This document shows, in pieces, positions 1 to 64,000 of a stretch of 64,000 bases of DNA. The first letter of the stretch is position 1, and every line of letters starts with the position of its first letter. Below the pieces are notes generated by a model. That model saw only the letters and a list, made by a program, of their open reading frames with translations. It did not search any database and was not told the origin of the DNA. The DNA lies in IMG/VR virus record IMGVR_UViG_3300028654_000384, positions 124,001 through 188,000 of that record. One strand, given 5' to 3'. Position numbers and translations under genes: made by a program.

Positions 1-2
1 TC

Positions 3-236
3 GCTGAACAGGAACGCATCAAGGTTGAGACGGCGACGGCACTGTTGCAGGTCGACAAGACCGCCGCCGAGGCACAAGCTGAAGCACGTAAGATCGATGT
101 GGTCGGTGCTGCGCTGCACCGCAATCCCGAGTACTACGTCCGCGACGTCTATTACTACGCCGCGGAGCACGGAGGCAGCGTGATGCTACCGACGAATCCC
201 AACGTCATCCTGTCGATGACGCCCGGACACAAGTAG
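3..236 (+). CDS. C-terminal part of a probable SPFH/band-7 (prohibitin-like) protein, 5'-truncated by the window
   Basis: Open frame from base 3: AEQERIKVETA..AEAQAEARKIDVVGAALHRNPEY, a coiled-coil tail typical of SPFH proteins. Confidence 0.45.
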   Translation, partial: AEQERIKVETATALLQVDKTAAEAQAEARKIDVVGAALHRNPEYYVRDVYYYAAEHGGSVMLPTNPNVILSMTPGHK

Positions 237-244
237 AGAACGCC

Positions 245-523
245 ATGGTCGTCGCCGATGTCATTGCGCTGTTCGTCGTCCTGGGCCTGTTCGGCCTGGG
301 CGGCAAGACGATCTTCTCGGCGTGGAATTCGTTGCGCGAGCGCCATAAGGAGAAGGTCGTTGACCACGACCGCATGCGGAATGAACTACGTGCTGCTCTC
401 AATTCGCGTGACTACAAGCAGCTCGAGGACTTTCTCATCGTCTGGGACGCCGACATCAATAGCGTCACCCGAGACGTCATCAGACAACGCATCAACGAAC
501 TGATCAGCGAGCACGGGCTATGA
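245..523 (+). CDS. hypothetical membrane-anchored protein
   Basis: N-terminal hydrophobic helix; stop overlaps next ATG. Confidence 0.65.
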   Translation: MVVADVIALFVVLGLFGLGGKTIFSAWNSLRERHKEKVVDHDRMRNELRAALNSRDYKQLEDFLIVWDADINSVTRDVIRQRINELISEHGL

Positions 524-699
524 GCACCAAGCTCCCCGACGTGGCGTCCGTCTTCCTGCAGCTCGACGCCGCGCTGTGCCTACTGTCGCGCGCCAAGGGT
601 GAGAAGCCGCCGGCACAGTACTTCGACCAACGCTCAAAGCACGTCTGTCGACTGACGCTCGACGGTCACACTTATCAGTTAGTCATTACCGAAGTCTAG
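520..699 (+). CDS. hypothetical protein (59 aa)
   Basis: ATGA overlap with upstream stop; MSTKLPDVASVFLQLD... Confidence 0.55.
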   Translation: MSTKLPDVASVFLQLDAALCLLSRAKGEKPPAQYFDQRSKHVCRLTLDGHTYQLVITEV

Positions 700-707
700 G
701 AGAGAAC

Positions 708-932
708 ATGATTGATTCGCTAGGAACACGATGGGTAAAGTGCGTGCGTGCAAGCAACACGCAGGGGCAGCTCCACGTCGGGAACATCTACCATGTGCGC
801 GGTGAGATCGGTGCCTACACCTACTTCGATGGAATGCAGGACGGATTTCTCACGCGGCGGTTCGTCGACTGCGATCCACCACCGGCACGAGGTTCGACCT
901 TAAAGTCGAGGAGGGCTCGTGCCCGACGCTAG
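708..932 (+). CDS. hypothetical phage protein (VKC..L.VG.IY.V type, similar to 27407-27721)
   Basis: GGAG RBS upstream; motif WVKCV..QLHVGNIYHV..RRF shared with 27407-27721. Confidence 0.65.
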   Translation: MIDSLGTRWVKCVRASNTQGQLHVGNIYHVRGEIGAYTYFDGMQDGFLTRRFVDCDPPPARGSTLKSRRARARR

Positions 933-1155
933 GGAAGTGCGCGCACCCGATTGCGAAGGTTGGTGGCTACGGGGCAAGGGTGGCTTCAATGTCAAGCTGT
1001 TCTTCGTCCAGGGCTTCGACGACGGCACGCCTCTCAGCATTTGGGATGAAGACATTGAAGATTTCATCCCGGTGACCAAGTACGTCAAACCCCTAGTACG
1101 TTGGTGGGGGCCCATCGTCCACACGTTGAGCGATGAAAAGTTGAGCTCTACATAG
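919..1155 (+). CDS. hypothetical protein
   Basis: ORF track; overlaps upstream stop. Confidence 0.5.
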   Translation: MPDAREVRAPDCEGWWLRGKGGFNVKLFFVQGFDDGTPLSIWDEDIEDFIPVTKYVKPLVRWWGPIVHTLSDEKLSST

Positions 1156-1363
1156 GGGTGCAAATGAAGTGTTTGATCTACATCGTCGGAACAATGAACA
1201 TTCTGATCTGGGGGTGGTGAAGTGCGAAGATCAGCGTTGGTTTTGCACCATCAATGGGGTCAACATTGGGTCGACGTCATCGCTGCGATGCTAGGATTGC
1301 CCGTAGAGCTGATGTTCATCGCAATGAGCGTCTACATCATGTTGCCAGTGGCGAGAGAATGAT

Positions 1364-1531
1364 ATGAGGAGCAAACTTACGGCGCCACAGTGTACTGACC
1401 CCAACTGCAAGTACAACATACGTGGCATTCGCCACACGTGTGGACAGTGCAGCTTTTTGTCCGAAGTGAAGTGTGCTTGCTATGAGAAGAACGTGAAACG
1501 GGGTCTCAAGGCACATGTTGACAATGAGTGA
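1364..1531 (+). CDS. small Cys-rich, possibly Zn-binding protein (55 aa)
   Basis: MRSKLTAPQCTDPNC..HTCGQC..KCAC; GAGAG upstream. Confidence 0.45.
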   Translation: MRSKLTAPQCTDPNCKYNIRGIRHTCGQCSFLSEVKCACYEKNVKRGLKAHVDNE

Positions 1532-1546
1532 CGTGAATGATAGGTT
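1518..1546 (+). promoter_or_regulatory. canonical sigma70-type promoter of a probably leaderless NRDE gene
   Basis: TTGACA-17 bp-TAGGTT; ATG 5 nt after the -10. Confidence 0.65.
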
Positions 1547-1551
1547 AAGAC

Positions 1552-2316
1552 ATGTGCACCCTCATCGTCCTCAGTGAAGCGATCGATGGTTACCCACTCG
1601 TCGTCGCCGCCAATCGCGATGAGCACTATGATCGGCCTTCGCTGCCGCCTGCAATCACCGGTGATGTCATCTGCCCGCGTGATCTCCACAAGGGTGGCAC
1701 GTGGCTGGGCGTGGCTCGTGGTGGCTGGTTCGCCGGGTTGACCAACCAAGTCGACGCCCACCAACCGCACCTGCTGGCGTCACGAGGCCACGTCGTTGAT
1801 GCTTGCCTCAAGGCCGGCAATCACCTGGCCGTGGCCCAATACCTGCAGGGGCTTGATCGTGGCGTCTACAACAACTTCAACCTGGTCTTTGGCAGGCCCG
1901 GCGCCATTTTTTTGTGCCGTGTCTGGGGGCTGCACGCGCTGGAGATGCTCGTGGTGCCTGCAGGAACCAGCGTCTTCACCAATGATTGTTGGGACGGGCA
2001 GTTTCAGGCCAAGGCCGAGCGCGCCCGCGAATTGACCACCCACCTCGCCGGCGCAGTACCGATCCACGACGTCAAGAACGCGTTGTTCGCAGTGCTGTCA
2101 GACCACCAACACGGTGACGATCCTCGTCAATCGATGTGCATCCATGCCGACGGTTGGGGCACTCGTAGCACCTCGATCATCACAGTGTCCAATGAGGGGG
2201 CCGTGGAGTACTACTATTCAGATGGTGCACCGTGTAGGAGTCCCGGTGTTGCATGTGTGGGCGTTCTATCGATTGATGACGAACTCATCACTGACGCAGA
2301 CCTGAAGAAACCCTGA
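1552..2316 (+). CDS. NRDE/TANGO2 family protein
   Basis: N-terminal MCTL, ANRDE, GGTWLG, GTRSTS motifs. Confidence 0.9.
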   Translation: MCTLIVLSEAIDGYPLVVAANRDEHYDRPSLPPAITGDVICPRDLHKGGTWLGVARGGWFAGLTNQVDAHQPHLLASRGHVVDACLKAGNHLAVAQYLQGLDRGVYNNFNLVFGRPGAIFLCRVWGLHALEMLVVPAGTSVFTNDCWDGQFQAKAERARELTTHLAGAVPIHDVKNALFAVLSDHQHGDDPRQSMCIHADGWGTRSTSIITVSNEGAVEYYYSDGAPCRSPGVACVGVLSIDDELITDADLKKP

Positions 2317-2513
2317 TGCAGGACAACTACTCAATCCACTCGCGGCCCATCACTCACAAGGTCGAGAAGGACGTCGTCATGACGTTGACCAGGGCACAAG
2401 CCGACATCCAACGCTTCAAAGAACGCTTGGGTTCCAACGTGCTCATCACTCTGACGATCACTGCACACCTACCCACGAGGCCCGTGCTCAATGAAGACAA
2501 CGCAACAGAGTGA
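2316..2513 (+). CDS. hypothetical protein
   Basis: TGATG coupling to NRDE gene. Confidence 0.5.
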   Translation: MQDNYSIHSRPITHKVEKDVVMTLTRAQADIQRFKERLGSNVLITLTITAHLPTRPVLNEDNATE

Positions 2514-3174
2514 CGTCATCGAACAAGCCAGCGATCGCCGACACCTGAAGGGTTATGGCAAGAACTTCAAACCATTGGTCGCCGCCGGCTCGTGGGTGAT
2601 CAGCGGATTCCGTTACGGCAGGTCGAAGTGTGCCTGTTGTGGGCGACCCATTCACCACGTATTGCAGTTGACCAACGAGAGCCACGACGATTCGATCAAG
2701 GTGGGCAAGTTCGACGCGAGCGGACAGTCATTTTCGAAGACGATCGACATCGGCATTGTCTGCGGGCCCAAGGTCTTCACCGAATCATGCGTCGGCTTCT
2801 ACGATGACCCTACACGTGAGTGGGAGCGCCAGATCAAGACGTGGCGCGACTTCATCACCTACACCATTCTCTGCGTCAAGAACGCTGACACTTGGGCGCG
2901 GGTACCTGAAGAGATCAGAGGAGCCATTGACCTCTACCTTGAGAAGGGATACAAGGTTGACTTGCAGCACAGCGGTAAATGGTGTCTCATCAAGGATTGC
3001 AAGAAGCGCTATCTCAAGATCAAGCGCTCGCCCGGGGTGATGCCGCAGGTGCAAGTGCTTCTCATGTATGCGCGCTCGTTGATCAGCGTTGCAAAGCGTC
3101 AGGGACTGATCCCACTCAACTGGAGACTCGGTGACGACATGAACCTGATCAAGGACATCGAGGTGTGCACGTGA
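2491..3174 (+). CDS. hypothetical protein with a Cys/His cluster
   Basis: 227 aa ORF; CACCGRPIHH ... GIVC. Confidence 0.75.
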   Translation: MKTTQQSDVIEQASDRRHLKGYGKNFKPLVAAGSWVISGFRYGRSKCACCGRPIHHVLQLTNESHDDSIKVGKFDASGQSFSKTIDIGIVCGPKVFTESCVGFYDDPTREWERQIKTWRDFITYTILCVKNADTWARVPEEIRGAIDLYLEKGYKVDLQHSGKWCLIKDCKKRYLKIKRSPGVMPQVQVLLMYARSLISVAKRQGLIPLNWRLGDDMNLIKDIEVCT

Positions 3175-4532
3175 GTGCCTCGCGCTCGTGGACTGACCTA
3201 TTGTTTACCGACAAGGCACCATCACCACCATCACCACCATCAACTAGGAAGACAGCTCACATGGCAGACGACAGTGATTCTAAGTTGATGCACGAATCGA
3301 CGTCCCTCTATGATGAAGTCAGGCGTGCCCTGGGCGTCAACCACGTCAAACGAGCCTTTGCGTTGGGCACCGAACTGTTCGGTGCGGCGACTCCATTCCT
3401 CGACAAGCCCACGTGGTGGAATGCGGCCAAGTCTGTCTTTGCCATGGGCAAAGTGATGGTCGAAGACGTCGAAGTGTACAGCGACGACTACTTCGGGGGT
3501 GACGAGTGGACCGAACCCTACAATCCTGACTTCAACCAGACGTTGCTCCACGTGCTGCAAAAGTTCCCGTATGAGCGCATCAAGACGGCCGAGGACAACA
3601 CCTTTGTCAGGTTGGTCACCCTGCCCAATGGAATCAGGGTGGGATGGACATACACGGGCAAGATGCAGATGGTCGACCACATCTACGTCAAGACCGATCA
3701 AGTTGACATGGCGCGCGACTTCATCAAGAAGTTGTTGTGGGCTCAATTTGAGGGCAAGTCGCTCGTCATGCGGAAGAATAACCGGGTGATGATGACCGGT
3801 GATGAAGCGCGTGTCATCTTTGAGGTCGACAATGCCTTCGAATCGAAGTTGTCACAGCGCGCGACCGACTACGCCGAGTACCTCAAGAAGCCACTGACGG
3901 CAGGGGTGCCGCGGTCGGTGATGTTCTATGGCCCACCAGGCACCGGCAAGTCGACGCTGGCGCGGACGATCGTGGAGCTGATGAACCTCAGGTCATTCCG
4001 CATCAGGATCGCTGACCTTGGCGGGCTCGATAACTCCACGTTGTTCGAGGCCATCAACATCTTCGAACCCGACGCCGTCATCCTTGACGACTTTGATCGG
4101 GCTAACGGCCAAGCGCAGTTGCTCGAGACGCTGGAGTTTTTTCAACAGCGCGTCAAGCTGGTCATTGTCACCGTCAACAATAGGATGGAACTTGATGAGG
4201 CACTGCTGCGACCGGGACGCATTGATGAACTGGTCCTCATTGACAAGATGGACAATGAGGTCGTCAAGCACGTGTTGGGCGACTACGTCGACGGTTTCGA
4301 CGTGGTGAAGGATTGGCCCATCGCATTCATTGCAGAATATGTTGTCCGTCGCACCTACCTCTCGGCAGAAGAGGCGGCAACGTCTGTCAAGGAATTGACA
4401 GAACGCGTCAATCGTCTCGCATGTTATCGTGATGAGAATGACGTGCAGCGGATGGTAAAGTTGATGACCGCGAAGAACAAGAAGGCCAAGCGCAAGACGT
4501 TGAATGAGAATGGAGGTAGTGGCCCTTTTTGA
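3171..4532 (+). CDS. AAA+ ATPase with C-terminal AAA domain (BCS1-like layout)
   Basis: Walker A GPPGTGKST, Walker B VILDDFD, SRH LLRPGRID; GTG start overlapping upstream TGA assumed. Confidence 0.9.
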   Translation: MSASRSWTDLLFTDKAPSPPSPPSTRKTAHMADDSDSKLMHESTSLYDEVRRALGVNHVKRAFALGTELFGAATPFLDKPTWWNAAKSVFAMGKVMVEDVEVYSDDYFGGDEWTEPYNPDFNQTLLHVLQKFPYERIKTAEDNTFVRLVTLPNGIRVGWTYTGKMQMVDHIYVKTDQVDMARDFIKKLLWAQFEGKSLVMRKNNRVMMTGDEARVIFEVDNAFESKLSQRATDYAEYLKKPLTAGVPRSVMFYGPPGTGKSTLARTIVELMNLRSFRIRIADLGGLDNSTLFEAINIFEPDAVILDDFDRANGQAQLLETLEFFQQRVKLVIVTVNNRMELDEALLRPGRIDELVLIDKMDNEVVKHVLGDYVDGFDVVKDWPIAFIAEYVVRRTYLSAEEAATSVKELTERVNRLACYRDENDVQRMVKLMTAKNKKAKRKTLNENGGSGPF

Positions 4533-4798
4533 CGCGCGGCGGGAGGCCGGTACCTGAGTCACACGAACCGCTGGTAATGTCTTTTGATGACGCCGCAGAC
4601 AACGCACTCAAAGGAGACCTTTCCGAGGCTGATAAAGATGCCATACGCCAGACACGTCAAAGGCTAAAAGAAGCCGGTTACCATCTCGACCTTAGTGAGC
4701 GCGGCTACGGCAAGGTGCCTGCACGTCCACACACCAAGCGACTACGTAAAGTCCGTATGAAGGTCAAGCGTCTATTGTCACGGACGACTGATAAGTAG
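4529..4798 (+). CDS. hypothetical protein
   Basis: ORF track; start may be ATG 4577. Confidence 0.45.
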   Translation: MTRGGRPVPESHEPLVMSFDDAADNALKGDLSEADKDAIRQTRQRLKEAGYHLDLSERGYGKVPARPHTKRLRKVRMKVKRLLSRTTDK

Positions 4799-4926
4799 TA
4801 CTATGCAGTCATGGCTCACTTTCGACACCCCACCCCTGTAAATCACCATTGTGCCTACGCTCACCACGTGTCAGTGCGGTGTCATTGGGATTCAGGCACC
4901 CATTAGTCAGAGGTTGCAGGCTACTT

Positions 4927-5184
4927 ATGATCTTGATGGCTACACGCAATCCCGGATTCCCTGACCGTACCGAAAAATACACGGAGTTTCAACTCTATGT
5001 GGGTCGCGGTAACGTTGTAGTTGACTTTACTGAGTGCAAGTTGAGGCGATACGCCGCGGCGGCAATCGACCCACAGCAGAAATTGACGCTGTGTGCCATG
5101 ATCGACGACTACCTCGCTGGTCACATTGCCATCGCGTGGAAGCGCGGCGTGCCGATCTGGCTGAAGGTGACCAAGAACGCCTGA
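4927..5184 (+). CDS. hypothetical protein
   Basis: Starts at/after a CTACTTAT late-promoter-like motif. Confidence 0.6.
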   Translation: MILMATRNPGFPDRTEKYTEFQLYVGRGNVVVDFTECKLRRYAAAAIDPQQKLTLCAMIDDYLAGHIAIAWKRGVPIWLKVTKNA

Positions 5185-5209
5185 TTGAACAATCGGCCTA
5201 ATCAGGTGT

Positions 5210-6871
5210 ATGATTGAGGCCATGAACGACAATACCACGCACGTCATCTTTGCCGCGGACGCTCGTAAGCAACTGTGGGCCGGCATGAAGATTGCTGCCG
5301 ATGCCGTCACCACGACGTTGGGCCCTAAAGGTCGCACCGTCATCATCCAGCGCGCTAACCAATCCCCTCTGGTGACGAAGGACGGGATCACCGTCGCCAA
5401 GTCGATCAAGTTGAAAGATCCCGTCAAGCGGATGGGCGCCGAACTGATCCTCGAAGCTGCCAATCAGACCAATGAGGTCGCCGGTGACGGCACCACGACG
5501 GCCACGTGCCTGACGGCCGCGCTCGTCGCCGAAGGTTTGAAGCTGGTCGAAGGCGGCTTTAGCCCACTCGAGCTGTGCAAGGGCATTGAGGCAGCGACCG
5601 GGTTGGTGCTCGCCGCCCTCAAACAACAGGCGGTGCAGGTGTCAACCAGTGCTGCGGTCGCCCAAGTCGGTACCATCAGTGCCAACGGTGATGCACAGAT
5701 CGGCAAGTTGATCGCCGATGCCATGGAACACGTGGGCCGCGACGGCATCATCACCGTCGAGGACGCCAAGGGCATGGCCACGTCAATGTCAATCGCTGAT
5801 GGCATGCAGTTTGAACGCGGCTACATTAGCCCCTACTTCGTCACCGATGCAGAACGGATGCGGGCGACGTACGATGATGCCTTTGTCCTCGTCACTGACA
5901 AGAAGATCAGCAGCCTCAAGGAACTGATCCCACTGCTCGAGCGAGTGGTGCGGTTACAGAAGGGCCTGCTGATCATCGCTGAAGATGTCGACGGTGATGC
6001 ACTGACGGGCCTCGTCCTCAACCGCGTCAAGTCAGGCCTGCCCGTTGTCGCCATCAAGGCACCCGGTTACGGCCTGCACCGACAAGAGCTACTGCACGAC
6101 ATCTGCGTCATGACGGGTGCAACCCTCGTCTCCAGTGCCAACGGCCTGACACTCGACAAGGTCACTGACGCCAACTTGGGACGTGTCAAGCGCTTCAACA
6201 CCGACGCGAAGTCGACGACGCTCGTCGGGACGGGTGCTCAAAAGACGCACATTGACACCCACGTGGTTGAACTGCGCAAGCAGCTCGAGGACATCACTCT
6301 GGGGCAGGATGAGGTGACCAAGCTGAAGGTTCGCATTGCCAAGTTGGCCTCGGGCGTCGCCGTCATCCGCGTCGGCGGCGCGACCGAAGTCGAGATGACA
6401 GAGCGGCGCTTCCGCGTCGAGGATGCATTGAACGCGACGAAAGCGGCCGTCGAAGAGGGCATTGTGCCCGGTGGCGGCATGGCCTTCTACCACGCCGTCC
6501 ATGCAGTGAAGAGTACGACGGTCGATGAAGCCACCGGCGCCCACGATGAGCAGGCAGGCATGGGTGTCGTCTATCGGGCGTGCCTCGCGCCGCTCAAGCG
6601 CATCATTGAGAATGCAGGTGCCAGCTCTCCCGTGGTGCTGGCGGAATTGGCGCGCAGGGATGCCGCGGCACCGCTCATCAATGACAACATGGGTTACAAC
6701 GCGGCGACGGGTGAATACGTCGACCTCGTCACTGCCGGCGTCGTCGATCCTGTCAAGGTGGCACGGACTGCACTGAAGAACGCAGCATCAGTTGCTGTCA
6801 CCTTCCTCAGCCTCGACGCCGTGGTGTATGATGAACAGGTCACCAAGGAGCAACACGCTGATGAACAGTGA
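5210..6871 (+). CDS. groEL: chaperonin GroEL (Cpn60)
   Basis: TLGPKG, VTKDG, AGDGTTTAT, GMQFERGYISPYF, GIVPGGG, DPVKV motifs; 553 aa; no GGM tail. Confidence 0.97.
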   Translation: MIEAMNDNTTHVIFAADARKQLWAGMKIAADAVTTTLGPKGRTVIIQRANQSPLVTKDGITVAKSIKLKDPVKRMGAELILEAANQTNEVAGDGTTTATCLTAALVAEGLKLVEGGFSPLELCKGIEAATGLVLAALKQQAVQVSTSAAVAQVGTISANGDAQIGKLIADAMEHVGRDGIITVEDAKGMATSMSIADGMQFERGYISPYFVTDAERMRATYDDAFVLVTDKKISSLKELIPLLERVVRLQKGLLIIAEDVDGDALTGLVLNRVKSGLPVVAIKAPGYGLHRQELLHDICVMTGATLVSSANGLTLDKVTDANLGRVKRFNTDAKSTTLVGTGAQKTHIDTHVVELRKQLEDITLGQDEVTKLKVRIAKLASGVAVIRVGGATEVEMTERRFRVEDALNATKAAVEEGIVPGGGMAFYHAVHAVKSTTVDEATGAHDEQAGMGVVYRACLAPLKRIIENAGASSPVVLAELARRDAAAPLINDNMGYNAATGEYVDLVTAGVVDPVKVARTALKNAASVAVTFLSLDAVVYDEQVTKEQHADEQ

Positions 6872-7211
6872 TACTCGCACTCAACAATTGTTAGCAATTG
6901 ACATCGCCGACGCGGCGCTGCACGCCTACGAAAAGAGGCGAGTGGCGTGGGGCACTGCATTGGGTGGCGTCATTAGCGTGGCGATGATGACGGTACTCGG
7001 GGTGCTGGTGGGTGCCAGTGGTTACTTCATTGCCGGCCTCATCGTCACTACACAGGTATTCCGCACTCTGTGGTTGGGGTACAAGGCGTTTCGCGCGGGC
7101 CAGGAGTGTGATCGGTTGCAATGTGAAGCGGCCTTCGCGAAGGTCGGCATACCGTTCAATCACGTGGATGCTGATGTCGATGATCTCTTAGGCGAACAAC
7201 CTCCCCAATAA
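6861..7211 (+). CDS. membrane protein with two TM helices
   Basis: Hydrophobic stretch AWGTALGG..AGLIVTTQV. Confidence 0.65.
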   Translation: MNSDTRTQQLLAIDIADAALHAYEKRRVAWGTALGGVISVAMMTVLGVLVGASGYFIAGLIVTTQVFRTLWLGYKAFRAGQECDRLQCEAAFAKVGIPFNHVDADVDDLLGEQPPQ

Positions 7212-7220
7212 GTATGACAT

Positions 7221-7445
7221 GTGCAGCCCGGTGAATTGGTCGTCAAGCGCGTCAGGTGGAGCGTGGACGCCGAGTGCATGGGGTTTGTCGTCGCCCACGC
7301 CGCCGGTGATGTCGATGAGTGTTTGGTGATGTGGACGATGGGTGACCAACGCATCATGTTCAAGTGGCACCTGACCGACGCGTTGATGGCGGTCGACACG
7401 TCTAACGTTGCCGAAGTGAGGGGCAGATGCGACCTCGGTTCTTGA
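7221..7445 (+). CDS. KOW/SH3-like PGxL family protein
   Basis: QPGELV..GFVVA..CLVMW. Confidence 0.6.
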   Translation: MQPGELVVKRVRWSVDAECMGFVVAHAAGDVDECLVMWTMGDQRIMFKWHLTDALMAVDTSNVAEVRGRCDLGS

Positions 7446-7651
7446 CGGGTGACCTGATCTTGCATACCGGGTGGGATCGTCTGTCGTGGTGTCGGACGAT
7501 TGCCATGGTCGTCTCCGTGATGCCGGCTAATGACGTGCCTGACGCACAGATCAGAGGCATTGAAGCACAACCATGGATCTACTACGTGCTCGACGTCAAT
7601 ACCAACATCATCAACGGTCCACTAACGTCATCGGAGATGGACAGTGCTTAG
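7427..7651 (+). CDS. KOW/SH3-like PGxL family protein
   Basis: LTGDLI..AMVVSV..YYVL. Confidence 0.55.
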   Translation: MRPRFLTGDLILHTGWDRLSWCRTIAMVVSVMPANDVPDAQIRGIEAQPWIYYVLDVNTNIINGPLTSSEMDSA

Positions 7652-8003
7652 GTCGTGGCGACCCGGTGATTTAGCGATCGTCTGTGGCAATAGCCTCATC
7701 AGTCGACTCAACAGCAATGTGGCACAGTGGACATTCGGTCACAAGCTTGTCATCATCGTCGGCGGAGTCAACAGGTGGGTTAGTTCTTCTGACGATGAAG
7801 ATGTCGTGCAATGTTACATCGTCATGGTGTCTCACACAGACTACGGTGCACACGCTCCAGGTGGCAATCTCAATCCCATCACATGGCCCCACGTCGTGCC
7901 GCTAGTCAGTGGCTTGTACTCGGTACCGAGCGACAGGCTGCTCGATCTGACGGAGTTCAGTGAACCAGGCCGCCTGTTTGGCACCCAGAGGCTGCGAGAT
8001 TAA
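7644..8003 (+). CDS. KOW/SH3-like PGxL family protein
   Basis: RPGDLAIV..LVIIVG..YIVMV. Confidence 0.6.
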   Translation: MLRSWRPGDLAIVCGNSLISRLNSNVAQWTFGHKLVIIVGGVNRWVSSSDDEDVVQCYIVMVSHTDYGAHAPGGNLNPITWPHVVPLVSGLYSVPSDRLLDLTEFSEPGRLFGTQRLRD

Positions 8004-8009
8004 TTGTCG

Positions 8010-8273
8010 TCACCTAGGTGTAAGCAACTGCCAGTTATACTTGAGGTTTTCAAGTGACGACGAGAAGATGAAGATCTTGTCGAGCGCTAAGACGTCGAAC
8101 CTCACGCTCTCCCGTACACGACCGATAAACATGACGGCCATCACCAGCCCGGTGAATCCTGGGTAAATAACATCACCGTGGTCGCCCCTGTACCAGTGCG
8201 ATTCCCACGCCCGCATCGGATGTAGGGCGGCAATTAGGTCACCCGGTTGCAGCGTCAAAGGCCGCGGCGTCAC
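8010..8273 (-). CDS. KOW/SH3-like PGxL family protein
   Basis: QPGDLIA..TGLVMAV..FDVL. Confidence 0.65.
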   Translation of the reverse strand: MTPRPLTLQPGDLIAALHPMRAWESHWYRGDHGDVIYPGFTGLVMAVMFIGRVRESVRFDVLALDKIFIFSSSLENLKYNWQLLTPR

Positions 8274-8800
8274 TTGAGTCTGAAAGATCGCAACACATCA
8301 CCGCACACCACACCGGCGCCCGATCGTTCCGAATCGGCCTTGCAGGCGATGACATAACCCAGGTGCGTTGACGCTTGGCCAATGCCCACGATGCCGAAAC
8401 CCAACTTGGCGTCGGTGACAATGATCGTCATCGATGCCGGCGAGCCCCCGACGTCAATCATGTTACGTTTGATGAAGGAGGGTGTGCCTTGCACCAGTCG
8501 CGGCGCCTGCATCGCCACGTTCCCAGCGAACTGTTCAGGCGTCTCCTCTTCATCCATGCCCCGCGCGGTGACGATGACACCCGTGGGTGAACGGGTGCTC
8601 GGCCCGGGAGCGTGCGCACGGGTGGCCTCAGCATTGTCTTGATCGATGATCCAACCATCGGGGAACGTCATTGACCAATTTGCGTGATTGATGACGACGC
8701 GTGCAGGCGTAGCAGCGGCGCTTGCCGGGCTAGAGTGTTGGTGCGTACAGCAGGCAGTCGTGACGACCAGTAATGCTAGAGCACTCAATCGCTTCATCAT
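8270..8800 (-). CDS. lipoprotein, PsbP/DcrB-like surface domain
   Basis: Lipobox-like TTAC after hydrophobic helix; WSMTFPDGW start of an alpha/beta sandwich. Confidence 0.6.
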   Translation of the reverse strand: MMKRLSALALLVVTTACCTHQHSSPASAAATPARVVINHANWSMTFPDGWIIDQDNAEATRAHAPGPSTRSPTGVIVTARGMDEEETPEQFAGNVAMQAPRLVQGTPSFIKRNMIDVGGSPASMTIIVTDAKLGFGIVGIGQASTHLGYVIACKADSERSGAGVVCGDVLRSFRLK

Positions 8801-9120
8801 GGCTCAACACTACATGGGGGGCGGACAATTGTCCAAAGGTTGTCGTATCCCTCCCAATCGAGCTCAAGTATCGTCATCTCACACCAACCATGACCTGACA
8901 TCAACCCATTGACTAATTGCCCGATCGATGAACGCTCGTAGTAGGCGAGAGTGGCCTGTTCTTCGCTGGAGATGATGAACGCATGGTTGCCACTGACGTG
9001 GAAGACGATCATGTCCCCCGGGCGCACGGGCAACACCTTGCGGGCGAGGCCGTCCATCGCTCGGCGCAGTTCAGGGCGCACGGTGGAAGACTCGCCAGCG
9101 TTTTCCGCGCTCATCATCAA
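8797..9120 (-). CDS. KOW/SH3-like PGxL family protein
   Basis: RPGDMIVF..AFIIS. Confidence 0.55.
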   Translation of the reverse strand: MMMSAENAGESSTVRPELRRAMDGLARKVLPVRPGDMIVFHVSGNHAFIISSEEQATLAYYERSSIGQLVNGLMSGHGWCEMTILELDWEGYDNLWTIVRPPCSVEP

Positions 9121-9313
9121 ACAACACTAGCACCTTGACATATTCACCGATGATGACTGTCACCACGTTGTAGCGACCCTCAACACGTTTTTCAACATTG
9201 ACAATGAAGGCCAATATGGGCTTGCCGGTCGTCGCGCGGAAATCAATGAGCAAGTGGCCCGGTAACAATGGAAGATCAGCGGCCATCTTTCGTAAGTAAT
9301 CGTTCGAGTTCAC
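9071..9313 (-). CDS. KOW/SH3-like PGxL family protein
   Basis: LPGHLLI..AFIVNV..VTVII. Confidence 0.55.
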   Translation of the reverse strand: MNSNDYLRKMAADLPLLPGHLLIDFRATTGKPILAFIVNVEKRVEGRYNVVTVIIGEYVKVLVLFDDERGKRWRVFHRAP

Positions 9314-9675
9314 AGCGCAATGTCACGTTGATCGGGGGCCGTGGCCGTGGGTGCCGGGGGCGTGATTGTGGTCGCGGTCGGGGCGGCGTACGGTGCACAC
9401 TTGCACACGACGTTGTTGTCGATGATGTGGAGCGAAGTGTGGGGCGGACACGTGGCCACGTCGTGCTGTTCAGGTTCAACATTGACAATGACGTCAACGC
9501 ACGCATTGCGCTCGTCCAGCCTTTCAACGCCGCGTCCCAACACGAACGTCAACCCAATTATAACCGTGGCGATGAAGGAAACGATCAGGCCATCAGTGAC
9601 AGGTTTGAAAGACTTTGCCCACATGTTCAAGCTCCTCTTACAGCACGCACCATGAACGATTGCGATCATTGTCAT
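9310..9675 (-). CDS. membrane-anchored Cys-containing protein with Pro/Thr tail
   Basis: TM helix then C..C..CKC; true start probably downstream. Confidence 0.55.
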   Translation of the reverse strand: MTMIAIVHGACCKRSLNMWAKSFKPVTDGLIVSFIATVIIGLTFVLGRGVERLDERNACVDVIVNVEPEQHDVATCPPHTSLHIIDNNVVCKCAPYAAPTATTITPPAPTATAPDQRDIAL

Positions 9676-9865
9676 CGAGGAGTAATTCGTGCACTCGTTC
9701 CTCGAACAATGCTAACACTGACCAAGTCATCTCATTGATGAAACCTCGACGTTGTTGATGTTGACACGAGATGATCAAACCCACGGTATACATCGGTGTC
9801 AACCATGGATCACGGTTTAGATCAATGCGCCTAGTCACGGTCTTAAGTAGTGAACCGGGCTGCAT
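9638..9865 (-). CDS. KOW/SH3-like PGxL family protein
   Basis: MQPGSLL..VGLIIS..WSVLALF. Confidence 0.6.
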   Translation of the reverse strand: MQPGSLLKTVTRRIDLNRDPWLTPMYTVGLIISCQHQQRRGFINEMTWSVLALFEERVHELLLDDNDRNRSWCVL

Positions 9866-9901
9866 CTGATCAGAGTGTAATCCACGTAGGAAGGATGTAC
9901 T

Positions 9902-10270
9902 GTGATTGAGATGGAATTGATGTCTCAAGAGCGTACTTCAATCGTGCTTGAGGGCCATGTGACCCTGTCACGACCCAACTACACGACGCCGTTGTCGGCG
10001 ATTGAATTGGCTCACATCAAGGCGGGCGAACCGCTGGCGATTGCCGCGGGGCGTAATCCCACCACCAACGGCATCACCTTCTTGCTGGCCTCAGGTGAAC
10101 TCAGGGAGTTGGCTAATGCCAGCAGCCTAGGAATTCCTGATGGCGCTGTCAGGCCCACCGATCACGGTCAAACGCTCGCTGTAGACTGGTACGCCGGCGA
10201 CTTTGAGATTGACGTGGGCTATGCAATTGATCATAGTGCCATCATTGGCTTAGATTCTCAAGAGAGGTAA
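9902..10270 (+). CDS. hypothetical protein
   Basis: 122 aa ORF with phage-like codon usage. Confidence 0.65.
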   Translation: MIEMELMSQERTSIVLEGHVTLSRPNYTTPLSAIELAHIKAGEPLAIAAGRNPTTNGITFLLASGELRELANASSLGIPDGAVRPTDHGQTLAVDWYAGDFEIDVGYAIDHSAIIGLDSQER

Positions 10271-10279
10271 CAGAAGTAC

Positions 10280-10639
10280 ATGTTCAACGCATTCCTCGTC
10301 GCGTTAGCGCTGTTGGCACCGACGTATCAACCCACGCAGCAGGCATTCAAAGCGGGTGACATTCAGCCTGATCACACTCGCACCTACGTGATGCCGGCGA
10401 CCAAGCGTGGCTATTACTACTCGGTCAATGTCAGGGGCCTTTCCAAGGGCGGTGATGTCGACTGCTACTTGTTGACCAAGAACACCGAAGGCAAAGGTTT
10501 TGTCATCAAGTACACTGATGAGAGCACGGCCAACAAGTGCAGCTTTGGTTTCTACGCGTCGGGCAATGACACGTACAAGTTGTGGTTGGTCAACAACGGT
10601 ACCAGCGATGATGCCTTTGATGTCACCGTCACTCAGTGA
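10280..10639 (+). CDS. secreted beta-sandwich protein (PPC-domain-like)
   Basis: Signal peptide; GDVDCYL..YKLWLVN..FDVTV pattern. Confidence 0.6.
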   Translation: MFNAFLVALALLAPTYQPTQQAFKAGDIQPDHTRTYVMPATKRGYYYSVNVRGLSKGGDVDCYLLTKNTEGKGFVIKYTDESTANKCSFGFYASGNDTYKLWLVNNGTSDDAFDVTVTQ

Positions 10640-10657
10640 GCGCGCCTATCTATAGCA

Positions 10658-10924
10658 ATGAGGCTCACCCTACGTCGTCTACGACGATTGATACGAGAAT
10701 TCGGTGTTGACGACACACTACGGAATGATGCTGGCTTCTTCATGGCAGGCGGCCTGAGTTCAGCGCACCGTGACCGTGAGAATACGTTGATGGATCCACC
10801 GCCCGGGTTGGGCAGTGACGCAGAAGAGACAGATGACGCAGAGAAGGATGGAGACATTGAAGACAAATCACAGTTCGCAGTCAGGGTTGACGACAAACGA
10901 GGCGGGCCGGGACGATCGGCTTGA
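10658..10924 (+). CDS. putative virion/internal head protein (M-x-x-T-L-x-x-L-R-x-x-I-x-E N-terminus)
   Basis: MRLTLRRLRRLIRE; CTATCTAT motif 5 nt upstream. Confidence 0.6.
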   Translation: MRLTLRRLRRLIREFGVDDTLRNDAGFFMAGGLSSAHRDRENTLMDPPPGLGSDAEETDDAEKDGDIEDKSQFAVRVDDKRGGPGRSA

Positions 10925-11120
10925 AATGCAGGGTAAGGTCGAAGAGTGCATGCCGGGCACGCTGTTCCGGGTGCGCTGCGACAACGGGCACCTCGTCCTG
11001 TGTACCTTGAGCGGCAAGTTGAGGCAGAACCGCATCAGAATACTGGCCGGTGACGCGGTGACGTGCGAGTGCAGTCCGTATGATGTCTCGAGGGGTCGCA
11101 TCACCTGGAGACGTACGTAA
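10887..11120 (+). CDS. infA: translation initiation factor IF-1
   Basis: DDRLEMQGKVEE.MPGTLFRV..NGH..LSGKLRQNRIRILAGDAV..SPYD.SRGRI aligns with E. coli IF-1; start TTG 10887 or ATG 10926. Confidence 0.95.
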   Translation: MTTNEAGRDDRLEMQGKVEECMPGTLFRVRCDNGHLVLCTLSGKLRQNRIRILAGDAVTCECSPYDVSRGRITWRRT

Positions 11121-11125
11121 TCACC

Positions 11126-11317
11126 GTGAAGTGGTTGCTCTATGTCTTGATTTTCACTGGCGCAGGTGTGTTGGGTTCCACCTGCACTTGGTTAGCATCG
11201 CGTGGTCGTACGTTCGATGCGGGTGTATTGACGTGGATGACGGTATGCACCACGTGGTTCATCCTCACTGACCTGCAGCTCGAACGTGCTGACACAACCA
11301 ATCACCGTGTGACGTAG
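11126..11317 (+). CDS. small two-TM membrane protein
   Basis: Two hydrophobic segments. Confidence 0.55.
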   Translation: MKWLLYVLIFTGAGVLGSTCTWLASRGRTFDAGVLTWMTVCTTWFILTDLQLERADTTNHRVT

Positions 11318-11368
11318 TAAGGCTAGGACGTTGTTGTACTACTGGTTGATCGAACGTAGTATGGCAGT

Positions 11369-11638
11369 ATGAAATACGTCATCACTGCCCTGGTCGCCAT
11401 GACGCTCGTTGCCTGCGCTTCAGGTCCCGTCTTCAATGAGGGTGCCGATCATGAAGAAGGCGCCGACATCCCGTGCCAGACACCCGGACAACCCCGTGCA
11501 CAATTGGGTTGGCATGCATGTCGCCGTGGGCCCGTTGCCTGTTGCCCCGACGGTTATTCGTGCTCGGCCGACGATTTCGTGCCGCGTGCTGACGGCGCCT
11601 GTCGTTGGTGGGCCCCCACGGCGACGTCCCAATATTAA
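11369..11638 (+). CDS. Cys-rich lipoprotein
   Basis: Lipobox LVAC; CCPDGYSC; TTGTAC-17-TAGTAT-6 nt-ATG upstream. Confidence 0.7.
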   Translation: MKYVITALVAMTLVACASGPVFNEGADHEEGADIPCQTPGQPRAQLGWHACRRGPVACCPDGYSCSADDFVPRADGACRWWAPTATSQY

Positions 11639-11691
11639 GGGAGAACGCGGTTGAGCCGCGACCTAATTAGAGTGTTGGGTAGGACGAGCAC

Positions 11692-12075
11692 ATGAAGACA
11701 ACACTACGTCGCTTGAAGCAGGTCATCCGAGAAGCCGCGGGTGAAGAGCACCTCAAGTCTTACGAGAACGTCACAGTGGGTGACTGGTACAAGGAACGTC
11801 CTGAACCTCGCTTTCGTGGTGCACAGCCCGAAGCAGCCGACGTCGCACAGTTGGTCGACCTGTATTGGCGTGACTTTGGTGGCACTCACGGCAAGTTGTT
11901 GATGGCGACGCGACGTTTTCCCAGCGGGCACAGCACCAACAGCAGGTACGACGTGTGGATGGAGAAGTTTGAGGGCCCGGCGACGCCCGAAGAGGTCACC
12001 CAAGCGAAGGCACACGGTGATGCCAAACAGCGTCACATGGCTCGCACGATCGACACCTCACGCGAGGGCACCTGA
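11692..12075 (+). CDS. putative virion/internal head protein
   Basis: MKTTLRRLKQVIRE N-terminus; CCTAATTA upstream. Confidence 0.65.
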   Translation: MKTTLRRLKQVIREAAGEEHLKSYENVTVGDWYKERPEPRFRGAQPEAADVAQLVDLYWRDFGGTHGKLLMATRRFPSGHSTNSRYDVWMEKFEGPATPEEVTQAKAHGDAKQRHMARTIDTSREGT

Positions 12076-12344
12076 TGGGCGGGTTGATGCCTTACATCAG
12101 GCTCATCAACAGGAACAACCTGCGCGGTGACTATGGGTCAGAACTGACGGATCACTTCGACGCAAGGCTCACGCACCTCAATTGCATTCGGGGTGACATG
12201 CGGCGCTTTGAACGAGACTGTCGTTCCGAAGAGATGTTGCACCAGTACGCTCAACGAACGGGCCTCACCACTGACCAAGTGAAAGCCGTCCTCGATGCGT
12301 TGCTCGAGGCACCGTACGGTGATCCTGATTACACCCGAGCGTGA
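12075..12344 (+). CDS. hypothetical protein
   Basis: TGATG coupling. Confidence 0.6.
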   Translation: MGGLMPYIRLINRNNLRGDYGSELTDHFDARLTHLNCIRGDMRRFERDCRSEEMLHQYAQRTGLTTDQVKAVLDALLEAPYGDPDYTRA

Positions 12345-12971
12345 TCAGCGCTTCACCCAGCAACCCCACAGCGCCCGCCTCATCACGTCCTCAGCGAAGG
12401 GCTCACAGCCATTGGCGGTCAGTGCGTCCTTGACGTTGCACCACTGTGATTCATACGACGGCCAGTCACCCACCAACGCCTGATCCTTGAGGTCATCGGG
12501 GTGCTTGACGTAATCATGGCACATGATGAGGTCACCCGCCTTCAGGTAGGCGCAGAACTCATTGACCTCGCGTTCCTTGGCACCCCCGTCGCAGAAGACG
12601 AGCGCCTGTATGGGTTGCGTCAAGAGCAACCGTAGGTACGTGCGCTGCACAGTGAACACGTCACCCAAGATGCGATTGACGTTGGTGCCCAAGTCGAAGA
12701 CAGTGGGCACGGTGTCCTTGATGTCGAAGGTGTAGATGGGTGAGTGAGTGCTGATGTCATGGTCACGCAAGATCCGGGTGAAGCCTCCGTACAGAGTACC
12801 GATCTCAACGATCAGGCGGGGCGTGCCCATGGGCAACATCGCATTGAGCTGATCCAACGCTTCAAAGATTCGCCGTGATTGGGAGACACGCGTGCCCCTG
12901 TAGCGAAATAGGAAGCCACAGCCCGGGTTCTCATCGGGTGTCACGTACTGCATTAGATCGGCGCTCTTCAT
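12345..12971 (-). CDS. class I SAM-dependent methyltransferase (CmcI/Methyltransf_24-like)
   Basis: IVEIGTLYGG, YTFDI, ILGD, VFCDGG, MCHD motifs. Confidence 0.8.
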   Translation of the reverse strand: MKSADLMQYVTPDENPGCGFLFRYRGTRVSQSRRIFEALDQLNAMLPMGTPRLIVEIGTLYGGFTRILRDHDISTHSPIYTFDIKDTVPTVFDLGTNVNRILGDVFTVQRTYLRLLLTQPIQALVFCDGGAKEREVNEFCAYLKAGDLIMCHDYVKHPDDLKDQALVGDWPSYESQWCNVKDALTANGCEPFAEDVMRRALWGCWVKR

Positions 12972-13011
12972 GTGGTCATCCTACACGGTGTTCGCGCGCT
13001 TGTCATCCACA

Positions 13012-13791
13012 TCAATACGTGTAGACGTCATCGCCGATCGGGAACAGTTTACGTTCAAAGCGTGACTCGCCACTGTGAACGGCACGCGCCTTGACGCTGA
13101 CCAACCTCTCATCGGGCAGCACATAGGCCCACAGCTCGCCGCCAAAGCAACAACCACCGTCGAGGCCCACCGCTTTCGGGGTGATCAATGGCCTATTGAG
13201 GACGCTGTGACCGAAGAAGATGCGCTCAGGCCCGTCCCAAAAGTGGTGCCAAAAGCGCCAACCTTCGTTGGGAGGAATGCGACTCGGCCACATCGACTTG
13301 TCGTTGATCCTCATCTGACCATCGGCACCAAAGTCGTAGGGACAGATGCACTGTATGTGGGTCAAGTGACGCACGGACTGGCGTTCGATGGGCACCCCTG
13401 GGAAGACGCCGGCATGGACGGCGACGGCGTTGAACTCTGGTAGACGCAGGTACAGTGGCAACCGCCTGAAGTAGTCGTAGTGCTCGGGACGGAGCTGTGA
13501 CCGGGTGACGACGTGAGACGGGGGTAGCTGACTCGGCAGCTTACCAGTGCGTGCCAGTACGTCTTCATGATCGAGGTGCCGGTGTTCATGGTTGCCCAGG
13601 ATGCAGGCGGGTTTGCCTTGTCGCGCTTCGATCCGCATCGCCAGGTCAACGCACTTGCCGCTCTCGGGACCTCGGTCGACGGTATCACCGAGGAAGATGA
13701 CCCAGTCTTCAGGACGCGCCTTGCACTTGTCGAGCAGTTCTTGTTGTTCTGCATAACAACCTTGAACATCACCCACTAGAATTGTGCGCAT
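13012..13791 (-). CDS. metallophosphoesterase, ApaH/PrpE-like (Ap4A hydrolase/phosphatase family)
   Basis: GDVQG, GDTVDRG, GNHE, VHAG, FGHS, DGGCCFGG motifs. Confidence 0.9.
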   Translation of the reverse strand: MRTILVGDVQGCYAEQQELLDKCKARPEDWVIFLGDTVDRGPESGKCVDLAMRIEARQGKPACILGNHEHRHLDHEDVLARTGKLPSQLPPSHVVTRSQLRPEHYDYFRRLPLYLRLPEFNAVAVHAGVFPGVPIERQSVRHLTHIQCICPYDFGADGQMRINDKSMWPSRIPPNEGWRFWHHFWDGPERIFFGHSVLNRPLITPKAVGLDGGCCFGGELWAYVLPDERLVSVKARAVHSGESRFERKLFPIGDDVYTY

Positions 13792-14639
13792 TGCCATTTG
13801 AACCCATATGCTGTTTCTTTTTCACCAGTCAAACACGCCTTAATTGTATCTTTATGGGCACCAATACCCAGCTCTTTTAGAGCTAACACAGCGTGTTTAA
13901 TTGATGAAAAGGTGGCGACGATATTGCCATTTAATGATAATTGATCAACTGCAATCCATGATGATTTCGTTTTCACTTTTGGAACATGAACGTCATCACC
14001 CGCCACTCTCCAATAAAAACCATGACTCAACATTACATGACCTATTTTAACAGGAATCACTCGTTGGGTGGCTTTTGTTAATCCTTGTTCACTTAACCAT
14101 ATTTGTACTGCGCTTCGAGAATCGTGTAATTCTAAAAACTGTCCATCAGTTGACCAACGTTCAATGCGTACTTTTTGTTGATTAGCACCTTGAGATCTAT
14201 TTTGAATTTCTTCATCAGTGTACGGTGCTTTACGCCAACCAACGTGACTTCTATATTTATGTGCTTGACGAATTTTCTCATTTGTTTCAGGCGTTGGTTT
14301 CTTATGCGTTTGTGGCTTTCTCGTATAGAAGTCTTGTCCACCTACAGTAAGATTGTAACCATATCCACCCATTCTGATGTTAGTATTTAATTTTGCGATC
14401 CAATAACGTTCACGATCATTGAGTTGTTCATCAGAACATTCTTCAATGACTTCATATTTGAAATTTTCAAATCCATGTTTGATTAACGCACCCAAAATTG
14501 GTCTGCCCAATTTATTGTACTTTTTATGATGCGTTGCACCGTATTTGTAATTGCGCCAATGTATTTCTGGATCGACTTTTGATTGACCAACATACAGCTT
14601 ATCATTGAGAATATTAAGAATCTTATAAATGTGACTCAT
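13776..14639 (-). mobile_element. freestanding GIY-YIG homing endonuclease with NUMOD3/IENR1-like C-terminal repeats
   Basis: HIYKI..LYVGQS..FKYEVIE..LNDRERYWI..GYN; two Q/R-x-S-x-x-G-x-x-x-x-x-x-S motifs; strongly AT-rich relative to flanks. Confidence 0.88.
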
Positions 14640-14656
14640 TCTACCTTTAATATACT

Positions 14657-14947
14657 CTAGTTGACGTCATACTTCGATGCAGGCCAAGCCACGTCCTTGG
14701 CGACATCGATGCCCCGTGACGAATTGTCGGCGTAGGTAGGATCGAAGATCAGCACCTTGAGTGACTTAGGTAGTTCGGGACGTGCACTCACCGCGTACGT
14801 CGCTGCGATGGCCACGGGAGGTAGTTGCGGTGGCGCTTCGGGCGATGCATCCGCGAAATTACCGATGAATTGGGCCAACTTCGGAAAGTCAGCGAGGTAC
14901 AACCAGACCTGAAGCTTGTCGATGATTCGTCTTAGCATGGAATCCAT
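14657..14947 (-). CDS. hypothetical protein
   Basis: ORF track; TACAAT -10 just upstream of ATG 14938. Confidence 0.55.
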   Translation of the reverse strand: MDSMLRRIIDKLQVWLYLADFPKLAQFIGNFADASPEAPPQLPPVAIAATYAVSARPELPKSLKVLIFDPTYADNSSRGIDVAKDVAWPASKYDVN

Positions 14948-14981
14948 TGTACTCTGGCACTGCCCACAGTATTATCTGACC

Positions 14982-15074
14982 ATGAGTGATGCAGTCGTCT
15001 ATGTTGGCCTACCCGTGTTGCTGGGGTTGGCGATCCTCATCGACAGGATCCGCGACGGCAAGAGGAAACGATGA
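14982..15074 (+). CDS. single-TM micropeptide (30 aa)
   Basis: TTGTAC-17-TATTAT-6 nt-ATG; ATGA overlap with next gene. Confidence 0.55.
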   Translation: MSDAVVYVGLPVLLGLAILIDRIRDGKRKR

Positions 15075-15325
15075 AACGACCCAAGACGATTGAGGAACGC
15101 ACGGCACTGGCGTATACGTGGTGGGACTTGTCGAACGCGCTGTGGCTCGCCTTCGCGTGGACGGTATTGGTCGGCTTGTTGCTAGTCTGCGTGGCGTTCG
15201 GCGTGGGTCTGACATTGGGCGAACGTACCGGGCGCTACAACCAACGGTGCCTCGCCGCCGGGGGTGAAGTGCTAGCCACTGGCGCCTGTGGTCACATCAC
15301 CTATGTCAAGGTTGGCACGCCGTGA
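15071..15325 (+). CDS. membrane protein
   Basis: Central hydrophobic helix; GTGA overlap. Confidence 0.6.
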   Translation: MKRPKTIEERTALAYTWWDLSNALWLAFAWTVLVGLLLVCVAFGVGLTLGERTGRYNQRCLAAGGEVLATGACGHITYVKVGTP

Positions 15326-15552
15326 AGATGTCGGAGCTGCGCCGCCTCAAGGCCGAAGTCGATGAGGTCATCGTGCTTCGCGACAACCTGCAGGCAGTGC
15401 AGGCCCGTTGCACCGAACTGCTCAATGCCTACCGCACCATGCGCTACGTACTCGAGGAGTGCGACAGGTGGTTCAGTTGCGGTACCGTCGGTCGGAGCGG
15501 TGCTATCCTGCATGACAAAGTCAAGCAAGCACTATCGGAGCCCAATCGATGA
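15322..15552 (+). CDS. coiled-coil hypothetical protein
   Basis: Coupled overlaps on both sides. Confidence 0.6.
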   Translation: MKMSELRRLKAEVDEVIVLRDNLQAVQARCTELLNAYRTMRYVLEECDRWFSCGTVGRSGAILHDKVKQALSEPNR

Positions 15553-15671
15553 TCGTCGTCATCGCCGCGATGCTGTCAGGCATTCCCCTCATCACCTTTT
15601 GCATCCTCATCGTGGTCGACATGATCGATCAGTGGCGCGCAAAGAAACAACGTGCGCGCAAGGCTAAGTGA
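15549..15671 (+). CDS. single-TM micropeptide (40 aa)
   Basis: ATGA overlap; hydrophobic helix + basic tail. Confidence 0.5.
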   Translation: MIVVIAAMLSGIPLITFCILIVVDMIDQWRAKKQRARKAK

Positions 15672-15825
15672 GTGGGTCAAGGCGCTGGCGCTGCGCCTGA
15701 GGTGCAGCTTGGGCTGGCACGACTACGAACTGTTATTCGATCTCGACACCGACAGTGATGATGCTTTCGGTGAACTGTGGCACTGCAAACACTGTGAAAA
15801 GGAAGCACCAACGTGGCCATTATGA
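15652..15825 (+). CDS. small C/H..CxxC zinc-ribbon-like protein
   Basis: RCSLGWHDY..WHCKHC; ATGA overlap with next gene. Confidence 0.5.
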   Translation: MRARLSEWVKALALRLRCSLGWHDYELLFDLDTDSDDAFGELWHCKHCEKEAPTWPL

Positions 15826-16058
15826 AGACGCTGTGGCACTGGTTTCACCCCGTCAATCGAGCGCCGGTCGCGCTGTTCGCGGGTGGTGAAGTATTCACCA
15901 ACTTCGTGGCGATCGGCGCCTACACCAAGCACCCGTGGTTGACAGGCACCTGCCTCGTCGGTGCAGTGCTGTGCCTAGGCGCCTGCGTAATGATGTGCAT
16001 CAAGGCAATGAAGGCACTGTACTCACAACCCTACGTCGAAGAACTGGAGACGCCGTGA
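15822..16058 (+). CDS. small membrane protein
   Basis: Hydrophobic helices; coupled starts. Confidence 0.55.
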   Translation: MKTLWHWFHPVNRAPVALFAGGEVFTNFVAIGAYTKHPWLTGTCLVGAVLCLGACVMMCIKAMKALYSQPYVEELETP

Positions 16059-16159
16059 AAGTCATCGTTGTGCTGGCCATTCTGGTCGCCCTATTCTTTG
16101 CCTTCGTCTACCGTGAGGAGAAGCCCAAGCCCAAGACGATGCGCGATCGCTTAGATTAA
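16055..16159 (+). CDS. single-TM micropeptide
   Basis: GTGA overlap; VIVVLAILVALFFAFVY. Confidence 0.5.
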   Translation: MKVIVVLAILVALFFAFVYREEKPKPKTMRDRLD

Positions 16160-16160
16160 C

Positions 16161-16432
16161 GTGAGCGTCCACTATGCTCACGTCGATGCCCGCGACATCA
16201 GGCCAGGGGACCTGCTGTTCGACCTGCAGGCACAACACCTACCAAGCATCGGTAGTATGCTGACGACGCGCGTTGCACAGTGCCTGTTGCTGGTGATTGG
16301 CAACCTGGAGTTAGAGGCACCAGACGTTCGCAAGGGTGCTACTTCTTGGTCGTCAACAATAGCGGGCAGGTGACCGAGAGGTTCTGCTATTTTGGCTCGG
16401 GCAATGACGTGGTGAGAGTTGATGATCGATGA
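16161..16432 (+). pseudogene. PGxL family member with apparent frameshift (or sequencing error)
   Basis: RPGDLLF..CLLLVIG in one frame; family-type C-terminus GCYFLVVNNSGQV.. in another frame after the GGG run at 16334-16336. Confidence 0.45.
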
Positions 16433-16490
16433 TCTCAATAATCGTCGATGATTTTCTGATTGCGTACACTACTTACTAGTGGAGTAAGCA

Positions 16491-16667
16491 ATGAAAACAT
16501 CGATTGTATTCGCAGCATTGGGCATCATCTTTCTAGCATCGGCGTGTGACGTAGGTCTTAGGACGCGGCCCGTTCACGTTGAGGGACAAGTTGAGGTCAG
16601 ACACGACCGTGACAACCATGACCACGGTGACCACGATCGCGGTGACCACCACGACGATCACCGCTAA
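16491..16667 (+). CDS. small lipoprotein with His/Asp-rich tail (58 aa)
   Basis: GGAG RBS; lipobox ASAC; tail HDRDNHDHGDHDRGDHHDDHR. Confidence 0.7.
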   Translation: MKTSIVFAALGIIFLASACDVGLRTRPVHVEGQVEVRHDRDNHDHGDHDRGDHHDDHR

Positions 16668-16706
16668 GACATCAGAAAGTACACGCAACGTGCCTAATTA
16701 TTGACC

Positions 16707-17021
16707 ATGAGGGTCAGGTTAGGCACGTTGCGTCGTTACTTGCACGAGGCGTTGTTGGCCGAAGTCTGGCCCGGGCAACCTTATGGCCGCAACACGTTAA
16801 GTCCTGACATCAATAACCGTGAGCAAATTGGTGCGCTCACCGCAAAAGCTCTCGACACAGTTGACGACCCAGATGGTTTACCCGATCACCTGAAGGAGCC
16901 CCTCGTTTCCCGAGAGGACTGTGAAGGGCCAGTGCCGCCCACCGCCGAGCCCGTGACAATCCACAGTGATCCATTTGCGAGGGACTTCTCGCCGGCACCG
17001 ACAGCTGGCATCAATCGCTAA
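16707..17021 (+). CDS. putative virion/internal head protein
   Basis: MRVRLGTLRRYLHE N-terminus; CCTAATTA 6 nt upstream. Confidence 0.6.
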   Translation: MRVRLGTLRRYLHEALLAEVWPGQPYGRNTLSPDINNREQIGALTAKALDTVDDPDGLPDHLKEPLVSREDCEGPVPPTAEPVTIHSDPFARDFSPAPTAGINR

Positions 17022-17348
17022 TCACTTCGCCAACTTGTCGAACAACGGCAAGTCACCATTCTTGGTGATGCACTTGTCCTCATAGGGTGCCCACACCCGC
17101 CTGTACAACTCCGTCGCCACGTTGGTCAACACGCCCGACACTGTGGCCACGACGTGGTACCTGACCACACCGAACCTCACGTTGATGACCTGCATCACGA
17201 GCCTCGTGATGGTGTAATTGAGCACCCCCGCGAAGTCAGCGCTGTCGAACGGAGGACCGTCAGCGCCGGCGACCTCCACTACTACACCCGCTAGGTTGTC
17301 GATCAACGCGTCAAGTGGTGCTCGCTGTTCCTGCTTGATGTAGGGCAT
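17022..17348 (-). CDS. conserved phage protein (DUF6899-like)
   Basis: MPYIK..GVLNYTITRL..ELYRRV.APYED..I.KNGD pattern. Confidence 0.7.
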   Translation of the reverse strand: MPYIKQEQRAPLDALIDNLAGVVVEVAGADGPPFDSADFAGVLNYTITRLVMQVINVRFGVVRYHVVATVSGVLTNVATELYRRVWAPYEDKCITKNGDLPLFDKLAK

Positions 17349-17378
17349 GACCAATCATCACCCACGTGCACACGGTGT

Positions 17379-17645
17379 TCACTCGGTGACGATCCGCCTG
17401 ATCCAACCCAACGAACCCGTGTGCCAGATCACCGTGGGCCCGGGTCCCAGCAACTGATACATGTACCAGCCACCCACCGTTGCCATCTTATAGTCACGCG
17501 CCAACAGCAACCACGGTACCGCCCGATCGATGCCGGCGTTCGGATCTATGGAGAAGATGGTCCACCCATCGCCGTTCGGATTGGCGATAAAGAAGAAGAA
17601 TGTCCCAACCTCGATGTTAGCGGGGGAAAATTCACGATCACGCAT
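17379..17645 (-). CDS. KOW/SH3-like family protein (divergent)
   Basis: EVGTFF..WLLLA..YQLLG..VIW. Confidence 0.5.
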   Translation of the reverse strand: MRDREFSPANIEVGTFFFFIANPNGDGWTIFSIDPNAGIDRAVPWLLLARDYKMATVGGWYMYQLLGPGPTVIWHTGSLGWIRRIVTE

Positions 17646-17865
17646 TGAATGCCATCATTGTTGACTTGCACTCATAGTCGGTGTAGTGACGTAGTTTACA
17701 CTCGTCAGTGAAGACCGTGACGGTAGCCTTTGCGAGGTTGCCCACAGATCTGTCAGTGAACGGCTCAACACCGATGACCAGCGCGGTGATCCACTCGATG
17801 TTGGAGGCAGAGCTCTGCAAGCTCTGCAACATGTCGCCCGGTTTCAGGTTCTTTGCCGACCTCAC
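17638..17865 (-). CDS. KOW/SH3-like PGxL family protein
   Basis: KPGDML..ALVIGV..VTVF. Confidence 0.65.
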   Translation of the reverse strand: MRSAKNLKPGDMLQSLQSSASNIEWITALVIGVEPFTDRSVGNLAKATVTVFTDECKLRHYTDYECKSTMMAFNA

Positions 17866-18074
17866 TTGACAACCTCACACCATGTGCCGATATAGGCGTA
17901 ACTATATGCCTCAACCTTGCCATTGTCAACCACAATGGTCACCCTATCATCAAAACTATTGACGTCAGGGTCATCGGGCACCGCAATGACGAAGGCGAAG
18001 TGCCATGGCACCAAGTCGCCTTTACCACGGTAGTGTATCCGACGCAGGAGATTACCTGGCACGGGCAGCATCAT
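17862..18074 (-). CDS. KOW/SH3-like PGxL family protein
   Basis: VPGNLL..AFVIAV..VTIVVDNGKV. Confidence 0.6.
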   Translation of the reverse strand: MMLPVPGNLLRRIHYRGKGDLVPWHFAFVIAVPDDPDVNSFDDRVTIVVDNGKVEAYSYAYIGTWCEVVK

Positions 18075-18397
18075 GCATGCCTGTCATTGATGACACGTAA
18101 TTCACAGTCGCTCGACGACACCCAAATTGGTCGGCCCTTCCACAGGACGAGGTGTGCAGTGATAGCTCCGAGGTTGAACTTGATCTTCGGGGGCGCCAAC
18201 TGCTGGCTGGCGATGTAGAGGCAATAGGTACCCGCGGGGATGACTCCCACCATGATGGCATCTACCTCAGTTCTTGTCTTCGCGCGATCGAACAACTCTG
18301 GCACACGCTTGGCTTTGATCGAGAACGAATCACGGAGTTGCCAGAGCTGTACTAGGTTGCCCGTCTTGAGATCGGTCACTGTCCGACTCCGCACCAC
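18071..18397 (-). CDS. KOW/SH3-like PGxL family protein
   Basis: KTGNLVQLW..YCLYIA..HLVLWKGRPIWV. Confidence 0.65.
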   Translation of the reverse strand: MVRSRTVTDLKTGNLVQLWQLRDSFSIKAKRVPELFDRAKTRTEVDAIMVGVIPAGTYCLYIASQQLAPPKIKFNLGAITAHLVLWKGRPIWVSSSDCELRVINDRHA

Positions 18398-18725
18398 ACT
18401 CGCGAGCGTATTGCCTGATGAAGTCGTCCAAGTGCAGGCGTATGGTGCAGAGATCTAATAGTGTCAGTCGGCGCAAACCACGGGTGCCTAGTACGACAAA
18501 TGAGTCGATGCTGTCGCCTACGGGACTGGTCACGTCGAACGCCGCACGGAAAGCGTAGCGATGGTTGGCATAGCTCGTTGATTCGAGAGCATCCTTCTTG
18601 ACGACCTGATAGATGACGTGGTTCTTTAATTGCGACAACTTGTCGTCGACCGTGTAGACGCAGAGATCTCCTAGTTGTAGTTCGCACGATTCAAGCGTCC
18701 CCTTTAGCGATCCCGGTGCTGCCAT
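18330..18725 (-). CDS. KOW/SH3-like family protein (longer member)
   Basis: QLGDLCVY..YQVV; TAAGAT-6 nt-ATG upstream. Confidence 0.6.
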   Translation of the reverse strand: MAAPGSLKGTLESCELQLGDLCVYTVDDKLSQLKNHVIYQVVKKDALESTSYANHRYAFRAAFDVTSPVGDSIDSFVVLGTRGLRRLTLLDLCTIRLHLDDFIRQYARECGAESDSDRSQDGQPSTALATP

Positions 18726-18750
18726 CCTCAGATCTTACACCACGCTCAGG

Positions 18751-19098
18751 TCACCGCGTGTAAGGGTGTGTAAGGGTGTGTAAGGGTGTGTAAGGGTGTG
18801 TAAGGCCGAGGAAGTCTGCGGGCACTTGAAGCGCCGCGGCGAGCTTGCGTCTAAACACGTTCACATCATCATCGTCGAACAGCATGGGCATGCGTGACCA
18901 CAGCACCTTCACCTGCTCGACACCATCGTCGTCATTGACCACGGCACTGACCACGACACCCAAGGAAGTATGGCGAAAGCTAACGTCACAGACGAGGTCA
19001 CCGGGACGGGGTTGCCACGCCAGCCGCTCGAACTCGTTTACCTGTTGTCGACGATCGACGTGAACTATCAACGTCGTCCACGTGGTTGCCAGCTTCAC
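18751..19098 (-). CDS. KOW/SH3-like PGxL family protein; C-terminus encoded by the 10-mer repeat
   Basis: RPGDLVC..LGVVVS..VKVLWS. Confidence 0.55.
   Translation of the reverse strand: MKLATTWTTLIVHVDRRQQVNEFERLAWQPRPGDLVCDVSFRHTSLGVVVSAVVNDDDGVEQVKVLWSRMPMLFDDDDVNVFRRKLAAALQVPADFLGLTHPYTPLHTLTHPYTR
18758..18805. repeat. perfect tandem repeat (GTGTAAGGGT) x4.8
   Basis: Directly visible; 10-bp period. Confidence 0.95.
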
Positions 19099-19107
19099 TG
19101 CATCACC

Positions 19108-19404
19108 CTATACCACGTCACACACAAGTTCAGCGCACTCCAACTCACCGTCATTGATCCAGAACAGCTTGCCCTGTCTCAGGCAGACGTGCCACCGCTT
19201 AGGGACGCGCCCGCATCCGTCGTCGCCCGCAATGGGCATGAACTGTGGCACGGGCACTTCATGTGGACCCACGTCATCGGTGCTGACGATGACAAAGGTG
19301 TCGCCCGTCGTCATCGACAAGGTGGTGTATTTGTATGAGAAGCCTCGCTCGACCAGGCGAAAGGGCCACCAACCGCGCGCGACGCCGCAGGTGAATGTCC
19401 ACAT
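19108..19404 (-). CDS. KOW/SH3-like family protein (divergent)
   Basis: GDTFVIVS..WHVCLRQGKLFWI; start uncertain. Confidence 0.45.
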   Translation of the reverse strand: MWTFTCGVARGWWPFRLVERGFSYKYTTLSMTTGDTFVIVSTDDVGPHEVPVPQFMPIAGDDGCGRVPKRWHVCLRQGKLFWINDGELECAELVCDVV

Positions 19405-19421
19405 CCACAATTGACAGGGCT

Positions 19422-19625
19422 TTACGACCACAACACCCAGACATAATACGACGGGTATCGTGCGCGGGAAGGTGGGCGCCCAATGACGAGGCCCAAGCGC
19501 CTTGGGATCAACTCCGTGGATCGACACACCAGCGCGCCGGGTGCGATGTCACGAGCCCCTTGAAGCGCGGCGCACTTCGGCTCATGCGCCACAATCAACG
19601 CAAACTGGTTCACCTCTTCGAGCAC
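19422..19625 (-). CDS. KOW/SH3-like PGxL family protein
   Basis: APGALV..LGLVIG..YVWVLW. Confidence 0.55.
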   Translation of the reverse strand: MLEEVNQFALIVAHEPKCAALQGARDIAPGALVCRSTELIPRRLGLVIGRPPSRARYPSYYVWVLWS

Positions 19626-20368
19626 GTCAGCACCTCACAGCCGTCGTCGGTGATCAACACCGTGTGCTCAAACTGTGCACTCCAACCCTTGTCGTAAGTC
19701 CGCACTGTCCAGCCGTCGGCCTCCACGTAGACGTCACGCGCTCCCAAGCACAGGATGGGTTCGATGGTGAAGACATCACCCACCTTCAGCACCGTCTGGT
19801 CGCCGCAGGCCCAGTGATTGACGTGTGGCTTGGTGTGGAACAGGGTGCCGATGCCGTGACCACCGAACTCACGCACCACGGTGCAGCCCCCTGCCCTTGC
19901 CAGTGGTTCAATCGCTTGGCCAATCGCACCCAACCTCACCCCGGGCCCGACAATGCCCACCGCCGTTTCCAACGCCAGCCGGGTCAGTTCCACCAATCGC
20001 CGTGCGTCGGGTGACGGGGTGCCCACGTAGAAGGTGGCGCTGCAATCGCCGAAGTGGCCGTCAAGGATCGTCGTCACGTCGATGTTGATGATGTCGCCGT
20101 CGCATAGGACGAGTGCACCTGGGATGCCGTGACAGACGACGTCATTGACGCTGGTGCAGACGCTGCGCGGGAAGCCGTGGTAGTTGAGCGGTGCCGGGAT
20201 GCCGCCCCGCGCGACGGTGTGATCGTGGACAAAGTCGTTGAGGGCGGCCGTCGTCGAGCCCGGGCGAACGATGGCACCCGCCGCCTGCAGCGTGTCCGCC
20301 GCCGAGGCACATGCCTTACGCATCTTGCTTAGGTCGAAGGACTGCACCTCTCTAACATATTCAATCAC
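19610..20368 (-). CDS. map: methionine aminopeptidase type I
   Basis: GFPRSVCTSVNDVVCHGIP, IDVT..DG..GD, GHGIG, FTIEP, SAQFEHT metal-binding motifs. Confidence 0.96.
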   Translation of the reverse strand: MIEYVREVQSFDLSKMRKACASAADTLQAAGAIVRPGSTTAALNDFVHDHTVARGGIPAPLNYHGFPRSVCTSVNDVVCHGIPGALVLCDGDIINIDVTTILDGHFGDCSATFYVGTPSPDARRLVELTRLALETAVGIVGPGVRLGAIGQAIEPLARAGGCTVVREFGGHGIGTLFHTKPHVNHWACGDQTVLKVGDVFTIEPILCLGARDVYVEADGWTVRTYDKGWSAQFEHTVLITDDGCEVLTCSKR

Positions 20369-20374
20369 CGCGCA

Positions 20375-20674
20375 CTATACATCATCATCCTGTACCTGAG
20401 CAAACCGCGGTGATGAGATGACATTGGTGTATTCGGTCCGAACCCAACCCCATTTCACCTGAGCACCATGGGTGCCGATGATCCAGACCAACACCCAGTC
20501 CAAGTGCCGGTTGATGCCGATTACAAGAGCGCTGGTGCCGCCCGGCGCTCCGCCAATGTGAGCGCGCACGGCGGGCTTGGTATAAAGCAACGCGTAGCCA
20601 TTGAACACGACGACATCACCAGGTAGCGCCCGTCGCCCGTGAAAATGTAGACGGAGGCGCTTGGTGAACGTCAC
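20375..20674 (-). CDS. KOW/SH3-like PGxL family protein
   Basis: LPGDVV..SALVIGI..WVLV..WGWV. Confidence 0.7.
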   Translation of the reverse strand: MTFTKRLRLHFHGRRALPGDVVVFNGYALLYTKPAVRAHIGGAPGGTSALVIGINRHLDWVLVWIIGTHGAQVKWGWVRTEYTNVISSPRFAQVQDDDV

Positions 20675-20904
20675 GTCGGCACCAATATGATGCCGCGTTC
20701 AACGATCCAACCCAGCGTATTGCCCCACAACGCGTAGACAAAACCGTCTCGGTGAGCGATGACGACGCCCATGACGCTTGGCTCAACGTGGCCCACACAG
20801 TCGTTAACGCCCACATCGACCGACGCCCACACGGCCACCTTGAGAGAGGTCCAACGTGCGTCGAGTTGCACGAAGTCGCCGGGTAACCATTCGTGATCTA
20901 TCAT
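20671..20904 (-). CDS. KOW/SH3-like PGxL family protein
   Basis: LPGDFV..GVVIA..VYALWGNTLGWI. Confidence 0.75.
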   Translation of the reverse strand: MIDHEWLPGDFVQLDARWTSLKVAVWASVDVGVNDCVGHVEPSVMGVVIAHRDGFVYALWGNTLGWIVERGIILVPT

Positions 20905-21140
20905 ACGGGCGCCACGACGGTGTTGTCAACCCATGCCATGATGGCCAACTCCGACCAAAAGACACAGACGAGGAACTGGTCACATTGGCCGATGACGAGG
21001 CCCAACGCCCCCGCGGTGGGACGACCTACACGATCGTGATTGGTGACATCGTTGGAGGCCCACAGTGAAAAGATGTTGTTGCGTGGCAATGGCACCACCT
21101 TGACAAGGACACCGGGTAGTAACAGTGACCCGTTGTTCAC
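20901..21140 (-). CDS. KOW/SH3-like PGxL family protein
   Basis: LPGVLV..GLVIG..VCVFW..AWV. Confidence 0.75.
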   Translation of the reverse strand: MNNGSLLLPGVLVKVVPLPRNNIFSLWASNDVTNHDRVGRPTAGALGLVIGQCDQFLVCVFWSELAIMAWVDNTVVAPV

Positions 21141-21403
21141 GGCAAGAACCTCAACTCATCATTGAACAGCCAACCCACCTGGTCATCAACGAGGCACAGC
21201 GAATAGCATGTGCCCTTATTTTTCGGTGACTCTATGGCAATGACCAGCGCTACCATGTGATTTTTAGCCGCGATGCCCCGACCGTTCCACCATGCTTGGC
21301 GTTCATCGAGGTTCTCATAGAGCGCAGCACCCGGTCGCACGCCATATAACTTCCCCGGCCTTGTGGTGAGGCGTGAGTAATGTGACCTAGTCATCTTCAC
21401 CAT
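21137..21403 (-). CDS. KOW/SH3-like PGxL family protein
   Basis: RPGKLY..ALVIA..LCLVDDQVGWL. Confidence 0.75.
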   Translation of the reverse strand: MVKMTRSHYSRLTTRPGKLYGVRPGAALYENLDERQAWWNGRGIAAKNHMVALVIAIESPKNKGTCYSLCLVDDQVGWLFNDELRFLP

Positions 21404-21407
21404 TGCA

Positions 21408-21653
21408 TCACACCTTACGCAGGTAGCCGTCCGACACGTAGCCCAACACCGACGGCATTGACCACAACACGTAGGTGTAGTCCCGCCGACGATTGATGAC
21501 GAGGCCTAGGCCACCCGGCATCACCACGCCTAGGCGACTGCGCACGACGAGGAGCTCGCCGGCGCTAACGGAGCTCCATACCGAAACGGGCTCATCACCG
21601 CGAACCAACACGATGTCACCGGGTGCGGGTGGCCTGTCGATGTAACTCATCAC
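21408..21653 (-). CDS. KOW/SH3-like PGxL family protein
   Basis: APGDIV..GLVIN..TYVLW..LGYV. Confidence 0.75.
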   Translation of the reverse strand: MMSYIDRPPAPGDIVLVRGDEPVSVWSSVSAGELLVVRSRLGVVMPGGLGLVINRRRDYTYVLWSMPSVLGYVSDGYLRKV

Positions 21654-21681
21654 GAAGTGCTTTCGGACTGAGTGTAGCTCA

Positions 21682-21951
21682 TTACTTGACCCTCACCAAG
21701 AACTTGACCAGCGTCCAGCCCTTTTTCATTGATGCACTGTCAAAGACAAACGCCCATGCAACGTCTTTTTCATGTCGCCCGTCGACATCGGTGATGGTTC
21801 GCTCTGCCAACAATAATCCGAACTTGAATGTCCCGGTCGCTGACACCATGCGAGGTACAAACACCGACGGCAATGGTTGATCCCACGTACCATGACCACC
21901 CACGTGTACGCTCCTCACCAGGTCACCCGTACGTAGTAACTTGCGGCCCAT
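21682..21951 (-). CDS. KOW/SH3-like family protein
   Basis: RTGDLV..GLLLA..WAFV..KGW; TGATG coupling. Confidence 0.65.
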   Translation of the reverse strand: MGRKLLRTGDLVRSVHVGGHGTWDQPLPSVFVPRMVSATGTFKFGLLLAERTITDVDGRHEKDVAWAFVFDSASMKKGWTLVKFLVRVK

Positions 21952-22289
21952 CAGTGCCTTCCGACGACGCGAAGGGCCGAGCCCCAGACCCATTTAATCC
22001 GCGGCTTACTGGTGTTCACTAGCACCAAGGTGGGATGCGAGGTGTAATCGGAATAAAGGCTCGGTACGGCGATCACCGCGAGGACGAGGGCATGCTTCTC
22101 GACGAACATTAAGGCACCTTCAATAAGCCCCGTCAAGAGGGCACGCGCTGGCACTTCCGTACCAAACACCGTGACTTGTCGACCCGGGATGGGATTCAGC
22201 CTCACATCGTCCCACAGCGCCACGGGGTGTTTACACGCGACGATGTCACCGGGCCTAATGTCGATCACGTGTTTGATGACATCGATCAC
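21951..22289 (-). CDS. KOW/SH3-like PGxL family protein
   Basis: RPGDIV..ALVLAV..TLVLV..KWVW. Confidence 0.75.
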   Translation of the reverse strand: MIDVIKHVIDIRPGDIVACKHPVALWDDVRLNPIPGRQVTVFGTEVPARALLTGLIEGALMFVEKHALVLAVIAVPSLYSDYTSHPTLVLVNTSKPRIKWVWGSALRVVGRH

Positions 22290-22561
22290 GGCGCGGCCTC
22301 GATGCTCTCGAGCAGCACCCAGCCCAGCTTGCCGTCGTCATACAACACGTAGACGACGGTGTCACCACCCTTCTTGTGCATGGTGATGACCAGCGCCTTG
22401 GCATTGAGGCGACCCTGCAACCCACCGGCGAACAGGTTGCTGTCGTCACCACCGTTGATGTGACTAAAGATGATGCGCGGCATGTAGGGCACGGGCACCA
22501 CCAGGTCGCCGGGCTTGATGCAGGCATCAGGCGACCATTGGTCAGCTTTGGCGTCGATCAT
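22286..22561 (-). CDS. KOW/SH3-like PGxL family protein
   Basis: KPGDLV..ALVIT..VYVLYDDGKLGWV. Confidence 0.75.
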   Translation of the reverse strand: MIDAKADQWSPDACIKPGDLVVPVPYMPRIIFSHINGGDDSNLFAGGLQGRLNAKALVITMHKKGGDTVVYVLYDDGKLGWVLLESIEAAP

Positions 22562-22944
22562 GGCACTTTCTTCAGGTCAGCTGCCCACATATAGCCAACC
22601 TCGCCACCGAGGAGTACGAGCACCAAGCCCAGATTGGCTCCATTCCATGGAGCACCTAACCCGCATCGGGAAATGACGAAGATCAACCTCCCGTCGATTG
22701 GTACGGACCTCACACAATCACCCAAGATGAATGCATCTTCGCCTAGGTCCTGGTTGGTGTCGGGATCACGTAGTCGGACACGTTCAATGCTCGGGCTAAA
22801 GGCTCCAGGTTGGCCGCGCGACCCCATCGTCACCCAATCACCGTGATCAAATTGAGTGCGGAGGGTGTACATCGGTTCTTCACGATTGTAAGGCCCATGA
22901 CGTGGGCCTTTGCTACGGTACATGACGACTTGGGACGGCATCAC
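22558..22944 (-). CDS. KOW/SH3-like family protein (longer member)
   Basis: LIFVIS..VLVLLGGEVGYM. Confidence 0.65.
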   Translation of the reverse strand: MMPSQVVMYRSKGPRHGPYNREEPMYTLRTQFDHGDWVTMGSRGQPGAFSPSIERVRLRDPDTNQDLGEDAFILGDCVRSVPIDGRLIFVISRCGLGAPWNGANLGLVLVLLGGEVGYMWAADLKKVP

Positions 22945-23264
22945 CGCGATCCTAGGCGATCATCCCACCAACCGTCGTTGTACGAGCCACCGTCGGGCCC
23001 GCCGGGCCGCATCGAACCCGGCGTGATGCCATGGCCACAGTCGGTGAAGCGGTGCAGGCGTTCCCACTGGTTGCCGTTGTTGACGAAGACGCCGACGACG
23101 ACGCAGTCCTGCCCGTGGAGCGAGAACTCGGCCTCAACGCGCAGGGTGACGTTGGCACCCGTCGCGCGGGGCGGGTCGGGCGGAGCAGGCGCCGGCGTAC
23201 GTACGAGAAAGCTGGCGAGTACAATTCCAGCTAAGCCCAGGCCACTGATCCACAGCCCGTGCAT
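22941..23264 (-). CDS. membrane-anchored protein with Pro-rich linker
   Basis: TM helix, PAPAPPDPP, Cys pair. Confidence 0.55.
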   Translation of the reverse strand: MHGLWISGLGLAGIVLASFLVRTPAPAPPDPPRATGANVTLRVEAEFSLHGQDCVVVGVFVNNGNQWERLHRFTDCGHGITPGSMRPGGPDGGSYNDGWWDDRLGSR

Positions 23265-23379
23265 GATGGTGTTGTATGCCTTCACTTTGACACCTCTCTC
23301 CGCAACCCCCACCCGCGTACCACGCACGTGAAGATGAGGCTTCCGACCACGGCGGGCGCCAGTGTTGCCAACCACGGGA

Positions 23380-23667
23380 TCACGCGGGCACCATGGGAGG
23401 CGGGGGCGACGTCGGACAGGTGTTCGGGTTCGACGCCTCGCACAGTACATCGCGCTCGGGCAGGGTGTACTCCGTCGTCACCTCATCCCAAGTGTCCTCG
23501 GGCACCAATTCTTGGCCCGTCGGAGTGGTGACGATCGACAGCATGTCACTGTCTATGTCAATGTCGACCGACGATGGTAGCTTACCACGCACGCTCCTGA
23601 AGGGTTCATCGAGCTGATTGATGTCAACCATCGGCGTCTCCTCGGGTGCGGGGTACCAAGTATTCAT
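23380..23667 (-). CDS. acidic hypothetical protein
   Basis: ORF track; start uncertain. Confidence 0.45.
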   Translation of the reverse strand: MNTWYPAPEETPMVDINQLDEPFRSVRGKLPSSVDIDIDSDMLSIVTTPTGQELVPEDTWDEVTTEYTLPERDVLCEASNPNTCPTSPPPPMVPA

Positions 23668-23863
23668 CGAGGCTGACGCCGTCCTTCAATGCCCACACGA
23701 TGCAGTTCGGGCAGGCCTCAATGACCTTGCTGGTGGCGTAGAAGGTGATGGCGCGGGCAGCGTCCTTGAAGACGAAGTCTTTCGTCTCGATGTCACGGCC
23801 ACAATAGGCACGACCGCTATAGCGTTGAATGCAGGCCTGCGGCGTCTTGTGAGGTGTGGTCAT
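23624..23863 (-). CDS. hypothetical protein, possible Zn ligands
   Basis: H..C..YC ... CPNC; ATGA overlap. Confidence 0.6.
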   Translation of the reverse strand: MTTPHKTPQACIQRYSGRAYCGRDIETKDFVFKDAARAITFYATSKVIEACPNCIVWALKDGVSLDEYLVPRTRGDADG

Positions 23864-24150
23864 GTGACAGCCGCCGACCGATTGCGCAGCGCCTCGAGCT
23901 CCCCTAGGTCATATGACCCGGTGTTATCGACGTCGGTGTCGCGGACTGTCACCGCCGCATGCTCGGCAGTTGGGTGCGCCTGCATGAAGAGCCGTGCTGC
24001 CTCGCGGCGTCCATCGCGGACTTGGTTGGTCAGCAGCTTGCTCAGCGATTGTGCCAGCGGCTCGCCGTTGGTGTCCAGCGACATCGGATCGACGCCGGCT
24101 TGAAACAACCAGAGGTGGCTCATGGCCAGGTGACGGCGTTCAGCGCTCAT
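23860..24150 (-). CDS. hypothetical protein, paralog of 25341-25613
   Basis: LAMSHLWLFQAG..SL..LL..R.A shared motif. Confidence 0.7.
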   Translation of the reverse strand: MSAERRHLAMSHLWLFQAGVDPMSLDTNGEPLAQSLSKLLTNQVRDGRREAARLFMQAHPTAEHAAVTVRDTDVDNTGSYDLGELEALRNRSAAVT

Positions 24151-24403
24151 CGGAGACCTCCGGGTCTGCATTGGTGTCGTCATCGACGCCATCGTTGGTG
24201 TGGTGGCGCTGCTCCTTGCGGGGGTATTCGCCGTTCTCGTCGGGCAGTTGAAACTTGATGTAGGTCGGTGCGCTGTCGGCACCCTCTTCGGGGATGTTGG
24301 AGACGCAGATGACCTTGATCGGGCCCATGTTGAAGGAGAAACTCAACGTCTCGGTACCCCGACGCGTCGGCCTGATGACATTGTTGACAACGATCTGTTT
24401 CAT
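24140..24403 (-). CDS. hypothetical protein
   Basis: ATGA overlap with upstream gene. Confidence 0.65.
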   Translation of the reverse strand: MKQIVVNNVIRPTRRGTETLSFSFNMGPIKVICVSNIPEEGADSAPTYIKFQLPDENGEYPRKEQRHHTNDGVDDDTNADPEVSDER

Positions 24404-24936
24404 GTTGCACGTCCTTTCTTGGCGGCCTTTTCGGCCTCAATCACTGCCTTGGGTCGATTTTTGGTGCCCTTCGGGCGCCCTTTTCCTCGTTTGCCGGGTT
24501 GTGGCACAGTTGGCTGCACCTTCACTTCGGTGACGATGAAGGGACTGCCCTTCGCCGGCGCCAACTTGAAGCACGCCAGTCCGTCCTTGAACGAGGCCCA
24601 CCGTGCCCGCGGCGACCTGAAGTCGGAGTCCTCATCGTACAGCGACACCATGCCGGTGTCATCATCGATCGACCTGACGCGGCCGACGATCGTCTCCAAC
24701 CACGGCAGGCCCTTCAACAGGGAGGTGCGGGTGTCGACGACGATGCGATCACCGACGTCGAACAGGACGACTGACGAGCCGTCGCCTAACACGGCGATGC
24801 CGTCCTTCAGGTGCTCGATGGGAGGGCGCTTCGACTGCCAGCGCTGGTGGCGTTCGGCGCGGGATAGACCCACGTCGGCATCGGGTTTTGAATCGTCAGC
24901 ATCGCCGAGCGACCCTGACACAGGGGTCTCATTCAT
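24400..24936 (-). CDS. SH3/KOW-like domain protein with C-terminal AT-hook
   Basis: FDVGDRIV..GRV; KRGKGRPKGTKNRPK; GAAGGAG RBS. Confidence 0.75.
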   Translation of the reverse strand: MNETPVSGSLGDADDSKPDADVGLSRAERHQRWQSKRPPIEHLKDGIAVLGDGSSVVLFDVGDRIVVDTRTSLLKGLPWLETIVGRVRSIDDDTGMVSLYDEDSDFRSPRARWASFKDGLACFKLAPAKGSPFIVTEVKVQPTVPQPGKRGKGRPKGTKNRPKAVIEAEKAAKKGRAT

Positions 24937-24973
24937 TGCAATCTCCTTCGCAGCAGTTCCAACCTATGATCTA

Positions 24974-25003
24974 ACTGTACCACGGACGTGACCGAACTTA
25001 CAC
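24974..25003 (-). promoter_or_regulatory. phage promoter GTGTAA-18-TACAGT
   Basis: Consensus match, followed by TAGATC. Confidence 0.8.
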
Positions 25004-25189
25004 CCAGGAGTTGACGAGCGAACGTTCGAAGTGAGTCAGCATCCACGTAGCATCCAGCACCTTGACCAAGTTGGCAGGGTCTTTCACCCCGTATGCTTGC
25101 CTCTTGACGCCATTGGGGAGCGTGAACTCGACCCGGTTGGTCGTGGGATCAATGACGGTAAAAGTTGTCGTTGCTGCTCTCTTCACCAT
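24998..25189 (-). CDS. hypothetical protein (leaderless)
   Basis: ATG 6 nt after -10. Confidence 0.7.
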   Translation of the reverse strand: MVKRAATTTFTVIDPTTNRVEFTLPNGVKRQAYGVKDPANLVKVLDATWMLTHFERSLVNSWV

Positions 25190-25195
25190 GATCTA

Positions 25196-25225
25196 ACTCT
25201 ACCACGGTTCACCAGGGACTTACAC
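25196..25225 (-). promoter_or_regulatory. phage promoter GTGTAA-18-TAGAGT (leaderless)
   Basis: Consensus match; near-identical to the 31595 copy. Confidence 0.85.
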
Positions 25226-25232
25226 CGTCCAC

Positions 25233-25255
25233 GAATTATACTCGAGGTGTAATTC
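25233..25255. promoter_or_regulatory. 23-bp palindromic operator GAATTATAC-N5-GTGTAATTC
   Basis: 7 bp upstream of the -35; one of five copies. Confidence 0.75.
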
Positions 25256-25340
25256 CTCGGGCCGCCCATGTGGGCGAGGTATGATACCCCGTCCCAGCAC
25301 CCGTGACGACACGGTGGGCGGTCTGTGGGTGGTGGTTCCG

Positions 25341-25613
25341 TCACCAGGTGGGCCTGGCATACTGTCGGGTGGGCATGTCATCCCAGTCGTCCGGGGCACC
25401 CACGGGATGCGTGGTCGAACGTGACAGGACGTCACGGGAGACGCTTGGTGCGTTCCTGACGGCGTCTCTTCGCGCATCGTCGAGGAGGATCGCCAGTGAA
25501 CCCGCGATGGCGGTGACTTCGGCCTCTGACTTGCCGTCATCGAGGCCCGTCTGGTAGATCCACAGGTGGGACAGCGCAAGGGTGCGAACATCGTGACGAT
25601 TGTTCTTCATCAT
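25341..25613 (-). CDS. hypothetical protein, paralog of 23860-24150 (leaderless)
   Basis: LALSHLWIYQTG motif; ATG 6 nt after -10. Confidence 0.7.
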   Translation of the reverse strand: MMKNNRHDVRTLALSHLWIYQTGLDDGKSEAEVTAIAGSLAILLDDARRDAVRNAPSVSRDVLSRSTTHPVGAPDDWDDMPTRQYARPTW

Positions 25614-25619
25614 GAATGT

Positions 25620-25673
25620 ACAGTACCACACTTGACCACGGCGCTTGCACTCTGCGCGGGAGGGTGGTACAAT
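25620..25673. promoter_or_regulatory. overlapping divergent promoters sharing one hexamer (GTGCAA-19-TACTGT on -, TTGCAC-17-TACAAT on +)
   Basis: Both -10 boxes are 6 nt from an ATG (25613 and 25680). Confidence 0.7.
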
Positions 25674-25679
25674 TGAAGC

Positions 25680-25871
25680 ATGAGAACCACGTTGATCACA
25701 TTCGTGGCACTCGTCATCACGTGTGTCATCGTCTCGTATGCCTGTGTCTACTCGCCGCCCAATTCCCTGCCCAACGGACACTCGCGGTGCGAGTACAACG
25801 CTGATTGTAGGCCACCCCAACAGTGTGACAGGGGCCTGTGTACCCTCGAACCCCATGACGTGGGGCGCTGA
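25680..25871 (+). CDS. small Cys-rich secreted/membrane protein
   Basis: Hydrophobic N-terminus; C..N..C....C....C disulfide pattern. Confidence 0.7.
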   Translation: MRTTLITFVALVITCVIVSYACVYSPPNSLPNGHSRCEYNADCRPPQQCDRGLCTLEPHDVGR

Positions 25872-26262
25872 TCACGTGCGCTCACTGAAGTGCGGGGGCG
25901 TTGACGTCTACGTAGACAGCTATTACACCCGTGGCACAGGCAGCACCTTCATCGGTGGTAACTTCTCGCTCGACAGTGCGATTGACTATGCTCGCCGCTC
26001 GCTTGAACTCCTATGGGGACCCAATCGTCACAGCGTCGTGGTGCCGCCCAAGGTGACAGCAGGCGGGCGCATTCCACAGCGCACGTTGATGATGTGGCTG
26101 CACTCCGACGAGCGGCCCATGGAACACCCAGGCGACGATGGATCACACCTGTTCCTCATCTGGTTTGCTGACGATGATCCCATCGATGCACTGCAGGACG
26201 CGGTGCGGCACCTCGATGGCATGGGTGGCTGGTGGCCACACGCGAAGGGTTACGTGCTATGA
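25855..26262 (+). CDS. hypothetical protein
   Basis: ORF track with adjusted ATG. Confidence 0.65.
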   Translation: MTWGADHVRSLKCGGVDVYVDSYYTRGTGSTFIGGNFSLDSAIDYARRSLELLWGPNRHSVVVPPKVTAGGRIPQRTLMMWLHSDERPMEHPGDDGSHLFLIWFADDDPIDALQDAVRHLDGMGGWWPHAKGYVL

Positions 26263-26453
26263 GCACCGGCGATAGGTTGAGACAACTGGCGATGGCGTGG
26301 CGCAAACAAGTGGCTAGCGATGCGTTGAGTCACGTGGGTAGCAATAGCGAGATCCGCCGGGCGAGGGGCGAACGCCTGCTGATGTGCGCAGGCGAACTTG
26401 AGGCGCTGGCGAGAGAAGTCGACAAGGCAGTCACGTCAACCGATTGCTCCTGA
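26259..26453 (+). CDS. hypothetical helical protein
   Basis: ATGA overlap. Confidence 0.55.
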   Translation: MSTGDRLRQLAMAWRKQVASDALSHVGSNSEIRRARGERLLMCAGELEALAREVDKAVTSTDCS

Positions 26454-26706
26454 TGTAGCAGGTGCGGCCTACACACACGATCTGGCAATACGAGTGGTGT
26501 ACCCCCGACATGGTGATGACTGCCAACACTAGCGCTAGTTCACCATTGCACCACACGCTGCGCGCCACGACTCCCGCGCCGTATCCTACAGTATAGAACG
26601 GAAACGGGCGGGTGTAGCCCCAGCCCTTGGCCACGTACAGTTCCCCGGGTTTGCGGATCAAGTCAACGTCAGGGGTATTGAGTTCAGTGGGCATGCACGT
26701 CCTCAA
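26431..26706 (-). CDS. KOW/SH3-like PGxL family protein
   Basis: KPGELY..LALVLAV..QIVCVGRTCYI. Confidence 0.7.
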   Translation of the reverse strand: MRTCMPTELNTPDVDLIRKPGELYVAKGWGYTRPFPFYTVGYGAGVVARSVWCNGELALVLAVITMSGVHHSYCQIVCVGRTCYIRSNRLT

Positions 26707-26956
26707 AGAATTGGTGATAGCCCCAACCCAGCTTGCCTGTCGGTGTCAACACCAACACCTCGAGCGTGCCATTGGAGTTCACCGCGACGGCGACAGCTAA
26801 CACCACTTTGAGTGGCTCTATGCGATCGATGATTGGGTTGGCACTGAGTGCAGAGATGCCTATGCGCGCGCTGACGTTGACATAAGAGTCCTGATCAGGC
26901 AACCTGCTGCGTATGCGAACCAGCATGCCTGGGAGAATGCGGCCATGCGGCGCCAT
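26684..26956 (-). CDS. KOW/SH3-like PGxL family protein
   Basis: LPGMLV..VVLAV..VLVLTPTGKLGW. Confidence 0.75.
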   Translation of the reverse strand: MAPHGRILPGMLVRIRSRLPDQDSYVNVSARIGISALSANPIIDRIEPLKVVLAVAVAVNSNGTLEVLVLTPTGKLGWGYHQFFEDVHAH

Positions 26957-27165
26957 CACCTCACCAACCACTTCAACACCCCGATGTACCATGCTTGGCG
27001 AAAGTCGCAGGTCCAGTACCAGTAGGGGCTGGTGCACCCGCCGCCCAAGTATTCTCGACCGTGACCCATAATTTTGCCGCGCCCGTCCTTGACCCATGAC
27101 TCATTGCTGGTGAGGGTGCGGTCACATGCCGGGCACGTCAATTCTGTGTTGATGAAGTACGTCAT
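26956..27165 (-). CDS. small CPxC zinc-ribbon-like protein
   Basis: TCPACD; ATGA overlap. Confidence 0.55.
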   Translation of the reverse strand: MTYFINTELTCPACDRTLTSNESWVKDGRGKIMGHGREYLGGGCTSPYWYWTCDFRQAWYIGVLKWLVR

Positions 27166-27410
27166 CTCTGCACCGTGCGCACGTTCTTGCTCCATACCCA
27201 ACCCAGCGTGTTCTTCGACGTCAAGATCAACACTTCTTCCGGCGGGATGCGAGGCTGACAAACGTTGATGACGAGCGCGATGTCACTTGCGTGCAGGAAG
27301 CCGACGCCAAGATTGTCCTCCGTTCGCATGCCCGGATACTGCGTCATGCAACACCGATAGTCGTAGTCATACCCAACCAGCAGGGTGACGAGTGAGCCGG
27401 GCGTGATCAC
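27162..27410 (-). CDS. KOW/SH3-like PGxL family protein
   Basis: TPGSLV..IALVINV..VLILTSKNTLGWV. Confidence 0.75.
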   Translation of the reverse strand: MITPGSLVTLLVGYDYDYRCCMTQYPGMRTEDNLGVGFLHASDIALVINVCQPRIPPEEVLILTSKNTLGWVWSKNVRTVQR

Positions 27411-27721
27411 GGGCGGTGAAGGTTGCACTGATCACGGGGAATGTCGCAGTTGCAATTGCCGGGAGCGACGCGCCGCCTGAACAGCTTCCAGATGCGCTCC
27501 TCCTCGTGATCGACCTGTGGTTCACCCACCACGACGGCGAGCTCAACGTTCTCAATTGGTTCACCATCGATGATTTCAAAGCGATTGCGATTCCAATACC
27601 CAGGCACGTCGACGAGCGTGTAGACGCGCGTGGCACCATCATCTTCGAGGACGCTGTAGACGTGACCCTCGGTCAGCTTGTCGGAGGCCAACCCACTGAC
27701 ATCAATGCACTTGACCTTCAT
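27407..27721 (-). CDS. hypothetical phage protein (KVKC..LT.G.VY.V type) with C-terminal CxC..C..H (leaderless)
   Basis: Related motif to 708-932; ATG 6 nt after -10. Confidence 0.7.
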   Translation of the reverse strand: MKVKCIDVSGLASDKLTEGHVYSVLEDDGATRVYTLVDVPGYWNRNRFEIIDGEPIENVELAVVVGEPQVDHEEERIWKLFRRRVAPGNCNCDIPRDQCNLHRP

Positions 27722-27727
27722 GGTTCA

Positions 27728-27757
27728 ATCCTATGCCAATTGCAGGGCACTTTGCAC
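27728..27757 (-). promoter_or_regulatory. phage promoter GTGCAA-18-TAGGAT (leaderless)
   Basis: Consensus match; spacer nearly identical to the 32306 copy. Confidence 0.85.
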
Positions 27758-27758
27758 C

Positions 27759-28001
27759 TCACACCGGACACAACTTGCGCGCATCGATCCACCCCAAGAT
27801 CCCACCCACCATGACCAGCGTTTCAGGACGCCATGCTACGTCTGGCTCAACGTAGATGATGAAGGCAACATCGATGTCTGGTAACATTTCGTAGAGAACA
27901 GGATTGTCGCCGTGAACCACGCCCCTTTTCGGAGTGACGCGTTTGATGCCCTCCGTTCGGCTAGTGACAAAGGTGCCGGGCACAAGGCGAGTAGTGCTCA
28001 T
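27759..28001 (-). CDS. KOW/SH3-like PGxL family protein
   Basis: VPGTFV..VAFII..LVMVGGILGWI. Confidence 0.75.
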   Translation of the reverse strand: MSTTRLVPGTFVTSRTEGIKRVTPKRGVVHGDNPVLYEMLPDIDVAFIIYVEPDVAWRPETLVMVGGILGWIDARKLCPV

Positions 28002-28243
28002 TTCGACACCACGTTGAGCCATGATTGACTCATCCAACCTACCCTGTTCAACGCTGACACGTAGACGATGACCTCGAGAGTATATGAGTCCGACGCACCT
28101 AGAATGAGCACCAACGAGCCGAGCGCGATCGCCGTGGGGATGTTACCGTAATCACTGTCACTGATCGTGCCACGTGGCCACAACTGACACCACACGCGCG
28201 TCACTGCTAGTTGGCCGATCAACGCGACGGATACAGTGTTCAC
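27998..28243 (-). CDS. KOW/SH3-like family protein
   Basis: LIGQLAV..SLVLIL..VYVSALNRVGWM. Confidence 0.7.
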   Translation of the reverse strand: MNTVSVALIGQLAVTRVWCQLWPRGTISDSDYGNIPTAIALGSLVLILGASDSYTLEVIVYVSALNRVGWMSQSWLNVVSK

Positions 28244-28497
28244 CGGCGCTCCAAGTGCTCGACGCGTTGAATCACCGACGTGTAGATCCAACCCACCGCG
28301 CTAGTTAGTGACTCAATGACCTGTGCCCGTCGGTCGCCGCCGGTATCGAACGTAATCGCAATGACAAGACCAAAGTTGAAGTCACACAGGCGTCGTCTAT
28401 GTCCCATATCACCATAGACGCCCGGACGCCAAGAAGACGCGTGAAGTGATGTCGGGTACCAGATCAGGTCACCAGGATGGAAAATGCGGGTCACCAC
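28240..28497 (-). CDS. KOW/SH3-like PGxL family protein (leaderless)
   Basis: HPGDLI..GLVIAI..AVGWI. Confidence 0.75.
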   Translation of the reverse strand: MVTRIFHPGDLIWYPTSLHASSWRPGVYGDMGHRRRLCDFNFGLVIAITFDTGGDRRAQVIESLTSAVGWIYTSVIQRVEHLERR

Positions 28498-28501
28498 AAT
28501 C

Positions 28502-28783
28502 TTATCCTACACCGACAACTATTTCGGTTACACCGTGCCAGTGGGTGCCACGTCCCATCACCTCTTCACTGATTTCGTGAATGTACAGACGACCGCGCAT
28601 TAATAGGATCAATTCGATTACGTCGTCGGACCGCAATCTTCGCCTGCTGATGATCATGGCAAGGGTGTCTGCGTTGAACACCGTGAACCTGCCCAGCGTG
28701 AAGTGATTGAGAGGTCGATTATCAACGAGTCGTGCATGCATCATCGTCAGGGAAGTGATGAGGTCACCCGGTTCAAACTTCAT
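28502..28783 (-). CDS. KOW/SH3-like PGxL family protein
   Basis: MKFEPGDLI..AMIIS..LILLMRGRL. Confidence 0.7.
   Translation of the reverse strand: MKFEPGDLITSLTMMHARLVDNRPLNHFTLGRFTVFNADTLAMIISRRRLRSDDVIELILLMRGRLYIHEISEEVMGRGTHWHGVTEIVVGVG
28504..28533 (-). promoter_or_regulatory. phage promoter GTGTAA-18-TAGGAT (leaderless, inside the upstream gene's 3' end)
   Basis: GTG start 6 nt after -10. Confidence 0.8.
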
Positions 28784-29085
28784 GGGGTGATCACCTTGAT
28801 GAAGGTGCTGTTGATCCAACCCATGCCCTGCGCGGTGACGATGAAGACATAATGTCCCATCACCGTCGCCATAACTGTGCTAGCGACGATTCCGACGTAG
28901 AGCGAATCAATGTACGTGTAATGACTGTCGTACACGTGGCCGGATACATCCGTATGAACGATGATGCACACGTCGCCCGGATAGTATGCGTGTCCCATGA
29001 TGCGCGGGGGCAGTGCCGTCCACGAATAACCTGGGTGCCTGAAGGTCACCAGCGCGCCCGGTGTGGCCTGAGCGGGGGTGATCAT
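28780..29085 (-). CDS. KOW/SH3-like PGxL family protein
   Basis: TPGALV..DVCIIV..VFIVTAQGMGWI. Confidence 0.75.
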   Translation of the reverse strand: MITPAQATPGALVTFRHPGYSWTALPPRIMGHAYYPGDVCIIVHTDVSGHVYDSHYTYIDSLYVGIVASTVMATVMGHYVFIVTAQGMGWINSTFIKVITP

Positions 29086-29354
29086 GCGCGCACCAGGTCG
29101 GTGGGAAACACCCACCCCACGCGATGGCCGAGCAAGACACAGATCCATTGAGTGCCTGGTGAAAAGATGTGGGATACGTCCTTCACGTAATTGATGACGA
29201 GGCACCGTTTACCACGGCGATACCATCGGAGGCCACTACTATTTTCCCCGGGATGAGTGATCCTGACTGCAACATCCTCGCCGTGTCGCCGCGCGTGCGA
29301 CGACCCATGGAGGCAACACAGCGTCCCGGGCAGGAATTGCTCCTCATGGGTCAT
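29082..29354 (-). CDS. KOW/SH3-like PGxL family protein
   Basis: LPGTLCCL..CLVIN..ICVLLGHRVGWVFPTDL. Confidence 0.75.
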   Translation of the reverse strand: MTHEEQFLPGTLCCLHGSSHARRHGEDVAVRITHPGENSSGLRWYRRGKRCLVINYVKDVSHIFSPGTQWICVLLGHRVGWVFPTDLVRA

Positions 29355-29366
29355 CGAGTTCTTTTC

Positions 29367-29396
29367 ATCCTATCACACCATGGCGTCGACTTGCAC
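29367..29396 (-). promoter_or_regulatory. phage promoter GTGCAA-18-TAGGAT
   Basis: Consensus match. Confidence 0.8.
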
Positions 29397-29407
29397 GGTA
29401 CACTCAA

Positions 29408-29683
29408 TCAGAGCGGTTCCAGGTCAGTAAGAAAGACCCAACCCAGCGAGGCATCGGCAAATAACAAGCAGACCCATCTCGTGGATGACAGGCCAAACCG
29501 CCAACTGTTGATGACCAGACACACCACGCCAGCAGCATACCAGACGACGACGCGTTCCATCGGCAGGCCTTGGTGGGTGCCCAGATCGGGGTGCACGATC
29601 CGAACGGCAATCTTGTCACCATAGTCTCTTCGGAGGCACGCTAGTGTGCCGGGCAGCAACTTCTCCTCGTTGGTCATTGTCAT
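29408..29683 (-). CDS. KOW/SH3-like PGxL family protein (close paralog of 29082-29354)
   Basis: LPGTLACL..RIVHP..CLVIN..VCLLF..LGWVFLTDL. Confidence 0.75.
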   Translation of the reverse strand: MTMTNEEKLLPGTLACLRRDYGDKIAVRIVHPDLGTHQGLPMERVVVWYAAGVVCLVINSWRFGLSSTRWVCLLFADASLGWVFLTDLEPL

Positions 29684-29895
29684 CTGTTTTCGAGGAAGTA
29701 CACTGAAACCCAAACCAAGCGCTCCGCGTGCAGGACGAGAACATAGTCCAGGAGGGCGTCCCATTGCTGAACAATGAGGCACGCGTCACCTGCCTCGTGT
29801 GCGTGTCCCAGCGCCAACGTCTTGCGATCTTTCCACCCAATCCACGCGTGCATGAAGACTGCCAGCATTCCGGGAATGACGTCATGCGGCGTCAT
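29680..29895 (-). CDS. KOW/SH3-like PGxL family protein
   Basis: IPGMLA..ACLIV..VLVLHAERLVWV. Confidence 0.75.
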   Translation of the reverse strand: MTPHDVIPGMLAVFMHAWIGWKDRKTLALGHAHEAGDACLIVQQWDALLDYVLVLHAERLVWVSVYFLENR

Positions 29896-30167
29896 GCCAA
29901 CACCAAGTCACTGTCGAAGATCCACCCAACAATGCCGTCTGACGTTAGCACACAGATCCACCAGATGTTGGCTGACCACACGTAGTCAATGATCAAACCA
30001 GCAGTGCCACACCGGGCATATATCACCAGTGATGGTACCTCATCTTTGGGGTGCCTAGTGCGGATGCTGACCGTTACCAACTTCCTCTTATTGTAGAGAA
30101 AGATCAACGTCCCACGTGCATGGATCGTAGGCTGCACAAAGGGTGCTGGGGTTGGTGTGGAGATCAT
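29892..30167 (-). CDS. KOW/SH3-like family protein
   Basis: ARGTLI..GLII..ICVLTSDGIVGWI. Confidence 0.7.
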   Translation of the reverse strand: MISTPTPAPFVQPTIHARGTLIFLYNKRKLVTVSIRTRHPKDEVPSLVIYARCGTAGLIIDYVWSANIWWICVLTSDGIVGWIFDSDLVLA

Positions 30168-30430
30168 GGAACATCACTCGTCTTCGCTATGCGAACGGCG
30201 CGGAAGATCGCTCCGATCACGTGGCTGCCTTCGAGCGCGCGAGATAACCCATTACAGTTCAACCACGTCAGGATGCCTTCGGCGCGGGCGACCAACAGGT
30301 TAACGCCACCGATGAGCACGAAGCGATGCTCGACGGATGACCATATCTCTTCATGCGTGACAACCTCATTGCCGTTACGGGTGTACACCCACTTGATGAG
30401 GTCGCCGGGCTTCAATTCACTCGGCGTCAT
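30164..30430 (-). CDS. KOW/SH3-like PGxL family protein, WxY/IGGV subfamily
   Basis: KPGDLIKWVY..EEIWS..IGGVNLL..LTWL; cf. 47217 and 57660. Confidence 0.75.
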   Translation of the reverse strand: MTPSELKPGDLIKWVYTRNGNEVVTHEEIWSSVEHRFVLIGGVNLLVARAEGILTWLNCNGLSRALEGSHVIGAIFRAVRIAKTSDVP

Positions 30431-31208
30431 CAGGTGCAACCCAATCCTGACCCTTGGTGAATGAACCGCGGTTCTCGATGCCCGTCTTGGTCAAGGCGAC
30501 GACGAACGTTTTCCCGCTACAACCCCACCTGTTCTTGCTGACCTCGAACAACAGGCCCCCAAACGTCGGGCTCTTCTTGTTCTCGTCGTACGACAGGTGG
30601 GCATGGACGTCGATGGCGTGGCGGATGGTGTTCTTGCCCGCGAATTCTCCACCCTTGGTACATTGTCCCACGAAGATGCAGAAGGCGAAGTTCTGCTGGC
30701 ACCAGGCGACCAACATCTCAGTGCAGCGCACCGGGGTGTTGCCCGTCGTCCCACCGTCCTTGTACTTCATGTCGTTCAACGTCTGCAGTGAATCTTGCAG
30801 TAGGACGATGACCTTGCCCGGGTTGGCCTTCTTGACGCCGTCGAGGAACTTCAACAGCTTAGGCAGGTTAGTCTCCTCGGCGACCATGAAGTCGTGCTTC
30901 AACTGCAACCGTTCAACGGCCAGCTTGGCCTGAAACAGGCTCTCTTCGCCCGTGTTGTAGACGACGATGTGACCCGCACCCGTCAGCGTCGACGCCAACT
31001 GGCGCACCAGCGTTGACTTGCCGGTGCCCGGGCCACCCGTCAGCATCAGCGTCGTCGTCGCGGTGAAGCCACCTTCGCCGCCCAACGCCTCGTCGATCCA
31101 ATCGAGGCCCGTCGAGTGCTTGACCCGCAGTTCGGGTGGCACCGCGATGGTGCTGATCTTCGTCCCAGCCTTGAAACCACGCCCAACGTGCAGATTCATC
31201 TCGGCCAT
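30417..31208 (-). CDS. RecA-superfamily ATPase, RadA/Sms-like core only
   Basis: TGLDWIDEALGG, GGPGTGKST, YNTGEES, DSLQT, GQCTKGG..AG, KNRWG (RadA KNRFG-like); no Zn finger or Lon-like domain. Confidence 0.85.
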   Translation of the reverse strand: MAEMNLHVGRGFKAGTKISTIAVPPELRVKHSTGLDWIDEALGGEGGFTATTTLMLTGGPGTGKSTLVRQLASTLTGAGHIVVYNTGEESLFQAKLAVERLQLKHDFMVAEETNLPKLLKFLDGVKKANPGKVIVLLQDSLQTLNDMKYKDGGTTGNTPVRCTEMLVAWCQQNFAFCIFVGQCTKGGEFAGKNTIRHAIDVHAHLSYDENKKSPTFGGLLFEVSKNRWGCSGKTFVVALTKTGIENRGSFTKGQDWVAPDDAE

Positions 31209-31238
31209 TGTCTCGGCATCTCCGTCGGTTGAGATCTA

Positions 31239-31268
31239 ACTCTACCAGGTTCGTGGTGGAACTTGCAC
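31239..31268 (-). promoter_or_regulatory. phage promoter GTGCAA-18-TAGAGT
   Basis: Consensus match; leader with GGAG before RadA-like gene. Confidence 0.8.
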
Positions 31269-31270
31269 TA

Positions 31271-31384
31271 TCACCGAGCCAGGATGAACATGCCCAGTGC
31301 GACCCACGAGGCGCCACAGACGACGAGGGCAGCGCTCCAGAACATCACCATCTCGGCCCGACTTGCCTTTGCTTCCTTCATCAT
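31271..31384 (-). CDS. single-TM micropeptide (37 aa, leaderless)
   Basis: MMKEAKASRAEMVMFWSAALVVCG..; ATG 6 nt after -10. Confidence 0.6.
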   Translation of the reverse strand: MMKEAKASRAEMVMFWSAALVVCGASWVALGMFILAR

Positions 31385-31390
31385 GATCTA

Positions 31391-31420
31391 ATCCTACCAC
31401 GGTCGCCGGCGAACTTGCAC
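31391..31420 (-). promoter_or_regulatory. phage promoter GTGCAA-18-TAGGAT (leaderless)
   Basis: Consensus match. Confidence 0.85.
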
Positions 31421-31427
31421 TGTCCCC

Positions 31428-31450
31428 GAATTATACCCCGGGTGTAATCC
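31428..31450. promoter_or_regulatory. 23-bp palindromic operator GAATTATAC-N5-GTGTAATCC
   Basis: 7 bp upstream of the -35. Confidence 0.75.
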
Positions 31451-31594
31451 TAGCCTGCCTGTCCCGGGACACCCCCGGACCCACCCAGGTGCGGCCCGAC
31501 GGCCCACAGGACGGCCCAGGTCACCTTGCCACGGGCGGGAGGCAGTTCCACCCCTTCGATTATTGTGGGTGCCCGGTGACAAGGCACGTGGACG

Positions 31595-31624
31595 GTGTAA
31601 GTCCCCGGTGAATCGTGGTAGAGT
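31595..31624 (+). promoter_or_regulatory. phage promoter GTGTAA-18-TAGAGT (leaderless)
   Basis: TAGATC then ATG 31631. Confidence 0.85.
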
Positions 31625-31630
31625 TAGATC

Positions 31631-31930
31631 ATGGTAGCAAATAGGTCTCGCCTCAACGTGCCCATCCACAGTGCTCGCAAGTTCAGGTGGAGCAACGATT
31701 TCACCGGCAGTGCCGAGGTGTCTGACTTCAGCCGAACAATCAGCTCGCGGGTGTACACCGATGCCGCGGACGTGGGTTTCATCTGTGAATCACCGCGGAC
31801 GGGTAAACAGGTGCTGTTCACGTTGTGTGAAGAAGAACGGCACGATGGTGAGTTGGTGTCGGAGACCTACGTGTCGTGCGCTTTTGGGGGTTGGGTGCCC
31901 GACATGCGCATCATAATCTTCAACGACTGA
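31631..31930 (+). CDS. hypothetical protein (leaderless)
   Basis: Own promoter. Confidence 0.7.
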   Translation: MVANRSRLNVPIHSARKFRWSNDFTGSAEVSDFSRTISSRVYTDAADVGFICESPRTGKQVLFTLCEEERHDGELVSETYVSCAFGGWVPDMRIIIFND

Positions 31931-31931
31931 A

Positions 31932-31961
31932 GTGCAAGTTCAACTCCGAACCTGGTAGGAT
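31932..31961 (+). promoter_or_regulatory. phage promoter GTGCAA-18-TAGGAT (leaderless)
   Basis: TAGATC then ATG 31968. Confidence 0.85.
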
Positions 31962-31967
31962 TAGATC

Positions 31968-32264
31968 ATGATCAAATACAAGCGTGCCCCTGCCGGGTAC
32001 ATTGCCCAGTTCTTCACAGACGAGAAGCTCCCATACCCGGGCGCGGTCAACCAGGATTACCGTGACAACCATTTCATGGACGTGACAGGAGACTGGTGTC
32101 CCACTCTCCCGGAGGCGATCGAGTCAGTCAAGAAACAACGTCCCAAGGAGATCAAGAAGCTCCAGAAAAAGCTCGAAGCGCTTGAGGCGAGAGCTCAGGA
32201 ACTGAGGGCTTACATCAAACAACTCCAGGAAACGTCAGCGACCTCCGTCGAAGAGAAAGTCTGA
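31968..32264 (+). CDS. hypothetical protein with C-terminal coiled coil (leaderless)
   Basis: Own promoter. Confidence 0.7.
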   Translation: MIKYKRAPAGYIAQFFTDEKLPYPGAVNQDYRDNHFMDVTGDWCPTLPEAIESVKKQRPKEIKKLQKKLEALEARAQELRAYIKQLQETSATSVEEKV

Positions 32265-32305
32265 GGAAGATCTGTGCAAGTTCAACTTCGAACCTGGTGG
32301 TTGCA

Positions 32306-32335
32306 GTGCAAGTTGCCCTGCAACTGGCATAGGAT
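32306..32335 (+). promoter_or_regulatory. phage promoter GTGCAA-18-TAGGAT (leaderless), preceded by a decayed copy at 32274
   Basis: TAGATC then ATG 32342. Confidence 0.85.
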
Positions 32336-32341
32336 TAGATC

Positions 32342-32584
32342 ATGGCAAAGAGAACCCTCAAAGTCGGCGACGAATTCCACAAGGGCCTGTGCATTGTGCG
32401 GGTGATGACCCTCGAGAACCCGGGCAGGTTCCCGGTACGCTACGTGTGGGTCGTCGAGGCCAATGGCCGCCGCGAAGCGGACCATTGTGGCCGTGAAATG
32501 GCCGGCGTCAATTCGGTCAGCGGCACCTTCAAGTTCCTCGAAGGCGAGGGCTTCACCTATCACCCGGTGCAAGTCACCGCCTGA
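32342..32584 (+). CDS. small beta-rich protein, SH3-like (leaderless)
   Basis: LKVGDEF..IVRV..VRYVW. Confidence 0.7.
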   Translation: MAKRTLKVGDEFHKGLCIVRVMTLENPGRFPVRYVWVVEANGRREADHCGREMAGVNSVSGTFKFLEGEGFTYHPVQVTA

Positions 32585-32596
32585 TCGTGGTAGAGT
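32567..32596 (+). promoter_or_regulatory. phage promoter GTGCAA-18-TAGAGT (leaderless)
   Basis: TAGATC then ATG 32603. Confidence 0.85.
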
Positions 32597-32602
32597 TAGA
32601 TC

Positions 32603-33034
32603 ATGGCAAAGAAAGTAGCAAAGAAGTCATCCAAGGCGACACCGTCTCACTACTGCGTCGGCGACACATTTGTACACTCCGACCACAACGCGGGAGTGCA
32701 CATCCGGGTAGTAGCTGTCACCTCTAACTCGGTGTCTTACACGTGGCACTATTCGCCCGGTGGTGTCGGCGAGCCACCGTGGAAACAGCCCGTGTCACAT
32801 TCACAGTTTCAAACGCTGCTCACTGACTTTGGCTTCACAAAGCAAAGCTGTAACAAGAGACGCGCGGCGCTCGTCGATCACATTGCACTGGCGGTGTGCA
32901 ATGCGTTCAACCGAGAGGTCAGCAACGCGCTCAGTGAATTGACTCCCGTGTCGCCCGGGCTCATTGAACACGATGGGGCGATGATCATCATGAAAGATGC
33001 AGTGCACGCCGCCATTCAGCGCTTGACTTCGTAG
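32603..33034 (+). CDS. hypothetical protein, N-terminal SH3-like part (leaderless)
   Basis: CVGDTF..IRVVAV..VSYTW. Confidence 0.7.
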   Translation: MAKKVAKKSSKATPSHYCVGDTFVHSDHNAGVHIRVVAVTSNSVSYTWHYSPGGVGEPPWKQPVSHSQFQTLLTDFGFTKQSCNKRRAALVDHIALAVCNAFNREVSNALSELTPVSPGLIEHDGAMIIMKDAVHAAIQRLTS

Positions 33035-33039
33035 GAGCA

Positions 33040-33069
33040 GTGCAAGTCTTCCGTCACTCGTGGTATCCT
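33040..33069 (+). promoter_or_regulatory. phage promoter GTGCAA-18-TATCCT
   Basis: Consensus match with TGG extension. Confidence 0.7.
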
Positions 33070-33101
33070 GATCTCTCCACCCATAATCAAGGAATGAAGC
33101 C

Positions 33102-33341
33102 ATGTCGATGCGATCCACCAACTCTCCCCGCCGTGTCTACTCCCGCAACAACGTCGTCCACGTGCTGTTCGCCGGCACCGTCTTCGGCCCCAACGGCGAC
33201 ACCAAGGTGCGCCTCGACACCCCCGTCCGCATCACCGGCAACGGCGACGGGACATGCACCATCGTGCAGCGCCGTGCTCACGCCAAGGGCATCACCGAAG
33301 TGTGGCCGCAGGTCAAGGTGCCCTGCACCCCGCGTGGTTAG
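33102..33341 (+). CDS. hypothetical protein
   Basis: AAGGA RBS; high-GC3 codons. Confidence 0.7.
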   Translation: MSMRSTNSPRRVYSRNNVVHVLFAGTVFGPNGDTKVRLDTPVRITGNGDGTCTIVQRRAHAKGITEVWPQVKVPCTPRG

Positions 33342-33344
33342 GTC

Positions 33345-33617
33345 GTGATTCACACAGGTCCCCGGGTACACATTCCTCACGGTGACTCAAATGATCGAAC
33401 GGATGCGAACCTGCTGCCCGGTACCCTGGCCATCGCCGGTGCCCTCTGGCACGACGTAGACCTACAGCAACCCGTGGTGGGCACCAATTTTCTGTGTCTC
33501 ATCGTCGGCGAGGTGTGCAATGGCAACATCTGGCGACCCACGTTGGTCAGTGCGCTCGACGGAGGGGTGCTGTTTGGCTCAGCCTTCTATTTGGAGCCGA
33601 CGACCGTTAGGTCGTGA
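33345..33617 (+). CDS. KOW/SH3-like PGxL family protein (inverted relative to its array)
   Basis: LPGTLA..GALW..LCLIVG..WRPTLV..DG. Confidence 0.65.
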   Translation: MIHTGPRVHIPHGDSNDRTDANLLPGTLAIAGALWHDVDLQQPVVGTNFLCLIVGEVCNGNIWRPTLVSALDGGVLFGSAFYLEPTTVRS

Positions 33618-33847
33618 CTTCGCTCAAGTGCCCAGGCCTCGCGCACGCCGAAACAGCTGACCCACAGCAATTGATCACCAAACAGGATGAACGGGTGGTC
33701 ACCGGTGATATCTTGGCACGAGATGACGAGGCACAGCGTGGGGCGCTGCACCTGGGTGACATAGTCAGCGGGTAGCATTGTCTCATTGCTCCACAACACC
33801 GCGCCCGGGACGACGGTGATCAATTGTCCGGGTCGCAGCACGCTCAT
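33587..33847 (-). CDS. KOW/SH3-like PGxL family protein
   Basis: RPGQLI..LW..LCLVIS..ILFGDQLLWV. Confidence 0.75.
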   Translation of the reverse strand: MSVLRPGQLITVVPGAVLWSNETMLPADYVTQVQRPTLCLVISCQDITGDHPFILFGDQLLWVSCFGVREAWALERSHDLTVVGSK

Positions 33848-34065
33848 GTCGGCACCCGATGCAGGTACACGTGGCTACACCACAGTAGCTGATCATCACC
33901 GGTGAGGACGAGTGCCAGTTGCCATTTTTTTGATGTCCTGATCACAGCGATGATGAGTGACACGCTATCGGGCTTGTTCAATACGTTAAAGCCACGCATC
34001 CTTCCGTCGTCGCAAGTTCTCCACCCGGCGTCGCAGAGGACCAGCTGTCCGGGCACCAGTTTCAT
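33844..34065 (-). CDS. KOW/SH3-like PGxL family protein
   Basis: VPGQLV..SLIIAV..LVLTGDDQLLW. Confidence 0.75.
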   Translation of the reverse strand: MKLVPGQLVLCDAGWRTCDDGRMRGFNVLNKPDSVSLIIAVIRTSKKWQLALVLTGDDQLLWCSHVYLHRVPT

Positions 34066-34298
34066 ACCTGCCTCAGGTAGTGTTCACTAGTCCACAACAA
34101 TCGCCCATCACTAGTGACGACGAGTGTCGGCCGCCAGTTGTTAGAAATGACACCAGCAGAGGTGCCGATGACGAGGCACAGTTCTTCACGCCAGACGCGG
34201 CGAACATAATCGATCAGTGTTTGATTGAACCACAGACCCGCACCTGGGATCAGGAATGTCAGTTGACCCGGTTGATAGAGCCAATCGTCACCTGTCAC
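34062..34298 (-). CDS. KOW/SH3-like PGxL family protein
   Basis: QPGQLT..LW..LCLVIG..WRPTLVVTSDGRLLW. Confidence 0.75.
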   Translation of the reverse strand: MTGDDWLYQPGQLTFLIPGAGLWFNQTLIDYVRRVWREELCLVIGTSAGVISNNWRPTLVVTSDGRLLWTSEHYLRQV

Positions 34299-34513
34299 AA
34301 CAGCCTCCAACGTCCGGGGTGGGCCCACGTCAGGCCCAATCGACCGTCGATCAACAACAACGTCGGGTGACCGTGATTTGATCGACGACCGACGACCAGC
34401 GCGACCCGGCCGGCTTCGATGACGGTGCCGTTCTGATCAGATGAACTGACCATGATGGGTGCCGTGATCTCAATCAGTGCTCCTGGGACGGGCGCGGTGG
34501 GTGACGGCATCAT
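34295..34513 (-). CDS. KOW/SH3-like PGxL family protein
   Basis: VPGALI..ALVVG..LLLIDGRLG. Confidence 0.75.
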   Translation of the reverse strand: MMPSPTAPVPGALIEITAPIMVSSSDQNGTVIEAGRVALVVGRRSNHGHPTLLLIDGRLGLTWAHPGRWRLL

Positions 34514-34755
34514 ACTCCCACTATGGAGTTACGATTGATCTCACACAGTTTGCCGCGCGCAAGGCAAATCACGTAATCAGCATCAACCTTAGAATGGGTG
34601 ATGACGAAGAAACACTCGCCAGGCCAAGCAGTGCTGGGCATTTCGTTGACGAAAGCGATGATGTCTGTTGTCATCCACCACAATGTGCAGGCGGCGTGCG
34701 TCGGCATGGTCAAGGTGCCCGGAGAGAACTTCACGTCGGCGGGTGACAACACCAT
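34510..34755 (-). CDS. KOW/SH3-like PGxL family protein
   Basis: SPGTL..LWW..ECFFVI..YVICLARGKLCEI. Confidence 0.75.
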   Translation of the reverse strand: MVLSPADVKFSPGTLTMPTHAACTLWWMTTDIIAFVNEMPSTAWPGECFFVITHSKVDADYVICLARGKLCEINRNSIVGV

Positions 34756-34798
34756 TAATCATACCCCTGGTGTCGGTCAGTGTTCAAGCGTTGAACAT

Positions 34799-34999
34799 TC
34801 ACAGCGACTTTAACCAGGCATATGCAACCTCGCACAGTCGCCCCCGTGCGATACAAATGACGTACTTGGGGGAATAGCCGGCACCAATGATGAGGCAAGG
34901 CTCGCCGTGAACGGCGTTGTTGGGGTCACAGTCGCCCAACCACCACAACAGACAAGGCAGTTGGGTGATAACGGCCAAGGTGCCAGGTTGCAGCTTCAC
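34799..34999 (-). CDS. KOW/SH3-like PGxL family protein
   Basis: QPGTLA..LWW..PCLIIG..YVICIARGRLCEV. Confidence 0.75.
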   Translation of the reverse strand: MKLQPGTLAVITQLPCLLWWLGDCDPNNAVHGEPCLIIGAGYSPKYVICIARGRLCEVAYAWLKSL

Positions 35000-35223
35000 C
35001 TGACTTCCTCCCCTTCGACGGCGTGTCGGTGACACCAGCCCAGCCGTCCGGTCGCCAGCACCCGGACGCGGAATTCAATCGGGTTCACTTCAACGATGAA
35101 GACAAGGCTTCCGGGGCGCAAAGAACCAAGGTTCACGCCGTCCGCGCCGTCGGCGCACGTCCACAGCGCCCATGCGCCTCCTTCGAGGTCACCCACCTTC
35201 CTGAGTTGACCGGGGGCGATCAC
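34996..35223 (-). CDS. KOW/SH3-like PGxL family protein
   Basis: APGQL..LW..LVFIV..VRVLATGRLGW. Confidence 0.75.
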   Translation of the reverse strand: MIAPGQLRKVGDLEGGAWALWTCADGADGVNLGSLRPGSLVFIVEVNPIEFRVRVLATGRLGWCHRHAVEGEEVR

Positions 35224-35429
35224 CAAAATGCCTCGACGGTCAGCCAACCCAGGCGCCCTAGGGCAAGAACACAGAAGTAGCCACGGTGCCCGGGGCCCGA
35301 GACGATCAAACAGACAGTGCCAGCAGGGAGCCTGGTGCTCCAGTTGGGGCCTGCGTTTCGCAGTTCATTCATGTCGAGCGCCCACACGGGCCTCTCGGGC
35401 CGGGTGATGGTGCCCGGTGATATCATCAT
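35220..35429 (-). CDS. KOW/SH3-like PGxL family protein
   Basis: SPGTI..VW..VCLIVS..FCVLALGRLGWL. Confidence 0.75.
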   Translation of the reverse strand: MMISPGTITRPERPVWALDMNELRNAGPNWSTRLPAGTVCLIVSGPGHRGYFCVLALGRLGWLTVEAFW

Positions 35430-35641
35430 GCCAGTGCGAGGTAGTGAAGGCAACCGATCTGGTCGCCGATGATGACGTCGACATACTCGCCGACGTCGCT
35501 GCGCTTGGCGATGATGAGGCACAGGCAACCCACGGCCACATCACCTATGACGTAAGTCGAGCCTCCGTTATCATTCCTGAACCGCCACAGGGCAAAGTGG
35601 GGGCTTTTGACGGCGTGCAGGTCACCCGGAACCAACATCAC
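35426..35641 (-). CDS. KOW/SH3-like PGxL family protein
   Basis: VPGDL..LW..LCLIIA..VDVIIGDQIG. Confidence 0.75.
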   Translation of the reverse strand: MMLVPGDLHAVKSPHFALWRFRNDNGGSTYVIGDVAVGCLCLIIAKRSDVGEYVDVIIGDQIGCLHYLALA

Positions 35642-35850
35642 GTGGCGTCCCTCATACCGAACGTGTGGAGCCAACCACTGCGTTCCAGGCGCGAGACAAA
35701 GACGTGCACGTAGGCACCGTCGAATCCCAATACCAGGCAGACGTCGCCACGCTGCATGTCGCCAACCTTCAGGGCACCAAGCCCCCGAAAGTTTCCAGGG
35801 TTGCGATCCCACAGGCGGCCGGATCCATCGCAATCGACGACGCGGATCAC
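35638..35850 (-). CDS. KOW/SH3-like family protein, SRL.R.GW subfamily
   Basis: LW..GDVCLVLG..YVHVFVSRLERSGWL. Confidence 0.7.
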   Translation of the reverse strand: MIRVVDCDGSGRLWDRNPGNFRGLGALKVGDMQRGDVCLVLGFDGAYVHVFVSRLERSGWLHTFGMRDAT

Positions 35851-36056
35851 GGCACCACCCTCCCAGCGCTGGTCCGGAGCCAACCCGCTCGCTGGTGCCG
35901 TGAGGCAAAGACACGGATGTACTCACGACGCGGAGGCCAGGCCTCCAACAACAGGCAGACGTCATCCATGTGGACAACTTCAATCGGCCCGTGCCCATGG
36001 GCGGCGCGGGGGAGCTCGGGCCACAGGAAGGCGGTCTGATTGACGAGGAAGATCAC
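35847..36056 (-). CDS. KOW/SH3-like family protein, SRL.R.GW subfamily
   Basis: LW..DDVCLLL..YIRVFASRHQRAGWL. Confidence 0.7.
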   Translation of the reverse strand: MIFLVNQTAFLWPELPRAAHGHGPIEVVHMDDVCLLLEAWPPRREYIRVFASRHQRAGWLRTSAGRVVP

Positions 36057-36274
36057 GACAGCACCCACTTGTTGAGCCAACCAAAGCAACCTGCAGCGAG
36101 GACGAAGACGTAACCACAGTCGCGGTCGACCATGCCCACGATGAGCACCGCACCGTTGAGTGTAACGTAGCCCCGCTTATTGGTGCCGACTGTGGCCAGT
36201 ATGGGATCGGTGTCCCACAGCACAGCACCGATGTTGGCGAAGAACAGGGTGCCGGGCTCGAACCCAGACATCAC
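36053..36274 (-). CDS. KOW/SH3-like PGxL family protein
   Basis: FEPGTLF..LW..VLIVG..YVFVLAAGCFGWL. Confidence 0.75.
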   Translation of the reverse strand: MMSGFEPGTLFFANIGAVLWDTDPILATVGTNKRGYVTLNGAVLIVGMVDRDCGYVFVLAAGCFGWLNKWVLS

Positions 36275-36516
36275 AACACCTCCAAGTGGAAGGTGTTGAG
36301 CCAACCCAACTGACCCTCACCGGTGACGATGAAGGCAAATACCTGCCCGTCTAGTCTCCTCACGACCTGGGCCGCGGCGAGGGCGACGGTGTTACCAGCA
36401 GCGCGCAGGTTCGCGTAGTCAGCACTAGTGATTGAATCAGGCGACGGCACCCGTGGCCACAACAGGCCACCGAGGGGTGGGACGAGGTGACCGGGTTGAA
36501 GTTTGACGGAAGACAA
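36271..36516 (-). CDS. KOW/SH3-like PGxL family protein
   Basis: QPGHLV..LW..AFIVTGEGQLGWL; start uncertain. Confidence 0.65.
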   Translation of the reverse strand: MSSVKLQPGHLVPPLGGLLWPRVPSPDSITSADYANLRAAGNTVALAAAQVVRRLDGQVFAFIVTGEGQLGWLNTFHLEVL

Positions 36517-36523
36517 GGTGCAC

Positions 36524-36730
36524 TCACCTGCGACTGCGATAAAAGGCACGCTGGGCATCGGGATGATAGGCGACCTTGGCCAGCACCTGAGTGCCCCGCG
36601 AGATGTGCCCGGGCAAAAAGGCATAGCGCTCGGCACTGGCACAGTCGAAGGACACGATGGTGCCCCTGTCGTCGGTGGTCAGCAGTTCATTGGTTTCGAA
36701 AGAAGGGGAGGAGGTGGCCATGATGGTCAA
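36524..36730 (-). CDS. hypothetical protein
   Basis: ORF track; fills gap within array. Confidence 0.4.
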   Translation of the reverse strand: MTIMATSSPSFETNELLTTDDRGTIVSFDCASAERYAFLPGHISRGTQVLAKVAYHPDAQRAFYRSRR

Positions 36731-36759
36731 TGGTAAGCCAGTATTGGCACAGTATGCAC

Positions 36760-37002
36760 TCAGGTGATGTCACACAGGTACCGCAACTTGACCCAACCGC
36801 ACCGGTGCAAGCGCGAGACAAAGACATAGGCATCATCGACGTCACGGCCGACCGACAGCACCAGGCAGACATCGTCCACCCGCAGGACCTCGGTGTCAAT
36901 GCCGTAGCCCGCGCCAGGCCGCGCACCGAGCCACAACAGGTTCACGCTGCAAACCCTCTTGAGGGTGCCCGGCGGTGAGGAGGAGGAGGAGGGTTGCATC
37001 AC
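36760..37002 (-). CDS. KOW/SH3-like PGxL family protein, SRL.R.GW subfamily
   Basis: PPGTL..LW..DDVCLVLS..YVFVSRLHRCGWV. Confidence 0.75.
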   Translation of the reverse strand: MMQPSSSSSPPGTLKRVCSVNLLWLGARPGAGYGIDTEVLRVDDVCLVLSVGRDVDDAYVFVSRLHRCGWVKLRYLCDIT

Positions 37003-37260
37003 CGTGATGACCATGACAGAATGTCGTGCCGAACCCAGCCGACCTTCATGAGGCGGGAGGCAAGGACGCAGACATAGGCGACGTTGCGCTGGTCGGGGGT
37101 GACCCCCGGTTGAATGTAGACAACAGCAGACAGGCGTCGCCGGCCCACAAGTCATCGGTGTGGAGATCCCACAGCCCGGGCCCTCGGGGTGCATGCGACG
37201 CCACAGGAGGCCGGGCTGCGCGGTGAAGAACAGGGTCTGGACCGGGGGCATCATCTGCAT
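36999..37260 (-). pseudogene. SRL.R.GW subfamily member split over three frames (or sequencing errors)
   Basis: MQMM..LLW (frame A), LWD..GDACLLL (frame B), AYVCVLASRLMKVGWV..stop (frame C, TGA coupled to next GTG); both shifts at G runs. Confidence 0.6.
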
Positions 37261-37617
37261 CTAGACCTCCCCCAAAGAATCGAGGCGAACCCAACAGATT
37301 CGCTGCAAACGTGAGACAAAGACACGGGCATAGGACGTGCTCGCGCCGGGAAAGGGACTCACTGCCAACAACAGGCAGGTGTCACCCACTTCGAGTGCAC
37401 TAAGTGCGTCATCGTTCGCCGTGACTGAGCAACCATCGGGCCAGGCAATGACGTGCGAACAGGCAAACAGCAAGGCGGGGGTCGGATCGGTGAAGACCAA
37501 CGTACCTGGCCTCGGGAACCGAGGCGCCTTCGGTGGGAGTTTGGCTCCCACTGGCATGTCGGTCGTCGTGCGATGAACTCGTTCGTCGTCGGGAATCGAC
37601 ACTGGGGTGATGATCAT
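37261..37617 (-). CDS. KOW/SH3-like PGxL family protein, SRL.R.GW subfamily
   Basis: RPGTLV..GDTCLLL..YARVFVSRLQRICWV. Confidence 0.7.
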   Translation of the reverse strand: MIITPVSIPDDERVHRTTTDMPVGAKLPPKAPRFPRPGTLVFTDPTPALLFACSHVIAWPDGCSVTANDDALSALEVGDTCLLLAVSPFPGASTSYARVFVSRLQRICWVRLDSLGEV

Positions 37618-37619
37618 GG

Positions 37620-38155
37620 GGCTAGCAACACATCTCGCAGGTCGCTGCGGCCGAGCCAACCCAGGTGGGGGTTGGACCCGCGCGTTAAGATTGGGCGGGC
37701 GTGTGGTCGCACCACACGCAGGCGCGTGCATGTGATGATTGATCATTTGAGGGTGCGAGAGGGGCACTGATGTGTGGTAGGCACGTATGGTGATAGGCTA
37801 CGGTGTCCACGGTTTGACGGGCGCTGGAGGCTGCGTGAAGGGGTGAAAGGGGCACCATGAAGCGTGGAGGTGAACCGCGTGACGGCTGAGCATTGCGAGA
37901 GCATTCGTAACGAATATATTCGCTGTCGATCTGCGAGGTCGCAGCGAGAGAGCTCGTCGCCAAGTGAAGTGACTTCACCCATCCCCTCTGCGTCACACGG
38001 TGCGTCCGCCAAATCTGCCGCCCACGTGCTCAGTCTGGCTGCTGCAAATAGCCGACCCAACTGCACCTCCGCTCATGCGGGTGGGATTGTCTCGCACGTT
38101 GCTCGCGCATCGCGTCCTTCGTTGCAAGGCGCTGCTGGTCCAGGCATTGGGTGCA
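37620..38155. other. probable non-coding, hairpin-rich region
   Basis: No ORF with phage-like codon bias; hairpins CCAACCC/GGGTTGG, GTGTGGT/ACCACAC, GTGAAG/CTTCAC, palindrome CGAATATATTCG. Confidence 0.5.
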
Positions 38156-38157
38156 CC

Positions 38158-38433
38158 TTACACGATGTAGAAGTTGCCGTCGATGCCCAGGTAGCTGCCC
38201 ACTGCCATGACGCGGCCCAGCGTGTTGTGGCGACGGGCGGCCAGCGACTGCTTGCTGTGGAAGCTGATGGTGGTGGCTCGCTGTGCCCAGTAGTAGCTCT
38301 GGCCATCGACTGCCACCATGGTGGGCTTCCGCTGCAGGGCGGCCTGCAGTGCCTTGGTCACCGCGTCGTTGGCGACCCAGTGGAGCTTCGCGGTGACGAC
38401 GGTGATGGGGATGTGGTCTTGTGCGTTCTTCAT
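38158..38433 (-). CDS. hypothetical protein
   Basis: GGAG RBS; high-GC3 codons. Confidence 0.7.
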   Translation of the reverse strand: MKNAQDHIPITVVTAKLHWVANDAVTKALQAALQRKPTMVAVDGQSYYWAQRATTISFHSKQSLAARRHNTLGRVMAVGSYLGIDGNFYIV

Positions 38434-38439
38434 GGTGGT

Positions 38440-38710
38440 CTCTGCTCCGGGCGTTGTGGTGATCTGAAGATGTTCAATTGCTCTCGCGAGCACGTGTCGT
38501 GTCGTCGTGCGCCCGACAACAACTCGTGGGTTTGGGCGCACTTCACTCGAGCGCTCGCTCGCGAGCAGGGGTGTCGTCGAGCGTGTGTGCTCGCATCGCA
38601 GGTCGCTACAACGACGCGTGTCGTCCGCCTGCGTGCACCCGAAAGATCGCGTATCGGGTCGCACGTGGCGCCCGGGCGTGCAGGGGTTTATGCGACCTTA
38701 CGGGGTGACC
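38440..38710. other. probable non-coding, hairpin-rich region
   Basis: GTGCGCCC..GGGCGCAC, ACCCGA..TCGGGT stems; CTCGCGAG palindromes. Confidence 0.5.
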
Positions 38711-38711
38711 C

Positions 38712-38894
38712 CTACGGCACCTCGATGACGTGTGACTGGGCGATGAGGTTGCCGTCGCTGTCGAGGGTGACGGTGTGGACCCACTGGCCGTCGCAGTACC
38801 AGCAGCACTCGAGCTCGATGAGGGGCTCGGTGGGAATGTTGTTGATGAGCCGGGTGTGCCAGAGGTGGTCACCGGGGCAGAAAGTGGGGTCCAT
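38712..38894 (-). CDS. hypothetical protein with CxxC (leaderless)
   Basis: CCWYC; ATG 6 nt after -10. Confidence 0.7.
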   Translation of the reverse strand: MDPTFCPGDHLWHTRLINNIPTEPLIELECCWYCDGQWVHTVTLDSDGNLIAQSHVIEVP

Positions 38895-38900
38895 GATCTA

Positions 38901-38930
38901 ATCCTACCAGGAACGGGTGGTCTCTTGCAC
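38901..38930 (-). promoter_or_regulatory. phage promoter GTGCAA-18-TAGGAT (leaderless)
   Basis: Consensus match. Confidence 0.85.
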
Positions 38931-38937
38931 TGTCCAT

Positions 38938-38960
38938 GAATTATACCCGGAGTGTAATTC
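38938..38960. promoter_or_regulatory. 23-bp palindromic operator GAATTATAC-N5-GTGTAATTC between divergent promoters
   Basis: 7 bp from the left -35. Confidence 0.75.
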
Positions 38961-38978
38961 TGGCAGACAACGTGAGTA

Positions 38979-39008
38979 GTGCAAGTCTCAAGTAAACCGT
39001 GGTACAGT
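38979..39008 (+). promoter_or_regulatory. phage promoter GTGCAA-18-TACAGT (leaderless)
   Basis: TAGATC then ATG 39015. Confidence 0.85.
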
Positions 39009-39014
39009 TAGATC

Positions 39015-39260
39015 ATGGACCCCAACAGCAGCTTCGAGATGGAGTGGATCATCTGCATCAACTTGCAGCCGGCGCCCTCGGTGATCACCAAGCTACCCAA
39101 TGTCTACTTGACCAACGTGAACGTCGACACCCGGGTCACCACCAACATCTACCAGGCGCAGGGTTACCACTACAAGTCAGACGCTCGGGTCGCTGCCGAG
39201 CTGACCGGTGTGGTCTACGACATTCGCCGACGACGTGACTTCCGCGCCTCAACGGTGTAA
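39015..39260 (+). CDS. hypothetical protein (leaderless)
   Basis: Own promoter. Confidence 0.7.
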   Translation: MDPNSSFEMEWIICINLQPAPSVITKLPNVYLTNVNVDTRVTTNIYQAQGYHYKSDARVAAELTGVVYDIRRRRDFRASTV

Positions 39261-39284
39261 ACTCCTCACCGTACGTGGTAGAAT
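39255..39284 (+). promoter_or_regulatory. phage promoter GTGTAA-18-TAGAAT
   Basis: Consensus match. Confidence 0.8.
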
Positions 39285-39316
39285 GGTACTTGATGGTGGA
39301 TGAAGCAGTCCACACA

Positions 39317-39335
39317 GTGAGGGCGCTCCCCTCAC
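39317..39335. promoter_or_regulatory. palindrome GTGAGGG-N5-CCCTCAC (copy 1 of 4)
   Basis: In the leader of 39377-40009. Confidence 0.5.
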
Positions 39336-39376
39336 CAGAACTCCCTCCAACAGGAACACAGGAAAAGGAACATCCC

Positions 39377-40009
39377 ATGTCAGACACGCAGAACGACCCG
39401 ACCAGCACGTCCGAGATCGACAAGGCCATCAACGCTGCCAAGGCACGCAAGGCCGCGCGCGGTGAGAAGGTCATCTCTGCCGACGGCACCCCCAAGGCCG
39501 CGAAGGCGCCCCGGGCACCCCGCGCTCCCAAGGCCACCGACGAGGCCAAGCTCGCCCTCAAGGCAGCGAAGGCAGCCACCGCCGCCGCCAAACGTGCAGC
39601 GCGCCAGGCAAAGAAAGCGGCCGCAGCGCCCAAGGCGACGGCCCACATGAAGAAGGTCGAGAAGGCCGCCGAGCGCCTAGGCACCCTGTCCGACGCCGCT
39701 TCCCTCATCTTCAACGAGGCGACGGCGAGCCTGTCGGCCCTCGAGCTGGGCATCCTCGCCGGCCACCTGCAGCACTTCAACCGCGTCAAGGCGACGTCCC
39801 GCGCCGCGGCGACCCGCCCGTCGGTGGGCCAGACTGTCACCATCGTGTCGGGCGACCCCCGCTACGTGGGCCGCACGGGCACCGTCACCAAGTCGCAGCG
39901 CATCCGCATGTACGTGCAGCTCGACGGCGTCAAGAAACCCGTCTACCTGTTCACCAGCGACGCAGTCCTCGCGAATGACGAAGCGACCGAACAGTCCGCA
40001 TCGGCGTGA
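39377..40009 (+). CDS. Lys/Ala-rich histone-H1-like region fused to a C-terminal KOW domain
   Basis: AAKA/KAA repeats; VGQTVTIVSGD..YVGRTGTV KOW motif; AAGGA RBS. Confidence 0.8.
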   Translation: MSDTQNDPTSTSEIDKAINAAKARKAARGEKVISADGTPKAAKAPRAPRAPKATDEAKLALKAAKAATAAAKRAARQAKKAAAAPKATAHMKKVEKAAERLGTLSDAASLIFNEATASLSALELGILAGHLQHFNRVKATSRAAATRPSVGQTVTIVSGDPRYVGRTGTVTKSQRIRMYVQLDGVKKPVYLFTSDAVLANDEATEQSASA

Positions 40010-40239
40010 AGGTGATGTTGCAGTGGGTGGTGCCGGCACTCGTCGGCACCACTTTGCTGTCACCCGCTCAGGCCCACCCGTCTCCCACCCACAATTCGAC
40101 GACACAGTGTGAGGCCATCAGTGACCCCGACCACCGGCACTTTTGCCGAGCGGTGGTGGGCCACGACCCCCTCGAGTGCGAGCTGATCCACAACCACGAC
40201 CTGCGGCAGCTGTGCCGCGCCGAAGCCACACCGAAGTGA
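40006..40239 (+). CDS. secreted Cys-rich protein
   Basis: Signal peptide AQA; repeated C..I.(D/N).D.R..CRA. Confidence 0.7.
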   Translation: MKVMLQWVVPALVGTTLLSPAQAHPSPTHNSTTQCEAISDPDHRHFCRAVVGHDPLECELIHNHDLRQLCRAEATPK

Positions 40240-40255
40240 AGAGGAGCAACGCCGG

Positions 40256-40555
40256 ATGACCAGGAAAGAATTCTGCCACCAACTGCTGCTGTCGAACCTG
40301 CTGAGCAAGGGCCAGGACTACAACAGAGCCGACAAGCCCACCGAGCCCGAGGTCGACGCCGTCAAGCGCCGCTGCACCTTCATCGGCAGGCTGGCGGACG
40401 CGGTGCCCATCGGCTTCTTCGATGACGAGCACCCGGGTGCGGTGTCCCTCGGCCTCGACGAGAGCGCCGGCCCATTTTGCCCACCGCAGTCCGACGCCAC
40501 CGACCCACAGGTCACCCTCACCCAGCGCGTCACCGGCAGCATCGATCCCAAATAG
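40256..40555 (+). CDS. hypothetical protein
   Basis: GAGGAG RBS. Confidence 0.7.
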   Translation: MTRKEFCHQLLLSNLLSKGQDYNRADKPTEPEVDAVKRRCTFIGRLADAVPIGFFDDEHPGAVSLGLDESAGPFCPPQSDATDPQVTLTQRVTGSIDPK

Positions 40556-40610
40556 GCCTCCCAAAGTTGAACATTCTTCGGATCACAGATCCAGAAAGTC
40601 ACGGTGCGCG

Positions 40611-40817
40611 GTGAATAAAAAGGCGAGACAGCTCAACAGCTTCAAGATCAAGGCCTCGCAGCAGGGGCTGACGAGGGCGCGAGCAGAAAGACTGATCAGC
40701 CAGCAGTGGGACACGCTGACCGACGAGCAGCACGCTCAACTGGCCGCCCACAAGAACAACCACGTCAAGGTGAAGCTGGCAGTGAAGTTGGCGCAGCAGA
40801 AGGCACAGCAGGGATAG
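40611..40817 (+). CDS. small basic helical protein
   Basis: GTG start; MNKKARQL.. Confidence 0.5.
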   Translation: MNKKARQLNSFKIKASQQGLTRARAERLISQQWDTLTDEQHAQLAAHKNNHVKVKLAVKLAQQKAQQG

Positions 40818-40844
40818 ATAACGCGCCGAGACCATAAATACAGC

Positions 40845-41120
40845 ATGCACTGGCAACCACCCTTCCCGGCGCGCCAACTGGAGCTGCAGTGCCCGAGCTG
40901 CGGAGTGCAGGGCCACGTCTGGGCGCGGGTGTCGGCCAGCTACTGCGACGGCGACACCGTCGACGCCTACTGCGGGCACTGCCATCAACCCCTCGAGGTG
41001 ACGGCACGGGTCAGGGTCGCCTTCGTCGATGCCGCGTGCTGTGAGACGGGCTCGGTGGAGCCGGCGGCCGACGAGCGGGGGATGGACATGCTGCAGCACG
41101 ACCCGCGGCACCACGGGTGA
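40845..41120 (+). CDS. zinc-ribbon protein
   Basis: CPSC ... CGHC. Confidence 0.7.
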   Translation: MHWQPPFPARQLELQCPSCGVQGHVWARVSASYCDGDTVDAYCGHCHQPLEVTARVRVAFVDAACCETGSVEPAADERGMDMLQHDPRHHG

Positions 41121-41438
41121 GCGACCCCCTGAGCGGGCGGCCGGTTGAGGGCCCACCGCAGAGCCACGGCGGGGCCCCGTCGAGACCCCATGGCCCCACC
41201 CCATGGCCCTGGAGGGGCAGGCAACCTTTGTGGGGCCTTTCTGGGGGAGGCTCGAGCTTGACCTCATCGCACAAATCACGTGCAATTCCCGCGCCTAATC
41301 AGCCCATCTGTGTGCATCTGTGTGGCTTTGTGATGTATGATGTAGCGCGAGAGCAGGTGGGAGTGAAGCTCCCACTTCACCACATTCACCGCGCCCACAC
41401 GAAAATCCCGTGAAGCAAAGTGAGGCATACTTACCACC

Positions 41439-41777
41439 ATGGACATGACAGCATTTTGGGCCACCGTCCCGCCGCAAGACAAGTTGGCCGTGGGCCAGCT
41501 GAAGAATTCACCTTCGCTGGCCGCGGCCAGGCAGGACTTTCTCGGTGACGCGCCGACGGAGTTCGCTTCCACTGTCATCCCCAACATCGGGCCCAGCGGC
41601 GCGACGACCGACGACGACGAAGAAGACCTCGCCGAACGCGATCCCGATCAGGAGATCACCGACGCCGACGGGCCCTCGGTCAGCGGCGACAAGGCCCTGA
41701 TGGCCTACCAACCGTCGATCGATGCCCTGTACCTGTGGTACCCCGACGACAAAACTTGGCGCATGTGGAACTATTGA
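41439..41777 (+). CDS. acidic hypothetical protein, possibly late/virion
   Basis: ATACTTAC motif 4 nt upstream of ATG. Confidence 0.65.
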   Translation: MDMTAFWATVPPQDKLAVGQLKNSPSLAAARQDFLGDAPTEFASTVIPNIGPSGATTDDDEEDLAERDPDQEITDADGPSVSGDKALMAYQPSIDALYLWYPDDKTWRMWNY

Positions 41778-42229
41778 TGCCGTGCCTTGATGCCGGCATG
41801 GCCATTGAAGTGAGTGTCGGGCCCAGGAACTGGGTGACCCTTTTGGGTCATGTCGGTTCCCGACACTGGCCCTCACCGCGCACCCTGATCCTGTTGCTCA
41901 CCCTTCTCCAGGTCTCTGCTTGCGGCGGCACCCTGGTTGGGCCCGTCTTCGAGTATCAGGTGGGGGCACAGCCCCCACCGCCTGCACACCCCACTTCCGG
42001 CTTTGCTGCTTCAACGTGGTCGCCGACGAACAGTAACCAGGCCATCGTCTATGCTCAAGCGGCGACCCCTGCCGCGGTACCGCCCATCCACAAGCGCCAC
42101 ACCACCGTCGCCTCGGTGCAGTGGCCGTGGATCGCCGTCGCCGCCACCGTCCTCGTCGGCGGCACCCTGGCGGGCCTGGCGGCGTCAGGTTGTTTCGATG
42201 GCAACTGTGGCAAGACACTGGGCTGGTGA
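41777..42229 (+). CDS. membrane protein/lipoprotein with C-terminal TM
   Basis: VSAC lipobox-like; C-terminal hydrophobic helix. Confidence 0.55.
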   Translation: MPCLDAGMAIEVSVGPRNWVTLLGHVGSRHWPSPRTLILLLTLLQVSACGGTLVGPVFEYQVGAQPPPPAHPTSGFAASTWSPTNSNQAIVYAQAATPAAVPPIHKRHTTVASVQWPWIAVAATVLVGGTLAGLAASGCFDGNCGKTLGW

Positions 42230-42338
42230 CGTGCCCAGCACGTCACGCACCCGGTGCACCCAAGTCCCTTCGGGACGTTGGGCTGGTGATTGTCATGAAG
42301 GGACGAAATTGCTTCAGTCCTCACGGACTTCAGGACGT

Positions 42339-42361
42339 GAATTACACCCCGAGTATAATTC
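42339..42361. promoter_or_regulatory. 23-bp palindromic operator GAATTACAC-N5-GTATAATTC
   Basis: 8 bp upstream of the -35 at 42370. Confidence 0.75.
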
Positions 42362-42369
42362 GACGGGGA

Positions 42370-42399
42370 GTGCAAGCGCACTGACTTCTGGCTTACAGT
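42370..42399 (+). promoter_or_regulatory. phage promoter GTGCAA-18-TACAGT (leaderless)
   Basis: TAGATC then ATG 42406. Confidence 0.85.
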
Positions 42400-42405
42400 T
42401 AGATC

Positions 42406-43149
42406 ATGAGGACGATAGGAATCATGACGATGGCCTGCCTGGTGGGAGCAACGCTCCCACTGGTTGCCTGTGGCGGCGCGCCCCCGGCAGCGCCCCCCGA
42501 GCTGACGAGTGCCTGCGCCGGCCATACCTGCAGTGGGGGTTCCACCCCCACCAGCCCCACCGACCCTTCACTTGCCCCCACCGTGTCGCCCCCAAGCGCT
42601 TCGTCGGTGCCGGCGAAGGAATCCCCTTCGCCTGAGGCGGGGATTTTACCTGATGCCGCCACGGTGCCAGTGGGGGCAACGCCCCCACCAGCCCCACCAT
42701 CGACCCCGCTTCCCGACGCTGCCAGTGAGGGTTCAACCCTCACCGCCGTCGATATCGATGCAGGTACCATGGTCAGTGTCCCCGAAGTCGATGCCGGGCC
42801 CGATGCGCCGGTTATGGCCGTGCTTCAAACCGACGCCGCGCCACTGCCCGATCCCTGTGCTGGTGCGAGTGGGGGTTCCACCCCCACCATGGTTCCTCGT
42901 GCCTATCCGGGCGGCGGTGGCATCGGTTGTGCGCGGCTCGCGGGTACCGGCACCTCGGTGCCTTGCCAGTGCTTCGTTACTGCTGGTGAGGGCGGCACCC
43001 TCACTGCCACCGCGCTGGCCCTTACCGTCTGCGGGCCGACGGGCTGCAACTGCATCGCCAACGACGGCGAGGGCCCGGCTGACCGCCCGTACTGCATCGG
43101 GCCCAAGTGCACCGCTGACCAGATCGCCAACCAGACGTGCTGGTATTGA
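42406..43149 (+). CDS. lipoprotein with Pro/Ser/Thr linker and Cys-rich C-terminal domain
   Basis: Lipobox LVACGG; DAG repeats; nine C-terminal Cys. Confidence 0.75.
   Translation: MRTIGIMTMACLVGATLPLVACGGAPPAAPPELTSACAGHTCSGGSTPTSPTDPSLAPTVSPPSASSVPAKESPSPEAGILPDAATVPVGATPPPAPPSTPLPDAASEGSTLTAVDIDAGTMVSVPEVDAGPDAPVMAVLQTDAAPLPDPCAGASGGSTPTMVPRAYPGGGGIGCARLAGTGTSVPCQCFVTAGEGGTLTATALALTVCGPTGCNCIANDGEGPADRPYCIGPKCTADQIANQTCWY
42725..42743. repeat. palindrome GTGAGGG-N5-CCCTCAC (copy 2)
   Basis: Exact arms. Confidence 0.5.
42986..43004. repeat. palindrome GTGAGGG-N5-CCCTCAC (copy 3)
   Basis: Exact arms. Confidence 0.5.
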
Positions 43150-43157
43150 TGCCGAAG

Positions 43158-43189
43158 GTGGGAGCGAATCGCTAGCGATTCGCTCCCAC
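43158..43189. repeat. perfect loop-less 32-bp palindrome
   Basis: GTGGGAGCGAATCGCT|AGCGATTCGCTCCCAC; intergenic, possible terminator/cruciform. Confidence 0.9.
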
Positions 43190-43197
43190 TGCAACAA

Positions 43198-43227
43198 GTG
43201 CAAACACTGCACCAACCGTGTTAGGAT
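43198..43227 (+). promoter_or_regulatory. phage promoter GTGCAA-18-TAGGAT (leaderless)
   Basis: CTGATC then ATG 43234. Confidence 0.85.
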
Positions 43228-43233
43228 CTGATC

Positions 43234-43428
43234 ATGGACAGCTACTCGTACCGCATCATTCCCATTGCCGAACGCCATGGCGTTCTCGCCGAACAAAAGG
43301 CTCTGCGCCCCGGCGAACGCCTGTGGGTGATCACCACTGCGATGTATGGGGCCTTGTACGCCGAACGCGCTACCCCTTTTCGCAGCAGGTTTCGCGGCAA
43401 GTCGAAGACGCGAGGTGAACACCGATGA
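43234..43428 (+). CDS. hypothetical protein (leaderless)
   Basis: Own promoter. Confidence 0.65.
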   Translation: MDSYSYRIIPIAERHGVLAEQKALRPGERLWVITTAMYGALYAERATPFRSRFRGKSKTRGEHR

Positions 43429-43589
43429 TGCGCGGTCCATCCATTTCCGTCAACGTTATGTGCATTCTGGCCTGGGCCTCTCTGTCGGTGTACTTGACAT
43501 GCCTGGCCATCTCCGCGGTGGAGCACCTCGGTGATGCTGGTGAGGGCGGGACCCTCACTTCCGACGTCGTCATGCGGGAGCACCAGTGA
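43425..43589 (+). CDS. small membrane protein (54 aa)
   Basis: ATGA overlap; TM helix. Confidence 0.45.
   Translation: MMRGPSISVNVMCILAWASLSVYLTCLAISAVEHLGDAGEGGTLTSDVVMREHQ
43540..43558. repeat. palindrome GTGAGGG-N5-CCCTCAC (copy 4)
   Basis: Exact arms; flanks match copy 3. Confidence 0.5.
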
Positions 43590-43689
43590 GGTGGGTGATC
43601 TTTGCCATCATCATGGTGCCCATCGCTTGGGTGGTCATCATGTGCACGCTGTCACACGTAGCGTATAAACGGTCACGAGGAGACGATAG

Positions 43690-43908
43690 ATGAACAATGC
43701 TAGCACATTTCTCATCATTCTCTGCGCCGGCGCGCTCGTCCTGTTTTTCATGTGCAGGCCTGAGCTCCTCGACAATCATCCATCGTCGTTGGGCACCAAC
43801 ACGCTGGTCCAACATCACACTCCACCGTCTGATGCCGCCCGTCTCGACGCTGTCGAGAAACGGCTCCACGACATCTGTTCGATGAACGTCCTAGCGGGGT
43901 GCCCGTGA
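43690..43908 (+). CDS. TM + coiled-coil small protein (tandem paralog 1)
   Basis: FFMC..RLD..EK.LH..AGCP. Confidence 0.65.
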   Translation: MNNASTFLIILCAGALVLFFMCRPELLDNHPSSLGTNTLVQHHTPPSDAARLDAVEKRLHDICSMNVLAGCP

Positions 43909-44135
43909 AGAACCACATTGTGCTCATCTACATCATCGGCGTCTGTGCTAGCACCGTGTTTTTCATGTGCACGCGCGACGCCATCATTAGGCTGGCCGCC
44001 CGGGCGGGAGCCGAGCTCGCGCCTTCACCTCCTGCCCTACATGAACATATCCCGCATGAATGGTCAGCGACTGTCGACGACCGCCTCGACCGCCTGGAGA
44101 AGCAACTTCATACCTGTGATGCGGGGTGCCCGTGA
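43905..44135 (+). CDS. TM + coiled-coil small protein (tandem paralog 2)
   Basis: FFMC..RLDRLEKQLH..AGCP; 20-bp direct repeat at both junctions. Confidence 0.65.
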   Translation: MKNHIVLIYIIGVCASTVFFMCTRDAIIRLAARAGAELAPSPPALHEHIPHEWSATVDDRLDRLEKQLHTCDAGCP

Positions 44136-44245
44136 AGAACATCAGCTTTTTACTCGTCCTAATCGCCGTTTGCAGCATCGCCCTGGTTCTCATGTGCACC
44201 GCTTTTGCGGCGCCTGAGCTCCGCGCAGCGTTGAGGTGCCAGTGA
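44132..44245 (+). CDS. TM micropeptide (tandem paralog 3)
   Basis: MKNISFLLV..LMCT. Confidence 0.5.
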   Translation: MKNISFLLVLIAVCSIALVLMCTAFAAPELRAALRCQ

Positions 44246-44517
44246 CAAAACGTCATGCACCCAAGTCGCGCAGCGACGTTGGGCCAGTGAAAAAGTCAAC
44301 TCGTAAGGTCGTGGAGAACATCAAGGCACAGGGTTCCGTCTTTGCTCCCCGCGACGACGTCTATTCGTTGATGCCACAGTGGCCCATCGACCCTCGCCTC
44401 GACAAGTGGTCGCCCATCGCCCCGCCCGTTGACTGTGACCTGTGTCACCGCACTGCGACGTGGCGGCACACCCGCGGCGCCCTTCGCTGCGACAGGTGCC
44501 CTCGTCCGAAGAAGTGA
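44242..44517 (+). CDS. basic protein with C-terminal CxxC..CxxC
   Basis: CDLC..CDRC. Confidence 0.65.
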   Translation: MTKRHAPKSRSDVGPVKKSTRKVVENIKAQGSVFAPRDDVYSLMPQWPIDPRLDKWSPIAPPVDCDLCHRTATWRHTRGALRCDRCPRPKK

Positions 44518-44527
44518 GGAATTCCCC

Positions 44528-44761
44528 ATGAGCAATCGTCGTTTCATTGTCACCCTTGAACTGTCGACCGATGCGCTCGCCGACGCTGACGAGGTGTTGG
44601 ATGCAGTGGGCCGCGCGCTGACTGCATCGTTGCAGCTACCTCACACGGCCGGGGTGTGGACGCTGGGCATCGTCGGCATGCCCGACGTGCCGGCGACCCG
44701 CGACGATGTCGCCCACGCTCAGCGCGACGTTTCCATTGAACGTGATCCGAGGTTGAACTGA
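44528..44761 (+). CDS. hypothetical protein
   Basis: GAGGA RBS. Confidence 0.65.
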   Translation: MSNRRFIVTLELSTDALADADEVLDAVGRALTASLQLPHTAGVWTLGIVGMPDVPATRDDVAHAQRDVSIERDPRLN

Positions 44762-44994
44762 TGGCATCTTATGTCGTCGTCCCACTGAAGCTGACCAAGC
44801 CTACGTCGGGTCACACCTTCGATCGCCTCGACGTTGCCGCCTCGCTGGCGGCCATGCTGCAGCCCGGCGACCGCGTCGTCAGCGTCTACCCCGTCCGTGG
44901 CCTCGTCCGCAATCAGTGGGACCCCGCGGCCACCTACTTCGAACTTGAGGCCCTCGTCGAACGAAAGGAACCCGCATCCCATGAAGAAACGTAG
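44761..44994 (+). CDS. hypothetical protein
   Basis: TGATG coupling. Confidence 0.6.
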   Translation: MASYVVVPLKLTKPTSGHTFDRLDVAASLAAMLQPGDRVVSVYPVRGLVRNQWDPAATYFELEALVERKEPASHEET

Positions 44995-45274
44995 CAAGAA
45001 GGAACGCCGCGACCTGTCACCCATCCACCCGCCCATGCCCGTCGAACAGGCCGAGACCTATGCCCGGGCCCTGCAGGCACAGAAGGACCTCCGCGCGCAG
45101 CTGGTCAAGGCCACCCCGAAAGGGGCCGACGCGCCCTGCATCGGCCTGGCCGACACGTGCACCGGCACGTATCAGCTGTTGGTCTGGTGCAATGCGGGTC
45201 GACCCGCGGCGTTGCCCGCCACCTTCGAGGGTTTTGCAGTCGACTTTAGGGGTCACCTGCCCCGCGCACTGTGA
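44981..45274 (+). CDS. hypothetical protein
   Basis: AAAGGA RBS. Confidence 0.6.
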   Translation: MKKRSKKERRDLSPIHPPMPVEQAETYARALQAQKDLRAQLVKATPKGADAPCIGLADTCTGTYQLLVWCNAGRPAALPATFEGFAVDFRGHLPRAL

Positions 45275-45422
45275 TTCGCTGCCGGCACCACACTCGAGGT
45301 AGAAATGAAAAGAAGCGTAAAACAGTTGGCGTCGGACGCGTACCAAGACCTGCGTAGTCTACCCCTTGATTGTTGTGCACTGATCCTGTATGGGTTCTGG
45401 CGCTTGTATGCTAAGCTTGACA

Positions 45423-45671
45423 ATGAGCAGTCAGCAGCTTGAATACCTGCCCGGTCGCCTCGCCCGCGTGGCCTTTGAGTACTATCACTTGTGGACGATC
45501 GACATGAACACCGACCTCGCCACCCGCTCTCGCGTCGGCGATGGTGCTGTCGTGCGCTGCGGCATGGTGGGCCTCATCGTATCGCCGATCGGCGGTGCGG
45601 GCTACGTCGTGGCACTGTTCGGTGATAAGTGGGGGTGGATCCACCACCGCGCGTTGGCAGCGGTGCAGTGA
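45423..45671 (+). CDS. KOW/SH3-like PGxL family protein
   Basis: YLPGRL..LW..VGLIVS..VALFGDKWGWIHH. Confidence 0.75.
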   Translation: MSSQQLEYLPGRLARVAFEYYHLWTIDMNTDLATRSRVGDGAVVRCGMVGLIVSPIGGAGYVVALFGDKWGWIHHRALAAVQ

Positions 45672-45901
45672 TGAATTACTTGCCCGGTCGCCTCGTCGTT
45701 GCTAGCTACAACCACTATGGCCTGTGGCTGACGGCGAAGGCGGTCGGTCTCGTGGCGGTGGTGCAACGCGGTGAAGTGGGCCTCATCGTGTCGGCGACGC
45801 GTGGGGCGGGGGGTTATGAACTGGTGCTGTTCGGCGACAAGGTGGGTTGGATACACCATGATGCATACGTGGTTTACACCGCCACCACCACACCCGTGTG
45901 A
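45668..45901 (+). CDS. KOW/SH3-like PGxL family protein (recent duplicate of previous)
   Basis: YLPGRL..LW..VGLIVS..LVLFGDKVGWIHH. Confidence 0.75.
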   Translation: MMNYLPGRLVVASYNHYGLWLTAKAVGLVAVVQRGEVGLIVSATRGAGGYELVLFGDKVGWIHHDAYVVYTATTTPV

Positions 45902-46026
45902 CGTGGTGGGGATTTCCTGGTGTGCGCGGAAGGCATGAGCCATTGAACACCGAGGTTGGGCAAAGTAGGATTGGTGGCGAGGGGGTGGGCCTTTGGTGTC
46001 CACGAATACCCAAAGAAAGGTCCATC

Positions 46027-46128
46027 ATGAAACAGTTCATCAACAACAACGCCATCATCATCGCCATCATAGGCGCCGGCGCCCTCGCCTTCGCCGTCAG
46101 CCTCTGGGCACTGCACCTGTGCAACTAA
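46027..46128 (+). CDS. TM micropeptide
   Basis: AAAGG RBS; 33 aa hydrophobic. Confidence 0.6.
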   Translation: MKQFINNNAIIIAIIGAGALAFAVSLWALHLCN

Positions 46129-46129
46129 C

Positions 46130-46239
46130 ATGAACAACATCAACATCGGCTTTGGCATTCTGCTCGGCTCGTTGCTCGGCGTGTTGCTTGGCATCGCGAT
46201 CATGGCGGTCATTTCATCTTCGTGCTGGTGACTAAATGA
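46130..46239 (+). pseudogene. TM micropeptide with apparent 1-nt deletion, paralog of next gene
   Basis: Adding one T to TTT at 46212 gives ..VIFIFVLVTK* with ATGA coupling, matching the next peptide. Confidence 0.5.
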
Positions 46240-46328
46240 ACATCGTCTTTGGCCTCATGCTCGGCGCGATGTGCGGCGTCGGGATCGTCGTCATCATCTT
46301 CGTCATTGTTGCGCTGGTGACTAAATGA
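46236..46328 (+). CDS. TM micropeptide (30 aa)
   Basis: MNIVFGLMLG..LVTK; 18-bp direct repeat GCTGGTGACTAAATGAAC. Confidence 0.55.
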   Translation: MNIVFGLMLGAMCGVGIVVIIFVIVALVTK

Positions 46329-46346
46329 ACGCTGTCCGTTCAACCC

Positions 46347-46499
46347 ATGAAACAACCTAAACCACGCAAGTGCAAGGCCGGGCCCAACTGCGCCACGGCA
46401 CCCGACCAAGAACTGGCGTGGGATTGGTTCAATCCCCGCGCACAGTACTGCAAGATGTGTCAGAATACGTCTCGTCGAAAGTTTCGCCCCTCACTGTGA
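46347..46499 (+). CDS. small Cys-rich protein
   Basis: KC..NC..YCKMC. Confidence 0.45.
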   Translation: MKQPKPRKCKAGPNCATAPDQELAWDWFNPRAQYCKMCQNTSRRKFRPSL

Positions 46500-46506
46500 G
46501 AACACC

Positions 46507-46659
46507 ATGAAAAACAGCTTCCTCGCGTGGGCCTTCATCATCGTGCTTGTTTGCCTTGCGTTCTATGTCTTGCACTTTGCGATGTCTTGCACTGCGACAA
46601 ATACCTGCAACGGACACAGTCGTCTGGCGTCACCGCCCGCCGAAAGAAAACACCCATGA
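46507..46659 (+). CDS. TM micropeptide
   Basis: Hydrophobic helix; ATGA overlap with next. Confidence 0.5.
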   Translation: MKNSFLAWAFIIVLVCLAFYVLHFAMSCTATNTCNGHSRLASPPAERKHP

Positions 46660-46895
46660 ACAATCACCTTCGAACTTTCACTGTCACCGCGTTCATCATC
46701 CTCGCCGGCTGCGCCTCAAGCGCGGGGGCGCCCCTCATCCCCGTCAAGCCCGTCGCCACCCACTATGTCACCGTCCCCAACCAAGAACAGGCGTGCAGCG
46801 GGCCCCTGTCGTGCGGCAGTCGCGGGGGTTTCTGCACCATGCGGTGCACCGGTGACGTCGCCCCCTTCGACTGCACCGTGCTGGAGTGCCATTGA
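46656..46895 (+). CDS. Cys-rich lipoprotein
   Basis: Lipobox LAGC; five further Cys. Confidence 0.7.
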   Translation: MNNHLRTFTVTAFIILAGCASSAGAPLIPVKPVATHYVTVPNQEQACSGPLSCGSRGGFCTMRCTGDVAPFDCTVLECH

Positions 46896-46896
46896 C

Positions 46897-47106
46897 ATGG
46901 AAAAGTTCAAGGACGACTTCAAGTTCGATGGCGATGATGCGGCATGGCTCGAGTTCATGAAGGCGGCGATGCCCATCGCCGCAAAGTTCTGGGGTTCTGA
47001 TGTTGGCGGTTCATACCGCGATGAATTCATCAAGGACGCCGCCGTGCTCGCTGACGCTGCACTGGCCGAGTGGAACCGCCGACGAGGCACCCGCACACCC
47101 CTGTAA
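46897..47106 (+). CDS. hypothetical protein
   Basis: High-GC3 codons. Confidence 0.6.
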   Translation: MEKFKDDFKFDGDDAAWLEFMKAAMPIAAKFWGSDVGGSYRDEFIKDAAVLADAALAEWNRRRGTRTPL

Positions 47107-47216
47107 AAACCCCTGATCCCAAGCCGTGAGGTGGGCTGTAAGTGACCCCTCCCTACATGGCAAAGGCACGTGCAACCCACCTCACGGCTTGGGATCCTTT
47201 CTACAGTGTTGCTAAC

Positions 47217-47495
47217 ATGAAGCCCGGAGACATGATCGAATGGCGCTACGAGTCGAGCGATAAGCCCATCGCCCGTGATGAATATGTCTGGTCATCGGTG
47301 ATGAACCGTTGGTTGCCCATCGGCGGTGTACACCTGTTGATCAGTCGTGACAATGACGAGCTGACGTGGCTCTACACAAGTGCCGGTGCCACGCGCATCG
47401 GCAAGGCACTGGTTAGTGACAGCAACCTGGGTCGCTTAGATAAACGAGTGTTCGATGGGTGCTACCCCGTCGTAGTGCAAGGTCACCTCACTTAG
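47217..47495 (+). CDS. KOW/SH3-like PGxL family protein, WxY/IGGV subfamily
   Basis: MKPGDMIEWRY..YVWS..IGGVHLL..LTWL. Confidence 0.75.
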   Translation: MKPGDMIEWRYESSDKPIARDEYVWSSVMNRWLPIGGVHLLISRDNDELTWLYTSAGATRIGKALVSDSNLGRLDKRVFDGCYPVVVQGHLT

Positions 47496-47531
47496 GTCTA
47501 TAATGGTCTTTCAACGCTAGAAAGCAGTGCA

Positions 47532-47702
47532 ATGCAGGTCTATAAGCACACGGAAATTCAGGCGGTGTTGGCCATGTTCTCCGCCTTCAACATCGAAGTT
47601 GAAGTGGTCGAGGGCGGTGCCAACCAACCCATGACGATCCACACCAAGTTGTTTCAACGCAAAGACGGAGAGTACGCTGATGAACCCGAAGAGACTGTTT
47701 AG
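47532..47702 (+). CDS. hypothetical protein (56 aa)
   Basis: TATAAT upstream; overlaps next start. Confidence 0.4.
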   Translation: MQVYKHTEIQAVLAMFSAFNIEVEVVEGGANQPMTIHTKLFQRKDGEYADEPEETV

Positions 47703-48798
47703 CTCGCTCGCCGCACTGCTGGTGGGGCTGGGCGTCGTTGGCACCGCCAGTGCGCAGGAAACGGGTCACGACAAGGATATTCACGATCGTGATTATTGCG
47801 ACAAGGTGCAGGCCCGCGCCCATGCTGATGCGTGGTTGTTGTTCTCGCCGTCGCTGCAGGTGCAGGGCATCAAGTACCCGGCGGGGGCACCGGGCGTCGT
47901 CGCGGTTGGTGGATCAGAAACTCCCGGTGGTTATCAGGTTCGTAGCTCACTATTGTGGAGCCCGCTCGATGCCTACAAGGGCACCGTCGAACAAGCCGTC
48001 GCAAATAAGGATTGCCTGCAACACTCGGCCATGGTCGATGCCCAAAATCTTTTGGAGATGATGAATGACGTCGGCCGAGCACCTGCATTGCAGGCCGAGG
48101 TGACGTACCTCAAGTTCCATGCCGACGATATGAACGACATTCTCACCAATGTGCATAAACGCCTTGTGATTGGTCACAGCACGATCATCGAACTCGCTGC
48201 TGTACAGGCAGGCATCGATCTGCTTGAACGCAAGCTCGCCGCAGCGCAGGGTCAACTGTCACTCATCGAAACGAAGGATTATGTCGTTACACCACGCTCG
48301 TCGACAGAGATCGTCGAGCGATTACAACGCTACTCAATGGAATATGAGAAAGAGACGGCACGACTCAGATCGATCGATCCATGGGCTATCAGCGTGTCAG
48401 GCGGCGTTGTCCCGCCCATGGGCGACGGTGGTTCGGCGGCGTGGTTTGGCATGGTGACGGTGCAGTATAATTTCGGGGGTTTCGTCCGCGGGGCTGATGA
48501 GAGCAAGTATCTCTCAGCCCGCCAGCACGAACTGCAATATGCTCGTTACGAACTTGCTGATCAGGTTCGGCGTTTACAAGATGGCATTCAGGTGGGCATC
48601 GAATCTGCGGATGCCGAAATCGTCACGCTTGACAAGCGTATCAGTGAACTTAATGACCTATGTGAGCAGTTAAAGCTTCATATTGAAGCACCCAATGCTA
48701 TGAGCACATTAGGCGTCGTTGAGCTTCAGCACATGGATGCGGTGAGTGATAGGTTGTACTTGATCGAACTACGTCGGCAATTGTCGGCGTGGAAGTGA
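47680..48798 (+). CDS. secreted TolC/outer-membrane-factor-like protein
   Basis: Sec signal (ASA|Q); two repeats of amphipathic beta-hairpin plus long coiled coils. Confidence 0.55.
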   Translation: MNPKRLFSSLAALLVGLGVVGTASAQETGHDKDIHDRDYCDKVQARAHADAWLLFSPSLQVQGIKYPAGAPGVVAVGGSETPGGYQVRSSLLWSPLDAYKGTVEQAVANKDCLQHSAMVDAQNLLEMMNDVGRAPALQAEVTYLKFHADDMNDILTNVHKRLVIGHSTIIELAAVQAGIDLLERKLAAAQGQLSLIETKDYVVTPRSSTEIVERLQRYSMEYEKETARLRSIDPWAISVSGGVVPPMGDGGSAAWFGMVTVQYNFGGFVRGADESKYLSARQHELQYARYELADQVRRLQDGIQVGIESADAEIVTLDKRISELNDLCEQLKLHIEAPNAMSTLGVVELQHMDAVSDRLYLIELRRQLSAWK

Positions 48799-48820
48799 TG
48801 AAAGTAACGAGAGAGGGAAT

Positions 48821-49909
48821 ATGACAATGGAACAGACCATGGAAACTGCACGCGCCTCTGCACAAATTAACGTGGGGCGGTTTTGGAAGACGCGTGTCTT
48901 CTCGTTTGTGGCATTAGCATCAATGGTGGGTGGCTGCGGCGCCATGGTGCGAGAGGGCTATTTTGTCACTACCGATTCCTTCGTTGCCCCGGCGATTTTG
49001 TCGCCTAATAACGATCTCGTCCTCGACGCACGTTTGAAGCTGGAACAAATCATGTTACAGAAGGGTATTGCCGAACAGGCATTGACGGAAGCCGAGGGCG
49101 ACATCAATGCAGGTGAACAAGCAACGATCAAGTTGATCGAATTGCGTGACACCATTAGTCATGCACTGACGTGGACCAGCAACTTGACAGGTGCGCAAGT
49201 GACGATGGGTAACGCCGATGTTAAGGTCATTGCGACACAGAAGGATGAGTTACAAAACATGATTGCTCGTCAAGAGCAGCTAGTTGAAGACGCTAAATTG
49301 AATATGAATGGCGGGTTGATCGCGCGTCCTGATTATGACCGCGAGGTGCAGGCGCTTGACTCGCTGAAACTAGCACAGTTCGAAAATGACAGGACGCGTA
49401 TGGCTAGCGACCTACAGTTGAAACAGGCTAGTATGGGTCAGCAGGCGCTACTTGCGGGTAAGGGCACCAAGATGCCGATGCCCGATCAGGTCATGGTATT
49501 GAACTCATTGATTACGGTCGAGGTGCAGTTGTTGCAGACGGAAGAATTGCAGAGAACGAAGATTGCTGAGAAGGAAAAAGATCAGGAAGAATTGAAGAAG
49601 ATTGAGTCGCTAGAGAGCGATCTGCGATCGCGGCCTATTTTCAAGGCAATTGATAGTAACGTAGATTTGAGCTTTGCACCATATTCTGCTTTGAAGAATA
49701 TTGTTGTGGGTGCGAAAGTGATGAATTGTGTTTGGGGAGTTTTCAATTGTAAGGAAGTTGGAAAAGTGAAAGAAATTATCTCTGGTGAGGCAGTTCTTCC
49801 CGCAATTTTTGGAACGGGGCAAACAAGAGGACAATTTATTGCAGTTGAGCTAAATGATGCAGATCATGATGCTTCAATGAAAAGTACGATTCTAAGAATC
49901 CGAAACTAA
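48821..49909 (+). CDS. HlyD/membrane-fusion-protein-like periplasmic adaptor
   Basis: N-terminal TM/lipobox-like GGC, long central coiled coil, beta-rich C-terminus. Confidence 0.55.
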   Translation: MTMEQTMETARASAQINVGRFWKTRVFSFVALASMVGGCGAMVREGYFVTTDSFVAPAILSPNNDLVLDARLKLEQIMLQKGIAEQALTEAEGDINAGEQATIKLIELRDTISHALTWTSNLTGAQVTMGNADVKVIATQKDELQNMIARQEQLVEDAKLNMNGGLIARPDYDREVQALDSLKLAQFENDRTRMASDLQLKQASMGQQALLAGKGTKMPMPDQVMVLNSLITVEVQLLQTEELQRTKIAEKEKDQEELKKIESLESDLRSRPIFKAIDSNVDLSFAPYSALKNIVVGAKVMNCVWGVFNCKEVGKVKEIISGEAVLPAIFGTGQTRGQFIAVELNDADHDASMKSTILRIRN

Positions 49910-49919
49910 AGGACATCAG

Positions 49920-51662
49920 ATGGATACTATTCTTTGGCGTTTGCATGATTCCATGCATCTTGCATGGGTTGTTATTTTTGCACTCGTAGTCAGTCTTTGT
50001 TTGCTCAACGTCCACTACATTCCTGTAGTATTTCGTACAGCATTCAGAAGGTTGGTATCTGGCAATTCTTCACATACGCCCAAGAATATGGGCAATTGCC
50101 CTACTGGACTTGTAATCATTCCATCGCTGCTTAGAAACGAAGAAGATTATACCGCCATCATTGCCACAGTAGAAAGTTGTGCTTCTAATCAATACCCCAA
50201 TGATTTGTATATCATAGTTAGTATTGATGGGAAGAACGAGAATCAAAAATTATTTGCACAACTAGCTAACTGGCTCGATTCAAGATCGTACTCTAACACT
50301 GTAAAACTGCACCTCACATATGATGAGGTTCGTCGTAGCAAAATGATGGCTATCGATCGTGGGGCACAGTATATGAAAGCCCTTGTTGCTAGTGGCGCGG
50401 TGTCATCCTTTCCCACCATCTATTTTAGCATCGACGCTGACTCTATTCTTAGTGAGCAAGCTCTCAATAGAATGGCATCTCAGCTAAATACTCCACACCC
50501 AATTACCGGTAACAAAAGGCGAACTATTGCCGGAACTCCGATGGTTCACTCGCACGTGTTATGGCAAGGTTGGCGCTCATTCTTTACGATTGAAAATCAG
50601 ATCTATCTCAATGTTGCTCGTATGTTTATGATGTCAGGTGTTGCTCGTAGCAATTTGGGTGTTATTCCTTACATTGGAGTGCCAGGAGCTATTTACGCTA
50701 CTTGGAGTGAGATTCTATTGGATGCTCCTAAGTTTATGGGTTACATAAGATCCATTACATTTATTGACTGGCTACGTTGGTGGGTGGGAATTCCTCTTCC
50801 TACGTTTGCAGAATCTAGCGCTGAGCCAATTCCTCAATTGTTGACAGGAAACACAGATGATACAAGTATGGCGGTTGTAATTTCAATCTCTACTTGGCAA
50901 GACAATAGGTTTGTTCTTGAGTTGCCAAGATCTCCACTTCATGCGTTTGGCAGATTGCTTCGCTCTTGGTTTATTGAACGAACGCATAATCACGATCCAG
51001 AATCGAAAGCTTATACTTATGTTCCTCCTTCTATTAAGGGATTGTGGCTTCAACGAAAACGATGGAACAGCTCGAGAATTGAATTAAATTTGAGATTCTC
51101 AAAAGCATTTTTGTTTTGCTGGGACACTGGATTTCCGTTTATGTTTCAGCTATCTATTGTTGGAATAATTTTCTTTCGAGTGTTGCTGACATACGTTATA
51201 ATTCCATTCGTCATATTTGGTGAAGCCTCCAACGTCTTCTATTGTTTGATGGTGGGTATGACGTTGAGTTTTATTTGTAATCTCATTCTTACATTGACCG
51301 CACTTGCAATGGATACTGAACGACGTAGATATTGGGCGGTGTTGCTTGCGTTACCAACGGCTGGTTTGTTTTCTCTCGTGTTCGGTGCAACCGTAGGTAT
51401 TTGGGGATTTATGAAAGACGTATTGTGGAAAGGAAACAATGTTAAATTCACACCAGCTTCTACGTTGATAACTGGTGGAAGTCAGCGAATTGCAATTGCA
51501 TTTCGTGTTCAGCGATTCCTATCAATGTGTATTCGTTCATTACGATATGGTGATGTTCCGTTCGGTCTTTGGTGGGGATCTTGGTATGAAAGAGTGCCCT
51601 ATGTTCGTAACGGTTATGCAGATTGGTCTAACAAAAAGAACAGTCAATACGTGCTAAAATGA
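49920..51662 (+). CDS. processive GT2 polysaccharide synthase (cellulose/chitin/hyaluronan-synthase fold)
   Basis: D (SIDG), DxD (SIDADS), TDD, QRKRW; N-terminal TM and several C-terminal TMs. Confidence 0.88.
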   Translation: MDTILWRLHDSMHLAWVVIFALVVSLCLLNVHYIPVVFRTAFRRLVSGNSSHTPKNMGNCPTGLVIIPSLLRNEEDYTAIIATVESCASNQYPNDLYIIVSIDGKNENQKLFAQLANWLDSRSYSNTVKLHLTYDEVRRSKMMAIDRGAQYMKALVASGAVSSFPTIYFSIDADSILSEQALNRMASQLNTPHPITGNKRRTIAGTPMVHSHVLWQGWRSFFTIENQIYLNVARMFMMSGVARSNLGVIPYIGVPGAIYATWSEILLDAPKFMGYIRSITFIDWLRWWVGIPLPTFAESSAEPIPQLLTGNTDDTSMAVVISISTWQDNRFVLELPRSPLHAFGRLLRSWFIERTHNHDPESKAYTYVPPSIKGLWLQRKRWNSSRIELNLRFSKAFLFCWDTGFPFMFQLSIVGIIFFRVLLTYVIIPFVIFGEASNVFYCLMVGMTLSFICNLILTLTALAMDTERRRYWAVLLALPTAGLFSLVFGATVGIWGFMKDVLWKGNNVKFTPASTLITGGSQRIAIAFRVQRFLSMCIRSLRYGDVPFGLWWGSWYERVPYVRNGYADWSNKKNSQYVLK

Positions 51663-52618
51663 AAATTTTATCGCTTATAGCTCTAGTACTGTCTTCGTGT
51701 GTAAGTAGCAATCTCTATTTTAGAGAAGTTCACGCTAAAAAGCCAACATTTTCATTAGAGGAGAAAAAAATGACAGTCATAAACAACGATTCTGTGCGTG
51801 GACTATTTGTGTGGGATGATGTTGCTAACTCAGAAGAGGAAATTACCAGTTTAGTAACTTTTTGTAAAGTAAAGGAAATCAACGTAGTATATGCATCATT
51901 GTATAGTCACTTACTTGTAAAAAAAGATTTTGTCGCAGTTCAAAATCTACTCAATAGTTTGCATTCCAACGGAATAAAAGTTCATGCATTGTTTGGTAAT
52001 TCAGATTACGGTTCCAAAAAACAATGGGTTGTTGAAAACGTTGGCGAAGCAGTAGTTCAATATAATTCAGTATCATCTGATAAAATCGATGGTGTGTTGC
52101 TAGACGCTGAGTATTGGTCTGGTAGTGCTGGACATCATACGCAAGCCGATGCGATAGGCATGATGGATCTAATAAGGGCACTAAAAATAAAAACTGGCAC
52201 GCCAGTTGGATTTAGCCCTCCGTACTGGTTTGCAGATCCTAAAAATAATCAAGCGCTGGACGTTGTTTATGATGGACACACAATGAAAGAAGGTCAGCAC
52301 ATGATTTATGTTGCGGACTACGTTGTAGTGCAGGACTATTTTAGTGATCCACAAAAACAGATTGAACATTTCAATCCGTGGTTTGATTTTGCAGTTTCTA
52401 CCGGTAGAAATGTTGGTTTGGTGTTGGCATCAGAAGTTAGTGAGCCATCGAAACTAGCTCATGCCTATTCCTATAATAGACTACAGGTGGGTGATGAGGC
52501 GCACATGCAGTCTAGCCTGGCCAGCGTTTCGCAATTCTATACAATGAAGCACGGTGCAGACAGGGTATGGTGGGGTTGTGCTATTGAGCAGTATCGTTCG
52601 TATCGTCAGATGAAGTAA
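51659..52618 (+). CDS. lipoprotein glycoside-hydrolase-like TIM barrel (GH18-like)
   Basis: Lipobox LSSC; RGLFVWD, KVHALFG, IDGVLLDAEYW; GTGA/ATGA-type overlap with synthase. Confidence 0.6.
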   Translation: MKILSLIALVLSSCVSSNLYFREVHAKKPTFSLEEKKMTVINNDSVRGLFVWDDVANSEEEITSLVTFCKVKEINVVYASLYSHLLVKKDFVAVQNLLNSLHSNGIKVHALFGNSDYGSKKQWVVENVGEAVVQYNSVSSDKIDGVLLDAEYWSGSAGHHTQADAIGMMDLIRALKIKTGTPVGFSPPYWFADPKNNQALDVVYDGHTMKEGQHMIYVADYVVVQDYFSDPQKQIEHFNPWFDFAVSTGRNVGLVLASEVSEPSKLAHAYSYNRLQVGDEAHMQSSLASVSQFYTMKHGADRVWWGCAIEQYRSYRQMK

Positions 52619-52650
52619 ATGCGCATTCGATATCATTGCATAGATTTACG

Positions 52651-52851
52651 ATGACCACTCCCAATCACTACTGGTACATCCTCGACAACGCGGGAGCTGA
52701 CTGCTGCATGCCCTTCTGCGACGAGGAGAAATTCCGCGCCGAGTTCTGGCATGACTACCTGTCGCGCGCCAACCCGACCCGCGGTCCCTACTCACTGGCC
52801 TTCCTACCTTACCAGAAACCGGCCGAGTATATTCCGCCGCCCAATCCGTAA
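52651..52851 (+). CDS. hypothetical protein
   Basis: Return to high-GC codons. Confidence 0.55.
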   Translation: MTTPNHYWYILDNAGADCCMPFCDEEKFRAEFWHDYLSRANPTRGPYSLAFLPYQKPAEYIPPPNP

Positions 52852-52867
52852 TCGGTCAGTGAACACC

Positions 52868-52890
52868 ACAACCTACATGGTGTAGGTTGT
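52868..52890. terminator. stem-loop ACAACCTACA-TGG-TGTAGGTTGT
   Basis: Perfect 10-bp stem, intergenic; weak U tract. Confidence 0.45.
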
Positions 52891-52930
52891 TACAGCATAC
52901 AACTAAACCATTCCAAGGAGAGAACAACAC

Positions 52931-53971
52931 ATGTCGAAACGTATCATCACGGTGCTCGCCGCAATCGCGCTGGCATCAGTCACCTCCGCCGCATCGGCCG
53001 AGGACTTCTCGCTCCACGTCGAAGGCGGCCCGGCGCTTCAGCTCCGCGCCCCCAACGGCGACATCGTCGACCACAATCGCTTCAAGTTCGGCGCTAGTGG
53101 TGAGGTCGACGGCCTCATCGCCTTGATCCCCAACCTCGCAGTCGGTCCGACGGTGTCGGCGGTGTTTCTGCCGCAGTCCACCCCCAATACCGAAGGCGCT
53201 GTCATGTGGCAGTTCGACGGCACCGTCCGCCTGCAGGGCGCGCGCTCGGCCGGCTGGTCGCCCTACATTCAAGGTTCGCTCGGCGCTGCGAAACAGGCGG
53301 CGATCTGGAACCCGGGTTTCATGACGCAGGTCGGCGTCGACTTCGCCCTCAATCAGGAGCACTCGTCGTGGCTCGGCCTTTACGTGGGCTGGGACAAAGT
53401 GCTCGACACCTACAACGCCGCTGACAAGCAGACGGCGCTGCTCTCTCGCCAAGACACCAGCGTCGGCACCGCAGGCGTCAGCATGTCGTTCGACTTCCCG
53501 TCGAAGCACGCAAAGCGCACCCTCGGCGTCATCACGGTGCAGGAACCGGCACCCGCCTGCCCGCCCGCTCCCGCTGCCCCTGTCGCAGCGCCCGCTCCCG
53601 CGGCCGACGACGGCACGGCACTGTTGGCACCGTCGGTACAGTTCGACAAGGACAGCTTCGTTGTCAGCGCAGACGCTCAGGCGATGCTGACCGACTTCGC
53701 CTCGCAGTACAATGCTGCTCCCGGTGCGAAGAACTACATGCTGATGGTCGAGGGTTATGCCTCGTCGGAGTGCAGTGCGTGCGAAGTTACGCACAACCTC
53801 GTACTGTCGAATAGCCGCGCCAACGCGGTCGCAGACGTCCTCGTCAACAGTGGCAAGGTCGATCGCACCATGATCCACCCGGTCGCCTTCGGCGGCGTGG
53901 GCGCCCCGAACGATGCGAGCAACCGACGCGTCGACACGATTGTCATTCGCCTCGTGAAGATCCAGAAGTAA
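52931..53971 (+). CDS. OmpA family outer-membrane protein (beta-barrel + Pro/Ala hinge + OmpA_C)
   Basis: Signal peptide; amphipathic strands; VQFDKDS, VEGYAS, NLVLS..RANAV, NRRV; AAGGAG RBS. Confidence 0.9.
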   Translation: MSKRIITVLAAIALASVTSAASAEDFSLHVEGGPALQLRAPNGDIVDHNRFKFGASGEVDGLIALIPNLAVGPTVSAVFLPQSTPNTEGAVMWQFDGTVRLQGARSAGWSPYIQGSLGAAKQAAIWNPGFMTQVGVDFALNQEHSSWLGLYVGWDKVLDTYNAADKQTALLSRQDTSVGTAGVSMSFDFPSKHAKRTLGVITVQEPAPACPPAPAAPVAAPAPAADDGTALLAPSVQFDKDSFVVSADAQAMLTDFASQYNAAPGAKNYMLMVEGYASSECSACEVTHNLVLSNSRANAVADVLVNSGKVDRTMIHPVAFGGVGAPNDASNRRVDTIVIRLVKIQK

Positions 53972-54035
53972 CAGACGTAGACGTCTCGGTGTGCTCGGTC
54001 ATCTCACGGTGGCCGGGCCTTCGCCGTTAAGAAGT

Positions 54036-54287
54036 ATGAACTTCATCAAGCCACCCTCATCACAATGCGCATGGATCAACAAGCTCAAGCAGCCGTCGCC
54101 TCGCCTGTCGCTGTGGGTCAACCTGCTCATCGGGCTCTACACGGGCTGGTGTCTGGCACACTCGCCGCCCCACGTTAATGCGTTGACAATCATCAGGCTG
54201 TTGACACTTTCCTACAACGCGTGGGTCGTGTCGTACTTCGTACAGCACGTCATCGTCAAGACTTTCAAGTCACCCCGCGCCCATTGA
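54036..54287 (+). CDS. small membrane protein
   Basis: Two hydrophobic segments. Confidence 0.55.
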   Translation: MNFIKPPSSQCAWINKLKQPSPRLSLWVNLLIGLYTGWCLAHSPPHVNALTIIRLLTLSYNAWVVSYFVQHVIVKTFKSPRAH

Positions 54288-54291
54288 GCGG

Positions 54292-54321
54292 GTGTAAATT
54301 GGACGCAGCTCGACTTAGGAT
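54292..54321 (+). promoter_or_regulatory. phage promoter GTGTAA-18-TAGGAT
   Basis: Consensus match; AAGGAG RBS follows. Confidence 0.8.
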
Positions 54322-54348
54322 CTAACTCTCTACCCAAGGAGTTCGTTC

Positions 54349-55143
54349 ATGAAGAGTACGTTGATAGGTCTGTGCGTTGCCCTGTGCTGCGTGGGTGTTG
54401 CGACCAACGCCATGGCACAGGACAAGGGTACCAACAGCGCCGACGTCGCGGATCAGGCGTCGACCGTCGTGCACAACGACGTGCAGGTTGCGAACGATCT
54501 GGTGAACCAAGTCGGCACGCAAGAGCCCGTGGTTGCACCGCCAGCAGTTGCACCCGTGGTGCCTGCCCCCGCGACCGTGGCACCCGTCGGCGATCACACC
54601 CACGATCAGTGGTACCATCGGGGCAACTACGAGTACTACTCTCCCACCGAGTACCACCCCGACATCCGCGCCTCACTGCACCCGCACCAGCTCCACGCGG
54701 GCCTGTACCTCGACGCGGGTTTCCCGAGCGGTGCCAGCGCCGGCGTGCTGGTGTCGCCCTGGCTCCCGTGGTTGAAGCTGGGCGTGGGCGGCAACTACAA
54801 CTACGTGGGTGAGGGCCTGTCGGGCCACGTCACCCTCGATCCCTTCCACTTCCCGGTGTCGCTGACGCTGACGGGTGAGGCGGGCGGCTTCTTTCCGTCG
54901 ACGATCCCGGGCATCAAGAACAGCCCGACCGTCGCCTATACCTACGAGAGTGCGTTGCTGGGCCTCGAGCTTGGCTCACAGCGTCACCTGCGTTTCTTCC
55001 TGCGGGGCGGCATCAGCCACGTCGATGCCAGCGTCAGCAACTTCGGCACCGCCTTCACGCTGCCCAACGGCGTCAGCATCGGCGAACCCAACATGAGCCT
55101 CGTCGCTCCCGCGGGTAAATTCGGCATTGATTGGTTGTTCTAA
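54349..55143 (+). CDS. outer-membrane beta-barrel protein, myxobacterial type
   Basis: Signal peptide; LDAGFP.G..PW..L.LG.G..YNYVG..LGLE.GS..FFLRGG; C-terminal aromatic WLF. Confidence 0.7.
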   Translation: MKSTLIGLCVALCCVGVATNAMAQDKGTNSADVADQASTVVHNDVQVANDLVNQVGTQEPVVAPPAVAPVVPAPATVAPVGDHTHDQWYHRGNYEYYSPTEYHPDIRASLHPHQLHAGLYLDAGFPSGASAGVLVSPWLPWLKLGVGGNYNYVGEGLSGHVTLDPFHFPVSLTLTGEAGGFFPSTIPGIKNSPTVAYTYESALLGLELGSQRHLRFFLRGGISHVDASVSNFGTAFTLPNGVSIGEPNMSLVAPAGKFGIDWLF

Positions 55144-55154
55144 AGGAGCATGCG

Positions 55155-55676
55155 ATGAAAACTCTAGGTCTGTTCGCGCTGGTCGCTACGCTGGGTGGCT
55201 GTGTCACCGGCACGCTGTCCGACACCGTCCACGTCACCGAAGACATGCAGTTCGCGGTGCCCGTCATCGGCGGCTTTAGCCCACCCATCTGTGGGTCGGC
55301 CAACGCGCCCGTCTTCACCACGACGCAGGGCACCTCATTCGACATGAGCGACGTGGTGTCGCAGTTGCAGAAGCAGGGCACCCTCGCCGTCGACTTCACT
55401 GACAACGGCATCAGCGGCGACCTGTCGGCATTCAAGCACGCCCGCATCTTCATCAACAACGATGGGTTGCCCCCGGCACTGTTGTCGGAGACCGACTTCG
55501 TGCCCGTCAACGGCCACGTCAACCTGCCCATCCTGCTCGATCACGCGGTGCTCGTTGCCGACGTGGCCCGGGGCAAGGTCAACGTCACCGTCGACTTGAG
55601 CACCTGCATTCCGACCAGCGCCGTCGACGTGCACTACACGATGAACGCTGACTTGGCACTGACCGTCAGCAAGTAG
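55155..55676 (+). CDS. lipoprotein (beta-rich)
   Basis: Lipobox LGGC; AAGGAG RBS. Confidence 0.75.
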   Translation: MKTLGLFALVATLGGCVTGTLSDTVHVTEDMQFAVPVIGGFSPPICGSANAPVFTTTQGTSFDMSDVVSQLQKQGTLAVDFTDNGISGDLSAFKHARIFINNDGLPPALLSETDFVPVNGHVNLPILLDHAVLVADVARGKVNVTVDLSTCIPTSAVDVHYTMNADLALTVSK

Positions 55677-55683
55677 GGGTACC

Positions 55684-55773
55684 ATGTTCATCTTTCTGGC
55701 GATTGTACTAGTAGTCATCGTAGCGTGTTTCCTTCTTGATCGACAACCCGGCGAGAACGTGAGACCACCATAA
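55684..55773 (+). CDS. TM micropeptide (29 aa)
   Basis: MFIFLAIVLVVIVACFLL. Confidence 0.45.
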   Translation: MFIFLAIVLVVIVACFLLDRQPGENVRPP

Positions 55774-55791
55774 ACGCCGGCGCGGTGTGCA

Positions 55792-55821
55792 GTGCAAGTC
55801 TCCACCGATCCGTGGTACTGT
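55792..55821 (+). promoter_or_regulatory. phage promoter GTGCAA-18-TACTGT
   Basis: Consensus match + TAGATC. Confidence 0.8.
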
Positions 55822-55841
55822 TAGATCAACAGAGAATACCA

Positions 55842-56303
55842 ATGAACACCAAGATTGCCCTCACCCTTGCATCCCTCGCCCTCATCCACTGCGGGGGTTC
55901 GGCCTTCACCAGTGCAGCATCACAGTCGTCAGGCACCTACAAGGCCGGCAGGTTCACGTACACCTGGGCCATCACGTCGCAGACGCCGCAACAGACCTGC
56001 GTCACCGTCACCAACCCAGCACAATCGCCATCGGAGCAACAGCAAACGACGTGTGTGGCCCACTGGTACGGCTTCGTGCCGGTGAAGGGTGGCACCGTCC
56101 CCGAGGCGGTCGATGAGAGCGGCGACTGTGCGGGACAGGCCTACGCCGATGGCGACCTCGGCGCGAATTGCCCACCAGGCACCCAGTACGTCTATGACTG
56201 CAACGATGGCACTCAACCCGAAGGGGTCGGGGCGTGGACGAAGTTGTGGCCCAGTGCAGTCTCCCACGATCCCAAAGCCGGCGTCTTCTGCATCGCGCCG
56301 TGA
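55842..56303 (+). CDS. Cys-rich lipoprotein
   Basis: ALIHCGGS lipobox-like; six further Cys. Confidence 0.7.
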   Translation: MNTKIALTLASLALIHCGGSAFTSAASQSSGTYKAGRFTYTWAITSQTPQQTCVTVTNPAQSPSEQQQTTCVAHWYGFVPVKGGTVPEAVDESGDCAGQAYADGDLGANCPPGTQYVYDCNDGTQPEGVGAWTKLWPSAVSHDPKAGVFCIAP

Positions 56304-56304
56304 A

Positions 56305-56334
56305 GTGTAAGTTAACACCCAACAGTGATAGGAT
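56305..56334 (+). promoter_or_regulatory. phage promoter GTGTAA-18-TAGGAT (leaderless)
   Basis: CTGATC then ATG 56341. Confidence 0.85.
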
Positions 56335-56340
56335 CTGATC

Positions 56341-56961
56341 ATGGCATACGACGAAGCATTCTTCACCGCCTACCGCGCCTACCTGCAGGAGACCCTCGTC
56401 AGGAAGAACCACAGGCGAGCCTTCGATCACCTCATCGGCCTGATGACCGACGGGCCCATCGATTACGCTCCTCGCGTCGTCGACCTGGGTTGTGGTACCG
56501 GTGAGTTCTACGAGCGGGGTTATCACCGCGACTACGTCGGCATCGATCTCAATCCACGCATTGCCTGGCAGGGCGCCAAGGTGATCAAGGCCTCCAGCGT
56601 CGACGTCGATGCATGGAGCAAGCAGCTACCCTTCGAGCCCAACACCTTCGTCAGCGTGTTCTCGATCGAGCCAATGCGGGGCGCGTACTATCGCTACGAG
56701 CTGTACGATCGCCTGTTCAGGGAGTTGCCGTCGCTGCAGTTCGGCATGTCGGCAGGTTTCTACTATGACAATGAGCGTATGGGCGACCGCAAGGTCAGCG
56801 AGGCGGGTGGCATCGTCAGCTGGCAGACCAACCAACTGTTGGGCAAGGACGGTGATCGCAGCCTGTACAATGAAGAGTGGCTGACGATGCGGACGCCGTC
56901 GCAGATGTTCGGGCCCGACGTCGTCGAGGTCTGGAAGTTCTTCAGTCGAGTGCAGCCGTGA
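56341..56961 (+). CDS. class I SAM-dependent methyltransferase
   Basis: VVDLGCGTGE, YVGIDLN motifs. Confidence 0.85.
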   Translation: MAYDEAFFTAYRAYLQETLVRKNHRRAFDHLIGLMTDGPIDYAPRVVDLGCGTGEFYERGYHRDYVGIDLNPRIAWQGAKVIKASSVDVDAWSKQLPFEPNTFVSVFSIEPMRGAYYRYELYDRLFRELPSLQFGMSAGFYYDNERMGDRKVSEAGGIVSWQTNQLLGKDGDRSLYNEEWLTMRTPSQMFGPDVVEVWKFFSRVQP

Positions 56962-57392
56962 AGCAGTGGTACTTTCCGCTGGCCCGCGTCGAGCAGGATG
57001 ACAACTACGGTTGTGCCATTGCGTCGGTGGCGACGGTCTGCGGCGTCACCTATGGTCGAGCGCGAGCCGAGTTCTTTCCCAAGCGGCGCGACTTCGACGA
57101 CAACCGAACGCTGTGCGTGCGCGGTCACCACATGCTGCGCGTCATTCACAAGTTGGGCTTCAAGGCGCACTTCCACCATGGGACCTACGGGCACTTCAGG
57201 TGCCCGGTGCTGGTGCCCTTCGCGTGGTTCCCGCCCGATCCCAATTGGATCCACTGCGTCGTCTGGGATCCCTTCGGAGAAGAGTACATTGATCCCGGGC
57301 CCGATCACAACGACCCGGCGCCCAACAACAGGTACACCAAGCTGTGGCGCAAGAGCAACTTTCGCGTCATCGTCGTCACCGGCAAGAGGTAG
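56958..57392 (+). CDS. C39-like papain-fold cysteine peptidase
   Basis: Q....GCAIA (Q/C), HCVVWD, YIDPG. Confidence 0.7.
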   Translation: MKQWYFPLARVEQDDNYGCAIASVATVCGVTYGRARAEFFPKRRDFDDNRTLCVRGHHMLRVIHKLGFKAHFHHGTYGHFRCPVLVPFAWFPPDPNWIHCVVWDPFGEEYIDPGPDHNDPAPNNRYTKLWRKSNFRVIVVTGKR

Positions 57393-57397
57393 GTCAC

Positions 57398-57679
57398 ATG
57401 GTCACCAAGAGCATCGCCAAGCGCCTCGACGCAATGCAGAAGCACAAGCAACCCAAGGTGCCCGTCTTCCCGCCGTCGGCACAGACGACCTATGACAAGG
57501 CGCTGTGCATCAGCACCGAAGGTGGGCCCATGGCGTGGGTTGCCTACGGCATCATGAGCCGCATGAGCGTGCTGTATGCAGCTAACACGGATGCCTTCGA
57601 CAATGAGAAGATGATGGCTGCCATGTTGACCATGGTGAACACGCTGTCGGCGTACGTCGATGCCACAACCTCAACATGA
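57398..57679 (+). CDS. hypothetical protein
   Basis: GAGG RBS. Confidence 0.65.
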   Translation: MVTKSIAKRLDAMQKHKQPKVPVFPPSAQTTYDKALCISTEGGPMAWVAYGIMSRMSVLYAANTDAFDNEKMMAAMLTMVNTLSAYVDATTST

Positions 57680-58001
57680 GCTGAAGGGCGGCGGGACACT
57701 ACGTCCTGGCGACTTGATCGAGTGGGTCTATACCGTCGGCAGGGACCTCGTCTATGCTGACGACATGATGTGGTCACCAGAGATGCAGTCGTCGGTGGCG
57801 ATCGGCGGCGTCCACCTGTTGGTCAGTCTCCGCGTCGGCCTTGGACTTGCATGGTGGGAGATGACGTGGTTGCCACTGGGCGACGGCCCGGATCGTATGG
57901 GATTGTGTAGCATCGCCATTGTTCATACGTCTCCTGCACGACCCAGGCGAATGACCGAAGGTGCTCGGGGCCATGGCCAGCCGCGCCGGCGCTACCTATG
58001 A
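57660..58001 (+). CDS. KOW/SH3-like PGxL family protein, WxY/IGGV subfamily
   Basis: RPGDLIEWVY..MWS..IGGVHLL..MTWL; start uncertain. Confidence 0.65.
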   Translation: MPQPQHELKGGGTLRPGDLIEWVYTVGRDLVYADDMMWSPEMQSSVAIGGVHLLVSLRVGLGLAWWEMTWLPLGDGPDRMGLCSIAIVHTSPARPRRMTEGARGHGQPRRRYL

Positions 58002-58049
58002 TAGGGGAAACTACCTTCGTTCGAGTGCATCATCCTAGGGCGGCTCGTG

Positions 58050-58072
58050 GAATTGTACCCGAGGTGTAATCC
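58050..58072. promoter_or_regulatory. 23-bp palindromic operator GAATTGTAC-N5-GTGTAATCC
   Basis: 8 bp upstream of the -35 at 58081. Confidence 0.7.
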
Positions 58073-58080
58073 CGAGACAA

Positions 58081-58110
58081 GTGCAAGTTCACCCCTGACC
58101 ATGGTAGGAT
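58081..58110 (+). promoter_or_regulatory. phage promoter GTGCAA-18-TAGGAT (leaderless)
   Basis: TAGATC then ATG 58117. Confidence 0.85.
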
Positions 58111-58116
58111 TAGATC

Positions 58117-58413
58117 ATGGCAAAGCAGACGGCAAAAGCAACGATCGTCAACGGCATCCACGTCCTCCACACCGACGGCGGACGCAAGACCTACGGCATC
58201 ACCGTCCGGGCGACGGGCACCGAAGCCGACGTCGAGAAAAAAGGCTTCAAGCGCGAGTGGGACCTCAATGCCCGCTACATTCTCGACACCACGTTCGAGC
58301 GTCTTGAGGGACTGTTGGGCCTGTCTCGCCTTGAACACGTTGCCCTCATCGTCGCCGCTCAATCGAAGATGAACGAAGAGGCGGCCGCCGAGGCACAGCG
58401 CTTCACCAAGTAA
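58117..58413 (+). CDS. hypothetical protein (leaderless)
   Basis: Own promoter; high GC3. Confidence 0.75.
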   Translation: MAKQTAKATIVNGIHVLHTDGGRKTYGITVRATGTEADVEKKGFKREWDLNARYILDTTFERLEGLLGLSRLEHVALIVAAQSKMNEEAAAEAQRFTK

Positions 58414-58441
58414 ATCAGGTGCAGGTGATCACGGAGATCGA

Positions 58442-58651
58442 ATGAAACTCATCAAGTGTACACAGACAAACGACGGCCTCATCCACTTCGAGCCCGATGA
58501 TGCCGAAGATCAAGCGTTGCTCGACGAGTGGGAAACGTTGAAAAAGTGCATGTTGACCGGCGATAGGTTACGCGGCAACATGCATGAAGTGCATGTTTAC
58601 GATCAGATGAATGCGCTGCGCGAGAAGATCATGAAGAGGTTGACGCCGTAA
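58442..58651 (+). CDS. hypothetical protein
   Basis: GGAG RBS. Confidence 0.65.
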   Translation: MKLIKCTQTNDGLIHFEPDDAEDQALLDEWETLKKCMLTGDRLRGNMHEVHVYDQMNALREKIMKRLTP

Positions 58652-58680
58652 TTTCATGAAATTCTTGCTACTTATTGGGC

Positions 58681-59619
58681 ATGTTGCGTAGACTCGGCGA
58701 ATTACGTGAATTCATCGCCCTCGAACTGATGTTCGAGGCGTTGAACGTCGGGGCCATGGCAACCCGCGGTGCGAACGGAAAGGGCATCGTCACCGACTCA
58801 AGTCGCTCTGAGGACGGTCATGCATCGCACTTTGTCGCGGTGTCAACGAGCGTCAAAGCAGCGTACAAGATTGCACACGATGCAGAACTACCCAAGGTGC
58901 TCGGAGCCGTTGTTGGCATCGAGAAGTCGCCAGTCAAGGGCAAGCAGGTGTGGCAGTTGAAGACGCTCTATGCTGACAATCCTAGCACGATGATGGTGCT
59001 GTTGGCCACGGCGTTGTCACGCTGGGGCGTCATCGTCCCCGACACAAGCGTCAGTCCTGCCGTGTCCGCCGTCATCAAGCGCTACTACGAGATGTACAAG
59101 GGCGACCCAACACGCGTCAAACAGTGTTTTGACCGCGACATGAGCTTTGAGGAAACGCGTGACTACAAGGAGGCGCCATGGCGCTGGGCCGCATACTTGG
59201 GGCCTGTCCCGGGATTCAACCTTGATGCAGTCATCAAGGCGGGTGATGATGCAGTGGCATCTGCCACCGACCCTACCAACCCACCCGTCAAGGATGAGAA
59301 GCGTACCAGGGCTTGGATCCGCATCGTCGGCGAACAGGGCTTTGGAGCGGCCTTTGCCGATCCTGACAAGACGGGTCGCAAGGCCGTCGAGGCCTCTGAC
59401 TTCAGCGCCATGCTACGCAATGCACGTCATGGATTTGACGATAGTGACAAGTTGCTGTTATCGCTGATGCGTGCGTTGGGAGCGGGCGAGAAGACGCGCG
59501 CTCGTAAGATTGCGCTTGACTGGTACGCCGACAACAAGACACACGTCAACGACCTGTTCAAAGATGATGTAACATGGACCGAACACGGTGTGAACTTGCT
59601 GACCGATCCCGACGCGTGA
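58681..59619 (+). CDS. putative virion/internal head protein
   Basis: MLRRLGELREFIALE N-terminus; CTACTTAT 5 nt upstream; 14-bp palindrome AATTTCATGAAATT at 58650-58663. Confidence 0.7.
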   Translation: MLRRLGELREFIALELMFEALNVGAMATRGANGKGIVTDSSRSEDGHASHFVAVSTSVKAAYKIAHDAELPKVLGAVVGIEKSPVKGKQVWQLKTLYADNPSTMMVLLATALSRWGVIVPDTSVSPAVSAVIKRYYEMYKGDPTRVKQCFDRDMSFEETRDYKEAPWRWAAYLGPVPGFNLDAVIKAGDDAVASATDPTNPPVKDEKRTRAWIRIVGEQGFGAAFADPDKTGRKAVEASDFSAMLRNARHGFDDSDKLLLSLMRALGAGEKTRARKIALDWYADNKTHVNDLFKDDVTWTEHGVNLLTDPDA

Positions 59620-59649
59620 GTGCAAGAACACCCACCACCGGTTTAGGAT
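59620..59649 (+). promoter_or_regulatory. phage promoter GTGCAA-18-TAGGAT (leaderless)
   Basis: ATG 59656 6 nt after -10. Confidence 0.85.
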
Positions 59650-59655
59650 GGAACC

Positions 59656-60606
59656 ATGGATCCCATCGAAGTCCTCGAACTGTGTGCACGTGCTAGCGAC
59701 GAAGGCGCGCCCTCCGACGTCCTCGTCCCGCACGTCTTCACCTCGGGTGACTATGAGGCGATGTGGCGGCGTGACCCCGACAAGGTGCGTCAGATCCTCG
59801 ATCGACTGATGTGCGGTGTTCACGCCGATGACGGCCTCGACCTGTTGATGAAGTCGGGTGCGCTGAACGCCTTGTTGCCAGAGTTGGTGGCGATCAAGGA
59901 CTTGGGCGATGACCCCGCCTCCACGCTGCACAAGGACGTGTGGACGCACACACAGAACGTGGTGATGGGCGTGCCTGCCGTGGTGGAACTGAGGTATTCT
60001 GCGCTCTTCCACGATGTCGGCAAGGCGCTGACCCGCAAGTTCGACGGTCGCAAGGTCACCTTTCACAACCACGACGTCGTCGGCGCACGCCTCGTCCTCA
60101 ACGTCGAGCTACGCCTCGGCCTGTTTGGTGACGACGGTGCACTGTTCTCGACTGTCCGCAGCTTGGTGTTGAACCACCTGCGGCCCGCGGGTTACAAGAA
60201 AACGTGGACCGACTCGGGGGTCAGGCGCCTGCTCGTCGACGTCGGCGGGCTCGAGGGCTTTGAGCGCCTGATGCAGTTGTCACGCGCCGACCTGACGACC
60301 AAGAACCCGACGAAACGCGCCAACTGTGTTCGCCGCGGCGATGAGCTCGAAGCACGGGTGCGGGCAGTGCTCGCGGCTGATGCGGCGCCGAAGCTACCCA
60401 AGGGCACGATGGGCCTCATCATCGAACGTCGGGTGCTGCCCGTGGGCCCCGCGTTGAACCTCGTCCGCGACGGGCTCGAGCAGATGCTGCGGGTGGGCAC
60501 CTTGCCCACGGGCCACGATGCACAGTGGTACGCGACCGAGGGCCTCAGGCTGTTGTTGGCACAGGGCCCGGTGGTGGGCATCCACGATAAATTGGTGAGC
60601 ACCTAG
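59656..60606 (+). CDS. HD-domain phosphohydrolase homologous to the C-terminal half of CCA-adding enzymes; no nucleotidyltransferase head
   Basis: SG.L..LLPEL, HKDVWTHT, ALFHDVGK, FHNH..VGA, LV.NHLRP, WTDSGVRR, L.RAD.T. Confidence 0.85.
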   Translation: MDPIEVLELCARASDEGAPSDVLVPHVFTSGDYEAMWRRDPDKVRQILDRLMCGVHADDGLDLLMKSGALNALLPELVAIKDLGDDPASTLHKDVWTHTQNVVMGVPAVVELRYSALFHDVGKALTRKFDGRKVTFHNHDVVGARLVLNVELRLGLFGDDGALFSTVRSLVLNHLRPAGYKKTWTDSGVRRLLVDVGGLEGFERLMQLSRADLTTKNPTKRANCVRRGDELEARVRAVLAADAAPKLPKGTMGLIIERRVLPVGPALNLVRDGLEQMLRVGTLPTGHDAQWYATEGLRLLLAQGPVVGIHDKLVST

Positions 60607-60616
60607 CGCAGAGACG

Positions 60617-60646
60617 GTGCAAGCCGCCGGTGACATGGCCTAAGAT
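60617..60646 (+). promoter_or_regulatory. phage promoter GTGCAA-18-TAAGAT
   Basis: ATG 60654 7 nt after -10. Confidence 0.75.
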
Positions 60647-60653
60647 GGAGCCC

Positions 60654-60875
60654 ATGGAAACCTTGAGCACCGAATTGGTGGGATTGCCCCGGAAATTGGC
60701 GTCGGTCCGGATGCGTTTGGTCGATGCTCGTGTTGGCCTCGACCTGTTCATCGCCGAGGCACAAAAAGCGCTGGCCACGCGCGAGCTGACGGTTGATCAA
60801 CACGTGTCGCTGTCGGCGATCTTGGCATCGGTGGAACTCGAGGCCATGCGCTTTGACGTCATCGGCGCACCGTAA
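60654..60875 (+). CDS. helical hypothetical protein
   Basis: Own promoter. Confidence 0.6.
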   Translation: METLSTELVGLPRKLASVRMRLVDARVGLDLFIAEAQKALATRELTVDQHVSLSAILASVELEAMRFDVIGAP

Positions 60876-60926
60876 CTATAGTCGCTTTGTGTGGATGATT
60901 GGCGACGCGGCTAACTAGTTAAGATC

Positions 60927-61391
60927 ATGTTTTCTATGTCCGATCTCATTGGTGCCGGCTTCCTTGGCATCAGTGCTGGCGCAGGCTTTGCTGGCGCTGT
61001 TTTCAGGAAGATGTACGGTGGGCCGGCGCCGAGTGTGGACGGAGTGAGCTTCCCGCCTCGATCAAAACCCGCCACGCGGCTCTTTGCATCGGGCACAGTG
61101 CTGGTCACTGGTTCAGGCGAACTCATCATTGACGAGGTGTTGCCGGCGATCAAGACGATCCTCGAAAACCCCGACATCTACATCGTCATTGAGTTTGACC
61201 CGAACGCACCTGCACCGCCTCCCTGCGCTGGTGGTTTGCCCGATGAGTGCGATTGGACGCTGTGTTTTAAGCACGTCCATGACGACACTCACATCGATCC
61301 GAAACAACGCCACGAAGAACTCAAGTTGAAGATTGAGTGGCGAGTGGCGGCTGCGCGTTTCCTCACCTGGCGGATCTACTTCCCGGTCTAA
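60927..61391 (+). CDS. hypothetical protein, tandem paralog of next gene, with N-terminal TM
   Basis: G..LVTG.G..II ..PPC..DE..W ..L.I.WRV..AR..W. Confidence 0.7.
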   Translation: MFSMSDLIGAGFLGISAGAGFAGAVFRKMYGGPAPSVDGVSFPPRSKPATRLFASGTVLVTGSGELIIDEVLPAIKTILENPDIYIVIEFDPNAPAPPPCAGGLPDECDWTLCFKHVHDDTHIDPKQRHEELKLKIEWRVAAARFLTWRIYFPV

Positions 61392-61395
61392 GGCA

Positions 61396-61707
61396 ATGGA
61401 CGATCGGCACTACCCCCACCCAAAGCAACGCGTGCTGGGCCACGGTAATTTGCTGGTCACCGGCCATGGCCATGTCATCATTGAAGAACGACTGCGACGT
61501 AGCCGTGCATTGCTGGTGAGATCGATTGAAGCCGTCTATGTTGCGTTTAGTGCCGACGATCCCCCGTGCCCGCCCTGCAGCTCATCAGCGCCTGATGAGC
61601 TGTCGTGGGAGACGATCGAGCGTCACCGTGGCGAGCTGTACCTGAAGATCAATTGGCGCGTGTCATGTGCACGCACGATCAATTGGAAGGTGTTTGAGAT
61701 AGAGTGA
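61396..61707 (+). CDS. hypothetical protein, tandem paralog of previous gene
   Basis: GNLLVTGHGHVII..PPCPPC..DELSW..LKINWRV..AR..W. Confidence 0.7.
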   Translation: MDDRHYPHPKQRVLGHGNLLVTGHGHVIIEERLRRSRALLVRSIEAVYVAFSADDPPCPPCSSSAPDELSWETIERHRGELYLKINWRVSCARTINWKVFEIE

Positions 61708-61711
61708 GGTC

Positions 61712-62671
61712 ATGAGCCTCACCTTCCTTGTCTACGGCTGGTTCAACAAGCAAAACGTCGGCGATGAGCTGATGAAGCAGGCACTCCGCGTCATCTTTGA
61801 GCCCAAGAGCGTCGACCTGCGCTTCGTCGATCACATCAGTACCCAACAATTGGTGGGCGTCGATGCCGTCGTGTTCGGTGGTGGCAGCATCCTCTACGAT
61901 GATCCCGTCATCGATGCCGGAGTGTTGGCGGCGTTGTTGGCACGTGAAGTGCCCACCTTCTACGTCGGCGTGGGCGGCGAGACGGCGGTGGGCCGGGTAC
62001 ACCAACAATTACTCGACGTCGCCGAGCTCACCTTCTTTCGGGAGCTCGATGTACCTGACCTGGTCTATGCGTTGGAGCCCGACCTCAGCACGTTGGCCCA
62101 CCCGCCCAAGGGCGTGCTCTTCGTGCCCAACGTTGAGGTGGTGCCCACCCATGCCGAGCCACACTGGGCCCACGTGGCGTGGGAGCACTTCAAGAACGAG
62201 GTGGCACAGTGCCTCGATCAGTTCATCGATCGCGGCGTGCCCGTCTCCTTCCTGCTGATGTGCAACGGCGAACAGAAGCAGGACGCATGGCCTGCGGCCG
62301 AGCTGATGGGCAGGATGCTGCGACGAGCGCCTCGCCTGTGGACGTATGCAGCGACTGACCTGTCGATCACTCGCTTGATGCGACACTTTGAGTGTGTTGT
62401 CACGCAGCGTTATCACGGCATCATCCTGTCAGAACTGGCGGGGGTGCCCTACGTCAGCATCGCCCACCACGACAAATTGAAGCTCGCGCAACCACACCGA
62501 GGCCAGCACTTGGCATACCACGCCATGAATAAAGACATGCTGACGGATGCACTGGAATTGGCTCGCACCACGCCCATCGCGCCGCACCGTGTCCCGCGCA
62601 AGGTGTACGATGACATGGTCGATCAGATCATCAGCGTCGTCACCGGCGGAAGAAAGAGTGGGCACACATGA
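61712..62671 (+). CDS. polysaccharide pyruvyl transferase family protein (WcaK-like)
   Basis: GWF...NVGDELM, FGGGSIL, FRE, VPD, TQRYHG.I motifs. Confidence 0.8.
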   Translation: MSLTFLVYGWFNKQNVGDELMKQALRVIFEPKSVDLRFVDHISTQQLVGVDAVVFGGGSILYDDPVIDAGVLAALLAREVPTFYVGVGGETAVGRVHQQLLDVAELTFFRELDVPDLVYALEPDLSTLAHPPKGVLFVPNVEVVPTHAEPHWAHVAWEHFKNEVAQCLDQFIDRGVPVSFLLMCNGEQKQDAWPAAELMGRMLRRAPRLWTYAATDLSITRLMRHFECVVTQRYHGIILSELAGVPYVSIAHHDKLKLAQPHRGQHLAYHAMNKDMLTDALELARTTPIAPHRVPRKVYDDMVDQIISVVTGGRKSGHT

Positions 62672-63966
62672 ACAGGTTCGTTGCATCACGAAGAGGCAGC
62701 ATCTATGCAGTCTCCAGTGCCCCCATCGTGGCTCCCGATGCTGTCGACACCGAAGTCGTTGAAGTACCAGACGTCCACGCTGACGTCGACACCGCCATGT
62801 TGATCACACACTTTCGGGTGCGCGGCGGCAAGGTACAACCGCGACGGGGCTCACCCGGCACCGCCAGTGCGTTGAAGTTGGCGCTGGTCGGCAACTGGAA
62901 GATGCGGTGCGGCATTGCCACGTACAGCGAGAACCTGTGGCCCGAAATCGCCAAACACGTCGGCGACTTCAAGCTGTTCATCGAGAAGAATGAGCAACCC
63001 ACTGGGCCCACCAACGTCATCGGCGACGTCGCTGTCCCACCTGAGAAGGTGCTGGCGTGCTGGCGGAGGGGCGAGCCGCTGGCCGAGCTGGTGAAGGCGA
63101 TCAAGGACTATGAACCTGACGTGGTGCTAATTCAACACGAATTTGGCCTGTGGCCCAACGCAGGACACTGGCTGTCGCTGATGAGCCAGTTGAGCAACTA
63201 CCGCGTCATTGTGACGATGCACAGTGTGTTTCGACACCGTGACAAGACGATCGTCGAGGCGGCGATCCCCGAGATCGTGGTGCACCTCGAGGGCGCCAAG
63301 CGAGTGTTGAAAGAGGAGAAGGGGGTGCCCGGTGAGGTCTATGTCATCCCACACGGGTGTGCTCCAGTCACTGACGTTGAGCGCCTGTGGAATTTCTATA
63401 AGTCAGATCGAACGCTAATGCAATTCGGATTTGGCTTTAGATACAAGGGGTTTGAGCTGGCGATCAAGGCGACCGACGTGCTGCGGCGCAGGTACCCCGA
63501 CGTCTTCTTCACCGCGTTGTTCAGCGAGTCGCCTTACAACTTGATCGATCACCAGGTCTATTACGACGAATTGATGCACCTCGTCGATGACCTCGATCTC
63601 CATAACAACGTGGCAATCATCCGGGGTTACCAAAGCGACACTTCGCTTGACTCCTACATGCGGACGAATCAGGCGATCCTGTTTCCCTACATCAGTCACC
63701 CGGAACACGAAGTCTTCGGTGCCTCGGGCGCCGCGCGGCTGGCGATGTCGAAGATGGCACCCATCGTCACTACGAGTGTCAATCACTTCAGCGACTTGCC
63801 GACGTTGAAAGCAGACACCCCTGAACAGATCGCCGATGCTCTTGACGCGATGTTCTCCAATCCGATCGCTCGCAAAGTGCAGGTCGATCGGCAACTAGCT
63901 TACTTGAACGACAACACTTGGGCTCGGGTTGGCGTCCGCTATGTAGAACTGTTCACGAAGGTGTAG
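62668..63966 (+). CDS. GT4 (GT-B fold) glycosyltransferase
   Basis: CGIATYS..L, IQHEFG, TMHSV, VIPHG, FGF...KG.E, FPY, SGAARLAM. Confidence 0.85.
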   Translation: MNRFVASRRGSIYAVSSAPIVAPDAVDTEVVEVPDVHADVDTAMLITHFRVRGGKVQPRRGSPGTASALKLALVGNWKMRCGIATYSENLWPEIAKHVGDFKLFIEKNEQPTGPTNVIGDVAVPPEKVLACWRRGEPLAELVKAIKDYEPDVVLIQHEFGLWPNAGHWLSLMSQLSNYRVIVTMHSVFRHRDKTIVEAAIPEIVVHLEGAKRVLKEEKGVPGEVYVIPHGCAPVTDVERLWNFYKSDRTLMQFGFGFRYKGFELAIKATDVLRRRYPDVFFTALFSESPYNLIDHQVYYDELMHLVDDLDLHNNVAIIRGYQSDTSLDSYMRTNQAILFPYISHPEHEVFGASGAARLAMSKMAPIVTTSVNHFSDLPTLKADTPEQIADALDAMFSNPIARKVQVDRQLAYLNDNTWARVGVRYVELFTKV

Positions 63967-64000
63967 TGTTATTCATGGTCAAGCACGTAAATGAAAGGGC

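What the first reader, a model, noticed from the sequence alone, without database searches (positions are those of the whole stretch)
7221..58001. About 59 divergent paralogs of a tiny KOW/SH3-like protein family
Seen: about 59 ORFs of 65-130 aa share the pattern x-P-G-x-L-(V/I) ... variable loop often holding L-W ... (C/G/A)-L-(V/I)-(I/V) ... Y/F-V-x-V-L ... G-W-(V/I/L). They are translationally coupled head-to-tail and are mostly highly divergent in sequence. Established: the NusG C-terminal KOW barrel begins FEPGEMVRV, and two members begin FEPGDLI and FEPGTLF. Inference: a conserved five-strand barrel with a hypervariable loop, i.e. an expanded binder repertoire (anti-defence proteins, or transcription/translation-factor mimics). 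It accounts for roughly a quarter of the window.
Basis: partly seen in the sequence, partly recalled or inferred. Interest (0 to 1): 0.8.

Follow-up and report, generated by a model that had tools for sequence, protein, structure and literature searches.

The report
Phage arrays of tiny SH3-like proteins
A huge uncultured soil phage carries about 40 to 55 very different copies of one tiny gene, each encoding a single bacterial-type SH3 barrel; the barrel core is kept while the surface varies freely, which suggests a set of binding proteins, but their targets and function are untested.

Summary
The family is real. An HMM iterated on the window unites 37-38 ORFs. An HMM built only from non-window homologues finds 40. 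Reversed and shuffled controls give 0. With hhalign the count is 37 secure, 43 with probable members, 46 with a 3-member sister family and 55 with motif-only candidates.

Members are 66-118 aa and average 20% identity. They lie head to tail, mostly with 4-nt or 1-nt overlaps, in three leftward operons plus one rightward pair.

AlphaFold gives a confident six-strand barrel (pLDDT 87). Its best structural matches are bacterial SH3 (SH3b/SH3_3) domains of NlpC/P60 peptidases and endolysins, then eukaryotic SH3. No KOW protein is in the top 50. No Pfam, NCBIfam or PHROG model covers the family.

More than 100 further cluster representatives exist, in similar arrays on other contigs (34 copies in 20 kb of one). 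Several of these contigs are large, uncultured-phage records.

Only core residues are conserved. The loops carry the insertions, pI runs from 4.4 to 11.3, and no member has a signal peptide.

Best reading: a cytoplasmic set of stand-alone SH3b binding modules. The fold is well supported; the function is inferred.

The parts
8010..8273 (-). secure family member, 87 aa, isolated copy
   Evidence: HMM E 1.3e-6; hhalign 96.8%; public gene call P0006
20375..20674 (-). secure member, 99 aa (array 1)
   Evidence: E 1.9e-6; 96.6%
20671..20904 (-). secure member, 77 aa (array 1)
   Evidence: E 1.8e-10; 97.3%
20901..21140 (-). secure member, 79 aa (array 1)
   Evidence: E 4.5e-10; 97.1%
21137..21403 (-). 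secure member, 88 aa (array 1)
   Evidence: E 1.2e-12; 97.2%
21408..21650 (-). secure member, 80 aa (array 1); has 47-55% identical orthologues in other phage contigs
   Evidence: E 2.1e-13; 98.1%
21682..21993 (-). probable member, 103 aa
   Evidence: hhalign 92.5% over 74 columns
21951..22289 (-). member with a long internal insertion, 112 aa
   Evidence: N-terminal block E 1.4e-3; hhalign 95.9% over 17 columns; all motifs visible by eye
22286..22561 (-). secure member, 91 aa (array 1)
   Evidence: E 1.9e-9; 98.0%
22558..22941 (-). probable member, 127 aa, barrel in the C-terminal half
   Evidence: hhalign 86.8%
26431..26694 (-). secure member, 87 aa (array 2)
   Evidence: E 1.2e-8; 96.7%
26684..26971 (-). 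secure member, 90-95 aa (array 2)
   Evidence: E 2.6e-10; 97.8%
27162..27410 (-). secure member, 82 aa (array 2)
   Evidence: E 1.3e-13; 98.4%
27759..28001 (-). secure member, 80 aa (array 2)
   Evidence: E 5.7e-10; 97.2%
27998..28243 (-). secure member, 81 aa (array 2); 48-54% orthologue in L130
   Evidence: E 2e-12; 97.2%
28240..28497 (-). secure member, 85 aa (array 2)
   Evidence: E 4.7e-11; 98.3%
28502..28783 (-). secure member, 93 aa, starts MKFEPGDLI; start reset to the ATG that overlaps the upstream stop by 4 nt
   Evidence: E 1.7e-5; 96.5%
28780..29085 (-). secure member, 101 aa, long loop insertion (array 2)
   Evidence: E 2.3e-8; 96.7%
29082..29354 (-). secure member, 90 aa (array 2)
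   Evidence: E 3.8e-12; 96.6%
29408..29683 (-). secure member, 91 aa (array 2)
   Evidence: E 9.2e-11; 96.8%
29680..29895 (-). secure member, 71 aa (array 2)
   Evidence: E 6.5e-11; 96.5%
29892..30167 (-). secure member, 71-91 aa (array 2)
   Evidence: E 9e-9; 96.3%
30164..30430 (-). sister family B member, 88 aa (MKPGDLIEWVY...IGGVHLLIS...LTWL)
   Evidence: A3/A4 alignments; AF2 pLDDT 88, 7-strand barrel; hhalign to A1 63% over the N-terminal half
33345..33617 (+). possible member, 90 aa, on the opposite strand at the array edge
   Evidence: HMM E 0.004; hhalign 46%
33587..33847 (-). secure member, 86 aa (array 3)
   Evidence: E 3.9e-14; 98.4%
33844..34065 (-). secure member, 73 aa (array 3)
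   Evidence: E 2.6e-10; 97.6%
34062..34298 (-). secure member, 78 aa (array 3)
   Evidence: E 2.2e-11; 98.2%
34295..34510 (-). secure member, 71 aa (array 3)
   Evidence: E 6e-7; 95.3%
34510..34755 (-). secure member, 81 aa (array 3)
   Evidence: E 1e-11; 97.3%
34799..34999 (-). secure member, 66 aa (array 3)
   Evidence: E 7.9e-9; 96.8%
34996..35223 (-). secure member, 75 aa (array 3)
   Evidence: E 1.1e-11; 97.6%
35220..35429 (-). secure member, 69 aa (array 3)
   Evidence: E 2.3e-9; 96.5%; start taken from the near-identical public variant P0089
35426..35641 (-). secure member, 71 aa (array 3)
   Evidence: E 2.7e-13; 98.1%
35638..35850 (-). secure member, 70 aa (array 3)
   Evidence: E 6.3e-9; 96.6%
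35847..36068 (-). secure member, 73 aa (array 3)
   Evidence: E 9.2e-9; 96.2%
36053..36271 (-). secure member, 72 aa, starts MSGFEPGTLFF; the copy modelled with AF2
   Evidence: E 6.1e-10; 97.9%; AF2 pLDDT 87; Foldseek SH3b/SH3; Atlas SH3_3 neighbours
36271..36558 (-). secure member, 95 aa (array 3)
   Evidence: E 3.1e-6; 96.7%
36760..37014 (-). secure member, 84 aa (array 3)
   Evidence: E 6.1e-13; 97.1%; public call P0026
36999..37148 (-). 49-aa ORF matching only the last two strands; likely a truncated remnant
   Evidence: HMM E 1.4e-3 on profile positions 53-71; hhalign 52%
37261..37617 (-). secure member, 118 aa with an N-terminal extension (array 3)
   Evidence: E 9e-12; 96.8%; public call P0002
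45408..45671 (+). secure member, 87 aa; with the next gene the closest paralogue pair (57% identity)
   Evidence: E 5.5e-13; 97.7%
45671..45901 (+). secure member, 76 aa
   Evidence: E 7.1e-15; 98.1%
47142..47495 (+). sister family B member, 117 aa
   Evidence: hhalign 75.5% to the main family
57660..58001 (+). sister family B member, 113 aa
   Evidence: hhalign 55%
7221..7445 (+). probable member, 74 aa
   Evidence: HMM E 1e-3 to 1.4e-2; hhalign 84%
18071..18379 (-). possible member, 102 aa
   Evidence: HMM E 0.011-0.016; hhalign 63%
7644..8003 (+). motif-only candidate, 119 aa (PGDL plus a hydrophobic beta-4-like block)
   Evidence: hhalign 40%; group profile A5 against A1 72% over the N-terminal half only
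9071..9313 (-). motif-only candidate, 80 aa
   Evidence: HMM E 0.41; in A5
9638..9928 (-). motif-only candidate, 96 aa
   Evidence: hhalign 53% over 13 columns
16161..16373 (+). motif-only candidate, 70 aa
   Evidence: hhalign 43%
17379..18074 (-). three coupled motif-only candidates (17379-17645, 17638-17865, 17862-18074)
   Evidence: HMM E 0.4-2.3; hhalign up to 35%; in A5
18751..19098 (-). motif-only candidate, 115 aa
   Evidence: hhalign 26%
19422..19625 (-). motif-only candidate, 67 aa
   Evidence: HMM E 0.049
38892..38935 (-). promoter-like motif (GTGCAAGT, 17-18 nt, TAGGATTAGATC, ATG) at the head of the leftward operon that holds array 3; the end coordinate is approximate
31234..31277 (-). 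the same promoter-like motif, here with a short 5'UTR, ahead of ATPase 30417-31208, then 30164-30430 and array 2
25187..25234 (-). the same promoter-like motif at the head of the leftward operon that runs into array 1, the Met aminopeptidase and the 17.4-19.6 kb candidates

Best explanation
The window comes from a huge uncultured rhizosphere phage; public contigs carrying its proteins reach 361 kb. It holds at least 37, and up to about 55, paralogous genes for stand-alone proteins of 66-118 aa. Each protein is a single bacterial-type SH3 (SH3b, SH3_3-like) beta-barrel.

Shown:
- The genes sit head to tail with overlapping stop and start codons.
- They form three leftward polycistronic blocks. 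Each block lies downstream of the same phage promoter-like motif. There is also one rightward pair.
- Only the barrel core is conserved: PGxLV, LW, G-LVI, YVLVL, GW. The beta1-beta2 tip, the RT-like loop and the beta4-beta5 loop vary freely in length and sequence.
- Net charge ranges from strongly acidic to strongly basic.
- No member has a signal peptide or an attached catalytic domain.

Inferred mechanism: the proteins are made together in the infected cytoplasm. Each acts as a small rigid binding module whose own surface binds a different host or phage partner, either a protein or a peptide. Together they would form a set of binders for host take-over or counter-defence. The set would have been built by old tandem duplications, fast divergence, and gene gain and loss within the arrays.

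Confidence differs by step. The fold and family assignment is about 0.9. The binder-repertoire function is about 0.35-0.4. Nothing here shows that the genes are expressed, what they bind, or when they act.
For: Family and statistics. Three HMMs give 37-41 hits against 0 in reversed or shuffled controls.

Fold:
- AF2 pLDDT 87, pTM 0.74.
- Top Foldseek PDB matches are the SH3b domains of NlpC/P60 proteins 6biq, 2hbw and 2evr (TM 0.67-0.71). Next come Shank and Abl SH3 and the phiSM101 endolysin.
- All ten ESM Atlas structural neighbours carry PF08239 SH3_3.
- BFVD neighbours are endolysin SH3 domains, plus small uncharacterised proteins of the Pseudomonas phages Psa21, Noxifer and Phabio.

Sequence link to SH3_3: the profile hits multi-repeat SH3_3/GW proteins, aligned in register.

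Conservation pattern: information is high only at core positions. Insertions reach 21, 13 and 12 residues in three loops. pI runs from 4.4 to 11.3. There are no N-terminal hydrophobic leaders.

Coupling: overlaps of 4 nt or 1 nt in most adjacent pairs.

Operons: the promoter-like motif occurs 13-14 times against 0.3-1.4 expected. No excess of sigma-70 sites or terminators lies inside the arrays.

Copies are kept individually: orthologues at 35-55% identity, partly in the same order, occur in other contigs.

The trait is shared: 34 members in 20 kb of L012, 14 in L013, and 8 in 12 kb of the 278-kb IMG/VR contig of L070.

Precedent for a stand-alone SH3 protein acting through protein binding in a jumbo phage: PhiKZ049 is described as an SH3 domain protein that interacts with the phage DNA polymerase (PMC12571901).
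Against: - There is no expression, interaction or phenotype data. No RNA run was listed.
- No binding partner is known and no conserved surface site is seen.
- The long loop is variable even among orthologues, for example in the 21408-21650 orthogroup (sequences). It may simply be unconstrained.
- Characterised SH3b domains mostly bind peptidoglycan rather than cytoplasmic proteins.
- The phage is nearly clonal across samples, with 2 SNPs in 5.9 kb. Selection on the loops could not be measured.
- The structural matches have weak Foldseek E-values (0.014 or higher), as is usual for 70-residue barrels.
Confidence: 0.4

Rival explanations
1. Free cell-wall-binding modules. Like the SH3b domains of endolysins, and like the stand-alone SH3 genes found beside lysis cassettes, they would bind peptidoglycan stem peptides or cross-bridges. 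They would act at lysis or on neighbouring cells, with the diversity covering many wall chemotypes.
For: The closest structural matches are wall-binding SH3b domains of NlpC/P60 enzymes and endolysins. A stand-alone SH3 gene is a widespread part of the Drexlerviridae lysis module (PMC13164509).
Against: - No member has a signal peptide or membrane anchor.
- No endolysin, holin or spanin was recognised next to any array.
- Forty or more copies is far beyond what one host wall would need.
- No Pfam DUF7244 or SH3_3 hit reaches threshold.
Confidence: 0.12
2. Nucleic-acid or ribosome-binding small barrels of the KOW, Tudor, Sm or Sso7d type. They would mimic or modulate transcription or translation factors.
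For: - Small SH3-like barrels often bind RNA or DNA.
- The arrays sit among translation and folding genes: IF-1, Met aminopeptidase and GroEL.
- The sister family B model weakly resembles the uL2 SH3-like domain, Rpp29 and the integrase C-terminal domain, with TM up to 0.46.
Against: - No KOW or Sm protein is among the top 50 matches of the main family.
- No KOW Pfam hit appears.
- pI spans 4.4-11.3, with 13 acidic and 12 basic members among 37, unlike uniformly basic nucleic-acid binders.
- No conserved basic or aromatic surface motif is seen.
Confidence: 0.1
3. Packaged or injected internal proteins, or minor virion accessory proteins. The diversity would reflect anti-restriction functions delivered with the DNA, by analogy with the T4 internal proteins.
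For: Jumbo phages package many paralogous proteins (from general knowledge). The small size and polymorphism fit such a locus.
Against: - No structural genes were recognised in or beside the arrays.
- The conserved N-terminus is beta-strand 1 of the barrel, not a cleavable targeting peptide.
Confidence: 0.1
4. Largely dispensable duplicates: a tolerant fold that spreads by tandem duplication and drifts, with little specific function per copy.
For: - Divergence is star-like at 20-30% identity.
- There is one truncated remnant at 36999-37148.
- Arrays differ between relatives by gene gain and loss.
- The loops are unconstrained.
Against: - All 37 secure copies keep intact reading frames, coupled starts and the full set of core residues.
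- Individual copies have recognisable orthologues in other phages.
- The trait persists on several large uncultured-phage contigs, which argues for selection.
Confidence: 0.12
5. Not real genes: chance ORFs in GC-rich DNA.
For: The window has 523 ORFs of 50 aa or more in six frames.
Against: - Shuffled and reversed controls give 0 hits.
- Codon-usage gene calling and public gene calls agree with the coordinates.
- More than 100 homologous cluster representatives exist elsewhere.
- The AF2 model is confident.
Confidence: 0.01

Closest known systems
Bacterial SH3 domains (SH3b; Pfam SH3_3 PF08239, GW PF13457) of NlpC/P60 peptidases and phage endolysins
   Same: Same barrel fold, with TM 0.67-0.71 to 6biq, 2hbw and 2evr. 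Same C-terminal sequence signature (G-D/E-V-x-V..., then W/Y-x-V, then G-x-x-GWV), aligned in register.
   Different: These are stand-alone proteins with no catalytic partner domain, no signal peptide and no tandem repeats within one chain. They have an extra conserved PGxLV start. No member reaches the Pfam threshold. There are about 40 or more separate genes instead of one to eight domains.
Stand-alone SH3 protein (DUF7244) of the Drexlerviridae lysis module (PMC13164509)
   Same: A phage-encoded protein that is a single SH3-clan domain.
   Different: That gene is single-copy and always beside the endolysin. The genes here are about 40 or more copies, are not beside any recognisable lysis gene, and give no DUF7244 hit.
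PhiKZ049, an SH3 domain protein of jumbo phage PhiKZ reported to interact with the phage DNA polymerase (PMC12571901)
   Same: A small SH3-type protein in a jumbo phage that acts through protein-protein contact. Small proteins of the Pseudomonas phages Psa21, Noxifer and Phabio are among the structural neighbours.
   Different: It is a single gene. No sequence similarity was tested or found, and tblastn of a consensus-like member against 50,697 phage records gave nothing.
NusG/Spt5 KOW domain
   Same: A small SH3-like barrel that starts with an x-E-P-G-x-hydrophobic strand.
   Different: No KOW Pfam hit and no KOW protein in the top 50 structural matches. The glycine-rich KOW signature is absent.
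Tandem arrays of diverse immunity proteins in bacterial polymorphic-toxin loci, and repeat-protein expansions (ankyrin, BTB, F-box) in giant viruses (own knowledge, not tested)
   Same: Many divergent paralogues of one small binding fold, arranged in tandem in a genome that is in conflict with another.
   Different: A different fold. The phage copies have no adjacent toxins. This is an analogy of logic only.

Membership tests
SH3 fold superfamily, bacterial SH3b type | Small five- to six-strand barrel with the SH3 topology | tested here: met
   AF2 pLDDT 87. Foldseek probability 1.00, TM 0.57-0.71 to SH3b and SH3 structures. Atlas neighbours are all SH3_3.
Pfam SH3_3 (PF08239) | Score above the Pfam gathering threshold | tested here: not met
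   0 of 35 members pass. One reaches E 0.079.
Pfam SH3_3 (PF08239) | Profile-level sequence similarity to SH3_3 or GW repeats | tested here: inconclusive
   The family profile hits P0018, P0042 and P0035 (8, 4 and 6 SH3_3/GW repeats) at E 1.5e-9 to 1.7e-6. Each repeat adds only about 9 bits, over the C-terminal half.
Cell-wall-binding SH3b modules of lysins | Fused to, or next to, a peptidoglycan hydrolase; exported or released at lysis | tested here: not met
   No hydrolase domain in the members. No lysis genes recognised among the neighbours. No signal peptides.
Cell-wall-binding SH3b modules of lysins | Binds peptidoglycan | not testable with these tools
   Needs a binding assay.
KOW (PF00467) / NusG C-terminal domain | KOW motif recognised by the Pfam model | tested here: not met
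   No hit at E<=1 in 9 members or at E<=0.1 in 35 members.
KOW (PF00467) / NusG C-terminal domain | Closest structures are KOW barrels | tested here: not met
   None in the top 50 PDB matches.
Eukaryotic-type SH3 (PxxP binders) | ALYDY, WW and P-x-N-Y ligand-binding signature | not tested
   A structural match exists (Abl and Shank SH3, TM about 0.6). The ligand-site residues were not mapped, and the conserved positions here are core residues.
DUF7244 stand-alone SH3 of Drexlerviridae | Pfam/InterPro DUF7244 match and a position beside the lysis cassette | tested here: not met
   No Pfam hit and no lysis cassette nearby.
   The HMM unites 37-41 ORFs. Family B and about 10 motif-only ORFs reach only 26-77% hhalign probability. 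The family B model is also a small barrel but matches SH3-like structures only weakly, TM up to 0.46.

The most novel reading that the evidence does not exclude
Some huge phages may carry a hard-wired library of dozens of single-domain SH3 binders. This would be a viral counterpart of immunity-protein arrays, with each copy neutralising or hijacking a different host protein or defence effector, and with gain and loss of copies tuning host range. If so, this family, which Pfam-A, NCBIfam and PHROGs do not cover, would be a large new class of phage anti-defence or take-over proteins and a natural scaffold for engineered binders.
Probability: 0.3. Interest if true: 0.85.

Novelty: new variant of a known kind. 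Interest (0 to 1): 0.62.

Why it matters
The fold is familiar, but this use of it was not found in any resource checked. I found no curated model for the family in Pfam-A, NCBIfam or PHROGs. I found no match in 50,697 phage records for one consensus-like member. I found no paper describing dozens of stand-alone SH3 genes in a phage.

The family takes up 15-22% of this 64-kb stretch. It recurs in similar arrays on other contigs, several of them large uncultured-phage records, so it is likely to be under selection.

If the copies are specific binders, they would give direct access to many phage-host interactions at once. They would also help explain what part of the 'dark' small-gene content of huge phages is for. 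If instead they drift freely, they would be an unusually clear case of how far a fold can diverge while keeping only its core.

Tried and rejected
- Megablast of 20 kb against the phage collection found nothing.
- tblastn of a consensus-like homologue (P0021) against the phage collection found nothing.
- Pfam, PHROGs and NCBIfam scans of the members found nothing usable.
- A profile search of PDB sequences gave only chance-level hits.
A degenerate DNA pattern for MKPGDLV was used instead: 115 loci were listed, and 19 of these carry family members.
- The word-index protein search with A1 returned only the window's own proteins. The exhaustive search was needed.
- No RNA run was listed. Laying contigs of four rhizosphere samples showed a nearly clonal phage, with 2 SNPs in 5.9 kb, so no population-level test of selection was possible.
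- dN/dS between paralogues or orthologues was not attempted. Identities of 57% or less mean that synonymous sites are saturated.
- The sigma-70 and terminator scan inside the arrays was not above shuffles.
- The ESM Atlas gave nothing for sister family B.
- I considered a diversity-generating retroelement. None of the ORFs I scanned in the window matched a reverse transcriptase, and the paralogues differ at all positions, not at targeted ones.
- I considered a MazF/CcdB-type toxin fold because of the similar N-terminal motif. I rejected it on length and because the structural matches are SH3b.

Full report
**Source and setting**

The window is phage-like DNA of about 58% G+C. It has no near match among 50,697 deposited phage records. 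Its GroEL-like chaperonin gene is 100% identical to genes on two IMG/VR viral contigs of 103 and 216 kb. Public contigs carrying the window's own proteins reach 361 kb. The sequence occurs in at least 20 rhizosphere metagenome runs and is nearly clonal among them.

Recognisable neighbours are:
- a TANGO2-like protein, an AAA ATPase and GroEL;
- an IF-1 homologue at 10926-11120;
- a methionine aminopeptidase at 19610-20368, a metallophosphatase, a KaiC/RecA-like ATPase at 30417-31208, an OmpA-domain protein and an HD protein.

None of the ORFs I scanned matched a structural or lysis gene.

An HMM seeded from these and iterated on all stop-to-stop segments of the six frames converges on 38 segments. 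An HMM built only from 109 homologues that are not encoded in the window finds 40 window ORFs. Reversed or residue-shuffled translations give no hit with any of three HMMs.

A joint iteration with related contigs keeps 37 window ORFs at E<=0.001. Single-sequence hhalign against the resulting 194-sequence profile gives 37 ORFs at 95% probability or more. The best reversed control reaches 39% and the next 11%. A simple codon-usage gene caller and public gene calls (31 exact matches) place genes at the same coordinates.

The count by stringency is 37, 43, 46 and 55 ORFs, covering 14.6%, 17%, 18.5% and 22% of the window. The ORFs beyond the first 37-43 carry the PGxL start and the hydrophobic beta-4 block but cannot be joined to the family with statistical confidence.

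Three of these ORFs (30164-30430, 47142-47495, 57660-58001) form a distinct sister family with its own relatives elsewhere. It reaches 63% hhalign probability to the main family, over the N-terminal half only.

**Anatomy**

Secure members are 66-118 aa long. Mean pairwise identity is 20%. The closest pair, 45408-45671 and 45671-45901, is 57% identical. Adjacent copies (24%) are barely more alike than distant ones.

Most adjacent pairs overlap by 4 nt or 1 nt. With the corrected start at 28783, the 28502/28780 pair does so too.

The copies form three leftward arrays, at 20.4-22.9, 26.4-30.4 and 33.6-37.6 kb, plus a rightward pair at 45.4-45.9 kb and single copies at 7.2 and 8.0 kb. Inside the arrays there is no excess of sigma-70-like promoters or terminators.

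Each leftward array lies downstream of a copy of a repeated motif: GTGCAAGT, then 17-18 nt, then (G)GTAG(A/G)(G/A)TTAGATC. The short cores of this motif occur 13-14 times in the window against 0.3-1.4 expected.

**Conservation**

In the 194-sequence alignment, information is high only at P-G-(D/T)-L-V (strand 1), L-W (strand 2), G-(D/E)-(V/L)-(G/C/A)-L-V-I (strand 4), Y-V-(L/F)-V-L (strand 5), G-W-(V/I) (strand 6) and a C-terminal L-x-x-V. Insertions of up to 21, 13 and 12 residues fall at the strand 1-2 tip, after L-W, and between strands 4 and 5.

pI ranges from 4.4 to 11.3, with 13 of the 37 members acidic and 12 basic. There are no N-terminal hydrophobic leaders.

**Fold**

AlphaFold2 with the 35-member alignment models 36053-36271 as a six-strand barrel with a short helical turn (pLDDT 87, pTM 0.74).

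The best Foldseek matches in the PDB are the SH3b domains of NlpC/P60 enzymes: 6biq with TM 0.71 and rmsd 1.9 A, then 2hbw and 2evr. After these come the eukaryotic SH3 domains of Shank and Abl, an SH3 domain from Clostridium perfringens, and the phiSM101 endolysin. No KOW, NusG or ribosomal L24 entry is in the top 50.

All ten ESM Atlas structural neighbours carry PF08239 SH3_3. In the viral structure library the neighbours are SH3 domains of lysins, plus small uncharacterised proteins of the Pseudomonas phages Psa21, Noxifer and Phabio.

At sequence level no member reaches a Pfam, NCBIfam or PHROG threshold. The family profile does hit multi-repeat SH3_3/GW-domain proteins (E 1.5e-9 to 1.7e-6), aligned in register on GD-V-x-V...GWV. 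Each repeat contributes only about 9 bits.

I therefore place the family in the bacterial SH3 superfamily as a family that these libraries do not cover. It is not KOW.

The sister family B also models confidently as a small barrel (pLDDT 88). It resembles SH3-like barrels only weakly, with TM up to 0.46.

**Distribution**

The exhaustive profile search of 1.84 billion cluster representatives gives 216 hits at E<=0.001. Of the best 150, 28 are the window's own. More than 100 are other proteins of 66-118 aa with the same motifs, and none of the ten I looked up carries an informative name.

Their contigs show the same layout of coupled tiny genes:
- 34 members in 20 kb of a 55-kb contig (L012), and 14 in 20 kb of a contig from a public metagenome-derived assembly (L013).
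- 19 IMG/VR loci with members. Eight of these lie on contigs of 76-298 kb, including 8 members in 12 kb of a 278-kb contig.

A few window copies have orthologues at 47-55% identity. One short contig keeps three orthologues in the window's order but lacks the two genes between them. The copies are thus individually maintained, while the arrays gain and lose genes.

**Mechanism**

Shown: the family, its fold, its genomic organisation, its conservation pattern and its wider occurrence.

Inferred: that the proteins are cytoplasmic binding modules with different partners.

In favour of this reading:
- SH3 domains in general are binding modules.
- Only the scaffold is conserved here, while charge and loops vary widely.
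- The genes are co-oriented and coupled, so they are probably made together.
- A stand-alone SH3 protein of PhiKZ is reported to interact with the phage DNA polymerase (PMC12571901).

Against it:
- There is no evidence of expression or of any partner.
- The long loop also varies among orthologues, so it may be merely unconstrained.

Rivals:
- Peptidoglycan binding follows the usual SH3b role and the stand-alone SH3 of Drexlerviridae lysis modules (PMC13164509). It is weakened by the lack of export signals and of nearby lysis genes.
- Nucleic-acid or ribosome binding is weakened by the pI spread and the absence of KOW or Sm matches.
- Packaged virion proteins and near-neutral duplicates cannot be excluded.

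**Verdict**

The SH3-like barrel is supported and the KOW link is not. The binder-repertoire idea is plausible but untested.

This is a new variant of a known kind: a familiar fold deployed as a large, divergent, stand-alone multigene family on large uncultured-phage contigs.

Noticed in passing
window 25187-25201(-), 31234-31246(-), 31382-31396(-), 31619-31633(+), 31956-31970(+), 32330-32344(+), 32591-32605(+), 38892-38906(-), 39003-39017(+), 42394-42408(+), 58105-58119(+) and weaker copies: A repeated promoter-like motif: GTGCAAGT, 17-18 nt, TAG(G/A)(A/G)T, TAGATC, then directly the ATG of a gene. Its cores occur 13-14 times against 0.3-1.4 expected. The spacing puts the predicted transcription start on the A of the ATG, so these would be leaderless mRNAs. 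Divergent pairs sit at 31.4/31.6 kb and 38.9/39.0 kb.
   Followed up: partly
window 10926-11120 (+): A phage-encoded translation initiation factor IF-1 homologue, 64 aa, Pfam eIF-1a E 2e-23.
   Followed up: partly
window 19610-20368 (-), 5210-6871 (+): A methionine aminopeptidase (Peptidase_M24, E 6e-47) lies immediately downstream of array 1. A GroEL-like chaperonin (PHROG 5725, E 6e-146) is also present. With IF-1 these make a translation and folding gene set.
   Followed up: partly
window 47680-52618 (+): A low-GC island (44.5% against about 58%) with four large ORFs of 372, 362, 580 and 319 aa. None has a Pfam, PHROG or PADLOC match. It may be a foreign insertion.
   Followed up: partly
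window 13776-14639 (-): A GIY-YIG/HNH-type homing endonuclease gene (PHROG 314, E 2e-26) with codon usage unlike its surroundings; my gene caller split it into pieces.
   Followed up: no
window 18748-18814: A 10-nt tandem repeat (GTGTAAGGGT, about six copies) inside the 3' end of gene 18751-19098(-). It gives a repeated HPYTPLHTLT-like tail.
   Followed up: no
window 43690-44245 (+); 23860-24150 and 25341-25613 (-); 60927-61391 and 61396-61707 (+): Other small paralogue sets: three adjacent short membrane peptides that end in C-x-x-G-C-P-like tails, and two pairs of similar proteins. They were seen by eye in the translations.
   Followed up: no
L131 795-1562 and 3699-4574; ENA contig of P0143: In a related phage contig the family HMM also hits parts of two larger proteins (250 and 235 aa by the public gene calls), so the barrel may also occur fused to other domains. 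The related 31.5-kb contig of P0143 shares the KaiC-like ATPase and the metallophosphatase neighbours.
   Followed up: no
window 35220-35429 (-) versus public variant P0089: A near-identical public variant of this copy has Leu in place of the nearly invariant Trp of the G-W motif. It is either a natural variant or an assembly error.
   Followed up: no

What the first reader, a model, noticed from the sequence alone, without database searches (positions are those of the whole stretch)
24974..60646. Strict GTGYAA-N18-TAnnnT promoter regulon producing leaderless mRNAs
Seen: 24 copies on both strands, 23 with an exactly 18-bp spacer. The -10 is often TGG-extended (TAGGAT, TAGAGT, TACAGT) and followed by (T/C)(A/T)GATC. 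In 16 cases the start codon lies exactly 6 nt after the -10 with no RBS. Established: TSSs lie about 6-7 nt downstream of the -10, so these transcripts should start at the AUG. Inference: a non-canonical -35 and fixed 18-bp spacer suggest a phage sigma factor or a MotA-like activator, and an early/middle programme built largely on leaderless translation.
Basis: partly seen in the sequence, partly recalled or inferred. Interest (0 to 1): 0.72.

Follow-up and report, generated by a model that had tools for sequence, protein, structure and literature searches.

The report
Leaderless promoter regulon of jumbo phage
An uncultivated soil phage of about 360 kb places dozens of near-identical promoters so that transcription should begin on the start codon; the pattern is real and shared with related phages, but the factor that reads its odd upstream box is unknown.

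Summary
GTGYAA-N18-TANNNT occurs 25 times in the window (0.31 expected) and 45 times in the 215,857-bp viral contig. Other spacers give 0-4 copies. In 29 of the 45 copies a start codon (28 ATG, 1 GTG) lies exactly 6 nt after the -10 and opens an ORF with coding-like GC3.

The same layout recurs in four related jumbo-phage contigs, in front of unrelated genes. The box is discrete: TTGCAA and CTGCAA never carry a -10 at this distance.

It is best read as a set of extended -10 promoters that produce leaderless mRNAs. Most sit before small ORFans, as in an early gene region.

The phage does encode an RpoD-like sigma with a conserved truncated region 4. However, the sigma operon lies downstream of a motif copy in all four phages where this was examined, so host RNA polymerase probably fires these promoters first. 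No MotA or AsiA homologue was found.

No RNA data could be obtained, so the transcription start sites are inferred. The host is also unresolved. I rate this a new variant of known kinds (phage-specific promoter classes; leaderless "group C" architecture).

The parts
16716..16745 (-). Pattern match with a weak -10 (TAACCT) and no start codon at +6.
24974..25003 (-). Promoter copy (GTGTAA, TGG-TACAGT, tagatc). No start codon at +6. The gene 24400-24936 (-) begins at an ATG about 37 nt after the -10 and has a GAAGGAG ribosome-binding site.
25196..25225 (-). Promoter copy. ATG 6 nt after the -10, leaderless ORF 24998-25189 (-), 63 aa.
25620..25650 (-). Variant with a 19-bp spacer (TGG-TACTGT, acattc, ATG). 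The ATG at 25613 is in frame within ORF 25341-25856 (-), so the true start is ambiguous.
27728..27757 (-). Promoter copy. Leaderless ORF 27407-27721 (-), 104 aa, no Pfam match.
28504..28533 (-). Promoter copy. GTG 6 nt after the -10, ORF 28240-28497 (-), 85 aa. This is the only non-ATG case.
29367..29396 (-). Promoter copy. ATG 12 nt after the -10 (very short leader), ORF 29082-29354 (-), 90 aa.
31239..31268 (-). Promoter copy with a leader of about 30 nt. ORF 30417-31208 (-), 263 aa, P-loop NTPase (KaiC/AAA-like).
31391..31420 (-). Promoter copy. Leaderless 37-codon ORF. Stands back-to-back with the + strand copy at 31595.
31595..31624 (+). Promoter copy. Leaderless ORF 31631-31930, 99 aa.
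31932..31961 (+). Promoter copy. Leaderless ORF 31968-32264, 98 aa.
32306..32335 (+). Promoter copy. Leaderless ORF 32342-32584, 80 aa.
32567..32596 (+). Promoter copy overlapping the 3' end of the preceding ORF. Leaderless ORF 32603-33034, 143 aa.
33040..33069 (+). Promoter copy with -10 TATCCT. Leader of about 32 nt with AAGGAA. ORF 33102-33341.
38901..38930 (-). Promoter copy. Leaderless ORF 38712-38894 (-), 60 aa. Divergent from the copy at 38979, 48 bp away.
38979..39008 (+). Promoter copy. Leaderless ORF 39015-39260, 81 aa.
39255..39284 (+). Promoter copy (TGG-TAGAAT). An in-frame ATG at 39293 lies 8 nt after the -10; alternatively a ribosome-binding-site-led ATG at 39377. The ORF runs to 40009.
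42370..42399 (+). Promoter copy. Leaderless ORF 42406-43149, 247 aa, no Pfam match.
43198..43227 (+). Promoter copy. Leaderless ORF 43234-43428, 64 aa.
47475..47504 (+). Promoter copy with -10 TATAAT and a leader of about 175 nt. Precedes ORF 47680-48798, the first gene of a low-GC island.
54292..54321 (+). Promoter copy with a 27-nt leader and AAGGAG. ORF 54349-55143, 264 aa.
55792..55821 (+). Promoter copy (TGG-TACTGT, tagatc). ATG at 55842, 20 nt after the -10, in frame with the ORF ending at 56303.
56305..56334 (+). Promoter copy. Leaderless ORF 56341-56961, 206 aa, weak methyltransferase-domain matches.
58081..58110 (+). Promoter copy. Leaderless ORF 58117-58413, 98 aa.
59620..59649 (+). 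Promoter copy. Leaderless ORF 59656-60606, 316 aa, HD-domain protein.
60617..60646 (+). Promoter copy (-10 TAAGAT). ATG at 60654, 7 nt after the -10, in frame with the ORF ending at 60875.

Best explanation
These are promoters of the bacterial sigma-70 type. They belong to an uncultivated myovirus-like jumbo phage; contigs carrying one of its proteins reach 361 kb. Each copy combines four parts: an extended -10 (TGn-TANNNT, most often TGG-TAGGAT); a box specific to this phage family, GTG(C/T)AA, exactly 18 bp upstream; a 6-nt stretch downstream of the -10; and then the ATG. RNA polymerase normally starts about 7 nt after the -10, so the transcript should begin on the A of the start codon and be translated without a leader or Shine-Dalgarno site.

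Most copies head single small ORFans or short operons in the variable, two-strand part of the genome, as early host-takeover genes do.

The likeliest enzyme is host RNA polymerase with the host primary sigma, engaged mainly through the TGn/-10 element. The box would add strength or specificity. Whether the host sigma or some other factor reads the box is not settled.

The phage's own sigma operon is one product of this regulon. That sigma would act on a later promoter class; the candidate is the -10-only word TA(C/G)TTA, found in front of structural genes.

Shown: the motif, its spacing, its coupling to start codons, and its conservation. Inferred: the start sites, the timing, and the identity of the polymerase and sigma.
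For: - Enrichment and strict spacing.
- Extended -10 and start-codon coupling. 29 of 45 copies have a start exactly 6 nt downstream, against about 0.7 expected for ATG by chance, and the ORFs have coding-like GC3.
- One orthologous pair, G000:192350 and G002:28724, aligns from residue 1.
- The same layout occurs in distinct relatives, before non-homologous genes. G002 has 21 copies (18 leaderless), G003 has 6, L151 has 5 plus 5 GTGAAA variants, and L149 has 3. The spacer ends and the 'tagatc' stretch differ between lineages, while the box, N18, TANNNT and N6-ATG are kept.
- No column covariation, so no hairpin.
- No phage RNA polymerase was found in 358 kb of this phage.
- The sigma operon lies downstream of a copy in G000, G002, L149 and L151. 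In G000 no canonical promoter was found on the operon's strand.
- Other genes of the phage use TANNNT-N6-ATG with -35 hexamers such as TTGTAC, TTGACC, GTGAAC and CTGAAC at 17-18 bp.
- A Pribnow box 6-8 nt from the start codon is the standard leaderless architecture of 'group C' bacteria (PMC6028130).
- One Myxococcota genome reached through isocitrate lyase similarity has an excess of TGG-TAGnnT-N6-ATG with no conserved -35: 15 hits against 2 in the control. A host-type extended -10 alone can therefore precede leaderless genes.
- T4 early promoters are likewise unusually uniform, multi-element promoters read by unmodified host polymerase (PMC2988021).
Against: - No transcription start site is mapped. 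No RNA run was listed.
- The box matches TTGACA at only 3 of 6 positions and lies 1 bp further out than the phage's TTGACA-like -35 hexamers. The closer match TTGCAA is never used. This looks like a dedicated reader rather than ordinary sigma region 4.
- The motif is not enriched over a reversed control in 5 bacterial genomes chosen by isocitrate lyase similarity.
- It is also not enriched in 151 Actinomycetota genomes. That sample includes three unpublished genomes (G129, G010, G097). Only their counts were used, and the other 148 show the same result.
- The box is kept across relatives whose GC content ranges from 39% to 62%. This fits a phage-encoded reader at least as well as a host one.
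- The host is unidentified.
Confidence: 0.5

Rival explanations
1. Activator-dependent promoters in the manner of T4 middle promoters. Host sigma reads the TGn/-10. A phage protein, either made from the TTGACA-like promoters or injected with the DNA, binds the GTGYAA box in place of a -35 contact. These genes would then form a delayed-early or middle class.
For: - The box is discrete and invariant at a fixed distance, and the more canonical TTGCAA is never used.
- A second promoter population with TTGACA- or TGAAC-like hexamers at N17 exists. It sits mainly before DNA-metabolism genes and could be the factor-independent class.
- The box is conserved across relatives of very different GC content.
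- T4 middle promoters have the same logic: a host -10, often with TGn, plus a phage box at a fixed distance (PMC2988021).
Against: - No MotA C-terminal domain or AsiA family match in 358 kb of this phage.
- No candidate activator was identified.
- The most conserved small regulator candidate, the 100-aa helical protein, is itself encoded in an operon driven by this motif.
Confidence: 0.25
2. The phage's own RpoD-like sigma reads these promoters, alone or with the conserved 100-aa helical protein encoded in the same operon. Its remodelled region 4 (or its partner) would recognise GTGYAA, and the operon would be self-activating.
For: - The sigma has intact regions 2 and 3, including the YATWWI and LPAH motifs.
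- Its C-terminus ends inside the region 4.2 recognition helix, and the invariant tail PITEEE..VM.G.GLT is shared by 5 phages.
- The order sigma, small gene, 100-aa protein is conserved.
- The 100-aa protein has 522 homologues at 65% identity or more, many on contigs of 320-370 kb.
- Complex prediction gave weak support: ipSAE 0.35 against a best control of 0.01. That mark was reached by 58 of 80 solved complexes and 2 of 110 mismatched pairs, but such low passes are more often wrong than right. The predicted interface is sigma residues 228-254, which is region 4.1.
Against: - The sigma operon lies behind the motif in all four phages examined, and no alternative promoter was found. The sigma would therefore be needed for its own first synthesis, unless it is packaged in the virion.
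- The 100-aa protein shows no significant fold match to sigma region 4 or to any helix-turn-helix protein. Foldseek's best E-value was 0.9, and the best Z-score was 4.7.
- It has no Pfam match.
Confidence: 0.15
3. The element is not mainly a promoter. It could be a repressor operator, a recombination cassette or a transcribed RNA signal, with transcription starting elsewhere.
For: - Positions with no known promoter role are conserved within each lineage (spacer ends GT.. and ..CGTGG, and 'tagatc').
- Two copies, at G000:207868 and 209412, share about 110 bp at 92% identity. This suggests spread by duplication or recombination.
Against: - The positions kept across lineages are exactly the promoter-relevant ones.
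- The orientation always matches the downstream gene, and the distance to the ATG is fixed.
- There is no base-pair covariation.
- There is no excess of terminators.
Confidence: 0.05

Closest known systems
Leaderless gene architecture of 'group C' bacteria (Actinobacteria, Deinococcus-Thermus; GeneMarkS-2 classification, PMC6028130)
   Same: A TANNNT box lies 6-8 nt before the start codon of first genes in operons. The start is AUG. Internal or leadered genes have a Shine-Dalgarno site (here AAGGAG).
   Different: Here the pattern is in a phage. The promoters are near-identical copies carrying an extra conserved upstream box. The host phylum is unknown. An OmpA-type outer-membrane protein and the isocitrate lyase tree hint at a Gram-negative host, not an actinobacterium.
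T4 early promoters and PeSL cassettes of T4-like phages (PMC2988021; PMC2839356; PMC4122927)
   Same: Many highly uniform, multi-element promoters (-35, TGn, -10) precede small ORFans in variable regions. The promoter is conserved while the genes between copies differ among relatives.
   Different: There is no stem-loop or terminator component. The -35 box is unlike TTGACA. The transcripts are predicted to be leaderless.
T4 middle promoters (MotA box plus sigma-70 -10; sigma appropriation by AsiA and MotA; PMC2988021, PMC6755090)
   Same: A phage-specific box replaces a canonical -35 at a fixed distance from a host-type -10, often with TGn.
   Different: The box lies 18 bp from the -10, not 12 +/- 1. 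No MotA or AsiA homologues were found. No activator is identified.
Phage sigma cascades (SPO1 gp28 then gp33/34; T4 gp55 with gp33) - recalled from my own knowledge, not tested here
   Same: The phage encodes a sigma whose gene is expressed from an earlier promoter class. A -10-only word, TA(C/G)TTA, precedes structural genes.
   Different: This sigma is RpoD-like with regions 2, 3 and 4.1 intact and only region 4.2 truncated. Its target promoters are not established.

Membership tests
Sigma-70-type promoter (-35 / extended -10) | -10 hexamer TANNNT | tested here: met
   Required by the pattern. The -10 is TAGGAT, TAGAGT or TACAGT in 19 of 24 copies.
Sigma-70-type promoter (-35 / extended -10) | TGn immediately upstream of the -10 | tested here: met
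   TGN in 16 of 24 window copies, TGG in 13. G at -14 in 31 of 45 copies and T at -15 in 28 of 45.
Sigma-70-type promoter (-35 / extended -10) | -35 hexamer resembling TTGACA, 16-18 bp upstream | tested here: not met
   GTGYAA matches 3 of 6 positions. The consensus scan called none of the copies. TTGCAA is never used.
Sigma-70-type promoter (-35 / extended -10) | Transcription starts 6-8 nt after the -10 | not testable with these tools
   No RNA run was listed.
Leaderless mRNA genes (group C architecture) | Pribnow box 6-8 nt from the start codon, with no room for a ribosome-binding site | tested here: met
   Exactly 6 nt in 29 of 45 copies, and 7-8 nt in a few more. There is a peak at 5-7 nt for non-motif genes too.
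Leaderless mRNA genes (group C architecture) | AUG start and a real coding ORF | tested here: met
   28 ATG and 1 GTG. GC3 mostly 0.65-0.93. In-frame stops lie just upstream. One ortholog pair aligns from residue 1.
Leaderless mRNA genes (group C architecture) | The 5' end of the mRNA coincides with the start codon | not testable with these tools
   No RNA data.
T4-type middle promoter / sigma appropriation | A phage box replaces the -35 at a fixed distance from a host-type -10 | tested here: inconclusive
   The form is present, but no binding protein is known.
T4-type middle promoter / sigma appropriation | MotA and AsiA homologues encoded by the phage | tested here: not met
   PF09158 and PF09010 gave no match at E <= 1 in G000 plus G001.
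PeSL mobile promoter cassette | An early promoter joined to a stem-loop terminator, flanking variable ORFs | tested here: not met
   Promoters do flank variable ORFans. There is no covarying stem and no excess of terminators: 10 found against 12.4 in shuffles.
Regulon of a phage-encoded sigma | The phage encodes a sigma able to read both promoter elements | tested here: inconclusive
   The sigma is present with regions 2 and 3. Region 4.2 is truncated but conserved.
Regulon of a phage-encoded sigma | The sigma gene is expressed from a promoter class other than its own | tested here: not met
   The sigma operon follows a motif copy in 4 phages. In G000 no other promoter was found.

The most novel reading that the evidence does not exclude
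A widespread family of soil and freshwater jumbo phages of roughly 320-370 kb carries its own reader for a private -35 box. The phages would use it to run a programme of more than 50 leaderless transcripts. [quoted passage not shown]
Probability: 0.2. Interest if true: 0.8.

Novelty: new variant of a known kind. Interest (0 to 1): 0.55.

Why it matters
Transcription programmes of uncultivated jumbo phages are almost unknown. This case gives three things:
- a promoter class that can be read from sequence alone;
- an explicit rule for calling leaderless gene starts that standard gene callers tend to miss;
- a conserved sigma module with an unusual region 4 that can be expressed and tested.

The motif also marks the variable, probably early, gene region in relatives. 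It could help to annotate and to bin contigs of this phage family.

If the box proves to have a phage-encoded reader, it would be a new way of redirecting bacterial RNA polymerase. If host sigma reads it, it defines the host's promoter preferences and may help to identify the host.

Tried and rejected
- **RNA evidence.** Two run searches found only rhizosphere and freshwater DNA runs and no RNA run.
- **Close relatives among isolated phages.** There is no near DNA match. Protein matches for DnaE and sigma are all below 40% identity.
- **Hairpin in or around the box.** By eye, several copies seemed to have stems flanking GTGYAA. Column-pair analysis of the 45 copies gave a maximum z of 3.0 among about 1,500 pairs, so I rejected this.
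- **The 100-aa protein as a sigma region 4 domain.** My reading of its helix as region-4.2-like found no support:
  - no Pfam match;
  - no solved-structure sequence match;
  - no Foldseek hit below E = 0.9;
  - VIA-align Z of 4.7 or less, with only scattered LysR- and LuxR-type helix-turn-helix matches at Z 3.3-4.2.
- **Complex prediction of sigma residues 150-281 with the 100-aa protein.** This gave weak support only: 0.35 against a best control of 0.01. That mark was reached by 58 of 80 solved complexes and 2 of 110 mismatched pairs, and low passes are more often wrong than right. I do not treat it as evidence of binding.
- **Phage RNA polymerase, MotA, AsiA and WhiB.** None was found. A very divergent polymerase could be missed.
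- **Host inference.**
  - The isocitrate lyase tree puts the phage copy on a long branch among mixed Gram-negative soil phyla.
  - The motif is not enriched in 5 genomes chosen by isocitrate lyase similarity, nor in 151 Actinomycetota genomes.
  - TGGTAGNNT-N6-ATG is in excess in a few Myxococcota genomes (G007: 15 against 2; G173: 11 against 3). Over the 31-genome sample the excess is mild (about 126 against 93). It is absent in 26 Gemmatimonadota genomes.
  - These are leads only.

Full report
**What the window is.** The window is bases 124001-188000 of a 215,857-bp IMG/VR viral contig. The contig is linear, about 63% complete by CheckV, and 57.5% GC. Other assemblies hold the same phage. 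One contig extends the right end by about 82 kb, and contigs carrying one of its proteins reach 361 kb.

The phage encodes the following:
- two tail-sheath paralogues of about 1,000 aa;
- a DnaE-type polymerase, a DnaB helicase and a class II ribonucleotide reductase;
- a GroEL-like chaperonin;
- a cluster of about 15 tRNAs;
- an ATP-dependent DNA ligase;
- isocitrate lyase and malate synthase.

No multisubunit or T7-like RNA polymerase was detected. There is no near DNA match among isolated phages. The DNA is present in many rhizosphere metagenome runs.

**The observation.** GTGYAA-N18-TANNNT matches 25 times in the window, against 0.31 expected. It matches 45 times in the contig, while spacers 14-22 other than 18 give 0-4 copies each. 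The extension adds 8 more.

In 29 of the 45 copies a start codon (28 ATG, 1 GTG) sits exactly 6 nt after the -10. It opens an ORF of at least 30 codons with GC3 mostly 0.65-0.93. In the common form two in-frame stops precede the ATG, so the ORF cannot start earlier. Most of the remaining copies have a 7-8-nt gap, or a 12-37-nt leader that usually carries an AAGGAG-type ribosome-binding site; a few have much longer leaders (about 175 nt at 47475) or no clear downstream gene.

**Specificity.** The box is discrete. 20% of all GTGYAA words carry a -10 at N18. The figures for near variants are 0/54 for TTGCAA, 0/145 for CTGCAA and 5/100 for GTGAAA, and 2% or less for every other one-mismatch variant tested. 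No pair of columns covaries, so there is no conserved hairpin. Terminator-like sites are not in excess.

**Conservation.** A scan of IMG/VR for the extended motif returned the same phage and three distinct relatives.
- G002 (35 kb, coding regions about 70% identical) has 21 copies, 18 of them leaderless.
- G003 has 6 copies.
- Two more distant relatives were reached through a conserved protein: L149 from a 340-kb contig and L151 from a 325-kb contig with 62.5% GC. They keep GTG(C/T/A)AA-N18-TANNNT-N6-ATG but differ in the spacer ends and in the stretch between the -10 and the ATG.
- A 39%-GC relative (L152) has only isolated examples.

The genes behind the copies are almost never homologous between phages. 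Only one ortholog pair was found, and it aligns from residue 1. The element is therefore a regulatory cassette placed before changing cargo.

**Context within the phage.** Copies are dense at G000 149-168, 178-185 and 192-215 kb and in the first 14 kb of the extension. Genes there are short and lie on both strands, and they mostly lack Pfam matches. Only 5 copies fall in the 0-124 kb structural and replication part.

Leaderless layout is not confined to this motif. For non-motif genes, TANNNT also peaks 5-7 nt before the first ATG. About 35 such sites have other upstream hexamers at 17-18 bp, including TTGTAC, TTGACC, GTGAAC, GTGACC and CTGAAC.

A third word, TA(C/G)TTA, is the most enriched intergenic word once the motif is removed. 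27 of its 56 copies lie in the 8.6% of the genome that is non-coding (p about 1e-14), and close variants are not enriched. It stands 4-8 nt before ATGs, or ahead of ribosome-binding-site-led starts, including both sheath genes. It is a candidate late promoter.

**Who reads the motif.** The phage encodes one sigma-70-family protein of 281 aa (L010:1303-2148). Region 2 scores 80-82 bits, region 3 is weak, and region 4 is not called. Its best family matches are RpoD and RpoS.

Aligned to solved RpoD chains, it ends inside the region 4.2 recognition helix. The odd C-terminus...YPITEEEA.QVM.GKGLT followed by the stop, is invariant in five phages.

The gene order is conserved: a protein of about 125-158 aa, then sigma, then a small gene, then a 100-aa protein, with an AAA_5 ATPase and the ligase further on. 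The 100-aa protein has 522 homologues at 65% identity or more.

In G000, G002, L149 and L151 this operon lies downstream of a motif copy. In G000 no canonical promoter was found on its strand.

The box may still need a dedicated factor. It is discrete, it is offset by 1 bp from the TTGACA-like hexamers, and it is kept across relatives of very different GC content. It is not a common promoter form in the bacterial genomes sampled. One search includes three unpublished genomes (G129, G010, G097), of which only counts were used. MotA and AsiA families are absent.

The idea that the 100-aa protein completes the sigma got only weak support from complex prediction (score and calibration under Tried and rejected). 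Fold searches gave it no support.

**Host.** Several lines point to a Gram-negative soil bacterium rather than an actinobacterium:
- The phage encodes an OmpA-type protein with a signal peptide, a beta-barrel-like N-terminal half, a Pro/Ala hinge and an OmpA C-terminal domain. Its nearest clusters are from Gram-negative phyla.
- The isocitrate lyase falls among mixed Gram-negative soil phyla.
- No WhiB-like protein is present.

One Myxococcota genome shows an excess of TGG-TAGnnT-N6-ATG with no conserved -35. The phylum-wide signal is mild, and it is absent in Gemmatimonadota. The host remains unresolved.

This matters for how surprising the finding is. Leaderless starts are routine in Actinobacteria and Deinococcus-Thermus but rare in Proteobacteria (PMC6028130). 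The jumbo phage phiKZ shows none (PMC8244752).

**Verdict.** The promoter-plus-leaderless reading is well supported by sequence but not by RNA data. The proposed phage sigma or activator is possible but is not the favoured reader.

I class this as a new variant of known kinds: uniform phage promoter classes as in T4 (PMC2988021, PMC2839356, PMC4122927), combined with the group C leaderless architecture.

Noticed in passing
G000:203218-204063 (L010:1303-2148), outside the window; relatives at L059:1060-1965 (-), L149:8703-9596, L151:8628-9452, L152:8726-9562: RpoD-like phage sigma with regions 2, 3 and 4.1. Its C-terminus stops inside the region 4.2 recognition helix. The tail PITEEE..VM.G.GLT is invariant in five phages.
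   Followed up: yes
G000:204733-205035 (L010:2818-3120): 100-aa all-helical protein in the sigma operon. It has 522 homologues at 65% identity or more, many on contigs of 320-370 kb, and an invariant stretch MNHSSARNYVLRVMRKF. It has no family or fold match. Its predicted contact with sigma region 4.1 is only weakly supported.
   Followed up: yes
Whole contig, e.g. G000:5992, 9940, 13896, 95893, 102510; window 4922, 41428, 58669, 60916: The word TA(C/G)TTA is strongly concentrated in non-coding DNA (27 of 56 copies; p about 1e-14). It lies 4-8 nt before ATGs or ahead of ribosome-binding-site-led starts, including both tail-sheath genes. It is a candidate late, -10-only promoter.
   Followed up: partly
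G000:104342-107374 (L006:9342-12374): Adjacent malate synthase and isocitrate lyase genes (the glyoxylate shunt). Such pairs in huge phages from soil and plant habitats have already been reported (bioRxiv 10.1101/2025.02.27.640493).
   Followed up: partly
window 47680-52618: Low-GC island (40-49% GC against 57.5% for the genome) with four ORFs of 372, 362, 580 and 319 aa and no significant Pfam match. It is preceded by a motif copy with a TATAAT -10 and a leader of about 175 nt. It was probably acquired from elsewhere.
   Followed up: no
window 52931-53971: OmpA-type outer-membrane protein with a signal peptide, a barrel-like N-terminal half, a Pro/Ala hinge and an OmpA C-terminal domain. This hints at a Gram-negative host.
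   Followed up: partly
window 3165-4532 and 5210-6871: An AAA ATPase and a divergent GroEL-like chaperonin (Cpn60_TCP1, 235 bits) encoded by the phage.
   Followed up: no
window 59656-63966: A block of an HD-domain protein, a polysaccharide pyruvyl transferase and a GT4 glycosyltransferase. In the 39%-GC relatives (L152-L155) the same block lies about 5 kb upstream of the sigma operon.
   Followed up: no
whole contig: GATC is over-represented (1,486 copies against about 804 expected from base composition) and CTAG is rare (208). GATC forms part of the conserved 'tagatc' stretch just before many leaderless ATGs.
   Followed up: no
G000:207809-207917 and 209353-209461: Two motif copies, together with the first codons of their genes, form a repeat of about 110 bp at 92% identity. 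This suggests promoter cassettes spread by duplication or recombination.
   Followed up: no
G000:6035-9115 and 9963-13013: Two paralogous tail-sheath-like genes of about 1,020 aa each.
   Followed up: no
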